From a virus (Duplodnaviria > Caudoviricetes): DNA of 56,152 bases. The stretch covers positions 1 through 56,152 of the IMG/VR virus record IMGVR_UViG_3300006737_007029. The stretch is one strand, 5' to 3'. The notes below the pieces were generated by a model that worked only from the letters and a program-made list of their open reading frames with translations, had not been told where the DNA came from and did not search any database. The position numbers were made by a program, and so were the translations under genes. Below are positions 1 to 56,152 of the stretch, in pieces. The first letter of the stretch is position 1; every line of letters starts with the position of its first letter.

Positions 1-3
1 ACT

Positions 4-411
4 GTGTTCTCTATGCATAGAAGTAATAAAAAACCACTCTACGATGATATACATCCTACACCTTTAGACCAATGGAGATTTACCAATGAGGTAGTTGCCC
101 CTTATATTGGTTTGCCTAAGAAAGACAGTGTGCCTGAGATAGTGAAAGAACATGAAAAACTTGTTCGGGGGAAAAGAACTAAATTTATGGATCCAGATAT
201 GTCAAATTATTCGCACCGTGACAAACCTACATATTTCAATATCACTAAGAATATGGACCCATTTGCAACAGATCTATTTCATATTGATACAACTTCTACA
301 GCAGTAACCAATACAAAAATGGCTTTACATAATTGGGACATAAGAGGATTCGACGAAAAACAGGAACCTAAATGGTTCGATTCTATGATTACCCGAATAT
401 TTAAATTGTAA
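4..411 (+). CDS. hypothetical protein, probably the C-terminal part of a gene truncated by the window edge
   Basis: ORF runs from the window edge to TAA at 409-411; no recognisable motif. Confidence 0.55.
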   Translation: MFSMHRSNKKPLYDDIHPTPLDQWRFTNEVVAPYIGLPKKDSVPEIVKEHEKLVRGKRTKFMDPDMSNYSHRDKPTYFNITKNMDPFATDLFHIDTTSTAVTNTKMALHNWDIRGFDEKQEPKWFDSMITRIFKL

Positions 412-439
412 GTTGTTGATCTAATTGGTTTTTATTCGG

Positions 440-467
440 TTGACTCTCCCTAGTTTGGTATTATAAT
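440..467 (+). promoter_or_regulatory. sigma70-type promoter upstream of the MoxR ATPase
   Basis: TTGACT (440-445), 16-nt spacer, TATAAT (462-467); AAAGGTGAG RBS-like sequence before ATG 499. Confidence 0.65.
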
Positions 468-498
468 AGAACTATATTAACTTAACAAAGGTGAGCAG

Positions 499-1584
499 AT
501 GAGCAAAACAGTAGAAACAACAAGACAAATTGGACCAACCCAGGTCATTACAGCCTTAAAACATTGTATTGATCTTAAGAGACCATGCATGGTATGGGGT
601 GCACCTGGTATTGGAAAATCCGACATTGTTAAACAAATTGGTGAGGTTGAAAAACGTGAAGTGATAGATATCAGACTTCCATTGTGGGAGCCAACAGATA
701 TTAAAGGTATTCCATTTTACAATTCAAAATCAAATTTAATGGAATGGGCACCACCAATTGAATTACCAAGTGATCCTAAGAGCACTGCAATTTTATTCTT
801 AGATGAGATTAATGCGGCACCTCCGGCAGTACAGGCGGCGGCTTATCAACTTATATTGAACAGACAGGTTGGTGCTTACAAATTGCCAGAAGGTGTGTCG
901 ATTGTAGCGGCTGGTAACAGAGAGACAGACAGAGGCGTAACATTTAGAATGCCTGCTCCGTTGTCTAACAGATTTGTACACTTGGAAATGAAAGTTGATT
1001 TTGAAGATTGGTTTGAATGGGCAACTTTGAACAATATACATCCGGATGTGGTAGGATACATTACATTCACAAAACAAGATTTGTATGACTTCGATCCTAA
1101 AGGTTCTAGTAAGGCATTTGCTACTCCTAGAACTTGGTCGTTCGTGAGTCAATTACTTACAGAATCCCTGCCTGAGACATCACTCACCGATCTCGTAGCA
1201 GGTGCAGTAGGGGAAGGTTTGGCAATCAAATTTATGGCTCATCGTAAAATTGCGTCAGACCTTCCTAATCCTACAGACATACTAAGCGGTAAAGTAAAAG
1301 AGATGAAGAAGAAAACAGAAGTAAGTGGACAATATTCACTAGCAGTGAGTATGTGTTATGAACTTAAAGAGTCGGCCGATAAAAAAGACAAAGACTTTGA
1401 CAAGAAAGCAGACTGCTTCTTAAACTTTATGATGGACAACTTTGACACTGAACTAACAGTGATGGGTGCCAAGATTGCTTTATCCACTTATAAACTGCCA
1501 ATGAAGCCTAGTAAATTAAAATCCTTTACTAAGTTCCACAAACAATTTGGAAAGTATGTTGTAGCGAGTATGGAAAATGCATAA
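499..1584 (+). CDS. MoxR-like AAA+ ATPase
   Basis: Walker A GAPGIGKS, Walker B ILFLDEIN, AAGNR, LSNRF arginine finger, ATPRTW; paired with a downstream vWA gene. Confidence 0.9.
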   Translation: MSKTVETTRQIGPTQVITALKHCIDLKRPCMVWGAPGIGKSDIVKQIGEVEKREVIDIRLPLWEPTDIKGIPFYNSKSNLMEWAPPIELPSDPKSTAILFLDEINAAPPAVQAAAYQLILNRQVGAYKLPEGVSIVAAGNRETDRGVTFRMPAPLSNRFVHLEMKVDFEDWFEWATLNNIHPDVVGYITFTKQDLYDFDPKGSSKAFATPRTWSFVSQLLTESLPETSLTDLVAGAVGEGLAIKFMAHRKIASDLPNPTDILSGKVKEMKKKTEVSGQYSLAVSMCYELKESADKKDKDFDKKADCFLNFMMDNFDTELTVMGAKIALSTYKLPMKPSKLKSFTKFHKQFGKYVVASMENA

Positions 1585-2764
1585 GTCAGCAGTAGAAGAA
1601 AAACTGGTCACAGCCAGAATATCATTGTTGTTAAAGAAACCTTTCTTTGGCAACATGGCTACAAGGTTGGTATTGAAAGAAACTCCAGGATTGCCAACTG
1701 CGGCCACTGATGGAAAACATTTATATTACAATGCAGACTTTATCAATCAACTAGATGTAAAACAAGTTGAGTTTTTGATCTGTCATGAAGTGCTTCATGT
1801 TGCATTTGAACACATGCTAAGAAGAGGTGAACGAGATCCACAAGGATGGAATGTTGCGGCAGATTATGCAATCAACACTCTGATCATTAATGAAAATATT
1901 GGCAGACCACCCACAGGCGATTTGGCTCCATTATATGATCCACAGTATGACGGCCTAAGTGCAGAACAAATTTATGAAAAATTAAGTGATCACCAAAAAC
2001 AACAAAAAACTTTAGATGTACATCTTGACCTAGATAAGGGTGAAGCAACCATTGAAAACAAAGACGGAACAAAACAAACTATCAAAATCGGCGAAGGCAT
2101 GAGTAAGGCTGAACAAGATCAACTGAAAGATGAAATAAAAAACAGTCTGATACAATCGGCCAAGGCGGCTGAATCATCTGGTGCTGGTAATGTTCCTGTA
2201 GGACTTGAAAGATTGATAACAGATATTACTGCTCCAAAACTAGACTGGAGACAGATGCTTAGAACTTCTATCAAAAGTCAGATCAAAAACAATTATACAT
2301 GGACACGACCATCTAGAAAAATGTATTCCACAAATGCAGTATTACCTGGACTAGATGTAGACAATGAACTTGACGTTCATGTTGCTATAGACACATCAGG
2401 ATCAATTGACAACAAGATGTTGCAAGATTTCTTAGGTGAGATAAATGGGATCAAAGATGAATTTGATGATTACAAAATCAGAGTATGGTGTTTTGATACA
2501 GACGTACATGCTGATGAAACATTTGAAACATGGGATGGCAAAGAACTTGAAGATTACCAACCCGCTGGATATGGTGGTACTGACATTTCAGTAAATTGGA
2601 AATACATGCAAGATGAAGAAATACGTCCATCCATGTTAGTGGTTTTTACAGATGGTGAAACTTGGGACCAATGGGGTGATCCAGATCATTGTGATACACT
2701 TTGGGTTATACACAGTGGAGATCATGTAAAACCACCTTTTGGACAAACCGTTTATTATTCTTGA
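1577..2764 (+). CDS. metallopeptidase-like (HExxH) plus vWA domain protein (DUF2201-like), MoxR partner
   Basis: TAATDG, HEVLH zincin motif, WNVAADYAIN, MIDAS DTSGS, GGTD, VVFTDG; 8-nt overlap with the ATPase. Confidence 0.85.
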   Translation: MHKSAVEEKLVTARISLLLKKPFFGNMATRLVLKETPGLPTAATDGKHLYYNADFINQLDVKQVEFLICHEVLHVAFEHMLRRGERDPQGWNVAADYAINTLIINENIGRPPTGDLAPLYDPQYDGLSAEQIYEKLSDHQKQQKTLDVHLDLDKGEATIENKDGTKQTIKIGEGMSKAEQDQLKDEIKNSLIQSAKAAESSGAGNVPVGLERLITDITAPKLDWRQMLRTSIKSQIKNNYTWTRPSRKMYSTNAVLPGLDVDNELDVHVAIDTSGSIDNKMLQDFLGEINGIKDEFDDYKIRVWCFDTDVHADETFETWDGKELEDYQPAGYGGTDISVNWKYMQDEEIRPSMLVVFTDGETWDQWGDPDHCDTLWVIHSGDHVKPPFGQTVYYS

Positions 2765-2790
2765 CAATCACTCCTTAGATAAATTATAAT
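2761..2790 (+). promoter_or_regulatory. sigma70-type promoter
   Basis: TTGACA (2761-2766), 18-nt spacer, TATAAT (2785-2790); AAGGAG RBS at 2809-2814 before ATG 2820. Confidence 0.7.
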
Positions 2791-2819
2791 GTACATATAT
2801 TATAATATAAGGAGACTTT

Positions 2820-3098
2820 ATGTCAGAAGAAACACAAACAGAAGCAACTGTTCCGCAAGATGGTACAGTTACTACTCCACAAGCAGAGGCGCCAGCACTG
2901 ACTGTGGCAGACTTGAGAAACTTAAGAACTATTATTGATATCTCATCGCAACGAGGTGCATTCAAAGGTGCTGAACTAGGTACTATTGGATCAGTCTTTG
3001 ATAAGTTAGATGCTTTCTTAAAATCAGTTGATGCCAAAGAAGAGGCACAAAAACAAGCAGAAGCACCAGCAGAAACAACTGCAGAGGAGAAATCATGA
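2820..3098 (+). CDS. small phage hypothetical protein
   Basis: Strong RBS; core LTVADL..IIDISSQRGAFKGAEL..G..FDKL resembles a small protein family of large myoviruses; ATGA-coupled to the next gene. Confidence 0.75.
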   Translation: MSEETQTEATVPQDGTVTTPQAEAPALTVADLRNLRTIIDISSQRGAFKGAELGTIGSVFDKLDAFLKSVDAKEEAQKQAEAPAETTAEEKS

Positions 3099-3682
3099 AA
3101 CACATAGGACAATTAAAATCCACTGGAAGTAAAGTGATTATTATCAATAGAACTTTACCAGGTGATCCAATGTCTTCATTAGTGATCGATAAGGATGCAC
3201 TCAGACCATTCGAAGAGGATCAAGTGATGGGGTTATTGGAATCCAATGATGGGCAAAACGCATTTGAGTTTGCACACATACTAGGAAGAATGAGAATGCC
3301 ATTAGAAGATTCATTAGATCCAAATGAAGCATCAGCGGCCAACTCTATACAGGGAATTTCAGTACTTGAACATTTGCACAACAAAGGATTGTTGATTAAA
3401 CAATCAACTGAAAATGTGTTAGTGACAGAAGAAGGTGCTGATGCAATTCAATTGGACAAATTAAACGAATTGATTGCAGAACAAAAGGGTGTTAGAGTAG
3501 AAGGTCTTGCAATACAGGCTGACACAAACGAACAAGGTGATTCTAGAAAAACAGAAGCAAAATTGATGATCAATAGAGCAAACAAACTAGAAGAACAAAT
3601 GTTGGCTATGAGGGAAAGAGCATATGAACTTGATCCTGAACTAAGACCTAAAAAAGGACGACCTAAGAAGTCCGCGGAATAA
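3095..3682 (+). CDS. phage hypothetical protein with C-terminal coiled coil and AT-hook-like KKGRPKK
   Basis: ATGA overlap; 195 aa; ends RPKKGRPKKSAE. Confidence 0.75.
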   Translation: MKHIGQLKSTGSKVIIINRTLPGDPMSSLVIDKDALRPFEEDQVMGLLESNDGQNAFEFAHILGRMRMPLEDSLDPNEASAANSIQGISVLEHLHNKGLLIKQSTENVLVTEEGADAIQLDKLNELIAEQKGVRVEGLAIQADTNEQGDSRKTEAKLMINRANKLEEQMLAMRERAYELDPELRPKKGRPKKSAE

Positions 3683-3688
3683 TCCGTA

Positions 3689-4606
3689 ATGAAGATCCTT
3701 ATATTTGGTGGTGCTGGATTTATCGGGCACCACCTAGTAAACTATTTGCAAAAGGATCACCAGATTTGTGTATACGATAATTTCACTTTATTTGGTATTG
3801 AAAACGAAACTATCAAACAAAAGATTATAAGTTCAAGAATTCAAAATTGGAACAATGTCAATACTATTAATGGATCAATACTTGAGCGAAGCAAAATCGA
3901 TTCATTGTATGCAGACTTTCAACCAGACGTTGTAATAAATCTTGCATCATATCCAAGAGTAAGTTTAGTTGAACAATATCCAACTGTGGCCTCAGAAACA
4001 ATGATCACAGGATTAGTAAACACTTTTTCTTACAAGCCAAAAAAATACATCTTGTTCAGCAGTTCAAATGTTTATGGAAACTATCAAGACGATGCAGATG
4101 AAAACAGTTTGTGTTCGCCTATAAATCTGTATGGCAGTCTAAAACTGACACAAGAAAAACTGTTAAAAGCAATTACAAGAGATAGTGTTGATTATGTTAT
4201 TTTCAGACCAATTTGCGTGTTTGGAGATTATGATATTGCTGATAGACTTATGCCTAAATTTATAAAGTCTGCATTACAAGATCAAGATATATTTTATGCA
4301 CAAGATTCTACAACAGACATCACATATGTAAAAGACCTTATTGAAGCGGTGAATCTTACATTGAAAGATACTGTAAAAAATGAAACTTTCAATATCAGTA
4401 GTGAACAAACATTTACTATAAAAAAAATTGCAGAGTCTGTGGTTGCTTTTTACAACAGTAAAAGCAAAGTATTGCCTGTAAACAGAGAAAAATATTTTCC
4501 TAATCGTGGAGCATTAAATATATCAAAACTGAAATCAATTGGTTATTCTAGTAAGTTTGATTTGAAAGAAGCATTAGAAGACATTGATCACGAGACAATA
4601 TTATGA
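3689..4606 (+). CDS. NAD-dependent nucleotide-sugar epimerase/reductase (extended SDR)
   Basis: GGAGFIG, catalytic YGSLK, FSSSNVYG (lacks the TDE motif of RmlB-type 4,6-dehydratases), DITYVKD. Confidence 0.88.
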   Translation: MKILIFGGAGFIGHHLVNYLQKDHQICVYDNFTLFGIENETIKQKIISSRIQNWNNVNTINGSILERSKIDSLYADFQPDVVINLASYPRVSLVEQYPTVASETMITGLVNTFSYKPKKYILFSSSNVYGNYQDDADENSLCSPINLYGSLKLTQEKLLKAITRDSVDYVIFRPICVFGDYDIADRLMPKFIKSALQDQDIFYAQDSTTDITYVKDLIEAVNLTLKDTVKNETFNISSEQTFTIKKIAESVVAFYNSKSKVLPVNREKYFPNRGALNISKLKSIGYSSKFDLKEALEDIDHETIL

Positions 4607-5748
4607 AGTTACCTATAGAGTTTACAGATTTACAATCACAGTATCAAGAGTGCAAACATGATATTGATCAAGCAGTGCAAGAAGTGTTAGACACAAACAA
4701 TTTTATTACTGGCAATGCAGTGTTTGGAACCACAACAGGATATCGAGACACATTAGAACAAATGATCATGGACTACATAGGTTGTGAATCAGTTGCATCA
4801 TGTGGCAGTGGTACAATGGCATTGATAATTGCTTTGAAGGCCTGTGGCATTGGCCCAGGTGATGAAGTTATAGTTCCTAGTCATACATTTGTCAGTACTC
4901 CAGAATCTATTGCAGTGGTTGGTGCAAAACCTGTGTTTGTTGACATCGATGACTACTATCACATAGACATAGACAAAATTGAACATGCTATCACTGATAA
5001 AACAAAAGCAATTCTGTTTGTAGACATATATGGACAATCACCAGACATAAACAAGATTATCGAAATAAAAAACAAACACAATTTGTATTTGATTGAAGAT
5101 GCCGCTCAGGCATTTGGTTCAGACTATTTAGGAACCAAGTTAGGCGCTGTACAAGGAGTCGACCTTGCTTGTGTAAGTTTCAATCCGGTAAAAAATTTAG
5201 GGGCCATTGGAGATGCTGGTTGTGTAATGGGCAGAAAAGATTTAATCGAAGAATGCAAAATGTATAGAGATCATGGAAGACGTGTTAGATTCGAATATGA
5301 AAAAATTGGTTACAACACAAGGATTGATAATATTCAAGCGGCTGTGTTGTGTGCAAAACTTCCTTATCTGGATAAATGGATGGATAAGAAACAAGAAATT
5401 TGTAGAAAATATAATGATGCATTCAAAGATGTCAAAGGCATAATAAAAACGTTGCCAGAAGTTCCATGGAGCAAGATGACATTCTACGTTTATAATATCC
5501 AAGTAGAAAGACGTGACGAATTAATGCAATGGCTCAAGGATCAAGAAATTTACACAAACATACACTTTAGACATCCTTGTCATGTGTTTGAGCCTTACCA
5601 TAATGGCGTACGGCATCCTTTACCTATCACTGAGCAAGTGAGCAAACACATTGTGAGTTTGCCTTCAAGTCAACACCTCGACACAGATCAACAGGATTAT
5701 ATAATACAAAAGGTTAAGGAATTCTATCACAATGAGATTAGGGTATAA
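4603..5748 (+). CDS. DegT/DnrJ/EryC1/StrS-family PLP-dependent sugar aminotransferase
   Basis: SGTMAL, GIGPGDEVIVP, IEDAAQA, SFNPVKNLGAIGDAG (PLP lysine), NTRIDNIQAA, VSLP. Confidence 0.93.
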   Translation: MKLPIEFTDLQSQYQECKHDIDQAVQEVLDTNNFITGNAVFGTTTGYRDTLEQMIMDYIGCESVASCGSGTMALIIALKACGIGPGDEVIVPSHTFVSTPESIAVVGAKPVFVDIDDYYHIDIDKIEHAITDKTKAILFVDIYGQSPDINKIIEIKNKHNLYLIEDAAQAFGSDYLGTKLGAVQGVDLACVSFNPVKNLGAIGDAGCVMGRKDLIEECKMYRDHGRRVRFEYEKIGYNTRIDNIQAAVLCAKLPYLDKWMDKKQEICRKYNDAFKDVKGIIKTLPEVPWSKMTFYVYNIQVERRDELMQWLKDQEIYTNIHFRHPCHVFEPYHNGVRHPLPITEQVSKHIVSLPSSQHLDTDQQDYIIQKVKEFYHNEIRV

Positions 5749-6937
5749 ACATACCAAAGGCGAAGATCAAGCAAACAAATACTGGAACAACACAATATTA
5801 CCGTTGTTAAACAATGGTTCTTTGTCACATGCAGTAAACAACACTTACAAATATCCTAATCGTATAGGTTTGTATCCAGGCCTTAACTGTCAATTCTTTT
5901 GTACCTTTTGCGGAAGAAACTATGATGCAAAGTATGAACGATCAATTGCGGATGACAGTTTAGATGTTTTCAAAAGTATCATTGATCAAGATCCTAAGTC
6001 AGACGAAAATTGGCAAGACCGATTCCGAATAAGTGGAGGATTAGAACCTTTGACAAATCCTCATATAGGAGAGATTATACGTTACGGAAATTCAAAAGGC
6101 TTTAAAATGCAACTGTACACTAACGGTTATGCATTAACCGAAAACTTTATAGATAAGCAGATTGGTCTGCTAGACCTAGAAGTGATGCGTGTAAGTCTCT
6201 ATGGATATGATGATCAAAGTTATTATTCAGTCACAAAAAACAATAAGTCACACAAAATGGTTTTAAAAAACTTACAGAATTTTTGTAAACGTATGTCAGA
6301 GTCAGACAAACCTTTACGACTAGGAGTCAACTGGATTATACTACCCGGTCATAGCAATGATTTAAAAAAAGTTTTCCGTATGATCAAACAAATTAATGCA
6401 GTCAGTGACTTCAAAATATCATTCATCACACTACGTGAAGATTTCAGCCAAAGTAACAATTATATTTCCAATGTTGAAAGAAGTACTCTACACAATATAT
6501 TTTTAGAAGTTGAAGAAGAATGTGCAAATGACGATGACATGAAACATCTACACATTGATTATGGTTACGCACTACATCCTGTAAGACATGGATTAATCGA
6601 CGGGCCAATCAAAATGGCAAACTATGAACAAATGGATGGATATGGGTTCCCGCAAGTTGCGTCTGCTGTAGACAGTCTGGGCAATCAATATGTGTATCAT
6701 GAAAGTGGATTCCTTGACAGGCCAGGCAGTGATAGATATATCATTGGAAACGTCAAACAAGATTCGATTGAAGATATTGTTAAAAGACATTTGTCTGGGC
6801 CTGGAATAAAACCACGACCTTTTGATGTAGGATTTTTGGATGCATTTGATCACACCATAACATTATTAGTGGATGAAGCCAAAAATGCAGGCAATAGTTG
6901 GTTGGAAAAACTAGAACTTAAATGGAAACCTTATTGA
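5732..6937 (+). CDS. desII: DesII-like radical SAM NDP-4-amino-4,6-dideoxyhexose deaminase (ammonia-lyase)
   Basis: GLYPGLNCQFFCTFCGR (CxxxCxxC), SGGLEPLTNP, LYTNGYALT, RVSLYG, LREDFS, LHIDYGYAL, PQVASAVD, RYIIG, FLDAFD: collinear with motifs I recall from Streptomyces DesII. Confidence 0.85.
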   Translation: MRLGYKHTKGEDQANKYWNNTILPLLNNGSLSHAVNNTYKYPNRIGLYPGLNCQFFCTFCGRNYDAKYERSIADDSLDVFKSIIDQDPKSDENWQDRFRISGGLEPLTNPHIGEIIRYGNSKGFKMQLYTNGYALTENFIDKQIGLLDLEVMRVSLYGYDDQSYYSVTKNNKSHKMVLKNLQNFCKRMSESDKPLRLGVNWIILPGHSNDLKKVFRMIKQINAVSDFKISFITLREDFSQSNNYISNVERSTLHNIFLEVEEECANDDDMKHLHIDYGYALHPVRHGLIDGPIKMANYEQMDGYGFPQVASAVDSLGNQYVYHESGFLDRPGSDRYIIGNVKQDSIEDIVKRHLSGPGIKPRPFDVGFLDAFDHTITLLVDEAKNAGNSWLEKLELKWKPY

Positions 6938-9920
6938 ACTGATTCTTCAGCCATTCAAAATCATAACTTAATTTAATATCTTGTCCACTGTCAAAAAACT
7001 TTTGACCATCATTGGCTCCTTGTAATACCCACTCGCTATTTTCACCTTCTGCCACTGTGCACCAAATGTGCAATCTTTCTTGTGTAATTTTGTCAGGTTT
7101 TTGGCTATTAAAGTAATTCAGTTTGACCACTTCACGGAAAGCAGTCCTCCATGCCAACCATGGATCTTGATTGAACAGCATTGTAGTACTCATAATGTCT
7201 TCAAAATCATGTGCCTTAGACATTGTGAAGTCGATTCCAGGATCTGTTGTTTCTAGCACTAATTTTTTATTGTACAGAATAATTCCTTCATGACCATATT
7301 TTAATCCATTCACTGGATTGTAACTGTTGAAAATCCAATGGCAGGGATTGTGCAATCTATCAACTTGGTATTCAAAATCAAAGTCAGGATGAATATCTAA
7401 CTTAGGGAACACAGCAAAAAAATAATCAGTGTTTGATATTTCTGCCGCTTTGTGATAAGCCTGTGTTTGGCCTTTTATTCCATGCACCCTTTTGGCCCTT
7501 GGATATTTTTTAGTGAGTTGTTTGTATTTTTCGTCAGCCATTGGTTCATCATATGATATAAAAATTATGTCATTAGGTTGTGTTGATATATCATGTTGAT
7601 GCGTATCAATGGCAGGATAATCATACACTTGATCAATTACAAATGATTTTGCTTCACGTGGTACCAACAACATTTGCTTATGTGTGCCAAAACAATCGAT
7701 GTTGACTTCATCCCATCTTGCAGGATAATAGTTTGGCAATTTTTGTTGTTGCACACTGTCTTCTACAAACCATTCATAATGATGTGTGAATGTGTGTTGT
7801 TGTATCTTCTCGGCGGCACCTTGGCCCAATGAATACGTATTCACTGGAAGATCATAATAATTCAAATCAGATGTATGATATTTTATTGTATCGAACCATT
7901 CTAATTTTTGCAAGGTGTCCATTTGCTTTTTGAACTCAGCAAGTGGCACCCACATCACGTATCCATATTCAGATTGTTCATTATGAAACACATGAATATA
8001 TTTTGATTCCCAGTCAGCAGGATGCCATTTGTAATCAAAATTAGCATCATCCACAATAGAAGCTGTAATCCAAATGTTTCTTTCGTCACTGTTATTTGCT
8101 ATTCGTTTTATAAAATTAAACAAGTTTGAAAACAATCTTGTGCCTTCGTCGTCAGGTATCATGTTAGAACATCTGTGTATAGTGCCTGTGGTTTTGCGTA
8201 CAACTTTATTTTCATGAAACTGTTGTCTACAATCGTTTGGGTCCAACGCTTTGTTGATCAAATATGTACCAGAAGTTTCTGAAAACTGATCTCCAAACAC
8301 ATGTACAAATTTGCGTTGTGCTGTTTCAGGATGCCATGTAAAATCAAAATCTGAGTAATCATTTTCTTTGCTAGTTAACCAATACCATTCAGTGTTAGAT
8401 TCTGCATGATGATTTAATTCTCCATCATATTCTATAATATCAAATTTTGCGGTTCTGACAACAGTGTCAGGGTGATATTGCCATCTGATATTGGTAATAT
8501 CATGACTTTTGTGTACCAAATATGTATTGGAATCATCTGCGTGTTGATCACCAAAACAATGCACATATTTGGTTTGCCAACTCTCTGGATGCCATGTAAA
8601 ATCGAAGTCAGTATAGTCATTTTCATCGGAGATGATCCAGTACCAGTCAGTGTCCGAATTCACCGTCTTAAGACCGCTTATTTTGAATCTATTCCATGGT
8701 TTAACACGGTGGAAAGCATGATTATGATACTCTACTTTGACGTTATCCAAATCGCAGTCTTTTGGTACTAGATAGGTGTTTGCATCGTCAGAATGTTGAT
8801 CTCCAAAGCAGTGAACATACCTGCCCTTCCATGATTCTGGATGCCATTTGAAATCAAAATTTTGGTAATCATTTGCATCATCAACAATCCAATACCAATC
8901 CTGTTTGGTGTCGCATTTCTGCAATCCTTTGACATGAAACTGTTCAAATGATTCTGTACGGGTAATAGCATTTGGATGGTACTGTATTCTGGCGTTGTTT
9001 ATGTCAGTGTCGCGATGTACAAGGTATGTGCCAGCATCATCTGAGTATTGATCTCCAAAGCAATGAACATACTTGCTTTGCCATTCATCTGGATGCCAAG
9101 TAAAATCAAAATCAGAGTAATCATTACCATCGCTGGTTATCCAGTAGTATTCATCCTCAGTGTCACAGTTCTGAAGTTTTATACCATGAAACCTTTGAAA
9201 CGGTTTGTGACATGTCACAGTTTTAGGATGATAATATTTCCTTGCGTTAGCAAAGTCTACTTCATCTGCAACATAATATGTGCGTGAATCATCAGCATGT
9301 TGATCGCCAAAACAATGCACATATTTTTCTTCCCATGGTTCTGGATGCCATGTAAAATTAAATCCAGCATATGAATTCCTGTCATCAGTTTTCCAATGGA
9401 GGTGATTGTATCCAGTGCGTTTAATAACAAAGTTGTGATATTTGTATTCTATGTTTGCCAGATCACAATCTTTATGAATAATGTAAGTGCCACCATGTGT
9501 GCAGTGTTGATCAGGAAACACATGAACAAAATTTTTCTCCCATAGTGCAGGATGCCATGTAAAATCAAAATCAACATAATCATTAAATGGATTTGTCACC
9601 CAATACCATTCAGTAGATGTTTCTGATTGAAAGTCTATTTTATGTGTATCAGTAAAAACATCAAATGCTTGATTTCTTATTACTGTTTGCGATACAAATT
9701 TAAAGTCTGTTTGATTATCGTGATTGATGTGCACCAGATATGTTCCACCATGCACAGAGTGTTGATCTCCAAAAGCATGAATGAATTGTTTCTCCCAATC
9801 AGGCGGATCATAATCAAAATTAAAATTAGAATAATCTACTCGGCTGTCTGTGAGCCAGTACCATTCTGTGTTGGATTTATGTTGTGTGATTTGTCCTTCA
9901 AATGCATATCTATCATACAT
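6918..9920 (-). CDS. 1000-aa protein with eight or nine ~80-aa aromatic repeats and a C-terminal GT-A-like domain
   Basis: Repeat consensus WYW-x6-DYxDFDFTWHPxxWxxKYVHCFGDQH-x5-TYLV; C-terminus DIIFISYDEP..AKRVHG..AWRTAFREVVKL is paralogous to 20636..21520. Confidence 0.8.
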   Translation of the reverse strand: MYDRYAFEGQITQHKSNTEWYWLTDSRVDYSNFNFDYDPPDWEKQFIHAFGDQHSVHGGTYLVHINHDNQTDFKFVSQTVIRNQAFDVFTDTHKIDFQSETSTEWYWVTNPFNDYVDFDFTWHPALWEKNFVHVFPDQHCTHGGTYIIHKDCDLANIEYKYHNFVIKRTGYNHLHWKTDDRNSYAGFNFTWHPEPWEEKYVHCFGDQHADDSRTYYVADEVDFANARKYYHPKTVTCHKPFQRFHGIKLQNCDTEDEYYWITSDGNDYSDFDFTWHPDEWQSKYVHCFGDQYSDDAGTYLVHRDTDINNARIQYHPNAITRTESFEQFHVKGLQKCDTKQDWYWIVDDANDYQNFDFKWHPESWKGRYVHCFGDQHSDDANTYLVPKDCDLDNVKVEYHNHAFHRVKPWNRFKISGLKTVNSDTDWYWIISDENDYTDFDFTWHPESWQTKYVHCFGDQHADDSNTYLVHKSHDITNIRWQYHPDTVVRTAKFDIIEYDGELNHHAESNTEWYWLTSKENDYSDFDFTWHPETAQRKFVHVFGDQFSETSGTYLINKALDPNDCRQQFHENKVVRKTTGTIHRCSNMIPDDEGTRLFSNLFNFIKRIANNSDERNIWITASIVDDANFDYKWHPADWESKYIHVFHNEQSEYGYVMWVPLAEFKKQMDTLQKLEWFDTIKYHTSDLNYYDLPVNTYSLGQGAAEKIQQHTFTHHYEWFVEDSVQQQKLPNYYPARWDEVNIDCFGTHKQMLLVPREAKSFVIDQVYDYPAIDTHQHDISTQPNDIIFISYDEPMADEKYKQLTKKYPRAKRVHGIKGQTQAYHKAAEISNTDYFFAVFPKLDIHPDFDFEYQVDRLHNPCHWIFNSYNPVNGLKYGHEGIILYNKKLVLETTDPGIDFTMSKAHDFEDIMSTTMLFNQDPWLAWRTAFREVVKLNYFNSQKPDKITQERLHIWCTVAEGENSEWVLQGANDGQKFFDSGQDIKLSYDFEWLKNQFNKVSI
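7940..9880 (-). repeat. intragenic tandem protein repeats (8 clear copies, ~75-90 aa each)
   Basis: Repeated FDFTWHP/HCFGDQ; DNA-level recurrence of ggatgccatgtaaaatc and gttgatc..caaa. Confidence 0.85.
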
Positions 9921-9921
9921 G

Positions 9922-11370
9922 TCACGAGCAAACCTTTACGCCATATTTTTCTTCGAAGCGATCAGCATCTTCTCTTGTGTTCACCATCGGCTCACCACGA
10001 ATGTTTAGTGACGTATTCAGCAACATAGGACAACCTGTTTTTGCATACCAAGCTTCTAACAATGCTCTGAATCCTGTTGAATCATTTTTGCCCACTGTTT
10101 GTACTCTGCTGGTACCATCCACATGAATGATTGCTGGATACAGTTCTGGCTTCAAACATTCGCCTACAAACTGCATATGAGGTGAATGACTGGTACACAT
10201 CTTGAAGTTGTGTTGAACATGTTCTTCCAGTATTGCCGGAGCAAAAGGCCTGAACTTTTGTCTGCGTTTTATGGCATTCACTTGATCCTTAATTTCAGGA
10301 CCTCTAGGGTCTGCTAACAATGATCTGTGCCCTAAAGCACGTGGTCCAAATTCAGCACGACCAGACGCTACTCCCACTATCTTTTTGGTGTCTAATTCGT
10401 GCAATAACGCCTCTACAGGGTATGGATTATCAATATTGGTGCCAATGTACGGCCCCGGCCAATTGACATGTGATCCACGATGTGCAAGTGCGGCTCCGAG
10501 TGAAGATCCACAATCTCCTGGATTGGGCATTATCCACACATTTTCAAAGTAGTAATGCAACAAATGATTGGCCACACAGTTCAGGGCAACACCTCCCATA
10601 AAAACCACATTGTTCATTCTTGTCCATGTGTAGGCAGTACACATCAATTGGTCAATACATTCTTCTGTGACTTGCTGTATTGAAGCCGCAATATCCTCCA
10701 CTTTAGCATCTGGCATCCAGTTGCCTATTCCTTTGTGTACATTTTTCTTTAAATGAAAATGTGTAGGATTTACAAATTCTTGTTTTATTTGATGTGCATA
10801 CTTGGGTTTGCCCCAACCTGCCATGCCCATTGTTATATACTCTTCGTCCATGGGTTTCAATCCGCATCTTTGAGTAAATGCTGAGTACAATAATCCTAGT
10901 GAGTGCGGATAAGACCATGACGCAAGTCTTTTAAGTTTATTTCCTTTTGCTTCCCATATAGTAATGCATTCAAACTCTCCAATAGCATCTGCTACCACAA
11001 TTACTGCTTCTTTGAATGGTGATGTAAAATATCCTGCTGTTGCATGAGTGTAATGATGATCATACAGTTCGACTGGTGCTGTGATACCAAACTGTTTCAT
11101 GTATTTGCTTGGGTGCTGATCAAAAGAAGAATACCTCCATTCACCAGTCCATAATTTCCTAATGTTTTTCTTCCATGGCTTTTCATACCATGCTACCACA
11201 TCTGGCTTGCCCCAAGTGAGTGCTTCATTAACAATATCTTGATTTAATAATTTGTCATGTTTTACTCCTGAATATCTTTCTGCGTGAGCACCAAATACAA
11301 CTTCACCATCTTTAACAACACTTAATCCTGCATCGTGAAAGTGAGCAGATGCTCCCCAAACTACTCCCAT
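9922..11370 (-). CDS. NodU/CmcH/TobZ-family O-carbamoyltransferase
   Basis: HFHDAG, AERYSGVKHD, DHHYTHA, DAIGE, GGVALNC, PNPGDCGSSLGAA, EFGPRALGHRSLLADP, FRPFAP, HVDGTSRVQTV, LLNTSLN; start moved to ATG 11370, which overlaps the upstream stop. Confidence 0.93.
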   Translation of the reverse strand: MGVVWGASAHFHDAGLSVVKDGEVVFGAHAERYSGVKHDKLLNQDIVNEALTWGKPDVVAWYEKPWKKNIRKLWTGEWRYSSFDQHPSKYMKQFGITAPVELYDHHYTHATAGYFTSPFKEAVIVVADAIGEFECITIWEAKGNKLKRLASWSYPHSLGLLYSAFTQRCGLKPMDEEYITMGMAGWGKPKYAHQIKQEFVNPTHFHLKKNVHKGIGNWMPDAKVEDIAASIQQVTEECIDQLMCTAYTWTRMNNVVFMGGVALNCVANHLLHYYFENVWIMPNPGDCGSSLGAALAHRGSHVNWPGPYIGTNIDNPYPVEALLHELDTKKIVGVASGRAEFGPRALGHRSLLADPRGPEIKDQVNAIKRRQKFRPFAPAILEEHVQHNFKMCTSHSPHMQFVGECLKPELYPAIIHVDGTSRVQTVGKNDSTGFRALLEAWYAKTGCPMLLNTSLNIRGEPMVNTREDADRFEEKYGVKVCS

Positions 11371-12401
11371 GTTCTTGTATCTCCAAATGCACTGTCCGGC
11401 ACACCCATTTCTTTTGCCATGGGTATCCATGTTTGATTTACATAATGCTTATAGTTGTATTCCAAAATGCTATTCATTTCTGCTTTCATTTCCTTTACAT
11501 TGTATTGTACACTAATCCAATCTACAATGTCTAATATTTTTTCCAGTCTTTGTCTGTGTGAATATTTGTCATAATCTTCTGACCACCAATTGTCAAATGT
11601 TTTAAAACCAATCTCTTTTAGTTTTCCAAGTGTGCCTTTACCGGCCATTAATAAAAATGGCGTTTTGAAAATGATGGGCCTCAAAGTTTTTTCTGTGGTA
11701 AAGCAAGTGTCTAGGTCTGTTTCACTTACAATATCAACAAACATATTTTTGTAATAATAGTGTAATGGAGCAACTTGTCTGGGCCATTCATAAAAATCAT
11801 CTTTACTTGGCGTTTCGTATGTATTTTTTTGTGGTAATGTGTCTGCCACTTCTCTTGCTCTTCCTATTAGTTTGCCTTTATCAAGATGTATTGGAATGTA
11901 ATTTTTCAATCTAGCAAAAAATTTGTCGTCAAAGTCCCAACCATTCCATATAGAGTACCACATGTCGTTTTGGTATTTTTCTAACATCACATGCATGGCC
12001 AATCTATCTGGTGATGCTCTACCTATAAAATGACCAAAAGTTTTAAACAGTCTGTCTGTCACATCTGGTTCAGAGGTTGGTTTGTATACATCTAACCATT
12101 TGTCATTGACCAAAGGCATTGTGTTGCAAGGATATGATGCAAACATGTCAGATATGTACAAAGTCAATTTATTCATCTCAATCCCACACTCTCCGGCAAC
12201 ACTTTCAATCACTGGCCATGCACCATTGGCATACAATCCATAACCTTCATTAGTAAAATCTATAACAGGATCAAATCCTTGTTTATTGCATCTGACAAAG
12301 TAGGCACGTAGGTCATCTTGGAGAGACGGAAATGTTTCGTGTAAGTTTATGTGCCCTGATGCGTTGAGATCGTAACATTCTGTTACTGGGTCTACAATCA
12401 T
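11361..12401 (-). CDS. putative glycosyltransferase-like protein (GT10/GT-B-like C-terminal domain)
   Basis: FVDIVSET..FTTEKTLRPI..PFLL..GFKTFDNWWSEDYD; paralog of 12398..13435; start set at ATGA-coupled 12401. Confidence 0.6.
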   Translation of the reverse strand: MIVDPVTECYDLNASGHINLHETFPSLQDDLRAYFVRCNKQGFDPVIDFTNEGYGLYANGAWPVIESVAGECGIEMNKLTLYISDMFASYPCNTMPLVNDKWLDVYKPTSEPDVTDRLFKTFGHFIGRASPDRLAMHVMLEKYQNDMWYSIWNGWDFDDKFFARLKNYIPIHLDKGKLIGRAREVADTLPQKNTYETPSKDDFYEWPRQVAPLHYYYKNMFVDIVSETDLDTCFTTEKTLRPIIFKTPFLLMAGKGTLGKLKEIGFKTFDNWWSEDYDKYSHRQRLEKILDIVDWISVQYNVKEMKAEMNSILEYNYKHYVNQTWIPMAKEMGVPDSAFGDTRTWE

Positions 12402-13435
12402 AATAGTTGTCCTTTGCCATCGTGCCAAAATTGTACATCAAATTTGTCTAAGTGTTCCAGCCAACCTTTTGTTAGCAGATGCTGAAAATTATGTTCAACA
12501 GTGTCCTGCATTTCAAGGTTCCATTCTGATAACTCTTTGTAGCTCATTTTTCCAATTTGAATAATTCTTTTTAGCACACGATCATATCGTGACCTTCCAT
12601 TTGCTTCATCGTAACGCTCATCGAACCAATCATCAAAAGTTTTGAATCCTAGTATGCGTAAGTTTTTCATAAAGTTTCTACCACACATAGTAATAAATGG
12701 TTTTTTGAACAAGATTGGCCTAATAGTTTTTTCAGTTATAAAAAAATTGTTATCATGTATATCTGTTTCATGCACAATCTCAACAAATGCATTGGTATAC
12801 ATATGCTTTAATCCTAACATGTTGTTAGGAAAAGTTACATAATCTTCGCGACTTACTTCTGTCAAAAAATTTTTTGGTGGATCTAAAGTATATTTGACCA
12901 TGTCTACAATTTGATCAGGAGCAAAGTGATTATTTGTCAATCCATGAAATGTGTCATCTATCACTCTTTGCCTGTTTCTGGTTGGGCCGATTGTTGTCCA
13001 TGAGTCATCAGCATAGTTCTCTCTCAAATATTTGTTTATGCCTATCCTATCCCACGTGGCCCGGCCTATGAAGTGTAAAAATTTTTTTTCTGCAACTTTA
13101 CTAAAATCTTGTTTGAAATTAGGAAACTCTGCGGCAGTTTCCATTAACCATCTAGGTTGATGTATAATCACGTTACAAGGATAATCAGCAGTCATATCTC
13201 CAATTACTAATGTCAAAGATGCTGTGTGTACATCACATGCTTCACACACTGCTTCGATAATACTCCATACTCCATTATGATATAAACTATAACCTTCTGG
13301 ATACATGTCTAAAATTATTTCTTGATTTTGTGATGTTTGATTTTTGATATATGTGGTAAGATCTTTAACAAGTTTGCCAGTGTTGTAGACAGAATCTACT
13401 CCAGTGTATTCCCATAAGCAAAAAGTATTTTTCAT
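12398..13435 (-). CDS. putative glycosyltransferase-like protein (GT10/GT-B-like C-terminal domain)
   Basis: FVEIVHET..FITEKTIRPILFKKPFI..GFKTFDDWFDERYD; the E..TEK..P pattern recalls the GT10 donor-binding motif. Confidence 0.6.
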   Translation of the reverse strand: MKNTFCLWEYTGVDSVYNTGKLVKDLTTYIKNQTSQNQEIILDMYPEGYSLYHNGVWSIIEAVCEACDVHTASLTLVIGDMTADYPCNVIIHQPRWLMETAAEFPNFKQDFSKVAEKKFLHFIGRATWDRIGINKYLRENYADDSWTTIGPTRNRQRVIDDTFHGLTNNHFAPDQIVDMVKYTLDPPKNFLTEVSREDYVTFPNNMLGLKHMYTNAFVEIVHETDIHDNNFFITEKTIRPILFKKPFITMCGRNFMKNLRILGFKTFDDWFDERYDEANGRSRYDRVLKRIIQIGKMSYKELSEWNLEMQDTVEHNFQHLLTKGWLEHLDKFDVQFWHDGKGQLL

Positions 13436-13438
13436 TGA

Positions 13439-13543
13439 TTAGTGATAAATGAAAGGATCCTTCTTCTTTAGTTCTTTCATTTTTTTCCTGTAACGTATTT
13501 CAAGAAGAATATTGTTGTACAATTTTTTAATCCATCTAAACAT
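13439..13543 (-). CDS. 34-aa basic peptide ending DPFIYH (SxtK/DUF5989-like C-terminus)
   Basis: MFRWIKKLYNNILLEIRYRKKMKELKKKDPFIYH fills the gap between 13552 and 13435; same operon as the carbamoyltransferase. Confidence 0.65.
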   Translation of the reverse strand: MFRWIKKLYNNILLEIRYRKKMKELKKKDPFIYH

Positions 13544-13551
13544 GTGTGTAA

Positions 13552-14232
13552 TTATCCTTTTAATCTTACCGTTACAAGTGAAGCGGCATCTGAATGTGCT
13601 TGGTGTAAAGGATGTCGGTAAGGTCCATGTTTGTACTTGCAATCACTTGCCCATTCAACAAATCCTTTGTTATCAAATCCATGCACCTGTTTGAATTCCA
13701 GCAGTTCGCTAGTTGCTGTATAAAACAACCAATCTGAATCATGCTCATTACAATGTTGTTGCACTGCTTTAATGCATAACTCAGTCTGAAACATAAACTG
13801 ATCGTTGTTGCCTGTGTATTTGTAATATTGTTCACTTAATTGTGGGATACCCATATCAACCAATTGGGTTGAATATTCATTATACTCACTAAATGTTTTT
13901 GGATCGTAATCCCATGAGTTTGGAGCAAGATCTAACCAAGTAGTTTTGTTTTTGTTCTTATCTTTAATTGCAAAATTTAAATTCACACCAAAACGTGAAG
14001 GATATGTCCATTGAACTATGTACAGTGTCTTTTGTTGTGGAGAATGTTGGAGTATGTTTTTTGTTATTCCTTGATTAGATGCTGAAGGATAAGCAAGACA
14101 TTCATAAGTGGTGTCTAATTGTTTTGCCACTAAAGCAGGATAGGTAGACTGTGAATATGGTTCTTCATCACCCAATTCACTGCCATGTATAAATGAACAT
14201 CCTGCACTAACAATATGCTTATATTGAGTCAT
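13552..14232 (-). CDS. SGNH/GDSL-hydrolase-like protein (possible acyltransferase/esterase)
   Basis: Block I GCSF, ASNQGI, IVQWTYPSR, C-terminal HPLHQAH; start 14232 or 14241. Confidence 0.65.
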   Translation of the reverse strand: MTQYKHIVSAGCSFIHGSELGDEEPYSQSTYPALVAKQLDTTYECLAYPSASNQGITKNILQHSPQQKTLYIVQWTYPSRFGVNLNFAIKDKNKNKTTWLDLAPNSWDYDPKTFSEYNEYSTQLVDMGIPQLSEQYYKYTGNNDQFMFQTELCIKAVQQHCNEHDSDWLFYTATSELLEFKQVHGFDNKGFVEWASDCKYKHGPYRHPLHQAHSDAASLVTVRLKG

Positions 14233-15547
14233 ACCATTCACCTAGTTCTTTGTCTTTCCACATTATCTCACGCATTGTGATAGGATTTTTCCTTCGACTT
14301 TCCATGTGTAAAATAAATTCTTTGCCGTCTTTTATTCCTTGTTCATAATCATTTGGGTAGTCATCAACAAAATGTCCTTGTTGTATCATGTGTTTTAGTT
14401 GATCCACTAATCCTTTTTGTTTTTTTGTTGCACGGGGCTCTATCCTTTCTAACATGTCAGAAAATATTCTTTGTAAAATGTGTTTAGGCATTGCCCTGCA
14501 ACTCATCAATACTTCGGAACTAAATGCGAAAGTTTGTTTTGTAATAATCGGTACATCATATTCTAAACTAAGTTCGAACATTTTTTCTATTTCCCATATT
14601 CCTGCTGTGGTTATAGTGAAATCTAAATTCAATATTTTGTTCCGACCATTTTGAAATTTGTGTGCATGTTTCCAATTGTCTAACCATTTCTCCCAATTTA
14701 AGCCTGATCTAATATATTCGCCTGTAGGGCCTGTGCCATCTATACTTGCACACACTTCCCATGCACTAAATTTTGATAATACATCGTCAAACAGGTTTAA
14801 ATTTTTAAAGACTATCCTACTCAAATTCGTGTTATACCTTGCATACACATTGCCGGCTTGTCCTGTGTCCACAATCATTTTCATAAACTTCCAATGTTGA
14901 TGATACATTAATGGTTCTCCACCTACCCAATAGACTTCACGAATTTGTTTATTTTTTATGGCATGTTCAAATTCTGGTTCTGCCATGTTTGCAACAAATT
15001 CTGCAGTTGCTTTTTTTACTTCTTTACTTGCCCATGGTCTAACTTTATCAAAATTTTCAATATATTTTCTTTCTTCAGTTTCCCAACTAGAGGACAGATT
15101 TGATCCGCACATTCTACACATAAAATTACACAAGTTAGAAAATCTATAATCAAAAGATACGACTGGCATATCTGTACTACCATCTGAATTTGTTTTTTGG
15201 TATGCTTCTTTGATTAAATTTTCAAACAGTTGGTTGAAGTGTTTTCTGTAAGGACTAGTATGTAATATGTTGTGATTACACACTTGGCACTCTGGCAACA
15301 TCTCGCCCTTGAGCATTCTTTGTCTTACAGACTTCATATGATCACTGTTCCACCATTCTGGTAAAGACATAGGATTGTATTCGTTTGTGCCTTCTGATGT
15401 ATCAATGTATTGTTCGAAACTTTGTGCAGGTTCAGTAGAAGCACAACACAGGCGTCTTTCTGATGTAGGTGACAAGTATGTATGTGTCCATGGAGCCATA
15501 CAAAATGTCAAATTGCCCTCTTCTGGTGTTTTCCAATCTTTGCTCAT
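14219..15547 (-). CDS. radical SAM protein with N-terminal twitch (half-SPASM) domain
   Basis: FCMAPW..LCC..ECQVC, then CNFMCRMC, GGEPL, YNTN, ASIDG. Confidence 0.88.
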   Translation of the reverse strand: MSKDWKTPEEGNLTFCMAPWTHTYLSPTSERRLCCASTEPAQSFEQYIDTSEGTNEYNPMSLPEWWNSDHMKSVRQRMLKGEMLPECQVCNHNILHTSPYRKHFNQLFENLIKEAYQKTNSDGSTDMPVVSFDYRFSNLCNFMCRMCGSNLSSSWETEERKYIENFDKVRPWASKEVKKATAEFVANMAEPEFEHAIKNKQIREVYWVGGEPLMYHQHWKFMKMIVDTGQAGNVYARYNTNLSRIVFKNLNLFDDVLSKFSAWEVCASIDGTGPTGEYIRSGLNWEKWLDNWKHAHKFQNGRNKILNLDFTITTAGIWEIEKMFELSLEYDVPIITKQTFAFSSEVLMSCRAMPKHILQRIFSDMLERIEPRATKKQKGLVDQLKHMIQQGHFVDDYPNDYEQGIKDGKEFILHMESRRKNPITMREIMWKDKELGEWYDSI

Positions 15548-16704
15548 ACTAACTCTCTTAATTCAGGAAAAATTTCTGCAAAAGATTCATTTCTAAATTG
15601 ATCACTCAATTTTATTTTCAGTCTGCGTTTGTGTAGCATTTCTTCACTGTGCAAATCAGCTGACATCATAAAATTTACAGCATTTTGAATTTGTTTGTAA
15701 TGCCAAATATCACCATCATATGCATCCAATTTCTTTTTGATTTTTTGTTTGATATGTATAGGAAGATATTGCACATTCCATTCTTTTGCCTCATGCAAAT
15801 AGTTGTAAAACACATAATCAAAATTTTGTTGTTTCATCCAATCTGCCATGTTATCAAGATTGTAGATGTTCTGAATATTGATAGTACAACAAATTTGTGT
15901 TGTAATATTTTTGCTGTTAGATTTTAAATCATTGAACTTGCGTATATTTTCATTTACTTGATCCCACTTTGCTCCATATCTTTGATACTCGAATCTACCA
16001 CGTATATCATCTATACTGAAAGCAATTTCAACATCTTTGAAATGAGGCCATATGTGTTTAATTGCATACTCAGGGTACTGTGTTCCGTTTGTGTTATAAT
16101 GTATTTCTTGCTGTTTCGCGTATCCCAGTTCCACACTTTTTTCCAGTAGATCAAAATGTTCTTGTATCATGAAAGGTTCGCCACCAGTGAATTCAAAATG
16201 CTCTATGTTTGGTAGCATGTCAACAACTTCGTTCCATAAAGAATCTGTTTTACGTGGCCACATGCCTGCCTTCAACCAACCTTTGGCGTGATCACTACCT
16301 TGTTTAATTTCTTCTGCGGCCCATTTAGAAGATGAAAAACCTCCACAGATTCTACATTTTAAATTGCATATGTTTCCTAATTTTAAATCTAAAAATGTTA
16401 TACCTTTTTCGTCAGTGTTCAAACCAAACTTTTCATTCGATATCATTCTTTTTGACGTACCACCTGACTCCTCTAGTGACCAACATTTACTACAAGTATT
16501 AGGTTGTCCTCCTTGCAAAAACTCAGTACGCATGTTTTCCATATACTCTGAATTAAACGCATCTTTGATTGTGTCTCCTTTAGATATATCGTACGGTGAT
16601 CCATCAGGACGTTTGATAGATTCTTCTGCAAGACAACATGGCCGGTACTCACCTAATGGTGTGGTTTCCAAATGCATCCATGGTAGTGTACAAATTTTAC
16701 TCAT
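15544..16704 (-). CDS. radical SAM protein with N-terminal twitch domain
   Basis: ICTLPW..PCC..TCSKC, CNLKCRIC, TGGEPF, YNTNG, FSIDD. Confidence 0.88.
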   Translation of the reverse strand: MSKICTLPWMHLETTPLGEYRPCCLAEESIKRPDGSPYDISKGDTIKDAFNSEYMENMRTEFLQGGQPNTCSKCWSLEESGGTSKRMISNEKFGLNTDEKGITFLDLKLGNICNLKCRICGGFSSSKWAAEEIKQGSDHAKGWLKAGMWPRKTDSLWNEVVDMLPNIEHFEFTGGEPFMIQEHFDLLEKSVELGYAKQQEIHYNTNGTQYPEYAIKHIWPHFKDVEIAFSIDDIRGRFEYQRYGAKWDQVNENIRKFNDLKSNSKNITTQICCTINIQNIYNLDNMADWMKQQNFDYVFYNYLHEAKEWNVQYLPIHIKQKIKKKLDAYDGDIWHYKQIQNAVNFMMSADLHSEEMLHKRRLKIKLSDQFRNESFAEIFPELRELV

Positions 16705-17978
16705 ATCAATAGTTCCGTTAGTTCAGGAAAAACTTCATGTGTTTCTTGCCCACGATGTTTGTCAAGTTGATGTGTTATTCTTTTGAAAGTAGGCAATAAA
16801 TCAGTTCTGTCTTCAGCCATCATCATATTCAATGCAGATTCAAATCCACCCGTTGCTCTACCCAAATGATCTTTAGGACGTATTTTTTCTATGTGTTCCT
16901 TGTATTTCGGTTCTACTTCTTGTTTCATTTTCGGAGTGATTACATCTATTCTATAATGTAAAGGATCTTGTACCATGTTCAAATTTAGATCACCTTCTCT
17001 TACAAAACCTTTTTCCATCCAATCATTATGGAAATCTATTACATGTGAATAGTTGAATATCCCAACTGTTGGCGAAATATAAAAGTCTACATTAGGACAT
17101 TTTTTAAGCATTGTTTCTCTGTTGTGTTCTACATCTGCCCATTTAGTACCATTACGCATTAATTCTGCTCTAGGACCCATAGCATCAAGTGATGCACCAA
17201 CTGACACATCTTTGAACTCTGGCCAATAATCAAACACATTAAGGTCTTTGTATGCTTGTCTTGTAAAGTTTGTATTGTAAATTAATCTTACTGTATCTGC
17301 TTTGCCTAGTCTAATAAGTTCTTTTAATATTTTATAATGCTCTTCCATAATGAGCGGTTCACCACCTGCAAAATAAACTTGTTCTACTACAGGCAAATAT
17401 TCTACCAATTGATCGTAAGCATCCATTTTGGTTGTTCCCGCGTAAGTTACTTTTGCATGATCAGGTTTGCCCCACAATGCTACTTGATCATCATACCAAT
17501 TAGAAGAAAACATTGACCCACAAGATCTGCAAGACAGATTGCACAAGTTAGAAAAACGTATGTCCCAATATATCATGTTTACATCATCATAATGTCCATC
17601 TGCAGATGTCTGTTGCACTTTGTCTATGTGATGCCCAAAGTGTATGTTTCCGGATTGCCTCATTGATGTCCATCCGTGTTCTTCTTGCTCATAACACTTA
17701 GTACATTGTTTAGATGGTTGTTCAGTCAACATGTTTTTTCTAATGTCTTTCATGTCTGCACTATTCCATAGTTCTTTTATAGTGTTTTCTTTCATAGACC
17801 CAATTGGATATTCATGTTTTGCAAGACAACAAGGATAGGCGGCTCCATTCGGATAAGCGTGTAAATGTGTCCAAGGCAATGTGCAAAAATACTTAGAATC
17901 ATTTAACAGATATTTTTCTCTATCTGTCAGTTTTTCAGCATCCACTTTGGTGGGCATTTTGTCTTTATAACTGCTCAT
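16701..17978 (-). CDS. radical SAM protein with N-terminal twitch domain
   Basis: FCTLPW..PCC..QCTKC, CNLSCRSC, AGGEPL, YNTNF, ASLDA. Confidence 0.88.
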   Translation of the reverse strand: MSSYKDKMPTKVDAEKLTDREKYLLNDSKYFCTLPWTHLHAYPNGAAYPCCLAKHEYPIGSMKENTIKELWNSADMKDIRKNMLTEQPSKQCTKCYEQEEHGWTSMRQSGNIHFGHHIDKVQQTSADGHYDDVNMIYWDIRFSNLCNLSCRSCGSMFSSNWYDDQVALWGKPDHAKVTYAGTTKMDAYDQLVEYLPVVEQVYFAGGEPLIMEEHYKILKELIRLGKADTVRLIYNTNFTRQAYKDLNVFDYWPEFKDVSVGASLDAMGPRAELMRNGTKWADVEHNRETMLKKCPNVDFYISPTVGIFNYSHVIDFHNDWMEKGFVREGDLNLNMVQDPLHYRIDVITPKMKQEVEPKYKEHIEKIRPKDHLGRATGGFESALNMMMAEDRTDLLPTFKRITHQLDKHRGQETHEVFPELTELLI

Positions 17979-19311
17979 ACCATGCTACCATTTCATTACC
18001 AAATGTGTTGGCAAATTTTTTGCCTCTGCGTTTATCATACTGCGAATAAAAGTTTTTGAAGTCACTCTGTAATTTATCCACATTGTCTGCTCCATAGTGA
18101 GGACTTTCAACCTCCTTTAAATATTCAATCAATCTAAGTATTTGATTAAGTTCCATACCGTGCAAATCATTGTAATAATCATGTGTTTGCTTAGTTAATT
18201 GTTCTATACATTCCTGTTTAATGCTAGTTGGCAATACTACTGCTGACTGAAATGAAGGAAAACGTAATATATTGAGAGTAAAGTTTGGATAATCAGCACC
18301 ATACTTGCGTTTCCAACTTACTAGCAAATCAATCATTTCAGGCAAAGAATCTAAACACAAAGCATTCACAGTCATCATTACATGCAAACCTGACAGACTT
18401 CCTTCATTAATAAGACGTAAACAATTTTTTTTCCAAAGTTCAAAGTCCATGCCATCCCTTATATATTCGGCTCTGGTCCCCATTGCTTCAGCTGAAGTGT
18501 AAACGTCAAAGTTTTTGACATAGTGTGACTTTTCAATCAATTGATCCATCAATTTATCTTTAGGGCACAGATTAGAATTAATTGCTAATCTAGTGTCTGA
18601 CTTGCCGTGGTTGTCTTTGAACCAATCAAACAGTTTCCACATGTCTGCACTCATTAGTGGTTCACCGCCTGTCACTCTTAATTCTTTCAATGTGCGATGT
18701 AAATCTGAATCCCACCATTTCCAAAATGCTTCTATGTAAGGATTATATTCCTGATATCCATACAGTTGCGATGATTCGTGTACATGCGTAAAATGATTTC
18801 TGCCATCTGATTGTAATTTTTCATATGCTCCATTATTTTTTATATCTTTGACCCAGGTCGTAGAAAAAGCAGGGTTGCAATATGAACATGCAAAATTACA
18901 AGTTCTATCAAAGGATATTTCTAATGTTTGTAAATCAACATCTTTTTGGCAAGGTGTGTCGAATGCTGTTTGCAAATCTTCATTTGAATATATGTTAGAT
19001 TTATAAACTCTATCCGATATACTGTTATCACCTAAGTCTTCTATCTTCCAACAGTATTCACAGCCAGCAGGTCTTTCGCCTGCCTGCATCTGTTCACGTT
19101 GCAATTTTTTCTCTGGTGTATTGTGTAGAGCTTTGGGATTACGTTTTACTGCCTCAATATCAATTTTGTGTGGCAAAGGATGATGGCAACTTGTGGTCAT
19201 ACCAGACCCTAACCATATTGTGGCATTGTACCACTTGGCTCCACAAAAGGACGATGACAGCGGATCTAACACCTGTCTTTTATATTTTAAATCTTCGTTG
19301 CTTGTTGACAT
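17965..19311 (-). CDS. radical SAM protein with N-terminal twitch domain (CH subtype)
   Basis: FCGAKW..SCHHP..GCEYCW, CNFACSYC, TGGEPL. Confidence 0.88.
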   Translation of the reverse strand: MSTSNEDLKYKRQVLDPLSSSFCGAKWYNATIWLGSGMTTSCHHPLPHKIDIEAVKRNPKALHNTPEKKLQREQMQAGERPAGCEYCWKIEDLGDNSISDRVYKSNIYSNEDLQTAFDTPCQKDVDLQTLEISFDRTCNFACSYCNPAFSTTWVKDIKNNGAYEKLQSDGRNHFTHVHESSQLYGYQEYNPYIEAFWKWWDSDLHRTLKELRVTGGEPLMSADMWKLFDWFKDNHGKSDTRLAINSNLCPKDKLMDQLIEKSHYVKNFDVYTSAEAMGTRAEYIRDGMDFELWKKNCLRLINEGSLSGLHVMMTVNALCLDSLPEMIDLLVSWKRKYGADYPNFTLNILRFPSFQSAVVLPTSIKQECIEQLTKQTHDYYNDLHGMELNQILRLIEYLKEVESPHYGADNVDKLQSDFKNFYSQYDKRRGKKFANTFGNEMVAWYEQL

Positions 19312-20654
19312 TGTTTAAACCAATCTTTGTATTCTGGAAAAACACCTAACAAATCTGTTTCACGTCTCGAGTCATGAGTTCGAAAGAAACGCCAAAAGTT
19401 TGCTAGGTGTTGTTCCTTGTTGTCCAGTCCTTGTTGCATTATGCGGTATGTCCGAGTAAGTTTAGCGATTTCAAAGTCTCTAAACCCTGCCATGTCAGAG
19501 TCATGTCGGTGTTGCTCCATAAACTCTATAGCCTCCTCGAAATAATGGTTAAAGGATTCGTCCAACAATCCTATATGTTGCCATATGGGAAACCTTAATA
19601 TGGGTGTATCAAACCACACCCTTTGATATGTTGTAGAATATTGTTCTCTTAATCTCAATATGTTTTTCAGTAAATCTTTCAAACTGGACACACTGAGGTT
19701 GTTCATTGTAATAATAAAAGTAATAGAATTGTATCCTTTTATGTCATGCAGATACCTGTGTACATTTGCCCACACTGTTCCAAAATCCATTCCGTTTCTA
19801 ATGTATTCTGCTTTTTCTCCCCAAGCATCCAAAGACACAAATTGCATGAAGTGTTCTATCATTGCACCATCACACATTGTTTTCACCATGTTGAAATATC
19901 TGTCACCTAGTGCAGGAGCGGGCGGACAAAAATTAGACGTTACGTTCAAATGTAAATCTTTTTTAGGATTATCTATCACATATTCAAACACCTTGTATGT
20001 GTTTTTGTCCATCATAGGTTCTCCACCAGTCATTCTGAAATGACGCAACTGCGGATACAGTTCTGGCCACCATTTCCAAAATGCTTCAACATATGGATTG
20101 TTATTTTGTGGCATAACTTTTCTATCACCTTTAAAATGTGCTGGATCATTATGTGGTGTTGATGTTGGCCATGATCCATGTTCTTCAGTTTCTTTTGCCC
20201 AAGCAGTTGAAAATTGCGGAGAACAATATGAACATTTAAAGTTGCAGGCATTACTGAAATCAACCTCAACATAAGTGGGCACAATGTCTGCTTGTGGATT
20301 ATCCAATATATTTTGATAGTGATCCATTGCCCATGGTTCTCCTGAACGATAATGTCTATCACTCATTTGTTTGTCATCTTCTAACTTCCAACAATATGAA
20401 CATCCTTCTGGTCTTTTTCCATTGATCATCAAATCACGTTGTGATTTCTTTTCATCAGTGTTGTGCAATTTAGAAGGATTTGTTTTAATTTGCTCTACAT
20501 CTATTTTGTGCAATGGTGGATGATAACAAGAGTTCGTCATACCATTTGTAAGATGCAGTGAAGTCTGCATCCATTTTGCCAGACACATAGAATCAGATAC
20601 CTTATCTAATTTGAGTTTTGCTTTGTTGGCGTCTGTTAAGTAATCGCTGGACAT
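19287..20654 (-). CDS. radical SAM protein with N-terminal twitch domain (CYH subtype)
   Basis: MCLAKW..SCYHP..GCSYCW, CNFKCSYC, TGGEPM, VSLDA. Confidence 0.88.
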   Translation of the reverse strand: MSSDYLTDANKAKLKLDKVSDSMCLAKWMQTSLHLTNGMTNSCYHPPLHKIDVEQIKTNPSKLHNTDEKKSQRDLMINGKRPEGCSYCWKLEDDKQMSDRHYRSGEPWAMDHYQNILDNPQADIVPTYVEVDFSNACNFKCSYCSPQFSTAWAKETEEHGSWPTSTPHNDPAHFKGDRKVMPQNNNPYVEAFWKWWPELYPQLRHFRMTGGEPMMDKNTYKVFEYVIDNPKKDLHLNVTSNFCPPAPALGDRYFNMVKTMCDGAMIEHFMQFVSLDAWGEKAEYIRNGMDFGTVWANVHRYLHDIKGYNSITFIITMNNLSVSSLKDLLKNILRLREQYSTTYQRVWFDTPILRFPIWQHIGLLDESFNHYFEEAIEFMEQHRHDSDMAGFRDFEIAKLTRTYRIMQQGLDNKEQHLANFWRFFRTHDSRRETDLLGVFPEYKDWFKQCQQATKI

Positions 20655-21520
20655 GAATTTATAAATTTAACAAATTTCGATTGTGTTTCATCTAGCAGTG
20701 CAACATTTAATCCTAAATGATAATTCAAATCGTTTTGCATTTCCTTTATATGTGTTTCTAATTCTGTTTCACTAATAATTGTTTGATCCCACAAGGTATC
20801 TAATGCTGTGAAGTCACGAGTGACAGAATGATCCCAGTCTTGGTTCAATGTCGTCCAATGACAGCCTTGACAAGCACCGTATATTGCCCATAATCCATTT
20901 TTAACATCAGCACCAATACTCATCCAGATACACAAATTTCTTAAATTTCCACGCCATATATCTTTAACAAAATTTGCTGGCGATACACGTTTGCCTTCAT
21001 CCAAACTCATTTTGACTCCTTCTCTAAATCCTGCCTGCCATGCCTGCTGTGATGTGCTGTTCATCACTGTGGTAGAATGACATTCTTGTATAGCAACGTA
21101 TTGATCATGAAAACAAAATTCAATCAAACTTGCATCATCACCTTCAGAGTTTTCATGCGTTTTCATATCTTTAACAAATTTTCTTGTCCATGAAGACACA
21201 CCACCGTTTCCATATTTTAATCCATTTACAATATTCAAACCTTGATATCTTATTACAGCATCTGCTGGCATGCTATCAACATCTAATTGTTGATCAAACA
21301 GAGTAGGATTAACGATGTTATCTCCATCGACTAATATGAAACGTTCTGTGCTTGATGCTTCTCCTGCCGCTTTGTGTGCCGCATCAGAACCTTCTACACC
21401 ATCCACACGTTTTGCCCATGGACATTTTGATCGCAAATCTGCCCAGTTGTGTTCTTTGTTTGGTTCATTGTAACTTAAAAAAATTACATCTAAATCTGCA
21501 ACATCAATCATCTTCTTCAT
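20636..21520 (-). CDS. putative GT-A fold glycosyltransferase
   Basis: DVIFLSYNEP, AAHKAA..STERFILVDGDN (DxD), YGNGGV, AWQAGFREGVKM. Confidence 0.7.
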   Translation of the reverse strand: MKKMIDVADLDVIFLSYNEPNKEHNWADLRSKCPWAKRVDGVEGSDAAHKAAGEASSTERFILVDGDNIVNPTLFDQQLDVDSMPADAVIRYQGLNIVNGLKYGNGGVSSWTRKFVKDMKTHENSEGDDASLIEFCFHDQYVAIQECHSTTVMNSTSQQAWQAGFREGVKMSLDEGKRVSPANFVKDIWRGNLRNLCIWMSIGADVKNGLWAIYGACQGCHWTTLNQDWDHSVTRDFTALDTLWDQTIISETELETHIKEMQNDLNYHLGLNVALLDETQSKFVKFINSCPAIT

Positions 21521-21851
21521 ACCCTACTACTGCGTGTTTTTCGGGATCAAACCATTCAGGTTCCTCAATCGCGTATTCTATAGCAGTATACAGTTGGAAT
21601 TTTATTATTACCCATCCTGGAAATGTGTTATGACCTTTCACTGTGAATTTCTTTTTCTTTTTTCCTTTTGTGCGATCTACAAATTTTCTCTCTAATGTCT
21701 TATCAACTACTTTCCATCGCGATGGACTATTTTGTACATCCAACCACGTTTTTGGATCAACTACAATATATTCACCTTCTGCAGTCTGTGTAGTCACTGT
21801 GGTGATTTCTTCGTCTTGATAATATATTCTATATTCCAACTGCATATTCAT
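21504..21851 (-). CDS. hypothetical protein
   Basis: Overlaps both neighbours in the operon; YRIYY..GEYIVVD. Confidence 0.65.
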   Translation of the reverse strand: MNMQLEYRIYYQDEEITTVTTQTAEGEYIVVDPKTWLDVQNSPSRWKVVDKTLERKFVDRTKGKKKKKFTVKGHNTFPGWVIIKFQLYTAIEYAIEEPEWFDPEKHAVVGYEEDD

Positions 21852-22656
21852 ACTCCCTTATTAGTTTCTCCGTACAGAATGACTTGTCAAAATAATGTAT
21901 TGGCAATGATAATTGTGTACCGCACACTGTAAAATACTTATTTTTTAATAAACTCCATGTTATCTGATCCCAATCTGCTTGTTTTACAATCCCTTGTTTT
22001 ACATGTATAAAAGACGGATACACATCATTACTGACACAATTATTCATGTCTAGTTTGTCTAATGCTATGCTAAATGCAAAATCTGTGGATGGTTCGAATT
22101 TGTCAAACATTCTTAAGTTTTTAATTTCCTTATCCCAATTATTGAATACACTATTGGCTGTTTTCATAAACTTATCGGTCTGTCTTGTTGTCCTTACATA
22201 ATATAATCCTTGATATACATTAGGTAAGAGGTTTGTTTTGATGTATCTCCTATACTTTGAGTCATCTGCTTGTTGTTGTTTGAAATTGCAAACATGTCCT
22301 GTAAAACACAAGTCACGTAATCTAAAATATTTTTGCCATATCATGATGTCGGATGTACATAGCATGTCTGCTTCAAATTTGACCGTTTCTTTAAACGGTG
22401 ATAACTTTAACACATCGCACTCATACTGCATATTATTAACAACATCTCTTATGGGTAATTCTATTACATGATCAAATACTTTGTGTAAACTGCTTCTACA
22501 TTTTTGTTTGTCTTTTACTATTACAGCAAGTGATGGACAATGTTTGTGTGTCAGTTTAACACTCAATGCCCAAAGATGTGCAATACTTTCGTAATCTGTG
22601 TCCCCAGTATTCAAAGCATATGTAAGATATCCGTACTGTTCTTTGTCAGATAGCAT
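21829..22656 (-). CDS. putative GT8-like glycosyltransferase
   Basis: YLTYA..YESIAHLWALSVK, VFDHVIEL, LSPFKETVKFEADML (ExD), TDFAFSIA, FIHVK, IHYFDK. Confidence 0.7.
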   Translation of the reverse strand: MLSDKEQYGYLTYALNTGDTDYESIAHLWALSVKLTHKHCPSLAVIVKDKQKCRSSLHKVFDHVIELPIRDVVNNMQYECDVLKLSPFKETVKFEADMLCTSDIMIWQKYFRLRDLCFTGHVCNFKQQQADDSKYRRYIKTNLLPNVYQGLYYVRTTRQTDKFMKTANSVFNNWDKEIKNLRMFDKFEPSTDFAFSIALDKLDMNNCVSNDVYPSFIHVKQGIVKQADWDQITWSLLKNKYFTVCGTQLSLPIHYFDKSFCTEKLIREYEYAVGI

Positions 22657-23434
22657 TTAATAAACTTTCTTTGTTTAAGATGTGTACACTTTGATCAACT
22701 ATTATTTCACCATGTTGATCTTGCAACACAATATTTTTATTTGTAATCTTTTTTACTTCAAAATTTTGATTAGCTGTGATAATATCCCATGGTATCACTG
22801 TGTGTTCTGTAGAACCATGGTCTTGCATATTTGCCATAGCAATCGTGAATGCATGATCATTTCTTATCATGCGTTTGTTAAGACCAAACATCTGTGCATA
22901 AAATTGATAATTTTTCAAAATGTTTCTCCAGATGTCAAACATTTCTCTTACGGCGGCGTCTTTCTTGAACATCAATACAGTTGCCCACATCATGTCCAAC
23001 ATAGAGTTGCCCATTGGTAGTTTGGATACTTCTGCATAATTTATATCACACCATGTGGTGTGTGCCAACACTGATTGCCCTGATTCAAACAGCTTCAGTA
23101 AATTGTTGTCATACACAAGATAATCAGAATCGATTATTATTGTAGTGTCAAAAGGTGATAGTTCATAGGCGTCAACTCGTGCTAAGTTTTTCCATGGTTT
23201 TGGACCGCGGAGATTATGCACATTAACAGTAGGATCATCTGCCAGTATAGTCCAATCTGCAGATTTAATAATTTGATCGCCCACAACAACCACAGGAATC
23301 TCAGGACAATATATTCTTAACAGTTCAATACATTTTCCAGTTATCTTTGAATACTGCAATTCAGGTGTGTCAAAACTGAAAAGCAAAATGCCTTTATCGT
23401 AATATGATTTCTTGATACTCTTTGTCATACTCAT
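22646..23434 (-). CDS. putative GT8-like glycosyltransferase, paralog of 21829..22656
   Basis: RVDAYELSPFDTTIIIDSDYLV (DxD), WATVLMFKK, RNDHAFTIA, VHILNK. Confidence 0.72.
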   Translation of the reverse strand: MSMTKSIKKSYYDKGILLFSFDTPELQYSKITGKCIELLRIYCPEIPVVVVGDQIIKSADWTILADDPTVNVHNLRGPKPWKNLARVDAYELSPFDTTIIIDSDYLVYDNNLLKLFESGQSVLAHTTWCDINYAEVSKLPMGNSMLDMMWATVLMFKKDAAVREMFDIWRNILKNYQFYAQMFGLNKRMIRNDHAFTIAMANMQDHGSTEHTVIPWDIITANQNFEVKKITNKNIVLQDQHGEIIVDQSVHILNKESLLNAI

Positions 23435-23675
23435 TTAATATTTCGTTGTGTTTAAGTTGTAGAGTATGTCGAAAATCGTCTGCGTTTGGAATTTTGCAAG
23501 GTGTTTGATTGATATCTATAATAACTGCATCATCTTTCACCGTCTGTGCATAGGCTACTGTGTCAGCATCGGCTCTGAACATGCAACCATTATACACAAA
23601 TACCTCTTGTGATTTGACTCGTTGCTGTAACAATAAGAGATCACGTTTTAATGCAAATCTTTGTTTTGAACTCAT
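23394..23675 (-). CDS. hypothetical protein, first gene of the modification operon
   Basis: 93 aa; FVYNGCMFRAD..VIIDINQTP; directly behind a sigma70-like promoter. Confidence 0.65.
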   Translation of the reverse strand: MSSKQRFALKRDLLLLQQRVKSQEVFVYNGCMFRADADTVAYAQTVKDDAVIIDINQTPCKIPNADDFRHTLQLKHNEILNEYDKEYQEIILR

Positions 23676-23680
23676 AACTT

Positions 23681-23709
23681 ATTATAATAAGTTTATGCCA
23701 AAAAATCAA
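23681..23709 (-). promoter_or_regulatory. sigma70-type promoter for the minus-strand modification operon, overlapped by an 18-bp palindrome
   Basis: Minus strand TTGATT (23709-23704), 17-nt spacer, TATAAT (23686-23681); AACTTATTATAATAAGTT at 23676-23693 is a perfect palindrome. Confidence 0.6.
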
Positions 23710-23727
23710 TGGGAATTGTTAATGTGA

Positions 23728-24720
23728 TTATGCTTGAGTTTGAGATACTTCAGCCGCTGTAATTGTGCCTATAGCATCGTTGTTCAATTGGTTAGTATTT
23801 GGTTTATTAAATGTCCATGATGATGTCAGTGTGCCGTCCACAACATCAAGTGCTGTTTGAGCCGCATCAGCGGCATCCTGTGGTGCTTGTCCTTCATCAC
23901 TTGAATCAGCCGCATCGTCTCTTGCTGTGGCCTTGATTGTAAGTACTTCGCCTTTACCGCCCAGTGATCCTGCTGTGCCTGAAACTTTTACTTCCCACTG
24001 CACATAGTTTGTTGTGTATGGTGACGAGTCAGCAAACATCTTTTGGACTACTGTATAAGAGCCACCATTACTGATGTCTGAATTCCAAAATCCATCATTA
24101 GCATTTGTATTCTGTGATCCTGATCCACTCAATCCATCAGTGGCTCCTGCAAAAGTAAATGTGGCAGCTTTGGTTTCAAATAAATCTTCCCACTCAGAAG
24201 TCTTGTCTGATGCTGTAAATGATGACAAGTTCCATACATGGGTGATTGACCCTCCAGCATTAAAAAAGTATCTTGCCGCGTCTGATGATGCAAAAGTAAA
24301 TTTGCATTCATGAATAGTGTTTGTGGTCCAATCTCCTGAGAATGTTCTGTTAATTGAGTTAGGATTGGATGATGCTGTGACATTGGCTCCTGCCACTGTG
24401 TATCTAGCATTTGTAACTGTGGTAATATCAGCACCTAGATTTGCTAAAATAGCCACTGTGTCTCCACCTGAAAGTGATCCAGATGAATTGTTAATACTTG
24501 TACCTTGGTGATCTGCAATTGATTTTAATCTGTCTTGCAAAGTGTTCCACTGTGCCGCTGTAATGGCATTACCTGCACTTACAGCTGAAATTGTGTTAGT
24601 TTGTCCGTAACCTTTAGTGCCGTTTCCATTACCCCAGATGCCATTAATGTTGTTCGTAGCATCATTGGCAAAATCATTATACTCATTATCTAGTATAGTA
24701 TCACCAGCAGTGTAACCCAT
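23728..24720 (-). CDS. virion structural protein (tail/fibre-associated)
   Basis: MGYTAGDTI..GYGQT..GNAITAAQWNTL, ARYFFNAGG; Thr/Ser/Gly/Asn-rich; TAATG-coupled to the upstream fibre gene. Confidence 0.65.
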   Translation of the reverse strand: MGYTAGDTILDNEYNDFANDATNNINGIWGNGNGTKGYGQTNTISAVSAGNAITAAQWNTLQDRLKSIADHQGTSINNSSGSLSGGDTVAILANLGADITTVTNARYTVAGANVTASSNPNSINRTFSGDWTTNTIHECKFTFASSDAARYFFNAGGSITHVWNLSSFTASDKTSEWEDLFETKAATFTFAGATDGLSGSGSQNTNANDGFWNSDISNGGSYTVVQKMFADSSPYTTNYVQWEVKVSGTAGSLGGKGEVLTIKATARDDAADSSDEGQAPQDAADAAQTALDVVDGTLTSSWTFNKPNTNQLNNDAIGTITAAEVSQTQA

Positions 24721-26267
24721 TAATTTTTACCTACCACAACTTCTATCGTTTTGATTCCATCATCTGTGCTAGATTCTAATGCTCTGCCTATTACTGCCTG
24801 GATTGCGTATCCATCTCCAGCTGCCTGAGCAACGCCATCTGTGTTAGATGAAACAAGTCTCTGTCCTTTTGTTACAGCACCTATGACTTTGCAAGGAACA
24901 CGACCTGATAAAGCAACGTAAGGATGTGAACTATCTGAACCAGCATCGGCATTCATTTTGTATGCTGGATCTGTTGATATAACTCCAAATACTTCTTGAT
25001 CATTTTCTTCTGTTGTTTTTGTGATTTCTTTTTCACCGCCAATTTTTACAACATCTCCTGACTCCATAGCACTGTCAGCTTCATATCTCTCAGCAAGGTC
25101 AGAATATTGTGCGGCAGTGGATGTAGCATGTAGAGTGGCATAGCCAACAATACTGACATCGCCTGCTGTTGTGCCATCTTCATTTGTTGTAACAAGTGCA
25201 AACTCATCTGCAGACTCATCCCAAATAAATGCAACATTTTGATTTATGCCTCTATCAAATACAAGACCAATATCTCTATCACTGATCGATGCCGCATTTT
25301 TGTTTAATATCATAAGTGGATCTTCAACCACCATGTTTGTTGTGTTCAATGTAGTTGTTGTACCGCTTACAGTTAAGTCACCTGATATTGTTAAGTTAGT
25401 TACAGTTGCTGATGCATCCGATCCAGTCAGTGTTAATACTGCTGTGTCGACTCCACCATCATTTACATTAAAAATAATATTTCCATCTGTAGTAACATTT
25501 TTAAATGTTGTGTTTGCTCCAGATTGTGTAACTGTTAAATCGCCATCTGCTCCTATAATCAAAGGTGAGTCAGAAGCTATAGTTACTGTACCTGTGGTTG
25601 TGTCTGAAGCATCTGATCTAAAATAGTTTGCGGCAACAACTCCACCCAATGCATCTGAGTCAGTTGCTGTGCCTTGGAACTTGTTGCTTGTAATTTGTGT
25701 TCCTAATGTAAGTCCTTTTTTAATTGTAGCATATCCTGATACAGCAATCTGTGGTGTGAATTCAACCGATGATGCCATTGCAACAATTGAATCTGATACA
25801 ACTAGTTGTGTAACAATTCTATCAGTACCTGTAGTATCAGTAATTGATTTTACAATGGCTCCTGATGTTCCTGATCCTGCTGTTGCTTGTGGTCCAACCA
25901 ATACCCAAGCAGTGCCTGAATACACATAAACTTGTCCGTTGACTGAATCATACCATAAATCACCTTGTGATCCTGTTGTAGGTGATGTGGCAGAAATAAT
26001 TGCTCCTGATACTGCCTTGAATGCTGTTCCATTATAAACTTCAACCTGTGCTGTCGAAGTGTTGTAATACATTTGTCCAGTCAAAGGATTTGTAGGTGAA
26101 GTTGAATTAGCAAAATTTTCTAAAAGTTTTACTGTATTTTCATTTAAGATTTCACCATACCCTGCATAGTTTTTTCCTATGAGTTGTAAACTGGTTGAGG
26201 TATCTAAAGTACCATCTGCTATTGTAGCTAGTACTGATCCGTCTGTTTTGTTAATTGTATATGCCAT
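24720..26267 (-). CDS. tail fibre with MAYTINKTDG N-terminal module and C-terminal Peptidase_G2-like autocleavage chaperone
   Basis: N-terminus shared with 27264..29408 and 30300..31895; C-terminal AQYSDLAERY..GVIST.PAY.MN..VALSGRVPCKV..IGRAL. Confidence 0.8.
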   Translation of the reverse strand: MAYTINKTDGSVLATIADGTLDTSTSLQLIGKNYAGYGEILNENTVKLLENFANSTSPTNPLTGQMYYNTSTAQVEVYNGTAFKAVSGAIISATSPTTGSQGDLWYDSVNGQVYVYSGTAWVLVGPQATAGSGTSGAIVKSITDTTGTDRIVTQLVVSDSIVAMASSVEFTPQIAVSGYATIKKGLTLGTQITSNKFQGTATDSDALGGVVAANYFRSDASDTTTGTVTIASDSPLIIGADGDLTVTQSGANTTFKNVTTDGNIIFNVNDGGVDTAVLTLTGSDASATVTNLTISGDLTVSGTTTTLNTTNMVVEDPLMILNKNAASISDRDIGLVFDRGINQNVAFIWDESADEFALVTTNEDGTTAGDVSIVGYATLHATSTAAQYSDLAERYEADSAMESGDVVKIGGEKEITKTTEENDQEVFGVISTDPAYKMNADAGSDSSHPYVALSGRVPCKVIGAVTKGQRLVSSNTDGVAQAAGDGYAIQAVIGRALESSTDDGIKTIEVVVGKN

Positions 26268-26277
26268 GATCTATTAA

Positions 26278-26285
26278 TATTTATA
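26278..26285 (-). promoter_or_regulatory. T4-like late promoter TATAAATA
   Basis: Exact TATAAATA on the minus strand, 10 nt before ATG 26267. Confidence 0.7.
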
Positions 26286-26295
26286 CATTCGATTT

Positions 26296-26754
26296 TTAGT
26301 CGAAATCAACCGCTTTCTTTGCCTTTTCCGTTGCTTCTTCTTCTGTTTCATAATGATAAGCATCTGACTCTAAGTAAGTCTTCTTTTTAAGTTTACTTGC
26401 TTCAACTACGTCCTTGATATGTGTCATCATGTCTGCAAATTCAGGAGTGTTAGGCATATCACTTTTGTCTAACATATCCATCATTATGTTTAATTGTTTG
26501 TGCAAAGGATATTTTGATTCAATATTTTCAGTGGTTTGTGCATTTACAACTGATTCGTTCAGCATAGGTTTTTCATCACAAGCTTTGACTGATCCAGTGT
26601 CATAGTCTCCATCATAAAAATCTAGTATTGGATCTATTTCAACATCTTTAAATTTAAATTTGCTTAGATCTAACATGCCATTGTCCGCAGGTTTTTCACC
26701 TAACAGAATGCCTGTTTTTGCATTGAACATTAATGTCATTTGTTGCTTGGCCAT
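26296..26754 (-). CDS. hypothetical protein, possible tail-fibre assembly chaperone
   Basis: Acidic 152 aa; IESKYPLHKQLNI; lies within the fibre cluster; AATAAATA 8 nt upstream. Confidence 0.55.
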   Translation of the reverse strand: MAKQQMTLMFNAKTGILLGEKPADNGMLDLSKFKFKDVEIDPILDFYDGDYDTGSVKACDEKPMLNESVVNAQTTENIESKYPLHKQLNIMMDMLDKSDMPNTPEFADMMTHIKDVVEASKLKKKTYLESDAYHYETEEEATEKAKKAVDFD

Positions 26755-26765
26755 TGTGCTGTTAT

Positions 26766-27260
26766 TTATTCGTATAAAAGACAGAGGCTATACTTTGTTG
26801 GCTCATGATCACCAATCGTTGTGACTTCATGATACAGTCCAATGTCCATATCCAGCAAACTGCCTACCTTTTCCTGTATGAAATGTTGATTATCATGTTC
26901 ATCATACCAACAAAAATGTGGTTCTCCAGCAGTCAAATACACTAATTTAAACTTCCAATATAGTCCTTGGGCATCACAATGTTTGACTAGATAATCTCCT
27001 GGTTCATATTTGTTCAATACCAATTGTGTACAGTGTTTGCGATCATGGGGTATTGTTTCAAATATTACATCAGCAAATGGATCATGCACATGAATGAACC
27101 AAGATGAAAATTGACTGATTGGTCCGCCAGGCTTTGCCTGATGATATTTGCGTGTGCCTTTTTCACGCCTTGTGAAATCTCCATGCTGTATTGCATGGTC
27201 AAGTATATGTTCAGCATTACCCAAGTAATTTTCAATGAGTGTAGGAGCCTGAATAGGCAT
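26766..27260 (-). CDS. 2OG-Fe(II) oxygenase
   Basis: LNKYEPGDYLVKHCD (HxD), LVYL, LYHEVTTI (distal His), TKYSL. Confidence 0.8.
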   Translation of the reverse strand: MPIQAPTLIENYLGNAEHILDHAIQHGDFTRREKGTRKYHQAKPGGPISQFSSWFIHVHDPFADVIFETIPHDRKHCTQLVLNKYEPGDYLVKHCDAQGLYWKFKLVYLTAGEPHFCWYDEHDNQHFIQEKVGSLLDMDIGLYHEVTTIGDHEPTKYSLCLLYE

Positions 27261-27263
27261 TTT

Positions 27264-29408
27264 TTATCCTGAAGTGTATGCCCAGTTAGAAGCACCACGT
27301 GTGAATATTAAGTCATTATTTCTTGTGTGGTTCAGTGTCGTGGTTGTGGTTGTTGCTACTGAATTCCTTGAATCACCAATTGCCGCCACATAGTTGGATG
27401 ATGAAGATGAAGAAGCAGTGATGCTTACACCAGCTATTCTTGCTTTAGTGCCTGATGCCGCATTTGGAGCCAATGTGTCTAATAGTGAGGCAATGTTTGC
27501 ATTTGACAATCCTGTTGTATTCAATGAGAAAAATAAATCAGTTGATATTGTTGCAATCTGTGTTGCCACATATGCTTTGATAGATTGTTGAGTGGCTAAT
27601 GCAGTGGCAGAATCGGAATCAAAAGCATCTTCATCTAGTATTTGACTCACTGTGGTCGTTCCTCCGACTGTGAAGTTGTCTGCAACAGTTAATGCTCCCG
27701 AAACTCTTAATCCTTCATCAATTTGTACAGCACCTGAATCGTTTGCTCTGATTGGACCACCTAATTCAATTCCATTGTTGATTGTAATAAATGTTGAATC
27801 ATCAGAACTTATTGTTTCTACAACAAGGTCACCTTCTATGCTCATGCCATCTTGCACTGTGATTAATGTAGAGTCTGTGCTTTTTAATATTGATGTGTCA
27901 GTGGTAGTAACAGTGATACTTGCTCCTGTGATGGTACCAGTAGTTTCTAAATTTTCATTATCAAAGTCTATCCCGCCACTTGAATTTACTATTGTGTTTC
28001 CGCTGATTGTAGTGTTCCCAGCTATCACTCCGGCAGTTCCTGTGACTGTGCCTTGAGATAAAATGTTTCCACTGGATGCTGTAATCGAAGCTTTCACAGT
28101 TGAATCTGATGAACTTGCTTCAACAATTATGTCATCGTTACTTGTTACCCCTGTTGTTGTAATTGGATTTCCGTTGTTGTTGATTGGTCCGAACCCATTC
28201 ACTATATTTCCTACTGATAAATCTCCTACTTGTGTCAATGAAGATGCTGTCACTCCTGATCCCAAAGTGGTAGCATTTAGAACAGATGTACCATTAACAC
28301 TGAACACTTTGCCTGTTGCAACAGATAGACCTGAAGATGACTCCAAGTATCCACCATCCGAACCTGTGACCAGTAATGTGACATCAGCTGATGCACTGCC
28401 ACCTTCTATATCCAGTCCTGCATTTTGGTTAGATGCTCTTGGACTTGCATCATTTACTACTAATTTAGAATCAGCAAATGACGATGATGATCCAGTAGTA
28501 ACTAGGTTGCCATCTACTTGTAAGTTTCCATAAACTCTCAAATCCGCAGAATTTGTTACTTCAACAGCATTAACTAGCACTGATGATTGATTCACTCTGA
28601 AAAAGATTGAGTCAAAGTTGTTGTTTTGAATAATGACATTGTTTGAATCAATAAACATTTGTCCTTCACTGTTAGCACCAAAAGATAAACCTTGATTATT
28701 CGTAATTGACAATGTACCACTCATGGTTGAATTGTCTGTGGTATTGATGTAATCGGCAGCTGGTGAACCGCCAAGTTCTAAAGCATTTTGAGCCGTACCG
28801 TGTAATCTAAATGTGGTTGAATCTGTGTCTGTGTAAAATGTTAATCCTTTTTGTATTGTGGCAGAATCAAATCCTGTTGGAGTTGATGCCAATGTTCTTT
28901 CAGTTGCTGATAATATTCCTACTCGCGTGCCATCTTGATACAGGCTTACAACATTTGCTGTGCCACCTCCTGATAAATTTTCTTCATCGACTAACCATCC
29001 TGACTTACCATCACCTGTTTTGTAAATCGGTCCAATCAGATCCCAATTGGTTCCATCATACATGTATAACTGATCATTAGTAATATGATTCCATAAATCT
29101 CCTGTCTTTACACCATCAGTTGGAGCAGTTGCTGAGTTGCGTGTTGCACCTATGGCAACAAAGTTTGATCCATCGTAAACTTTAAGTTTCAATCCAGTAA
29201 CATCATACCATAATTCTCCTCTAACAGGATTTGTTGGTGCTGAAGTACTTGCTGAATTCTCTAACAATTTAACAAGATTTTCGTTGAATGCTTGACCGTA
29301 TGACTGGTAATTTCTTCCAATCAGTTGCAATGATGTATCATTATTCAATACTCCATCTTCTACTTGTGCAACAATAGTACCATCAGTTTTGTTTATTGTG
29401 TATGCCAT
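27264..29408 (-). CDS. tail fibre/baseplate-attached fibre protein
   Basis: MAYTINKTDG..SLQLIGRNYQSYG..NENLVKLLEN..GELWYD; beta-rich S/T/G repeats; LATQQSIKAYV. Confidence 0.78.
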   Translation of the reverse strand: MAYTINKTDGTIVAQVEDGVLNNDTSLQLIGRNYQSYGQAFNENLVKLLENSASTSAPTNPVRGELWYDVTGLKLKVYDGSNFVAIGATRNSATAPTDGVKTGDLWNHITNDQLYMYDGTNWDLIGPIYKTGDGKSGWLVDEENLSGGGTANVVSLYQDGTRVGILSATERTLASTPTGFDSATIQKGLTFYTDTDSTTFRLHGTAQNALELGGSPAADYINTTDNSTMSGTLSITNNQGLSFGANSEGQMFIDSNNVIIQNNNFDSIFFRVNQSSVLVNAVEVTNSADLRVYGNLQVDGNLVTTGSSSSFADSKLVVNDASPRASNQNAGLDIEGGSASADVTLLVTGSDGGYLESSSGLSVATGKVFSVNGTSVLNATTLGSGVTASSLTQVGDLSVGNIVNGFGPINNNGNPITTTGVTSNDDIIVEASSSDSTVKASITASSGNILSQGTVTGTAGVIAGNTTISGNTIVNSSGGIDFDNENLETTGTITGASITVTTTDTSILKSTDSTLITVQDGMSIEGDLVVETISSDDSTFITINNGIELGGPIRANDSGAVQIDEGLRVSGALTVADNFTVGGTTTVSQILDEDAFDSDSATALATQQSIKAYVATQIATISTDLFFSLNTTGLSNANIASLLDTLAPNAASGTKARIAGVSITASSSSSSNYVAAIGDSRNSVATTTTTTLNHTRNNDLIFTRGASNWAYTSG

Positions 29409-29441
29409 ATAATGTATTTAACTGTTTTGTTTCATCAGGGT

Positions 29442-30296
29442 TTAACTAAAGGTTATTGTAACTTTTCCAGCAGTGCCATTGCCACCTTCCCAATAAGGAG
29501 TGCTGTAAACAATAGAATCTCTGTCACGTGCACCACCACCTCCGCCACCTGCACCATTTCCTGATGCATCTTTACCTGACGAATTTCCAGTTGATACTGA
29601 ACCACCTAAGTTTCCACCTCCATCTCCACCTGTGCCCAAACTATTTGCCGAACTTGCTCCTGCACCTCCTGTTTGATTAGCACTACCTCCTTGGTTATCA
29701 CTACCATTAGAGCCAGTGCTACCAGTTGTGTATGTTGGACCACTTGGACCTGAAGTTGATCCTCCTGCACCACCGGCGCCAAACATACCTGGAGCAAATC
29801 CTGTTTTTGCTGAGGCTCCTACAAGACCACCAAGGGCCAAATATGTTCCATCGGGTGTAATTAATTGTGAAGCACCGCCACCTGATCCTGTCGGTGGTGA
29901 ATTTCCTCTGGCAGCTGTTGGAGCACCTTGTCCACCACCGCCAACTATAATTGTTAAATCTTGATAAGGACGTACAGATATATTTCCTGTGATGTTTCCG
30001 CCTGCACCTCCACCACCTCCGCCTCCACCAGAGCCAAGTTCGTTACCATTGCCGCCACCGCCTCCACCAGCTTGTACTACAATCGCAAGTTGATAGATGC
30101 CAGATGGTACTGTAAATGTGTGTTGTCCAACTGTGGTGAATGTTTCAGTGCCTGAGTTTGAAAATAGTGGTTCCCAATCTCCACCTTCTTTGATAAAAAT
30201 TTGACCAGCACGTTTCCAGTTGCCGTTCTTTTTTACATAAACTTCTTCTGTGTTGTGGATTGTTCCGTCACTCTTAACATATAACTTTGATGTCAT
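29442..30296 (-). CDS. glycine-rich fibre tip/adhesin-like protein
   Basis: N-terminal YVK..W K/E repeats, FTVPSGIY, AGGGGGG and GGGG loops, GGNGTAGKVTITF. Confidence 0.75.
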   Translation of the reverse strand: MTSKLYVKSDGTIHNTEEVYVKKNGNWKRAGQIFIKEGGDWEPLFSNSGTETFTTVGQHTFTVPSGIYQLAIVVQAGGGGGGNGNELGSGGGGGGGGAGGNITGNISVRPYQDLTIIVGGGGQGAPTAARGNSPPTGSGGGASQLITPDGTYLALGGLVGASAKTGFAPGMFGAGGAGGSTSGPSGPTYTTGSTGSNGSDNQGGSANQTGGAGASSANSLGTGGDGGGNLGGSVSTGNSSGKDASGNGAGGGGGGARDRDSIVYSTPYWEGGNGTAGKVTITFS

Positions 30297-30299
30297 ATG

Positions 30300-31895
30300 T
30301 TACACCCTATACCAAATGTCTCCGTCAGATCCACCTGATGGCGCACTTGTTGATACTGTTCTTGTGCCAGTAGCATTTGATCCAACTGTGATAGAATTTA
30401 CTTGGCCTGTTAAATTTCCTGTGAATCCTGTTTGTGTTGTGATCCTACCACTGACATTTACACCTTCGTTTATCTGTATAGCAGAAGAATCTGTAGATTG
30501 TATTATATTCACATCCAATGTTGGTACCGTGATTGTTGTAGTGCCAGTAATTGCACCAGTCACAGCAAGTGTTGATCCGTCAAATTCTAAATTGGATTCT
30601 GCATTCAGGGCCGAAGTACTTACGGCAGTAACAATTCTGTTGTTCGCACCGTTGCTTACAGATATTGTTCCTGTAAGATTTGATCCGTCTCCTTTGTAAG
30701 CTGTGGCTGTCACTGTGCCTTTGACATTAAGACCATCTTCAACAGTGACTTCTGTTGAATCAGATGATGATATTGTGTTTACATTCAATGTATCATTTAT
30801 CTGTACCGCAGTTGAATCAGATGATGAAATTTCGTTCACAGTGATATTATCATCCAATGCAATATTGACTGTGTTGGATCCTGCTGTTACCGATGTGGTT
30901 ACGCTGTTTCCTCCAGCAAATACTAACTCTTCTGTTTTTGTGACAATGGATCCTGTGTTGGAAGACAGATCACTAAACTCCAGTGTGCCGCCACCTATTT
31001 GATTATCCACATATGCTTTGATTGATTGTTGTGTAGCAAGTTTTGTTGCACTGTTTGAGGACATATCATCCTCGTCTTTGATTCCTGTTACTGTGGCTCC
31101 GTCTCCCGCAATAGTAAAATCTTCATCTGTGACTAGTGATCCATTTACTGTGAGAGCACCACTCACATTCAAAGCGTCTTGTACTTGAATAGCAGTAGAA
31201 CTTGAACTGGAAATTGTTTCAGTGTCTATATTATTAATTTGTACTGCTGTCGAATCAAAGGATGTAATATCTCTTGTGTTCACTGTTGGTGCAGACACAG
31301 TGCCAGACACATTTAAAGTGTCATTGATCTGAATTGCTGTGGAGTCTGTTGATGCAATAGTGTTGACATTCAACGTGTCATTAATTTGTAATCCAGTTGA
31401 ATCAGAAGATTCAATTTGATTCACTTGCAACACATCATTTATTTTGATTGATGCTGAATCTGTTGCTGATATTTCACTTATGATAATATGATCTCTTGTG
31501 GCTATGGACAAAGTGTCACCACTCACACTGGTTGTGATGTTACTGCCTCCAGCAAATTGAAATGTTTCACCAATGTTAATACCTGTGCCTGTTGAATCAT
31601 CACCAACTATGGTGAAAGCATCACCGCCTGCTGTGGCAATGTTGATAAATTCTGTGCCAGAATATAATTTTAATTTTGCATTGGTTGTATCATACCATAA
31701 TTCACCTGTTAATGGAGCTGTAGGTGCTGTGCCAGATGAAGAATTTTCTAAAAGTTTTACTAAATTTTCGTTTATTCTTTCACCATAATTTTGAAATAAT
31801 TTTCCAGGAAGTGATACAGAACTGGTTGTGTCTAATTGGCCGTCTTGTATAACTGCGAGTATTGTTCCATCTGTTTTGTTGATTGTGTATGCCAT
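30300..31895 (-). CDS. tail fibre protein with ~19-aa DST repeats
   Basis: MAYTINKTDG N-terminus; repeated I.S.DSTA.QINDTLNV; ends APSGGSDGDIWYRV. Confidence 0.78.
   Translation of the reverse strand: MAYTINKTDGTILAVIQDGQLDTTSSVSLPGKLFQNYGERINENLVKLLENSSSGTAPTAPLTGELWYDTTNAKLKLYSGTEFINIATAGGDAFTIVGDDSTGTGINIGETFQFAGGSNITTSVSGDTLSIATRDHIIISEISATDSASIKINDVLQVNQIESSDSTGLQINDTLNVNTIASTDSTAIQINDTLNVSGTVSAPTVNTRDITSFDSTAVQINNIDTETISSSSSTAIQVQDALNVSGALTVNGSLVTDEDFTIAGDGATVTGIKDEDDMSSNSATKLATQQSIKAYVDNQIGGGTLEFSDLSSNTGSIVTKTEELVFAGGNSVTTSVTAGSNTVNIALDDNITVNEISSSDSTAVQINDTLNVNTISSSDSTEVTVEDGLNVKGTVTATAYKGDGSNLTGTISVSNGANNRIVTAVSTSALNAESNLEFDGSTLAVTGAITGTTTITVPTLDVNIIQSTDSSAIQINEGVNVSGRITTQTGFTGNLTGQVNSITVGSNATGTRTVSTSAPSGGSDGDIWYRV
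30440..31480 (-). repeat. ~19-aa repeat (I-x-S-x-D-S-T-A-I-Q-I-N-D-T-L-N-V) in a fibre
   Basis: About 8 variably degenerate copies; related copies in 27264..29408 and 32642..34975. Confidence 0.75.
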
Positions 31896-31914
31896 CGTGT
31901 GTATTTAATTAAAA

Positions 31915-32574
31915 TTACACGTCTACGAAATTAGTCAAACTCTGTATTCTGATTGTATAATCTATCTGTATCAATCTGTTTAAAGATTTTTGTACAGGGT
32001 GGAATATAACATGAGTCAACAAATTTCCCGTGCCTGCTGTTCCTTCCCATGAAAACAATCCTATTTCATCAAATACAAAGGTATCGTTCACGTTGGTTGT
32101 GTTATCAAAAGCACTTTGCCCTGCAGGCTCACCAAAATCTAAAAGTGCTGTCACAATGACATCTGTATATGTTGTGCCGTTCACGTGTGCTGTGGTGATT
32201 TTATTTCTTGCTGTGTCTGTGTTCAATGATGAAGTATCATTTACACTTTTGAAATATGTTTTGTTGTACAAATTGGCATTGTCTCCTGAAGAGTTTGGAG
32301 TCAAATATGTGATTACGCCGGTAGAGTCCACAGTTGTACCACCATTACCAAAATGCATTTCTTCTATGAATCCTGTGGTTCTATTTGCTATGCTTTTTGC
32401 CAGTGCAACAGAGAAGTTTTCATAGTGAATTGCATTCTTTTTGTCTACATACACATCGCCTGAATTTGGGTCAAAAATTTTGATATGACCTTCTATGTTT
32501 ACACCTTGTGTTTCGTCGGTTGATTTCACTGATTCTTCCTGTGTTTGTGATTGTGTTTGTAATTTCTCTGTCAT
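31915..32574 (-). CDS. baseplate wedge/tail structural protein
   Basis: IEGHIKIFD..KNAIHYEN..MHFGNGG..VFDEIGL..THVIFHPVQKSLNRLIQIDYTIRI; position downstream of the giant wedge gene. Confidence 0.65.
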   Translation of the reverse strand: MTEKLQTQSQTQEESVKSTDETQGVNIEGHIKIFDPNSGDVYVDKKNAIHYENFSVALAKSIANRTTGFIEEMHFGNGGTTVDSTGVITYLTPNSSGDNANLYNKTYFKSVNDTSSLNTDTARNKITTAHVNGTTYTDVIVTALLDFGEPAGQSAFDNTTNVNDTFVFDEIGLFSWEGTAGTGNLLTHVIFHPVQKSLNRLIQIDYTIRIQSLTNFVDV

Positions 32575-32583
32575 GTATTTTAT

Positions 32584-32634
32584 TATTTATGGCGACGATA
32601 TCCAGCAAACCAAGGTTTGCGATATTGGTAAATA
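32584..32634. promoter_or_regulatory. back-to-back TAAATA late promoters flanking an inverted repeat
   Basis: TAAATA on - (32589-32584) and + (32629-32634); GCAAACC-AA-GGTTTGC at 32605-32620 with outer ATATC/GATAT arms. Confidence 0.6.
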
Positions 32635-32641
32635 AATGTAT

Positions 32642-34975
32642 ATGACAACTCAGGTACAGTTTAGACGAGGCACAACATCTCAGCACAATTCTTTCACAGG
32701 TGCTGTAGGCGAAGTCACTGTAGACACGGATTTAGACACTCTAAGAGTGCATGATGGTGCTGTTGCAGGCGGAACTAGAATTGCAAAATTTACAGATATC
32801 GCGGCGGCAACAATAGATATTTCAGACTCAAGTTCTAACACAGTAAGTTTGGCTCCTGGAGCAGGTGATATTACTTTTATAGGTAATGATATCACTACGT
32901 CAGCGGCTGGAAACACCATGACATTTACCTTGAACAGAAGTATTAGTGTTGACGAAATTTCTGCTCAAGATTCAAGTGCTGTCACAATCAACAATCCACT
33001 AAATGTAAGCACAATACAATCAACAGATTCAACAGGCATTACCATAAACGACGATTTGCATTTAGCAGGTACATTACGAGCAGAAGATTCAGGCACAATC
33101 AGTGTTGATGGAGGAATGGCAATATCGGGTGCAATAGCATCTGGAGCCATTACATCATCAGGAGCAATCACGTCCGGTGGAGTTGTTACAGGAACAGGAT
33201 TTACTATTGGGTCAGCGGCTATAAACGAAGCAGAACTAGAAACAATCGACGGTGTAACAGCAGGTACGGTGGCGGCGTCAAAAGCAGTGGTAGTTGATGC
33301 CAACAAAGATGCATCATCATTTAGAAATCTTACAGCTACAGGCGCAATAACCAGTGGAACATTTGTGATTGGTTCTGCAGACATTGACGAAACTGATTTA
33401 GAAAAAATTGACGGTATAACAAACGGAGCAGGTGCGGCCAACAAAGCATTGGTACTTGATGGTTCTGCAAACGTGGCATCAGGCCTGGCTGCCTTGACAG
33501 CAAGTGGCGTGGTGACAGCGGCAGGCTTTACCATCGGATCAGCAGTAATAGATGAAACTGATTTAGAAAAAATAGATGGCATAACAAACGGCACAGCGGC
33601 TGCCAACAAGGCACTAGTTGCTGATGCTAATATTGATATAGGCACTATAAGAAATTTAAGTATGACCGGCAACATGGATATCGGTGGCGATTTACAACTG
33701 GACGGAAACTTAACAGTGTCAGGCACTACAAATTCTGTGAACACAACCACACTAGAAGTGGCTGATGCATTATTAGAATTAAACAAAAACAATTCAGGTG
33801 GTGCTGATATAGACGGTGGAATATTAATACAACGTGGGTCAGCAGGAAACAATGCGGCATTTTATTGGAATGAAGGCGATGACAAATTTAAAGCAGTGCT
33901 TACTAACTCGGCAGGTACAGCAACAGCAGTAACAGATAGTTCACAAGCTACAATAGTTGCAACCATCGAAGGTACTTCCGTGACCGGTACTACTGTGGTT
34001 GGTGGTACAACAACTATTACCGCGGCAACTATTACAAACAGTACAGGTGCTATTAGTTTCGGCAATGAAAATTTAACAACCACAGGTACAATAAATGGTG
34101 GTGCGATTACTGGCACAGGATTTGTTATCGGGTCGGCCTCAATGAATGAAGCTGATCTAGAAAAAATAGATGGAATCACAGATGGTACAATAGCTGCCAA
34201 CAAAGCAGTTGTTGTTGATAGTAACAAAGATGCTTCATCATTCAGAAACCTACAATGGAGTGGTACTGGTACTGGTGATGTCACTGGAGACCTAACAGGA
34301 AATGCAGACACAGCTACAGTGTTAGCCACTTCAAGAAACTTTTCTATCACAGGTGACGTCACAGCGGCTAACGTAGGATTTACTGGTTCAGGCAACGTTG
34401 CCTTGAGTGCTGGTAGTGTTGTAGCAACTACTGTAAAAACACAGTCAAGAGCGACCGATGCGGCACACTTTCTTACATTTGTTACAGATAACAATGGATC
34501 AGCCACAGCAGAATCTTTGTTTACTGATGCTGGCATACAATACAATCCAAGTTCAAACATATTGAGTACAACGGCAACTGCCGCACAATATTCTGACTTG
34601 GCTGAGAAATATGTTGCTGACAATCCGTACGAGCCAGGCACAGTGATAATATTCGGCGGAGACAATGAAGTCACAACAACAGAAGTATCACATGATCCTA
34701 GAGTGGCAGGTGTGGTATCCACAGCACCAGGCTTTATCATGAATGAATCATGTGAAGGTGCTCATGTTGTTGATTTGGCACTTACTGGACGTGTGCCATG
34801 TAAAGTGAAAGGCGTAGTTTCTAAAGGCGATTTAATTGTGTCATCAAATATTGCAGGCGTAGGCACAAAACTTAATTCTGCATCATATCAAGTTGGCTGT
34901 ATAATCGGTAAAGCACTTGAATCAAAAGACACTGCTGACGTAGGTGTTATTGAAGTTGTAGTTGGCAGACTTTAA
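32642..34975 (+). CDS. tail fibre/major-tropism-determinant-like protein with C-terminal Peptidase_G2-like chaperone
   Basis: MTTQVQFRRGTT..GEVTVDTD..VHDG N-terminus; four ~55-aa repeats; AQYSDLAEKY..ALTGRVPCKV C-terminus; start 32642 (alternative 32636). Confidence 0.8.
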   Translation: MTTQVQFRRGTTSQHNSFTGAVGEVTVDTDLDTLRVHDGAVAGGTRIAKFTDIAAATIDISDSSSNTVSLAPGAGDITFIGNDITTSAAGNTMTFTLNRSISVDEISAQDSSAVTINNPLNVSTIQSTDSTGITINDDLHLAGTLRAEDSGTISVDGGMAISGAIASGAITSSGAITSGGVVTGTGFTIGSAAINEAELETIDGVTAGTVAASKAVVVDANKDASSFRNLTATGAITSGTFVIGSADIDETDLEKIDGITNGAGAANKALVLDGSANVASGLAALTASGVVTAAGFTIGSAVIDETDLEKIDGITNGTAAANKALVADANIDIGTIRNLSMTGNMDIGGDLQLDGNLTVSGTTNSVNTTTLEVADALLELNKNNSGGADIDGGILIQRGSAGNNAAFYWNEGDDKFKAVLTNSAGTATAVTDSSQATIVATIEGTSVTGTTVVGGTTTITAATITNSTGAISFGNENLTTTGTINGGAITGTGFVIGSASMNEADLEKIDGITDGTIAANKAVVVDSNKDASSFRNLQWSGTGTGDVTGDLTGNADTATVLATSRNFSITGDVTAANVGFTGSGNVALSAGSVVATTVKTQSRATDAAHFLTFVTDNNGSATAESLFTDAGIQYNPSSNILSTTATAAQYSDLAEKYVADNPYEPGTVIIFGGDNEVTTTEVSHDPRVAGVVSTAPGFIMNESCEGAHVVDLALTGRVPCKVKGVVSKGDLIVSSNIAGVGTKLNSASYQVGCIIGKALESKDTADVGVIEVVVGRL
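33197..34252 (+). repeat. four ~55-aa repeats (FxIGSAxIxExDLEKIDGITxGxxAANKAxVxD)
   Basis: Three tandem copies plus one separated copy; DNA gaaactgatttagaaaaaat recurs. Confidence 0.8.
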
Positions 34976-34991
34976 TTTTTTTCTTAAATTT

Positions 34992-37900
34992 TTATAGCAA
35001 TGATAAATCAGCAGGTGATGCCTGTAGGAATGATGCTTGAGGTGTTGTTGATTGTTGCAGTCCCAATCCATTTGATGCCGTTGATGCACCAGCTGTATAC
35101 CAAACTGATCCAGTTTTCCTTGAAATCCTAATAGTCAATCCATTGCCAGGAGCAGTTGTAAATGTTATTCCTGCAGTTGAATCTCCACCTATAGTGAATT
35201 CTTTAGTCGCTGTACCACCAACTTGAACCACCAATTCATTTGCATCTGTTGGTGTAAATGACGTTCCGTAGAATACTGTTGAACCATCACCTGTGTGTAC
35301 TTCAGATGTAGTTGTATCTTCATAACCTGAAATAGATTGATGTTTAGATCCATCTACAACCACTGATCCTCCTGCATGATGCTTGACTCCTGTGCCTAAT
35401 GTTCCTCTTACTAATCGTGAAATCACATTGCCATCTTTTTCAAAATAGTTAATTCTTTCTGTGCCGATAAACACCACACCAGGAGCATTATTTTCAGTGT
35501 CTGGTTCTGGCAGAGCAGTGCCATCAGTCACTGTCATTGTTGCATCAGATACACCAAGATCTAACACAAGTCTTGTCGAAGCTGCTTTGGACAATCTTCT
35601 GTAATGTGTTCTGTTAAGAATGTCTTTGAATACTCGATATCCCATAGGTTCTTTTCTTTGTGGACCAGTAATGTATGTGACCGATATAGTGTCGCTGATA
35701 TCCAGAGCACTTCTTGGCAGGAATAATTTTTTTCCTTCTAATCTATAATCCACGTTTGCAGTCAAATACCCTTTGTTTTTTCCTACAAACAGATAATCTG
35801 TGTTTAATGGTGTCGATGCTAATTCATAAACTTTTTCTTGTATGTCTATAATTTGCGTACTTTGTAGGATCGATCCAAAGTCTTCTGGATCAGTGTTGGC
35901 CGCAGTAAGGTCACCATAATCAATATCAGAGGCAGTGGTTGCTCCTTGTACTTGTCCAAAGTCTGTGATTACATCAATTAATGATCCAGTTGATCCTGAG
36001 AACACTTCTGTACGCATAGTCATTTGATCATGATTGTTAAATGTGGTCACAATAATTTTTTCATTGTGCATTGTACTTCCATCTGACCAATCGCCGTGCA
36101 GTGTAAGTTTTCCATCTAAGTCAACTGTATAATCCATACCTAACAGTAGCACTATGGCAAGACTATCACTGCTTGTTGGTGCTGTGTTAAAGTTTACTAT
36201 TCCTTTGTTTTGTGCATTAAATTGAAGTTGATATTCAGCCAAAGATAATTTGACTCCATTTTTGTATACTTCAATGTTGCTTGGTGTTGCCAAAGCACTA
36301 GCAACAGGTTCATCTGGTAACAAGTAAGTAGTACTTGTGTCATCACCTGTGTAGTATTTTACTTGTGGCGGTGTTAACTTGTATCGACCAGTACCATTAT
36401 TATCTCCGCTTACTCCTTCAACAAAAACTTTATGATGGAATGGACCAAACGCTCCCGGAAGTGTTGTTAGTTGTATTTTAATTTCTGTAGAGTCTGTTGG
36501 AATAGTGTATTCTGTTTGATCTACTTCTGAAAATGCTTTTGTAGATGCTGGTAAATCAAATGCATACACATCTATAATAGCATCATCGGCAGGAGCAGAA
36601 GAAAATGTTACAGTTGTTGTTCTTGCATTTGATGTCTGTGATATTGTGTGCGATGTTTTTACTCCATTCACCAACACGTAAGTTTGTTTTGTCAAATGGA
36701 ATGCAACATTAACATCAAACGCTGTGGTGGACCCATCTGCTTCAACTTGAAACTTGCCTAATAGGTCATCAGTTGATACACCAATTACAACAATTTTTAT
36801 TATTGCATTTATTTCTGGTGCTGTTGTGAATGTAATAGTTTGTGCTTTATAATCCACAGTGTAATCAGTAGTTTGTGCTTTGAAGTGATCATTAATGAAC
36901 ACTCTGATTCCATCTAAAGCTTTTGGTTCTGGAATTGCAAATGATACTGTTGATCCATCACCATAATAATTTCTCTTTTGTATAATACTTGCTCCATCAG
37001 TTGACCTTGTAAACACTTTCATATCCATCGTGTCATACACTCCACCTGGTAGTACTTCTTCTGGTGCATGAGCTGAATACTCAGAAATAAATGCGTCACC
37101 TACAACATTGATATCTTCTGGCCGCATTCCTAAATTTGTTGTGAATGTTTTCGAGTCTACAACCAAATCCAAATCAGTTAATGTATCAGCATCGGCATTT
37201 GGATCATCAGTAGCTTTGTCATATGCTAACACATCAAAGTTTGCTTCATCGTATCCTTCACCAGCTTGGAATGTAGTGGAACGTAATCTGGTTCCTGGAT
37301 ATTCTAATCCAGTCATTAGTTGTGCGTATGCATTTATTGTGGTTGAACCATCTCCTATCAAACCAGGCATGTTAGTCGTTGGTTCATAGAACGCATGAAT
37401 TCTGTCAGCCGCTGTCCATAGTGCTAAAGCTTGATAGCGATTTGCTGTTGACGAATCATTGTTATTTGTGGAGTCGTCTAGTAACACATCATCATCAAAT
37501 TTTTCTCCGGATTTAAATGAATATATTGCACGGTATATTTCATTTTCATATCTGATGTTGTCGCCTTTAGCAAACACTGTGTCTCTAGTCCATGTTTTTA
37601 TACCTGGTGAACCATCTGCAAGTGCATGGTTGCCTGCTACTCTATCAAACTTAATTGTTTCATTAAGTTTCCTTGTTTTGTTGTTTGTCAACACCGCACG
37701 TATTTTTGCTTCTTCCGTTACGCCTCCGCCACCGCCTGTCAAGGTAATTGTTGGGTTGGATGAATAACCTGTTCCTTGCGTAACAACTTGCACACTAACA
37801 ATGGCTCCATTTTGAATACTTGCTTTTGCAACTGTGCCTGAACCGCCACCGCCTGATATTGTTATGTTAGGAGCAACTGTGTATCCTGCTCCACCTTTGT

Positions 37901-40900
37901 CTACAGCAATTTCAACAATTTTGTATTTGTAGTTGTCAGAGAAAAATTTGTGTGGATTGTTTTCATACACACTAAAGTAAGTTGAATCACCTGCTACAAC
38001 TGTTGGAGTAACATATTTTCCTAGATCACTGTCCCAATATGTAGGATTATCAAAGTCAGTAAAGTCACCTTCCATTGTTTCTTTGATACCATATTTGCTG
38101 ACGTCATCACGCACTTGTGTCTTGTATGGAAGTACTTCATCAAAGAAAGCATCCACCGAGTTTGAAACATCCAATTGGAATTCGGATTTGTTAGATATTG
38201 ATTCTATTTCGTTTGTTTTTTTGATAAATGATGATTTGACAATCCAGTCTGCTCCAGGATCTTGAGCCAATGCAACTTTTATTGCAGTAAAGAATACTTC
38301 TGCCGCATCAAAGTCTGAACTCTCTTGGAATGAATTAATTGCTTGTAGGATATTTCTTAGTTCTTGAACTGCTTCTTCATCGAATGTTAAAGAGTCATAT
38401 GCTTCGCCACCAAATCCTCTTGATGTGCCTGAGTAATCATACAAAGAAGCATCCAGTTGAATTGTGCCGTTGCCTATTCCTACAACATCATATCCACCTG
38501 CTGTTGTAACATATAATCTGAAAGCACCATTGTAAGATGATTTGACTTTAACAATTTGTCCTATTTCAGATGACAGTTCTTTCTTTGCCTTCTCGTCTGC
38601 TACAATGATGTCTGGCACTGTGAAAGATGAGTAACCACTAGCATAATAATCAGCATATGACCAATATCTGTTTGTGTCAAACTGTTGATTACGCTCTCTG
38701 ATAAATTTATTGCCATCATAATTGTAAATTGCCCATCCTTGTACCAAAGAATCTGTTGTGACTAAAACTTTGCGACCGGATGCAAATGTTTCTGTATTGA
38801 TGTAGTCTAAATCTATTTCAGTGTCAACTACTTGATCATACTCACCTAATAGTATGTTGGGTATAGGATCCGATGCAGTCATCAAACTTAAATCAACCTG
38901 TGTTGCATATGGTTGTAATATCAATCTCGAATTAATAAATTTGACAACAGTTTCTAGTGCGTTCAATCTATTTTTGAAGATTGATTGTCTAGGTCTATTC
39001 AATGTACCAAAACGCATATCTTCAGGGAATTCTAAGTCAGGCACTGTTCTGCCATTTACATCTACTCCAACTAATGAATCATGATATTTTTGTACAAGAT
39101 CTTTTGGTAAAGAAACGTTTGGATCACCTTCTGATAATAACACATACTCTTCATGTGCTTGAATTGGATCAGTGTCTGTAGTGTTTTCAATATGAAAGGC
39201 AATATTTTTATTTGTCAGCACACTTGGTTGAATACTCAATAGTACTGCATTGGAGTCAATCACAGCACTATAATTTTCCGAATATGATTTCGGATCTTCA
39301 ATTGTGCTGGCAATTTGTGCTGTAGAAATTGATCTGTTGTCAACTGCAGGCACTGTAGAAGATTTTTCTACCCAGTAAAAATATCTTTCAACAAATGTGT
39401 TTTTTACATCGTCAAACACATTCTGTGTAACAAAGTTTGTTTGTGCTGTGCCTGTGATTCCTTCTTGTTGGCCTTCGACTGTGGCTGATAATATATTATA
39501 ATTTGTAGGAGTATAGATACTTCGTACCCATTCTTTTACTGATACATCACTTGCAGGGTGTACTTTCCCCCAGTTCAATAATCTTTGTTCTAATTCTCCT
39601 TGTTCATACCATAAAAATTTAAGTTGCTTCGTATCTAACCAAACTTCACCTACATGTTCATCATTCCAAGAATCATAATTTGCAGGGTCAAAAGGTGTTT
39701 TGTATCTAATGTTTTCTTCTATTTCAGCAAAAAATAAACCTTTGGCAGGATCTATTCGCGGCATGTCTATAATTTTTTGATTGTTCACTCGAGTGTACAT
39801 GAATGTTTTCTCAATTGAATTTGGATTCATTAAATCGTCTTGTGTAATTGTTTCAGTCCAATAATCTGATGTGCTTGTTTTTGCATAGTAATACACTTCG
39901 CCTGCATCTGCTCTAGTAGAACTATCATTAGCAACCACTTCAACTCCAGGTGCTCCAACATAAACATTTTGACTGCTGACTGCTAATGCTTGTCCAAATG
40001 AATCATTTACTGTTGCTCCTGCATACGATAATGTCTCATTGTGCAAATATGATGTATCATATTTAGAGTATAATTGAACAGATCCTGTATCCAACACAGT
40101 GGCAGAGAAACTTGTACCTCCAGCATCAAATGTTGTTTCGTTCAATTCAGTAGAACCATCATCCATAAATTTATCAAATGTTGTTACTCTAGTATTATTT
40201 CCATTTGCTGAGTACACTGCTAAGTTGTTGCCGCTCAATGCAACAGTGGTTCCAAATTGTCCTTCAACTTCAGCAGGTTGTGACACAATCTTTTGTGCTT
40301 TTTGGTACTGTGAAATAACCACTGTGTCACCTAATGCTGGCGTAGATGAAAGTGTTACTGTATTAGTTGCTTCATCTACATGATAGGTTGTTGCTAGTGG
40401 TGATGATGAATCATCAAAGGCCCAGTTATTTGTGCCTGTGCTTACATATAATCTTGTGTATTTTTGAACTGTAAATGTTGGTACAAAAGCTGTTGTTGAA
40501 CCATCACCAGTGTGTGTTGATGTTTGGTTGATATAATGATACACTGTACCTTGGTTTGGTTCAGTAACTGTCTCACGTGGACATCCAATTAATAAATCTG
40601 TTCCATCTGCACTCAATTGTATTGATGTACCAAATTTTGTATTTGCTTGAGCAGTGTCTTGCCTTAAGTTTTCTACTTCAATATATGTTGCCCCAGACTT
40701 TTTCCACACAAACACAATACCTTGATCTGCTAATGTGCTGTCGTCATATAGTTTTACTCCAACAGCAATCACAGAACCATCATTGGATATTTGTAATGTT
40801 TCACCAAATCTTGCTCCTACTTGCGATAGTGTGTTAGGTGTTAGAGTTTGCCAATGCTCGTATTGAGCCAATCCTGATGAATCCGACACACCTCTTTTGA

Positions 40901-43900
40901 ATACATAAACTTGTCCTTGATCAGCAAGTGTTGAGTCATTTGGACCTCCTGGTGCACCAACTACTATCCATTCTCCATCACCTGATATGCCAACTGTTTC
41001 TCCAAAACGTTCTCCTGATTTAATGTTAGGCGAAACAAGGTTAGCCGATATAGCAAACTGTTTATTAGTGTCTTGCGTAATCACATTCACTGTGCCTTGT
41101 GCAGTTCTATTACCATCTGTAATTACTTTGTCAATAATTGATACTGATGATGAGTCATTAGCATTTAATGTGCTGTCATCAAAGTCAGTGCCACTGGTTA
41201 CTTTTACGTAGAATATGTCTTGCGTTGTGCCCTCTTCGTAACGCATCACTGTACCAGTTGCTCCAGTGTCGCCACCTATTACATTTTGTCCCCTAGCAAA
41301 TGATCTAGTGCTGTCTTGTGAAGGACCAGGTGCTGTCATTTTTACAATATCTTCAGTGTTTGGAGCACCTACTAAAACTATTCCACCATCATCGGAAATT
41401 GCCACTGATGTGCCAAATTCATCATCTCCAGCAGTATTTTTAATGCCAGGAACAATCTGTGTGTACATAGATATATCATCAGATGCTTTTGGTCTATTGT
41501 ATATCAATATTCTTTCTGCACCTTTTGCCGTCACTGCAAGAAATTTTGTGTCTGTTGATAGTGCCAAGTTTGCACCAAATTCTTCATTATCATTTTTCTT
41601 GTCAGCAAGATCAGTGTTGATTCCTAGTGCATCTTCAAAAGTAAACACTCCTAGTGAATCACGTTGCCACACTTTCCAACTGCCGCCATTGGTTTCATAT
41701 GCATTGTCCACATAAACATAATCCCCGGTTTGCCATCCTTTGATAGGTGTAATGTCCTGCAAATTATCAATGTCGGCAGTTCGAATAGTTTGAATTTTAG
41801 CAAGGTCTCCGTCCAGACTTGAACTATCTAGAGTACCTTCAAAAGTGATTGTAAATTTATATGCAGTGTCAGTAGAATCAAGAGGTAAAGATATTTCGTA
41901 CACCCCGTCTGCTTGTGTTCCAAAGTTTAATATTGCAATAAAGTCACCGGCATTCAATCCATGTTGTTCAGTTGTAGTAAATTGCACTTTATTGTCAAAT
42001 TGGGTGTAAGACAAAATTGAATTGTTAGTTAAATTTACACGTCTAACATCCCAATCTCCTGTAGGTGTGTTTGCAATCCAAATTGTGGTTCCTTCTTTGA
42101 ACGTTTCAACATCAAGTGTAGTCATGTCAGTGGTATTCCACACTGTGAAGTCTACTTGCTCAACTTGAGGGTATCCTGCTGTACCCATTTTGAATATATT
42201 ACTAGGATAATTTGAACTGTCATATGAGTAAGCAGTAAATTTTTCTGCTGGAATTTCATAAGGACGTTTATTGAATTCATTATTAGCAACATTCAACACC
42301 ACACCAGTATCATCTTTACTTGCATCTGTGATCTGATATACATGCTGAAGCTCTGTGTGATTTTCACCGCTTACTGGCCATGCGTATTGATTTTTTGTTC
42401 TGTGTCCACCATATTCTCCAATCCTTATCATCCAATCCTCAAACAGAGAGAATGTTGCGTTTTGACCAAATTGTGTAGGCAATGTAATTTTATCTATAAT
42501 TTGATTTGTGCCTTTGTCTCGAATAAATCCTTGATACAATTTATATTGTGTTGCTTCTTCAAACCCCAAATTTACTAGATAATCACGTTTTTGATATCCT
42601 ATCAAGTGCTGTGCATATTTTTGTTGTTCAGCATCAAAATTTTCTGTATCCAAAGAATAAAAATCTCTAAACGATTCGGCCTTGTTATCTAAGTTATTGA
42701 TTATGTCAGGAACAGGAGTAGTCTTAATTGCAAATTGTAAAGCATCAAAATTATTTGTAGATGTATGACTATTTTTTGCAACATAAGTGTTTCCTTGATA
42801 CGTTACTACGTCACCAATTTTATAATCTTTGTATTGTTCCCAATCCGATATTTGTGCTCTGTCAATAATAAAACCAGGTGAATATAAATCTCCTTGCCAG
42901 TCTGCTGTTTTGAATCCTACTAATTTTAATCTTTCTTGTCTTGCACCTAGTTCAATATCATAAATGACATCTTTGAACGATGTCAAATTATCAAGCACTA
43001 ATAAATGTTCTTTTTGCACTGTACGGATATCAGCATTGTAGATTCCATCTTCGTTAGGATTAGTGCCAATTACTAATTGTCCATCTGCTCTGCTTACTCT
43101 TAAATTTTTAGGAATAATAGGCAATCCATCTTGTTGTAATACAGTGTAAAATCTATCACCTTGTACTAGATCGTCACCTATCGATGCAGGTCTTACATGT
43201 GTCAATTGTGAACTAGCAGGTGATACAGACAAGACCGAACCGTTTGACCAGTTCTGTGTAGTCCAAAATAAAATTTCTTTGACTGACAAATCCCAATCCA
43301 TTGTTAATTCTAAATCAGTTGAATATTCATCAAATACAAATCCTATACTTTGCAAATATTGATCGTATCCGTACACAAAATTTGCAAGATCTTGCACACT
43401 GGTGTATTCTGTACCATATGGCACTGTGGTAATGTTTGTGTGATAGTTAGAAAATTTCTTTACACTGACTCCGCCTTTGAGTGGTAGCACTGGTCCTATT
43501 TCTGACCAATTGCTTTCTTCGAAAGTATCTCCAGATGCTACGGCATTCAATGCTCTGTAAAATATTCCCGCATTTCTTACGATCCATCCTTTTGCATAAG
43601 AACCTCCAGGTTGCCATTCTGAAAATGAGTCAGTGGTCTGTCCTACTGCAATAACACTGGCATCACGTGTGGTGATAGGAGCATTAATTTTGAATGCACG
43701 ATTAAAGTTTGAATATCCACTTACCTTGTATCCGTTTGTTGATTTTTCAACAATTACACCTGAATAGTTAGACACAGAAGTTGGAGCAGATTTATGTAAT
43801 ATCAAATTGTAGTTTTCTTTTGGAGTAAACACTGATTGGTTTGACGACAAAGGAGAAGATGAAGAAAGTTTAACTTCTAAATTTTGTTTGTTGGAATATC

Positions 43901-46900
43901 CTGCTAGTTTGTAAACCAACTGTACACTTAGATTTTGTAATCTTACTTCTAGTGCTGTGCTAGTTAACCCTTGTGATTTTACATAATCGTAAATTACATT
44001 AATATAACCTGCAGTTTGGGCCGTTGATGGAAGCACATAATTTGATGGCGACTGTCTGTATTGATTGTTGTAAATGTTTTGTCCAACTGCATTTGTAGTA
44101 TTCCTTGATATGTCAAAAAATACTCCTGCATACTTTACAGGGTGTGCTAAAAATTTTGCTATTTGTTCAGCAAATCTCCATGATGACGATGAACGCCATG
44201 CCCATTCAGCTGGTCCCATATCACCATATGACCATTTGCGTGATAGGTTGAGAGAGTTGATAGTATCGTCGGTCAACAATCCAGCATTAGGTGGAGCAAC
44301 TAAGTCTCCATTTTCGCTTACAGGGATTACAGAATACACATCGGAACGTTTGTATTTGTTATATGTACCTTTTCTGTCACCAAGTGCTATTGTGCCTCTT
44401 GCTACATCGTTCCATAAAACATTGTTGCCTCTTGTGTATGGTGCTGGTCCATATCTATCATCCCACCAACTAGGTTTTGCTCCAAAGCCAAACATTTCCC
44501 ATGGAGTAGAGTGTGGAGAAACAGTATCAAAATATTCCAAATACACACCACGCCAATGTCCAGGTAATGGATCACTGTCTGTTGTTCTGTTGATTGTTTT
44601 TGAATAGTCTGAATAGTTCCATGTGAATGGTTCACCATTTTGGTAAACATCGTTGGACACATAGTCTATCCCGTTTGTACCAGTCCAATAATAAAAATCA
44701 CGTGCATATGCATTGATTACTTCTGTACGAGTGTAAGAATTAGTTTTGAATCTACCATAAGAAAATTCAATTGCTTCAGGATTATGAGTAATTTTTATAT
44801 TGTTGTATATTCTTTTTTCAAACTCTAATAAGATATCATCTCTAAAGTCACCAAATCCAATAGTTCTGCTTCCATCATGTCCTTTGATAGTTAATAATCC
44901 ACCTGTTGACGAATCTTCATTAAGATAGATATCATCATGTTCTAGAGTTGGTTCGTATGCTGGAGCTAGTCCTAGTTTACTAGGTGTCGCAGGTACAAAA
45001 GATCCATTTGTTGTGTCATGCTCATCTACAGTGATTTTATCATCAGTTGCTAGAGCAGATTTAATTTCAAAACCTATAAAGTTTGCAGAATCGTCAAGGC
45101 CAATAAATTCATAATCACGCCCATGTACCAATTGTGTGCCATTGACATATATGTAAAGTGCTTTTTGAGATAATGCAGTAAGATCAAATGCAGATGTAAT
45201 AGGATATAAAGTGACTGCAGGATCAACCACTGTGTATGACAATATTGTCTTGTCGCCACCATATGCAATCATGTCTGAATCATAATAAGCAAAACTAGAA
45301 TTTTTGTTTGCATTAATTTCATCTAAAATAATATCAAGATTTTTTGATGCAGATTCTGTCATTACAAGTGTTTCTGCTTTTCTCAAAATGTTAGCTTTGA
45401 ATTGTTCGTAATCTACACCTGTCTTTCTCCAGGATTCTACAATATTGACTGTGTCATCACGTAAGAATAAAGAAGCCAAAGGCATACTGCCTTCATGTTG
45501 TACAATTTTCGTTCCACGTTGAATTATTTCTTTTATGTCACGTGAATTATTTGCTCCGACTATGGTTCCTGTTAATGCATCTACTTCTTCTAAAGCAGAA
45601 TACCAATGTTTTGCATAATCGCCTATTGTTAATGTGCCAACACTTTCATTCAATGGATTATTTTGTGCCGCAGGTGCAACTTCATAATATCCATTCAAAG
45701 TTCTGATACCAACTGTCGAATGTGATTTGATTGTTACTATGTCATCTTGTGTAGATACTGTATCTAATTTTACAAACAATTTGTCTTGCACACCTGCCAC
45801 TGTGGTATATGCTGTTGTTTTTATTCCATTTACAAACACTAATAATGTTAGATCAGTAAGCGAGTTTGGATTCTGATAAGATTCTACTTCAAATTGATTT
45901 TGATCCGCAGTAGCAACATATTGTTCTACCACTCGTTGTTTGCCGTCTGCTTTGGTAATTCTGTAATTTGTAACTAATTCTTGTTCCCCAAATTGATTTG
46001 TTTTCCTTAGATAATATGATTTTATGTTTTCAGATACTGGAGCTGTACCTTGCACATAAGTGATAGTGTCTGTGTTGAAAGTGTCATTCACTTGCATGTC
46101 ACTCAACAATCCTAATCGTGAATATATCACATTTGTACCATACACAGTGTCAGGTGTACCTTGCGAATCATCAGTGTTGATTTCAAACACAGTGGATCCT
46201 ACAAAGTCTGTAGAAATAAATGTATCTAAATTAGATAATGATATTTGTGCATCTGTAAACACATCAAATAAAGGTTTTTGTTGCACACTTGTCTTTTGTT
46301 GTGATTTGGTCCATTTGTAATCAGCTGATGAATAATGATAAGATATTCCTTGATTATTACCACGTGTGCCTACGACAGAGGTTCCATCTGCTATCGCTGT
46401 AGAATCATCTACAATTTGTAAATGTAGTCTACTAGGATTGCCTGCAGTGGAATCTCCTAATTCATAAAATTTAACCTGGAAAATTTTATTTTTCTGCTGT
46501 TCATCTTGTGTAAACACAACTAGATCATTCTCACGCAACACAGTGCCATCTGAAATAAATCCTAAAGTTCCACTTACAAGTGACAGAGCATCAGTGACCT
46601 GCGTGTCAACAACATCAACTAGTCTATGAGTATATCCATGATTGTATAAATTCAAACCTGCTTCAAATTCTATGATAGGTCTCTTTGCTCTTTGATTTTC
46701 TGAAATTGGAATAGCATAGTTATTTTTTGAGTTGCAAAGTGCGATTACATCTTTGTGGAACCATCTGTTTGATCTTGACCAAGCATTTCTGTCACGTGCT
46801 GATCTGTTTATGGTCCAATAATCAACAGCAACCAATTGACCGGTTGAATTATCCCAGCCTCCTGTATCAAATCCTTCAGTGCCAGCTGCATCGAAAATTG

Positions 46901-47912
46901 CACCTATTTCTTCTGCCCATGTGCCATATGTTCTAATTTCACTTTCCAGTGTCAGTGTAGTTGATGTGCCTACACCTTCTACATAATAAGTTTTGTTTTT
47001 ATATGTTTCTGTTACGTCATTACCTATTCTGATAGGCAATCCGTTTGTCAACTTCAACCCAGTGTAATCCGTAAATGATGTTGTACCTATTAAATTTTCT
47101 TCAGGATCAAAATCTTCATCATCAAGATCTCTAATAATAATTCTACCTTTCATTCCGGTATGATTCTGACAATGATAAAAAATTATTGTAGGATATTGTG
47201 TGCTTGAATCACTTGCTGGAACATTCAATGTGACTGTACCATTGTCTGCCCCATTGTTTTCAACCATAGGTTCTTCCAACTTGTCTTGAGTACCAGTACC
47301 GTACTGTGACTTAATTAAAAATGGATGCCCTGATGCAGCTACATTAAATTTGTATGTGTTGCCTTTGTACACAATAATATCAGGGTTGTTTGCAGTCTTG
47401 TGACTGAACACATATGCACCACTGTAATTATTTTTTACATCAAATTCAATAGTTGCCCCAGGTGTGCCTGGTTGCAATACAATTGGTGACAATCCTTGTG
47501 CTATCCAAAAGTATTCTCTATAGTTTACAAATTTGTCATGGTCAATAGGTGGAGCATAAGAGTATGTTTGATTTGATAACAATCTGTCGTGTTTAATTTT
47601 TGAACCACCTTGTGCTTCAATATCGTTGATTACATCAATGTAAGGAGCCGCAAAATCAACATCTATTCCATTAGATTTGTAAAGTGTTGCTGGCTCTAAC
47701 TGATAATTGGTTCTGTCATCAGTAAGTTCTGGCACATACCCATCCGTTGCCTTGTAGGAAGGAATTGTTGTATGACCTATGTAAGATGATAACTTCTGTG
47801 TTTTGGTAGGCTCAATTAACTGATCCAAAGTGGCTGTTAAAAAGTCTTTGTTTTTATTGGTTTGGAAGACTTCAGGTAACAGAGTTTGCGATTTGCGTGT
47901 GCTCTTACCCAT
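34992..47912 (-). CDS. giant (4306 aa) baseplate wedge/structural protein with cupredoxin-like, FG-GAP beta-propeller and GDGST Ig-like domains
   Basis: Follows the gp6-like gene; N-terminal LLPEVFQT..FL.ATLDQL; FG.S.AIS.DG...VGAP repeats; GGAGYTVAPNITISGGGG; C-terminal IGTERINY..RGTLGT. Confidence 0.8.
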   Translation of the reverse strand: MGKSTRKSQTLLPEVFQTNKNKDFLTATLDQLIEPTKTQKLSSYIGHTTIPSYKATDGYVPELTDDRTNYQLEPATLYKSNGIDVDFAAPYIDVINDIEAQGGSKIKHDRLLSNQTYSYAPPIDHDKFVNYREYFWIAQGLSPIVLQPGTPGATIEFDVKNNYSGAYVFSHKTANNPDIIVYKGNTYKFNVAASGHPFLIKSQYGTGTQDKLEEPMVENNGADNGTVTLNVPASDSSTQYPTIIFYHCQNHTGMKGRIIIRDLDDEDFDPEENLIGTTSFTDYTGLKLTNGLPIRIGNDVTETYKNKTYYVEGVGTSTTLTLESEIRTYGTWAEEIGAIFDAAGTEGFDTGGWDNSTGQLVAVDYWTINRSARDRNAWSRSNRWFHKDVIALCNSKNNYAIPISENQRAKRPIIEFEAGLNLYNHGYTHRLVDVVDTQVTDALSLVSGTLGFISDGTVLRENDLVVFTQDEQQKNKIFQVKFYELGDSTAGNPSRLHLQIVDDSTAIADGTSVVGTRGNNQGISYHYSSADYKWTKSQQKTSVQQKPLFDVFTDAQISLSNLDTFISTDFVGSTVFEINTDDSQGTPDTVYGTNVIYSRLGLLSDMQVNDTFNTDTITYVQGTAPVSENIKSYYLRKTNQFGEQELVTNYRITKADGKQRVVEQYVATADQNQFEVESYQNPNSLTDLTLLVFVNGIKTTAYTTVAGVQDKLFVKLDTVSTQDDIVTIKSHSTVGIRTLNGYYEVAPAAQNNPLNESVGTLTIGDYAKHWYSALEEVDALTGTIVGANNSRDIKEIIQRGTKIVQHEGSMPLASLFLRDDTVNIVESWRKTGVDYEQFKANILRKAETLVMTESASKNLDIILDEINANKNSSFAYYDSDMIAYGGDKTILSYTVVDPAVTLYPITSAFDLTALSQKALYIYVNGTQLVHGRDYEFIGLDDSANFIGFEIKSALATDDKITVDEHDTTNGSFVPATPSKLGLAPAYEPTLEHDDIYLNEDSSTGGLLTIKGHDGSRTIGFGDFRDDILLEFEKRIYNNIKITHNPEAIEFSYGRFKTNSYTRTEVINAYARDFYYWTGTNGIDYVSNDVYQNGEPFTWNYSDYSKTINRTTDSDPLPGHWRGVYLEYFDTVSPHSTPWEMFGFGAKPSWWDDRYGPAPYTRGNNVLWNDVARGTIALGDRKGTYNKYKRSDVYSVIPVSENGDLVAPPNAGLLTDDTINSLNLSRKWSYGDMGPAEWAWRSSSSWRFAEQIAKFLAHPVKYAGVFFDISRNTTNAVGQNIYNNQYRQSPSNYVLPSTAQTAGYINVIYDYVKSQGLTSTALEVRLQNLSVQLVYKLAGYSNKQNLEVKLSSSSPLSSNQSVFTPKENYNLILHKSAPTSVSNYSGVIVEKSTNGYKVSGYSNFNRAFKINAPITTRDASVIAVGQTTDSFSEWQPGGSYAKGWIVRNAGIFYRALNAVASGDTFEESNWSEIGPVLPLKGGVSVKKFSNYHTNITTVPYGTEYTSVQDLANFVYGYDQYLQSIGFVFDEYSTDLELTMDWDLSVKEILFWTTQNWSNGSVLSVSPASSQLTHVRPASIGDDLVQGDRFYTVLQQDGLPIIPKNLRVSRADGQLVIGTNPNEDGIYNADIRTVQKEHLLVLDNLTSFKDVIYDIELGARQERLKLVGFKTADWQGDLYSPGFIIDRAQISDWEQYKDYKIGDVVTYQGNTYVAKNSHTSTNNFDALQFAIKTTPVPDIINNLDNKAESFRDFYSLDTENFDAEQQKYAQHLIGYQKRDYLVNLGFEEATQYKLYQGFIRDKGTNQIIDKITLPTQFGQNATFSLFEDWMIRIGEYGGHRTKNQYAWPVSGENHTELQHVYQITDASKDDTGVVLNVANNEFNKRPYEIPAEKFTAYSYDSSNYPSNIFKMGTAGYPQVEQVDFTVWNTTDMTTLDVETFKEGTTIWIANTPTGDWDVRRVNLTNNSILSYTQFDNKVQFTTTEQHGLNAGDFIAILNFGTQADGVYEISLPLDSTDTAYKFTITFEGTLDSSSLDGDLAKIQTIRTADIDNLQDITPIKGWQTGDYVYVDNAYETNGGSWKVWQRDSLGVFTFEDALGINTDLADKKNDNEEFGANLALSTDTKFLAVTAKGAERILIYNRPKASDDISMYTQIVPGIKNTAGDDEFGTSVAISDDGGIVLVGAPNTEDIVKMTAPGPSQDSTRSFARGQNVIGGDTGATGTVMRYEEGTTQDIFYVKVTSGTDFDDSTLNANDSSSVSIIDKVITDGNRTAQGTVNVITQDTNKQFAISANLVSPNIKSGERFGETVGISGDGEWIVVGAPGGPNDSTLADQGQVYVFKRGVSDSSGLAQYEHWQTLTPNTLSQVGARFGETLQISNDGSVIAVGVKLYDDSTLADQGIVFVWKKSGATYIEVENLRQDTAQANTKFGTSIQLSADGTDLLIGCPRETVTEPNQGTVYHYINQTSTHTGDGSTTAFVPTFTVQKYTRLYVSTGTNNWAFDDSSSPLATTYHVDEATNTVTLSSTPALGDTVVISQYQKAQKIVSQPAEVEGQFGTTVALSGNNLAVYSANGNNTRVTTFDKFMDDGSTELNETTFDAGGTSFSATVLDTGSVQLYSKYDTSYLHNETLSYAGATVNDSFGQALAVSSQNVYVGAPGVEVVANDSSTRADAGEVYYYAKTSTSDYWTETITQDDLMNPNSIEKTFMYTRVNNQKIIDMPRIDPAKGLFFAEIEENIRYKTPFDPANYDSWNDEHVGEVWLDTKQLKFLWYEQGELEQRLLNWGKVHPASDVSVKEWVRSIYTPTNYNILSATVEGQQEGITGTAQTNFVTQNVFDDVKNTFVERYFYWVEKSSTVPAVDNRSISTAQIASTIEDPKSYSENYSAVIDSNAVLLSIQPSVLTNKNIAFHIENTTDTDPIQAHEEYVLLSEGDPNVSLPKDLVQKYHDSLVGVDVNGRTVPDLEFPEDMRFGTLNRPRQSIFKNRLNALETVVKFINSRLILQPYATQVDLSLMTASDPIPNILLGEYDQVVDTEIDLDYINTETFASGRKVLVTTDSLVQGWAIYNYDGNKFIRERNQQFDTNRYWSYADYYASGYSSFTVPDIIVADEKAKKELSSEIGQIVKVKSSYNGAFRLYVTTAGGYDVVGIGNGTIQLDASLYDYSGTSRGFGGEAYDSLTFDEEAVQELRNILQAINSFQESSDFDAAEVFFTAIKVALAQDPGADWIVKSSFIKKTNEIESISNKSEFQLDVSNSVDAFFDEVLPYKTQVRDDVSKYGIKETMEGDFTDFDNPTYWDSDLGKYVTPTVVAGDSTYFSVYENNPHKFFSDNYKYKIVEIAVDKGGAGYTVAPNITISGGGGSGTVAKASIQNGAIVSVQVVTQGTGYSSNPTITLTGGGGGVTEEAKIRAVLTNNKTRKLNETIKFDRVAGNHALADGSPGIKTWTRDTVFAKGDNIRYENEIYRAIYSFKSGEKFDDDVLLDDSTNNNDSSTANRYQALALWTAADRIHAFYEPTTNMPGLIGDGSTTINAYAQLMTGLEYPGTRLRSTTFQAGEGYDEANFDVLAYDKATDDPNADADTLTDLDLVVDSKTFTTNLGMRPEDINVVGDAFISEYSAHAPEEVLPGGVYDTMDMKVFTRSTDGASIIQKRNYYGDGSTVSFAIPEPKALDGIRVFINDHFKAQTTDYTVDYKAQTITFTTAPEINAIIKIVVIGVSTDDLLGKFQVEADGSTTAFDVNVAFHLTKQTYVLVNGVKTSHTISQTSNARTTTVTFSSAPADDAIIDVYAFDLPASTKAFSEVDQTEYTIPTDSTEIKIQLTTLPGAFGPFHHKVFVEGVSGDNNGTGRYKLTPPQVKYYTGDDTSTTYLLPDEPVASALATPSNIEVYKNGVKLSLAEYQLQFNAQNKGIVNFNTAPTSSDSLAIVLLLGMDYTVDLDGKLTLHGDWSDGSTMHNEKIIVTTFNNHDQMTMRTEVFSGSTGSLIDVITDFGQVQGATTASDIDYGDLTAANTDPEDFGSILQSTQIIDIQEKVYELASTPLNTDYLFVGKNKGYLTANVDYRLEGKKLFLPRSALDISDTISVTYITGPQRKEPMGYRVFKDILNRTHYRRLSKAASTRLVLDLGVSDATMTVTDGTALPEPDTENNAPGVVFIGTERINYFEKDGNVISRLVRGTLGTGVKHHAGGSVVVDGSKHQSISGYEDTTTSEVHTGDGSTVFYGTSFTPTDANELVVQVGGTATKEFTIGGDSTAGITFTTAPGNGLTIRISRKTGSVWYTAGASTASNGLGLQQSTTPQASFLQASPADLSLL

Positions 47913-47913
47913 C

Positions 47914-50900
47914 TTAATAATATCCTGAGCCTGATGATCCTGATGTGATGGTTGAATTCACCGATGTAGTAGCAGTTGCACTTGCACCTGTGACAGCCGC
48001 TCCGGTAGTTGATGATACCACAGTGCCTGTTGATTTAAGTTGTTCTGCTGTGTTAGATGATATTATCTGAACATTATCAACTGTGGCAGATGAAATAGGC
48101 AATTGATGGCCATCCACAGTAATTTCAAACAATGATCCAAATGAAGTTGTTGCACTTGCTGGTACAATCACAATACTCAACACATCTGGTGCCAATACAT
48201 TGTGCAAGTATGCCGCTAATTCTGTAAAGTAAAATGTGTCGCCGAAATCCCATAAAGCCAAAGTGAAATAATCATTGATTGCTTCGATCAAATTAGACTT
48301 GATTTGATTATCTGACACTGCTGTTGCTTTATTTTTTACAACTTTAAATGTTGCCTGCAGAGATGTTTCAGCTCCTTTACCAAACAACAGCACATACTCT
48401 CCTGGATTAAAAACTATTGTGTCACTTACACTTTTTAATTGATTCAGCGTTGGCAAATATGTGTCATTTAATTCTGCCACAGTTGGTGGTTGAGGCTCGG
48501 CTGTCAATTGATTTGCATTTAACCAAGCACGGAAATCTATATCATATGATTTTGTCATCACATAACAGTCTATAATGTTACTCACTGATGGATCTAATCG
48601 TCTGTCTCTAGGAGCACCATGATTGTATCTGTAAATCAAACTTTGTCTGCCCAGTTTAGCAGTGTATCCTGTCAGTTCCTCTAACAGTTTTGTAGTTGAA
48701 TTGTATGTCTTGAATTCGTCGTCTTGATAAAAATAAAATTTTTGTCCATCTGCATAAATGGCAGGATTAGTGATATCAGTTTCTTTTGGCACTGTGACAA
48801 ACTCTGTATTGTTAATTGGATTCAATTGCTCAAATCCGTTTACTGTCACAGTTTGAAAGAATACGTATTTTTCATTAATGTCTGTTGTGGGCGAAACAAT
48901 AAGAGCAAATAAATCAGGATTGTCTACCACTCCATCATCATCACCGTCAAATAATCCTATTTGTATTTTGCGTGTATCGGAATATCCATCTGCACCAACA
49001 ATATTTTTTACAATCTGCCATTTATAATCAAATGTCAAATTTGATACAAAATCAGGTTTTGTGTTGGATTTCAAAATGGTGACTGAATCTTTTACAACCA
49101 AGCCTGTTTCAGGATCAATTGCTTTTACTGACTCATCGAAATAAAATTTATTTCTTGAAAAACTTTGGAATATGTATTGTGTTGCTCTGTTGAATACTGT
49201 GTACGTCAATCCATTGGTAGAAAATCTTATCAACCAAGATGCATCTAAACTTGCACTTGTTTTGTTTTCCGCAAAGGATAAATCAAAATCTCCAGTGTTC
49301 AAGTTGTCATCATCAATTACATACCATGCTCTGGTTGTGTTGTTGTATCCTAGTCCAAAGTTTTTGAATGCAACTACTTTGTCTATGATAGCAGTTTCTA
49401 ATGTTGTAGAGATACTGTCTACATACTTAGGAATAATTTCTTTAAGTTCTGCATCAGTAGGAATAAGATCCGATAACACAATAGGCCCAGTACCATCAGC
49501 TAGTTCTCCTTGTCCGCCATTGGACCCATCACCCTCAACACTGATAGTTTTTGTCCACATTATTTCAGCACTGCCAGGATGGCCAGGCGCACCAGACATC
49601 TGTGTGCCTAGTTCAGTCATAAAGTGACTGCCAGATGTTGGCTCAAACTTTAACAATGCACCTTCTGTCACATATTGCAGATTAGACACACTAGATGTGC
49701 CAACTGCTAATACACTCGAATCTGCCCCTTCTGCAAGGAAGTAACCTGTGACTTGATTCCCAGTCTGTGTCGATTTTTTCCAAGTTTTAAGTCCAGAAAT
49801 TTGTGGTCTCGGAAAATTATCATAATAAAATTGTTTGAGTGAACTGGATTCAAATATGTTTGCAACAGAACTAGTAATAACTTTTCTTGCATCATCCCTT
49901 GTTGTGAATGAAAAATCAAATGATTCAGTAACAATGTCTCTGTACACCATTCCATCATCAGCCACTATATCAGTTTCTGAGTAAACTCCTGTTGGATCTG
50001 TAACATCTAAAAATCTTGAAGTACCACTTATAGCTCTCACTTGTGATCTTGCTTTTGCCAATGAAGGATTTTGTGTCAAAGGAATAATTTGATAATCTTC
50101 TGGAGTAATCATCCTGTTGTTGGCATAATACACTTGAGGAGCTTGTGTTTTGATGTCCACTATGCTTTGAGACTGAGCCGCATTAGTCACTGTGCTTGTG
50201 AGTGATGCTGTCACGGTTAATGTGTTGATTTGATTATTGCGTGACACATACTCGACATCAAATGAAATATTTTGCATGTCTCCTGTTTGAATTCTATATG
50301 TCAGTCCGTTACTTTGTCTGTAAAACACACGGAAGTTTCCTACAGGCATTGTTCCATATGTGCCATCTGAAAATACAAGATCAATTTGATCATTTGTTTT
50401 TGTAACCACAGCATACTGGTTAGTAATATTGTTGGCCAATGTGTTGTATATCACATTGTTGCCTGTGATAGCAGGCACTTTGGTCCATGCTTGTTCTAAC
50501 AATCCGTTTTGGTCTAGTTTGAACAAGAATACATCATCGTTATTGATTCCGTTTTCTTCAACAGTCACAATAGTGTTTGGAAGTTGTGAATCGATAGTAA
50601 AGTCTGTGCTGTTCATTTCTCCTTGTTTGAATGTGAAGAAATAACCAGTTGAATTAGAACTAAATCCTCTTCCATCATTTTTGTACAAGAAAGAAAGTGA
50701 ATTGCCTGGCACTGGATTTTCTTCTATAACAAATCCATCGTCTAATGCAACAGGCACAATTTCAAAATCCATTGCTATTCCGTTGATGTTGCGAGAAAAT
50801 GATTGTGTTGGCAATCCAATATTACTAGAGTTTAATCTGTATTGATCTGTTGTTATTCCACCAACAGTTCCTGTTGATTGTGGTTTTCCAACTGTTTGTG

Positions 50901-51399
50901 CTCTTGGAAGAGCAGAGTTAAGCACAGCATTAAATTGTTCCTGCCAATTTGTGTTTGTAACATCATTCCAAAGTATCGGAGTGTTTGCTAAATCGTTTCC
51001 ATTTGCATCTAACACAGTCTCAGTGGTTGTGATCGAGGTAACTTTTAGTTGTCCTGATCCAGAAATATTTCTTTTGGGTTGAAATGATATGAGTCTTGCT
51101 AATCTTAACACTGACTCTTTACGTTCAGCAAGATCAATAAAGTTTTCTCTAGCATTTAGATCAACTCTGTATGAAATAGATTGTGCCACATAAGAAATCA
51201 AATCAATCAGTGCAAGATATTCTGATGATTCGATGTAGTCATTGAACGACTCTGAATAGTTTAATCTAAGGTAATCAATCAGTGTTCGTCTTATGGTATC
51301 AAAATCATAAGATTTAAAGTCCGCTTGTGAAAACGTTCTGTATATTCTCTGCCAAGTGTCATTTACAAGTAGAGAGTTCTGTCTATCATTAGATGGCAT
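47914..51399 (-). CDS. baseplate wedge subunit (T4 gp6-like)
   Basis: DFDTIRRTLIDYL..FNDYIESSE..LIDLISY..ENFIDLAERKESVLRLARLISF; VFSDGTYG; IKTQAPQVYYANNRMITPEDY. Confidence 0.85.
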   Translation of the reverse strand: MPSNDRQNSLLVNDTWQRIYRTFSQADFKSYDFDTIRRTLIDYLRLNYSESFNDYIESSEYLALIDLISYVAQSISYRVDLNARENFIDLAERKESVLRLARLISFQPKRNISGSGQLKVTSITTTETVLDANGNDLANTPILWNDVTNTNWQEQFNAVLNSALPRAQTVGKPQSTGTVGGITTDQYRLNSSNIGLPTQSFSRNINGIAMDFEIVPVALDDGFVIEENPVPGNSLSFLYKNDGRGFSSNSTGYFFTFKQGEMNSTDFTIDSQLPNTIVTVEENGINNDDVFLFKLDQNGLLEQAWTKVPAITGNNVIYNTLANNITNQYAVVTKTNDQIDLVFSDGTYGTMPVGNFRVFYRQSNGLTYRIQTGDMQNISFDVEYVSRNNQINTLTVTASLTSTVTNAAQSQSIVDIKTQAPQVYYANNRMITPEDYQIIPLTQNPSLAKARSQVRAISGTSRFLDVTDPTGVYSETDIVADDGMVYRDIVTESFDFSFTTRDDARKVITSSVANIFESSSLKQFYYDNFPRPQISGLKTWKKSTQTGNQVTGYFLAEGADSSVLAVGTSSVSNLQYVTEGALLKFEPTSGSHFMTELGTQMSGAPGHPGSAEIMWTKTISVEGDGSNGGQGELADGTGPIVLSDLIPTDAELKEIIPKYVDSISTTLETAIIDKVVAFKNFGLGYNNTTRAWYVIDDDNLNTGDFDLSFAENKTSASLDASWLIRFSTNGLTYTVFNRATQYIFQSFSRNKFYFDESVKAIDPETGLVVKDSVTILKSNTKPDFVSNLTFDYKWQIVKNIVGADGYSDTRKIQIGLFDGDDDGVVDNPDLFALIVSPTTDINEKYVFFQTVTVNGFEQLNPINNTEFVTVPKETDITNPAIYADGQKFYFYQDDEFKTYNSTTKLLEELTGYTAKLGRQSLIYRYNHGAPRDRRLDPSVSNIIDCYVMTKSYDIDFRAWLNANQLTAEPQPPTVAELNDTYLPTLNQLKSVSDTIVFNPGEYVLLFGKGAETSLQATFKVVKNKATAVSDNQIKSNLIEAINDYFTLALWDFGDTFYFTELAAYLHNVLAPDVLSIVIVPASATTSFGSLFEITVDGHQLPISSATVDNVQIISSNTAEQLKSTGTVVSSTTGAAVTGASATATTSVNSTITSGSSGSGYY

Positions 51400-51404
51400 A
51401 ATAA

Positions 51405-51412
51405 TATTTATA
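51405..51412 (-). promoter_or_regulatory. T4-like late promoter TATAAATA
   Basis: Exact TATAAATA on the minus strand, 5 nt before ATG 51399. Confidence 0.7.
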
Positions 51413-51438
51413 GTTTTTAAAAAGTGCTGAGTTTATGA

Positions 51439-51891
51439 TTAGGCCGCAGTGTAAACTTCTGAAGGACCAGCCAATAATCCTTGCTGTGAGTCGAATAACA
51501 AGTCCATAGATTCACCTAATCCGTATCCAGTGTACACAACTGACACTTTTACTTGTAGTCCTTGTTCGTAATCGTTAACTTCTATGCTGTCCATTTCAAC
51601 ACGTGGATCATAGTTTACAATCGCTTCAACTTCCTCAATCACAGCGTTTCTGGTTTCATCATCCAACGGATCCATCAAATATAACCAAATATTTGTACCA
51701 AAGTCTGGATTTTCCAGTTTTTCGCCCTTTAATATATTGAAATGATTGAGTAAATCTTGTTTAACTAATTCTATATCATATAGTTTAGTGTCAGCAAAGT
51801 CTCTGCCAACAGAACTGTGTCCTCGAAATATTCTTGTGTTAGACACACCTTGTGTGGTTGAATTTACTTCATTGAAGTTTTTTACTGCCAT
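51439..51891 (-). CDS. baseplate wedge subunit (gp25/GPW family)
   Basis: DIELVKQDLLNHF..KGEKLENPDFGTNIW.YL.DPLD..YDPRV. Confidence 0.9.
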   Translation of the reverse strand: MAVKNFNEVNSTTQGVSNTRIFRGHSSVGRDFADTKLYDIELVKQDLLNHFNILKGEKLENPDFGTNIWLYLMDPLDDETRNAVIEEVEAIVNYDPRVEMDSIEVNDYEQGLQVKVSVVYTGYGLGESMDLLFDSQQGLLAGPSEVYTAA

Positions 51892-51895
51892 AAAA

Positions 51896-52057
51896 CTATT
51901 TTACAATAGCCGAACCATCACATTGAACGCAATCGCATTTGTAACATCTATCGGCATCTGTACCCTCAGCGGACATGGCAAACTCTTTCATTACAGGAGA
52001 TTCACCAGTGCAGTGTGACGGTGTATTGCATTTTTTACATATATCTTGATCAGCCAT
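51896..52057 (-). CDS. 53-aa cysteine-rich peptide (absent from the ORF track)
   Basis: Manual translation MADQDICKKCNTPSHCTGESPVMKEFAMSAEGTDADRCYKCDCVQCDGSAIVK*; fills the PAAR-gp25 gap; TAAGTA 5 nt upstream. Confidence 0.65.
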   Translation of the reverse strand: MADQDICKKCNTPSHCTGESPVMKEFAMSAEGTDADRCYKCDCVQCDGSAIVK

Positions 52058-52065
52058 ACTATTAC

Positions 52066-52326
52066 TTATCCTACAAACACATCACTGGAACCTGTGGCAG
52101 CCTCGCCACACACTGACGCAACATCGCCAGCATTACACACTGCTTTGCCGCCAACAAATACTGCATTGGACCCGGCCACTATGGTCTGTTCTAAGTGTGG
52201 AGCAAGTCCATGTGCGGCCACTGTATCACCATTCACAATTATTTCTTCGCCATTAGCTATTACTGTGGTCTGTGATGGAACTAAATCACCACCTGCCGCA
52301 TCGTTGTCTCTGCATACTCCCGGCAT
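52066..52326 (-). CDS. PAAR-domain spike tip protein (T4 gp5.4-like)
   Basis: MPGVCRDND..TVIANG..GDTVAAH..GSNAVFVGGKAVCNAGD..CG..TGSSDVFVG; TAATG-coupled to gp5. Confidence 0.88.
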   Translation of the reverse strand: MPGVCRDNDAAGGDLVPSQTTVIANGEEIIVNGDTVAAHGLAPHLEQTIVAGSNAVFVGGKAVCNAGDVASVCGEAATGSSDVFVG

Positions 52327-54176
52327 TACACACCTCTCCTTGCTTGAGCATCTTCATTGTCAGGTGTTTCTGTAAATCTTTCGTCTGTAAGTTCTCTGTC
52401 TGTGAACAATATTCCCGACTTGTCTACTGACACAATATTATTGAATACAACTTTTCTTTTGTTTTCATGTTCAGCATAAGGTTCTGCTGTTGGCACACGT
52501 TTCATAATAGATTGTCTTTTAATTTCTTTTACTGTTTTGTCTATACTTTCTGGCACAATTACATTTTCAAATGTGCTTAATTGTTGAACACGTTCTCCTT
52601 CATCACCAACAACATTTTCTACCACAATGTTTGCTCCAACCACACCAGATACAACTTTGCCTGAAGTGTTAAAATGTATTTCACTTGCTGTGTTTACCAA
52701 ATGATCATTGGCGGCAAAAATTTTGTTGTCATTTGCAACCTCTAGTACATTATCATTACCAACATAACTTTTACTGTCATTTCCTATGAAAGTGTTGAAA
52801 TTATTTTTTACTCTCAGCTGTAGTGTACCAGTGCCGGAACTATCACTGGCTGAAGCACTGCCTACTTCAATTTCTGCAAAATTTTGTGCATACAAAGAAA
52901 AATCATCTCTAGTTTGCAATCGCATGTTTTTTTGTGCTTCAAATATCATTTGTTCTTCTGATTTAACAGCAACATCTTTTTGTGCCAGCATCTCAATATC
53001 TTCGTTGGCATCAATGTGTATTCTACCTGTCACAATGTCTTCATTTGAATTTATAAATTGATCTGTTTTGTTTTGCCCTGTGGCTTTCATGTTGATGTTT
53101 CTGGCCGCTTCTATATTAATATCACGTTCTGCTCTAAGATTGAAATCACCAATGGTATGCACACTGAAAGACTCATCTGCATACATGTCTATTTTGCCAT
53201 CTTCTGACAGTTCTACCCATGCTGTGCCTGTGCTGTTTATGATGTACACAGTGTTTTCTGAATCATGCAACAATACTTGAGCACCTTTGCGTGTTCTAAA
53301 TCTTATCAATTCATTTTCGATAGGTGTTTTTCCTTGTACACTAGGAGTACCATCATCCATTACAAACGAATGTCCACCCAATCTTGAGTGTGCAAATTTT
53401 TCTCCTATTTTTCCATGTCTGTTTACAGAGTCTGTGTTAGGAGCCGCAAACTGCCCTTCGAAGTCTATAGGACCCGGTGTGCTGATGCCAAACACTTGTG
53501 AAGGTGTTTCACGTCTCGCTGACGAACTGGTGATGCCTCTTATTTTGTCTTTGATCAATCCTTGTGCCAACAATGACTCTGCCAAGGGTGTGTGCACCGG
53601 TCTATATTTTGCACTGTTATCGGTAGCATAATCTGTGTTGATGCCTACAGCATCGTCTGTAATTTTTCTGTTTGGTTCTGCCACAGGTAAATCTTCAATG
53701 CCTAATCCACCAAATCGTTTTTGTGCATCGCCTCCTCCAGGACCGCCTCCACCTTCTTCAATACTGCGTGGCGATGATGCTAATCCTGGCACCATGTGGT
53801 TGATCTGCATGTCTGGCACACAACCTATCCAAAACCCTTCATTGACATTTCCATTGGCAAACATCACAAGCACCTGTGTACCTATATCTGGCGGCACTGC
53901 CCAAAAACCATATGACTTTTGTGTAGCATGAAAGTCTCCACTGTTGGTACCTCTTGCATCACGCACAGGAGTTTGGCCAGCAAAGGGTGAACAGTATCTC
54001 ACTGTGTATGTGACGTCAGCTACAGCTCTATCAGGAACGTCTTTGTGTGTTTGTAAGGCAGGGATAGAAACTTCCAATCGGCCGGATCTGTTTACATCAG
54101 CAGAGTTCATTACTGTGCCTATGTATACACCCATTGAAGGTGACATTGGATTGAACTCTCTTTTATGCTGTGGCAT
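52326..54176 (-). CDS. baseplate hub/spike protein (gp5/VgrG-like, no lysozyme domain seen)
   Basis: OB-fold YIGTV..SGRLEVSIP..YGFWAVPPDIGTQVLVMF..WIGC; GHSFVMDDG; beta-helix repeats; VPTAEPYAEHEN. Confidence 0.85.
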   Translation of the reverse strand: MPQHKREFNPMSPSMGVYIGTVMNSADVNRSGRLEVSIPALQTHKDVPDRAVADVTYTVRYCSPFAGQTPVRDARGTNSGDFHATQKSYGFWAVPPDIGTQVLVMFANGNVNEGFWIGCVPDMQINHMVPGLASSPRSIEEGGGGPGGGDAQKRFGGLGIEDLPVAEPNRKITDDAVGINTDYATDNSAKYRPVHTPLAESLLAQGLIKDKIRGITSSSARRETPSQVFGISTPGPIDFEGQFAAPNTDSVNRHGKIGEKFAHSRLGGHSFVMDDGTPSVQGKTPIENELIRFRTRKGAQVLLHDSENTVYIINSTGTAWVELSEDGKIDMYADESFSVHTIGDFNLRAERDINIEAARNINMKATGQNKTDQFINSNEDIVTGRIHIDANEDIEMLAQKDVAVKSEEQMIFEAQKNMRLQTRDDFSLYAQNFAEIEVGSASASDSSGTGTLQLRVKNNFNTFIGNDSKSYVGNDNVLEVANDNKIFAANDHLVNTASEIHFNTSGKVVSGVVGANIVVENVVGDEGERVQQLSTFENVIVPESIDKTVKEIKRQSIMKRVPTAEPYAEHENKRKVVFNNIVSVDKSGILFTDRELTDERFTETPDNEDAQARRGV

Positions 54177-56135
54177 CTATAATCCTAATCCTTGATTTAA
54201 TCTACGTAATACCTTATTGTTTTTTCTCTTTTTATTATTATTAGCTATCTTGTCTATGGATACGTAACCGTTTGGTCCTCTATTGTTTTTGTTTTTGTAA
54301 CTTACATTTCTAGTAGATCTGCCTAGTGCATCGTCATTAAAGGATCCACCTTGTAGATTCAAACTGTTTGAAAGTCCTCTTGTAGCAGGAGCATTACCTG
54401 AGCCAGCAAATGGTGCGATTCCTTTTGCTGGGGAAATATATTTCTTATCATTTTCTTGTTCTCTGAATCTTGTCATTGTAATTGTTTGTTGGAAAACACC
54501 ACCTTCAAAATTAGACTCACATAATATTACTCTAAATTTTCCTTGGAAAAAAGCAGACAAATTAAGTCTCATCAATCCTGTGTCGTCATTAATATCAGAA
54601 GGATATCTTGCATTCAATTGTACTACAATATTATTTGCATCTGGAGATACAGACCCGTCTGGTTCTGTTTGTCCATCCGATGTCATTTGATTGTTGCCAG
54701 GATTAAGTGTTTTTTGTTCAATCCAGTAAGGATCTCCTAATATTGTGAGATCCACAACAATTAAATCTGCGGCAGGATCTTCTAAAATTTGTCTGAATAC
54801 ATCTGCCATTTCTCTATTGGCCGCAGGAGCATCTGGATTTGCAGTGTCAGTAGATTCTTGTGCTGTTGGCACTTTTGCCGCTGATGTTCCACCTTTGCCT
54901 AAAGAATTATCATCAAAACTTGGACCTTGATTAGATGTGCTTTCTTCCTCTAAATTATCGTCATCGTTTTTAAGTTTATTTTGCATGGCATCATAGTATC
55001 TGCCTGGTTGGAAATAAGCAAACTGATATTTTATATCTAGATTAAGCACATCTTTGTTTTCGCCTGTGTAGATATAATTGTAAGTTCTAACTGGCGATAC
55101 ATCGCTTGACTCTACTGCAATCTTTTGTTGTCTAAGTGAATAGCTAAATTTGTATTGCGGCTCGCCTAATCCGTTATCCAAATCTATTATTTCTGTGCTA
55201 GGCATTATTTTGATTGTGCTATAAATTTCATCTGTTGAATCATTCGAAGCATCAAACTGATTCAATATAAATTTAGAATTTTGTACTACATGAGTAAGAT
55301 ACTCCACAATAGATGTTCCTTTTTGAGCTGTGACTTTACGTGAAGCAGAATCACCGCCCCCTGGACCACCTGCAGGAGATGTGTTAATTGCCTGATTTGC
55401 CGATGCTCCGGGATCACCAAATCCTAATTTAGATTTTATTATGTCTGCAGAGGATCCTTCGATATCAAATTCATACAAGTGAGGTTTGACAACAACTTTG
55501 TCATCATCCTTTTTTACTTTATAATTTTCATTTAATCCAACAAAGAAATTTTGCACTAAAGTTTGTACATCGGTTCCAGTATGAATTACGGATTCATTTA
55601 GTTTGTCATATGCTGTTAGTTGCTGTATATAGTTGTAAGGCGCGGCCTGTATGTTGTATCTTCCGCCTCCTTCATCAATATCCAAATCAACTTTAAACAG
55701 CCTACAAGGAATATATCTTGTAGTTCCGGAAATTTTACGTGGCACACCATTGTCATCATTACCGACAAATTCAATTTTTAACACATACACTGCGGATAAA
55801 TGATTTTCATATCCTTGTTGCATCGCGGCTTGTATAAGAGCAGGGATCAAATCAACTCCTAATGGTTCTGTTATGTCAAAAAATACTTGGTATGCATTAG
55901 TGGCAAAAGCACTAGGGGTAGGAGCAACAGTGCTCCTTACTGTTAATCTTTCAATATAATAATCATATGATAATGGGCCTGTGCCTTGTCTTCCTTTACC
56001 GCCTGTCTTGGCAATAACAACTCCTGGATTTCTTCTGTATGACCCACTGTTGAATTGTTGTTTCGACACACAACTTAAGGTAATAACATAATTCATTGTT
56101 TCGAAATCCAACAAAGGATTGCCCCTAGCACCCAT
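54177..56135 (-). CDS. baseplate hub protein (gp27/GpD-like)
   Basis: NPLLDF..NYVITL, ITEPLG, YVLKIEFVG, RTYNYIYTGENKDVL, LTILGDPYW, GKFRVILCESNFEGGVFQQTI; GGAG RBS; abuts gp5. Confidence 0.7.
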   Translation of the reverse strand: MGARGNPLLDFETMNYVITLSCVSKQQFNSGSYRRNPGVVIAKTGGKGRQGTGPLSYDYYIERLTVRSTVAPTPSAFATNAYQVFFDITEPLGVDLIPALIQAAMQQGYENHLSAVYVLKIEFVGNDDNGVPRKISGTTRYIPCRLFKVDLDIDEGGGRYNIQAAPYNYIQQLTAYDKLNESVIHTGTDVQTLVQNFFVGLNENYKVKKDDDKVVVKPHLYEFDIEGSSADIIKSKLGFGDPGASANQAINTSPAGGPGGGDSASRKVTAQKGTSIVEYLTHVVQNSKFILNQFDASNDSTDEIYSTIKIMPSTEIIDLDNGLGEPQYKFSYSLRQQKIAVESSDVSPVRTYNYIYTGENKDVLNLDIKYQFAYFQPGRYYDAMQNKLKNDDDNLEEESTSNQGPSFDDNSLGKGGTSAAKVPTAQESTDTANPDAPAANREMADVFRQILEDPAADLIVVDLTILGDPYWIEQKTLNPGNNQMTSDGQTEPDGSVSPDANNIVVQLNARYPSDINDDTGLMRLNLSAFFQGKFRVILCESNFEGGVFQQTITMTRFREQENDKKYISPAKGIAPFAGSGNAPATRGLSNSLNLQGGSFNDDALGRSTRNVSYKNKNNRGPNGYVSIDKIANNNKKRKNNKVLRRLNQGLGL

Positions 56136-56152
56136 GTATCTCCGCGAGGCCA

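Follow-up and report, generated by a model that had tools for sequence, protein, structure and literature searches.

D-S-[S/T] excess in the tail fibres and giant baseplate-associated protein of a giant marine phage: probably a conserved structural loop

Introduction

In mycobacteriophages, phage transferases are known to glycosylate the virion, as cited in PMC12619734. Marine myophages carry islands of fibre plus GT8 genes comparable with the one described here, and where PMC7029224 deals with them its authors favour modification of the host O-chain. The DNA analysed here, hereafter the window, is a stretch of 56,152 nucleotides whose source is a giant marine phage. An earlier note on it had proposed that the tripeptide D-S-[S/T] saturates the virion proteins and resembles an O-glycosylation sequon. 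This interpretation is partly supported by our results, in which glycosylation itself stays a suggestion drawn from sequence. The parts of the window to which the analysis refers are:

3689..21520, strand unspecified, sugar-building and tailoring island (Pfam, NCBIfam), with only 2 D-S-[S/T]
21829..23434, minus strand, pair of putative glycosyltransferases (275 and 262 aa), glycogenin-like (GT8-like, GT-A) and paralogous to each other
23728..27260, minus strand, structural or accessory ORFs of 330, 515, 152 and 164 aa
27264..29408, minus strand, 714-aa tail fibre, 4 D-S-[S/T] against 1.52 expected (p=0.06)
30300..31895, minus strand, 531-aa tail fibre, 7 against 1.42 (p=0.0005)
32636..34975, plus strand, 779-aa fibre with an Mtd_N-like N-terminus, 4 against 1.19 (p=0.027)
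34992..47912, minus strand, 4306-aa giant virion protein, baseplate-associated (PHROG 10938, virion structural protein, E=1.8e-297)
47914..56135, minus strand, baseplate proteins: 1161-aa gp6-like, 150-aa gp25-like, 616-aa gp5-like hub and 652-aa protein

Results

Size of the excess

The 14 structural ORFs contain D-S-[S/T] 42 times against 13.43 expected (Poisson 3.6e-10), while the enzyme island, 7707 aa in all, contains it twice against 3.8. The manual counts given in the earlier note were reproduced: 20 in the giant protein, 7, 4 and 4 in the 531-, 714- and 779-aa fibres, 2 in the 330-aa protein, single copies in the 515-, 219-, 1161-, 616- and 652-aa proteins, and about two in the enzyme island. 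Its estimate of about five expected in the giant protein also agrees with ours of about 4.8 (shuffle mean 4.73; 20 was reached in 0 of 2000 shuffles). Among tripeptides seen at least three times in the structural set DST ranks first and DSS fifth, and the p of DST (1.0e-6) was equalled in 0 of 300 whole-set shuffles. Shuffling within windows of 10 to 100 residues did not shift the expected count, which stayed at 4.5-5.1 in the giant protein and 4.1-4.5 in the fibres. The excess depends on residue order, since reordered or related tripeptides are unenriched in the giant protein ([ST]SD 3 against 4.8, DT[ST] 4 against 6.3, NS[ST] 2 against 3.8), and it is a signal at the protein level rather than a DNA-word effect, since the serine codons of the motif mirror general serine usage (TCA in 19 of 42, and in 391 of 910 overall). 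The 42 occurrences are not independent, because by flank similarity they form 33 clusters, one made of nine fibre repeat units and one of two FG-GAP blades; after this collapse there are still 33 against 13.4 (p=4.7e-6). The excess of D-S-[S/T] is thereby confirmed as real.

It is limited to the giant protein and the 531-, 714- and 779-aa fibres. The remaining ten structural ORFs, when pooled, are at chance (7 against 4.5, p=0.17), and for this reason the statement that the motif saturates virion proteins was too broad. The baseplate set is at chance throughout (1161-aa 1 against 1.5, 150-aa 0 against 0.09, 616-aa 1 against 0.44, 652-aa 1 against 0.47), and the 330-aa (2 against 0.57), 515-aa (1 against 0.83), 152-aa and 164-aa (none in either) proteins are at or near it. 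In related loci, the homologues of the 330-aa protein have fewer motifs than expected (14 against 29.7).

A shaft repeat in the fibres

Repeat units were located in all three fibres with a profile of the unit (unit HMM):

31167..31478, minus strand, run of six units of 19-21 aa, 531-aa fibre aa 140-243 (hmmsearch)
30726-30845 and 30456-30518, minus strand, further units of the 531-aa fibre (hmmsearch)
27708-27902, minus strand, units of the 714-aa fibre, aa 503-567
32942-33061, plus strand, units of the 779-aa fibre, aa 103-142

The last of these fibres matches Mtd_N in Pfam (E=2.5e-13) and Mtd in the PDB (E=1.3e-11). The consensus of the unit, taken from 338 units in 82 proteins, is I-x-V-N-x-I-S-S-x-D-S-[ST]-A-I-Q-I-N-D-x-[VL]-N. 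Six of the seven motifs of the 531-aa fibre lie inside recognised units, and the seventh belongs to another conserved module, 'VGDDS[ST]G'. Of all 15 fibre motifs nine have flanks alike enough to cluster, and ten are found within units that match the HMM over its full length; these ten units served to build it, so that its matches are biased towards D-S-[ST]. With this bias, 338 units are recognised among diverse homologues from metagenomes, of which 82 out of 114 have the repeat. It is widespread in uncultured phage fibres. The core of these units is near-invariant (D 313, S 337, S or T 332), and positions without a hydroxyl are similarly conserved (N-6 305, I-4 292, A+3 294, D+8 292, N+11 270), Q+5 being somewhat less so (260). 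An AF2 monomer of aa 95-245 of the 531-aa fibre is confident (pLDDT 83) and has no intra-chain strands or other secondary structure, and the nine VIA-align matches at Z of at least 2 (Z 2.1-4.0) are without exception beta-helices of trimeric spikes. Judging from these models, the repeat probably builds an intertwined trimeric beta-helix.

Fixed loops in the giant protein

Pfam recognises FG-GAP_2 and CBM_5_12 domains in the giant protein, and internal repeats and blade alignment define one further feature:

39813..41579, minus strand, FG-GAP / integrin-alpha-like beta-propeller segment, aa ~2112-2700

Eight of the protein's 20 motifs are in this segment, each of them in a loop between strands. 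In an AF2 model of aa 1990-2700 (pLDDT 77.5, pTM 0.77), whose propeller is matched by Foldseek to integrin alpha chains at E of about 1e-10, all ten modelled motifs start at non-strand positions between strands, and eight are entirely loop, against a background of 39%. The placement of the motifs in loops, as the earlier note had it, was thus borne out. All 21 orthologues of the protein (85-34% identity) are enriched, with 13-26 motifs against about 5. Sixteen of the 20 motif positions are common to at least eight of the 21, down to 34% identity, while the remaining four, outside this conserved class, compare with 4.8 expected by chance. In the whole alignment 18 sites that are occupied in eight or more of the 21 orthologues contain 259 of 389 occurrences; outside the conserved sites 130 are left against 108.8 expected, slightly above chance. 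Four sites are D-S-[ST] in every one of the 21 orthologues, amid 16 flanking columns whose mean identity is 0.52-0.67, and one invariant site is D-S-T-D with both Asp fixed. Several motifs do fall at gaps of the PA5oct and Atu_ph07 orthologues, as would suit the loop insertions that had been suspected, but the excess resides in conserved sites and in the repeat and not in lineage-specific gains.

Residue pattern

Tripeptides of the form D-x-[ST] are enriched only when x is S (2.67x) or G (2.40x); with T the ratio is 0.73x. At the conserved sites of the giant protein the variants are DSA (23) and DG[ST] (9), and D-T-x occurs at none of these sites in the 21 aligned orthologues. D-G-[ST] is enriched in parallel and has conserved sites of its own, which hold 194 of its 298 occurrences at an occupancy of at least 8. 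Position 3 of the motif is freely S or T. That position 2 is S or G and never T, and that D-G-[ST] behaves likewise, speaks against the O-glycosylation sequon that had been proposed.

The enzyme module and its distribution

The putative transferase genes lie immediately downstream of the fibre genes. The profile of the 275-aa family matches glycogenin-1 (GT8) over profile positions 9-107 (E=1.5e-6), and the 262-aa family is paralogous to it (hhalign probability 99.6, E=1.1e-24). Single-sequence searches of both ORFs in Pfam, NCBIfam and PHROG gave no family pointing to a transferase, and two of 18 members of the GT8-like family have a weak PF03407 match. The island encodes an NAD epimerase/dehydratase, a DegT aminotransferase, a DesII-like radical SAM enzyme, a NodU-like carbamoyltransferase, five tandem N-terminal-twitch radical SAM paralogues less than 10 kb from the fibre genes and in a conserved arrangement, a conserved unknown ORF of 294 aa and a 1000-aa ORF. 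The best NCBIfam radical SAM matches are to sugar-modifying DesII-like enzymes (E=1.1e-95) and a generic twitch-domain family; those of the paralogues to peptide-modifying maturases are weak (E 1e-3 to 1e-5, far below family cut-offs). A set of 79 related loci has 75 and 74 ORFs that match the GT8-like families and 77 that match the 294-aa family, which indicates that the module is conserved beside fibre genes, and the synteny of the island is kept in G002 and in the relatives G006 and Ralstonia phage RsoM2USA.

The motif excess does not track this module. G006 has all of it in full synteny, including the five radical SAM genes, with no significant excess (giant protein 7 against 3.77, proteome 64 against 57.9), and neither is there one in RsoM2USA (giant-like protein 3 against 2.2, structural set 9 against 6.7), where the GT8-like pair, a 294-aa homologue and a radical SAM gene are present. 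In G002, which also has the module, the giant protein is enriched two-fold (10 against 5.1) and the fibres have 2, 1, 1 and 0 against 0.7, 1.4, 0.2 and 0.5. The GT8-like family is absent from the whole PA5oct and Atu_ph07 genomes, whose giant orthologues are unenriched (4 against 2.9 and 4 against 3.4), a weak positive co-occurrence. In the earlier suggestion that the phage's own glycosyltransferases would be the likelier readers of a sequon, the GT8-like pair are the candidates, and the presence of such genes adjoining the fibre genes is borne out.

Discussion

We consider it probable that D-S-[S/T] serves as a conserved element of structure, a loop or turn that is the sister of D-G-[S/T], and not as a scattered modification signal. 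It would form the corner of the 19-21-residue shaft repeat in the three fibres, and in the giant protein it fills about 16 fixed inter-strand loops, retained from before the divergence of the orthologues to 34% identity. One of these is the 'GAP...G-x-V-Y-V-F' loop found in the propeller blades of FG-GAP type. A conserved repeat and fixed loops indicate that the excess stems from homology and from purifying selection acting on certain elements of the fold. The geometry may be that of an Asp-capped tight turn with a small central residue, possibly with a metal or ligand contact as well, and covalent modification would be unnecessary to explain the excess. Some observations count against a purely structural turn. 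Loops with pLDDT<50 coincide with four of the ten modelled sites, which suggests that these are flexible and probably exposed, like an acceptor site; the 90%-identical relative G001 retains 38 of the 42 motifs against a background of 80% (p=0.055); and the four invariant sites are more strictly constrained than one would expect of a generic turn, which fits a residue-specific role.

The foremost of the alternatives, although unlikely, is that the conserved loops bind Ca2+, as in the cation-binding hairpins of integrin FG-GAP blades, or a host-surface glycan, so that ligand contact, and neither fold nor modification, would be what is constrained. The integrin-alpha-like propeller with its eight motifs, the carbohydrate-binding CBM_5_12 module, the paired Asp of the D-S-T-D site, the predicted position in surface loops and the receptor-facing location of the affected proteins would all suit it. 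Integrin cation sites, however, have a multi-acidic D-x-D-x-D-G pattern that the D-S-[S/T] loops appear to lack, and the motif is also a regular corner in the fibre shaft repeat, in which binding of ligand at periodic intervals is unlikely. Next in rank, and doubtful, is the proposal that the loops are cytoplasmic O-glycosylation acceptor sites on the fibres and the giant protein, to which the GT8-like pair would transfer sugars from the adjacent nucleotide-sugar/radical-SAM island. It draws on the two glycogenin-like GT-A paralogues directly after the fibre genes, the conservation of the module beside such genes and its presence in G002, G006 and RsoM2USA, a deoxy-amino-sugar pathway with a carbamoyltransferase, motifs in loops that appear exposed and are partly of low confidence, four sites invariant despite variable flanks, S/T alternation at position 3 typical of O-glycosylation acceptors, and the joint lack of excess and GT8-like family in PA5oct and Atu_ph07. 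On the other side, G006 and RsoM2USA have the module without a significant excess and G002 with only a two-fold one, Ser at position 2 is replaced by Gly and never by Thr while D-G-[ST] is equally enriched and site-conserved, and most non-hydroxyl positions of the fibre repeat are about as conserved as D-S-[ST]. Moreover, no transferase is known to read D-S-[S/T], the host O-chain is the target that the authors of PMC7029224 favour in discussing comparable islands, and the sugars of the island may go to DNA glycosylation instead.

Some other post-translational change, for example by the five radical SAM enzymes, or phosphorylation, is very unlikely. The conserved tandem of twitch-domain paralogues near the fibre genes and their faint resemblance to peptide maturases would fit it, but the best matches are a DesII-like sugar enzyme and a generic family, and G006 has all five genes and no motif excess. 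As for a chance or composition artefact of Ser/Thr/Asp-rich proteins, the pattern was picked after viewing the data, and Ser/Thr-rich fibre ORFs of unrelated marine phage loci are mildly enriched (136 against 94.5). This explanation is nevertheless refuted by the local-window shuffles, which do not raise the expectation, by the excess in every orthologue and by the whole-set shuffles, and reversed or permuted tripeptides are unenriched in the giant protein; we give it practically no weight.

The earlier note had also set the motif beside the general O-glycosylation sequon of Bacteroidota, and had taken promoters of sigma-70 type as a sign that the phage's own enzymes would be the likelier readers. 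This promoter premise has no statistical support, the 41 sigma-70-like matches comparing with 42.8 +/- 6.5 in shuffles. The likeness to the sequon did not hold either: in all 14 structural ORFs the related forms DT[ST] (12 against 16.8), DS[AILVM] (19 against 19.8) and DT[AILVM] (28 against 24.5) are unenriched, and the excess described here is therefore of a shape unlike that of the Bacteroidota sequon.

An order-specific excess of D-S-[S/T] in four virion proteins

Main features of the window

1-23434: enzyme region with NAD epimerase/dehydratase, DegT aminotransferase, DesII-like radical SAM (rSAM) enzyme, NodU-like carbamoyltransferase, five tandem N-terminal-twitch rSAM paralogues, an AAA+/DUF2201 pair and several unannotated ORFs
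3689-20654: rSAM, carbamoyltransferase and sugar genes
21829-23434, minus strand: putative GT8-like pair (275-aa and 262-aa ORFs)
23728-34975: fibres
23728-56135: 14 structural ORFs (baseplate hub, gp5-like, gp25-like and gp6-like proteins, the 4306-aa protein, fibres of 531, 714 and 779 aa, smaller proteins)
34992-47912, minus strand: 4306-aa virion protein (the giant protein; PHROG 10938, E=1.8e-297)

Observed and expected numbers of D-S-[S/T] (DSS or DST) in the window

4306-aa protein: 20 observed, 4.7-4.8 expected
531-aa fibre (30300-31895, minus strand): 7 observed, 1.4 expected
714-aa fibre (27264-29408, minus strand): 4 observed, 1.5 expected
779-aa fibre (32636-34975, plus strand): 4 observed, 1.2 expected
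330-aa protein: 2 observed, 0.57 expected
Five other structural proteins: 1 each, at chance
Enzyme island (7707 aa): 2 observed, 3.8 expected
All structural ORFs: 42 observed, 13.43 expected, p=3.6e-10

All motif counts of the earlier note, including those of the giant protein and the 531-aa fibre, were reproduced, and so were its two or so motifs in the enzyme island and its rough expectation of about 5 in the giant protein. The comparison of structural with enzyme ORFs that it had proposed came out as it foresaw (last two rows). Its statement that the motif saturates the virion proteins holds for four of them only, since the excess is limited to the giant protein and the three fibres; the other ten structural ORFs together carry 7 motifs versus 4.5 expected (p=0.17), with the baseplate proteins at chance.

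Among tripeptides occurring at least 3 times DST is the most over-represented and DSS the fifth, and in none of 300 whole-set shuffles did any tripeptide become as extreme as DST. The expectation was not raised by shuffling inside windows of 10-100 residues, so local richness in Ser, Thr and Asp was ruled out as the cause. Serine codons inside the motif are used as they are elsewhere, hence the signal is at the level of protein, and a DNA-word or codon effect was likewise rejected. The order and identity of the residues matter, as altered forms are not in excess in the giant protein (observed/expected: [ST]SD 3/4.8, DT[ST] 4/6.3, NS[ST] 2/3.8, ES[ST] 1/2.9). D-G-[ST], on the other hand, is enriched to the same degree as D-S-[S/T] (giant protein 15/4.7, fibres 9/3.9, elsewhere 11/4.5).

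The window and its relatives

The 56,152 bases are the entire record for the source genome, and no near-identical phage came up when 8.2 kb were compared with GenBank phages by megablast. Placement of the window therefore relies on matches at the protein level, where 97 phage records, including Salicola phage SCTP-2, Sinorhizobium phage Phosso, Agrobacterium phage Atu_ph07 and the Rak2/GAP32 group, have a match of 33-35% identity to the 1161-aa gp6-like baseplate wedge protein. These matches to Rak2/Atu_ph07-type phages, together with G001, a colinear IMG/VR contig of 91 kb with ~90% nucleotide identity and a CheckV completeness of 24%, place the window as a fragment of an uncultured jumbo myovirus. 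The nearest cultured relatives have Proteobacteria as hosts; the window itself is uncultured. Promoters of the TTGACA/TATAAT type had been put forward as an argument against a Bacteroidota-like host, and this argument finds no support: sigma-70-like hits (41) do not exceed those in shuffles (42.8 +/- 6.5), which makes promoter type uninformative on the host.

No capsid or tube gene is present in the window. Outside it, G001 encodes a plastocyanin-family copper protein (PF00127, E=2.3e-15), GTP cyclohydrolase I, a phosphoribosyltransferase, IMP dehydrogenase/GMP reductase, a sodium:solute symporter, a family B DNA polymerase and an SbcCD-like pair (loci L083, L086 and L087); they are auxiliary genes of a kind typical for marine phages and may be a hint at the host. 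Two further families stand out in the enzyme region. The C-terminal part of the 1000-aa ORF (6918-9920) is homologous to a conserved 294-aa family (20636-21520; hmmsearch E=9.1e-33), which has invariant V-D-G-D-N and N-G-G motifs and no matches in PDB or Pfam, and in the ESM Atlas the 1000-aa ORF matched viral hypothetical clusters only. The 355-aa and 345-aa ORFs (11361-13435) both belong to a single paralogous family (A5 profile, E=5e-115 and 7e-129), which is scattered in seven copies through the genome of the relative G006 and has no family or PDB matches.

A repeat unit in the fibre shafts

Most of the fibre motifs lie inside a periodic unit such as L-N-V-N-T-I-A-S-T-D-S-T-A-I-Q-I-N-D-T-L-N. 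Grouped by flank identity (at least 7/18 residues, attained by 3/20,000 random pairs), 9 of the 15 motifs in the fibres fall into a single cluster, and an HMM built from ten window units recovers all ten as well as degenerate copies with D-S-A, D-S-G or S-S-T.

31167-31478, 30726-30845, 30456-30518, 27708-27902, 32942-33061: shaft repeat units of 19-21 aa, consensus I-x-V-N-x-I-S-S-x-D-S-[ST]-A-I-Q-I-N-D-x-[VL]-N

In the 531-aa fibre one of the seven motifs lies outside these units, in a second conserved module, V-G-D-D-S-[ST]-G. At least 300 metagenomic proteins have homology to the repeat region (E<=0.001), and the unit HMM found 338 units in 82 of 114 metagenomic homologues among the matches listed, six near-identical orthologues being left out of this set. 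Of these units 313 have Asp, 337 Ser and 332 Ser/Thr at the respective motif positions, and most other positions are similarly kept (N 305, I 292, S 316, A 294, D 292, N 270; somewhat lower Q 260 and N 254), all of these figures being biased toward the motif because the HMM was made from motif-bearing units. Even allowing for this bias, it is the unit as a whole that is conserved, as a single building block.

Six fibre-repeat homologues scanned against Pfam gave no family for the repeat; OB_HELZ2 and TIG matches were sub-threshold or barely at threshold, without a significant individual domain, and were taken as spurious. In tblastn against phages the repeat part of the 531-aa fibre had no GenBank match, and only its N-terminal attachment domain and a shared 'ILDEDDM...ATQQSIKAYVD' domain were matched. 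The matches to S-B05 and HTVC115P are thus uninformative on the motif, as the repeats lie outside the matched parts. Likewise, a PDB sequence search with the 531-aa and 779-aa fibres left the repeat region unmatched, the sole match being that of the N-terminus of the 779-aa fibre to Mtd. A few sources call proteins with the shaft repeat 'adhesin/invasin'. In an unrelated phage (IMG/VR contig G004, locus L018) the fibres consist of a ~50-aa module ending L-D-S-S-D-S-T-K-I-T-I-A-E-A-L-D-V-T-G, so that here too a fibre module has a conserved D-S-[ST] immediately preceding a strand.

An AF2 monomer of aa 95-245 of the 531-aa fibre, built from 40 sequences, has a pLDDT of 83 and no intra-chain secondary structure. 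Foldseek with this model gave no match at E<=10, and in VIA-align 9 of 9 rows were trimeric spike beta-helices (T4 gp5, P2, Mu, contractile injection systems), all weak (Z 2.1-4.0). We infer that the repeat may form an intertwined trimeric shaft with D-S-[ST] at a corner.

Conserved motif sites in the giant protein

Pfam detects FG-GAP_2 (E=3e-21) and CBM_5_12 in the giant protein, and self-comparison of aa 2112-2700 gives blades spaced ~60-130 residues apart, mostly 60-65. The AF2 model of aa 1990-2700 (pLDDT 77.5, pTM 0.77) resembles integrin alpha propellers (Foldseek E ~1e-10, target-normalised TM up to 0.64), so that Pfam, self-repeats and AF2 with Foldseek all give a propeller of repeated FG...GAP...G-x-V-Y blades. 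In three blades the loop that links 'GAP' with 'G-x-V-Y-V-F' contains D-S-[ST]. The expectation that the motifs sit in loops was borne out by this model: all 10 modelled motifs start in loops and 8 are wholly within a loop versus a background of 39% (p=0.01), while 4 coincide with loops of pLDDT <50. The D-G-[ST] sites of the propeller are the two-residue hairpin turns of the blades.

A search of protein collections yielded 21 orthologues, 4201-4387 aa long, whose identity over aa 1900-2700 falls by degrees from 85% to 34%; matches P0018, P0019 and P0024 onwards were left out as non-orthologous FG-GAP proteins on account of length, low identity and partial coverage. The motif is enriched in all 21 (13-26 versus 4.7-5.9 expected), and so is D-G-[ST] (10-18 versus ~4.5). 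The excess of D-S-[S/T] is order-specific, protein-level and common to the whole clade. The alignment contains 83 motif site clusters, and 18 sites with an occupancy of at least 8/21 hold 259 of the 389 occurrences, the remaining 130 comparing with a summed expectation of 108.8 (p=0.03). In the window 16 of the 20 motif sites of the giant protein belong to this conserved class and the other 4 compare with a chance expectation of 4.8. The sites at aa 235, 2012, 2253 and 2391 are invariant in 21/21 orthologues, and for the 11 sites conserved best the identity of the Asp and Ser columns is 0.67-1.0 versus an average of 0.50-0.67 for the 16 flanking columns. For D-x-[ST] in the 21 proteins there is enrichment only with Ser (2.67x) or Gly (2.40x) as x, and Thr in that place falls short of expectation (0.73x). 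Where the conserved sites vary, they have D-S-A (23) or D-G-[ST] (9), and D-T-x is not found at any of the 18. D-G-[S/T] has conserved sites of its own, with 194 of 298 occurrences at positions common to at least 8/21.

The giant orthologues of phages PA5oct and Atu_ph07 are not enriched and have gaps or a missing domain at the alignable motif sites. For this reason the impression that the motifs lie in clade-specific loop insertions is right for several sites, but 16 of the 20 are common to at least 8 of the 21 orthologues. A search for loci related to giant aa 1900-2700 returned only the close relative G001. At aa 150-275 (~47088-47465) a conserved G-H-P-F ... Y-x-C-x-x-H-x-x-M-x-G-R-I-I-I pattern encloses the invariant D-S-S at aa 235; PA5oct and Atu_ph07 are without this segment. 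The pattern resembles the His/Cys/His/Met ligand set of type-1 copper (cupredoxin) domains, a lead only, and Pfam at E<=1 gave no support for a cupredoxin there.

GT8-like genes and a conserved module beside the fibres

No glycosyltransferase of the window came up in single-sequence searches (unannotated island ORFs against Pfam at E<=5, NCBIfam and PHROGs), and Pfam found none among 38 ORFs in the 34 kb of G001 outside the window. The profile of the 275-aa family, however, matched 19 glycogenin (GT8) sequences (best E=1.5e-6, profile positions 9-107), the similarity covering the nucleotide-sugar-binding N-terminal half, and the 262-aa family is its paralogue (hhalign probability 99.6). At the place of D-x-D in the alignment of the two families the 262-aa protein has D-S-D and the 275-aa protein E-A-D. 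Pfam Glyco_transf_8 is matched by 0 of 18 family members and PF03407 weakly by 2 (E=0.026). We therefore regard both proteins with moderate confidence as GT8-like, putative transferases, profile and paralogy supporting the call and the curated Pfam GT8 family being unmatched. Profiles A2 (the 262-aa family), A4 and A5 had no significant PDB match, and by hhalign A4 is unrelated to the profile of the 275-aa family.

Homologues of one rSAM gene were found in 554 IMG/VR stretches, from which 80 loci were kept. In 79 of these (G001 left out) 77, 75 and 74 ORFs matched the 294-, 275- and 262-aa unknowns, respectively, and 60 and 56 fibre-module ORFs matched the 515-aa and 330-aa proteins.

14219-23434 in the window, 217327-221946 in Ralstonia phage RsoM2USA: conserved module directly after the fibre genes, found also in the relatives G002 and G006

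The module consists of the GT8-like paralogues (262 and 275 aa), a 115-aa ORF, the 294-aa unknown and one to five N-terminal-twitch rSAM genes. It adjoins fibre genes, with the gene order unchanged, in G002 (69 kb, with a giant protein of 32% identity), G006 (342 kb, 95% complete) and RsoM2USA, the sole cultured phage found with it, in which the genes are all annotated as hypothetical. SDS-PAGE bands and mass spectrometry make ORF361 of RsoM2USA a likely virion component, and in the available excerpt of that report the module genes are called neither transferases nor radical SAM enzymes (PMC8504454). The GT8-like family is absent from the complete genomes of PA5oct and Atu_ph07. In Atu_ph07 positions 116908-123069 hold three annotated radical SAM genes among hypotheticals, beside fibre gp176 and giant gp180, and families A2-A5 were not found in this stretch.

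Conserved module and D-S-[S/T] (observed versus expected) across genomes

This window and G001: module present; giant protein 20 vs 4.8; fibres 15 vs 4.2
G002: module present; giant protein 10 vs 5.1 (p=0.04); fibres 2/0.7, 1/1.4, 1/0.2, 0/0.5
G006: module present; giant protein 7 vs 3.77 (p=0.09); proteome 64 vs 57.9; capsid 1 vs 0.18
RsoM2USA: module present; giant protein 3 vs 2.2; eleven structural ORFs 9 vs 6.7
PA5oct: module absent; giant protein 4 vs 2.9
Atu_ph07: module absent; giant protein 4 vs 3.4

The excess tracks the giant-protein subfamily and the particular fibre repeat, and not the enzymes. The proposal that the phage's own glycosyltransferases read the motif is not upheld: GT8-like genes do adjoin the fibres, yet the excess is small or none in the module-bearing G002, G006 and RsoM2USA. 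Over the 79 loci, which are related to one another so that totals are not independent, fibre-like ORFs have about two-fold D-S-[ST] (1.7-2.4x) and about three-fold D-G-[ST], and enzyme families mostly 0.2x to 1.7x, with a small carbamoyltransferase set at up to 2.9x. Homologues of the 330-aa protein (23728-24720) in loci L097-L175 are depleted in the motif though Ser/Thr-rich (14 vs 29.7, 0.47x), the opposite of the adjoining fibres. The sheath family PF04984 was matched in 1 of five large relatives, below cut-off.

Possible meaning of the motif

The best explanation of the motif is probably a structural one, in which D-[S/G]-[S/T] would be a conserved tight-turn or strand-cap element, fixed in the fibre shaft repeat and likewise in ~16 loops of the giant protein. 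Binding of a metal or ligand by the motif loops, which overlaps with the turn or cap explanation, is rather unlikely. Glycosylation at the conserved motif would be in line with the exposure of the motif sites, with four sites that are invariant amid variable flanks, with the alternation of Ser and Thr at position 3 and with the GT8-like genes adjoining the fibres. However, position 2 follows a rule of Ser or Gly and not Thr, D-G-[ST] behaves in parallel, and three module-bearing relatives have little or no excess; we consider such a sequon quite improbable. More specifically, in this uncultured marine jumbo-phage clade the motif in exposed loops of the fibre repeat and the 4306-aa protein might provide acceptors for a sequon-directed cytoplasmic O-glycosylation performed by the two glycogenin-like transferases, the sugar being a carbamoylated, rSAM-tailored deoxy-amino sugar from the adjacent island, and this full scheme we hold to be very unlikely.

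If the motif is a turn or cap element, what is gained is mainly description: a widespread fibre shaft repeat whose corner, S-S-x-D-S-[ST], is near-invariant, and a set of fixed loops in the largest virion protein of a jumbo-phage clade about which little is known. Both can help in annotating fibres from metagenomes and in selecting constructs for structural studies. The case is also a warning that a striking tripeptide excess in virion proteins can stem wholly from repeats and conserved sites. If glycosylation does take place, the motif would be a concrete testable site for virion glycosylation in marine phages, and the common islands of fibres, GT8 and sugar genes would be tied to a substrate. 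A sequon read by phage enzymes would be the first phage-encoded protein-glycosylation sequon, and relatives with the module and without the motif would then glycosylate other sites or targets.

Comparison with known systems

Virion proteins of tailed phages are cytoplasmic, as the virions assemble in the cytoplasm. The Bacteroidota O-glycosylation system, according to the accessible parts of its descriptions, recognizes D-(S/T)-(A/I/L/V/M/T), later extended by S/G/C/F at position 3 (PMC8729774; PMC8550257), places the sugar on position 2 and modifies only proteins exported beyond the cytoplasm (PMC8729774), unlike those of tailed phages. The resemblance of our motif to this sequon is a formal match only: DST and DSS fit the extended form, but the sequon as described there also takes Thr at position 2 and hydrophobics at position 3, and in all structural ORFs of the window only D-S-[S/T] is enriched, with no excess in the rest of the class (DT[ST] 12/16.8, DS[AILVM] 19/19.8, DT[AILVM] 28/24.5). 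A would-be precedent for a phage sequon are mycobacteriophages, whose own transferases glycosylate virion proteins; the glycans are, as cited in PMC12619734, at the C-termini of capsid and tail-tube subunits and not at an internal fibre tripeptide, and the window lacks genes for both kinds of subunit.

The gene neighborhood resembles the host recognition clusters of marine pelagi- and cyanomyophages, where tail fibres are contiguous with GT8 transferases and deoxy-sugar genes, and for which the authors, in the part of the paper available, favour modification of the host O-chain and not virion glycosylation (PMC7029224). Those clusters are described as hypervariable and non-syntenic, whereas the order of the cluster in the window is kept in G002, G006 and RsoM2USA; the window further differs in its Rak2/Atu_ph07-like jumbo lineage and its five N-terminal-twitch rSAM genes.

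As to structure, triple beta-helix shafts (the T4 gp5 C-terminal helix, P2 gpV, the Mu spike) share with the fibre repeat a short period with alternating hydrophobic positions; spikes are also its sole structural neighbours and its confident monomer has no intra-chain sheet, although the Z values are far under the level of a shared fold. The T4 gp5 helix repeats every 8 residues, in contrast to a period of 19-21 residues with a near-invariant corner in the window. Integrin alpha propellers have FG-GAP blades of 60-65 residues like the giant-protein segment, which differs from them in being embedded in a phage virion protein of 4306 aa. The motif loop of its blades is not the classical cation-binding hairpin of integrins, the position of which is here occupied by D-G-[ST]. 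The closest likeness of the motif itself may be to Asx-turn and ST-turn capping motifs and D-G beta-hairpin turns, in which, as here, Asp, a small residue and a hydroxyl residue stand between strands, and the interchange of Ser and Gly at the centre with exclusion of Thr is as a tight turn would impose.
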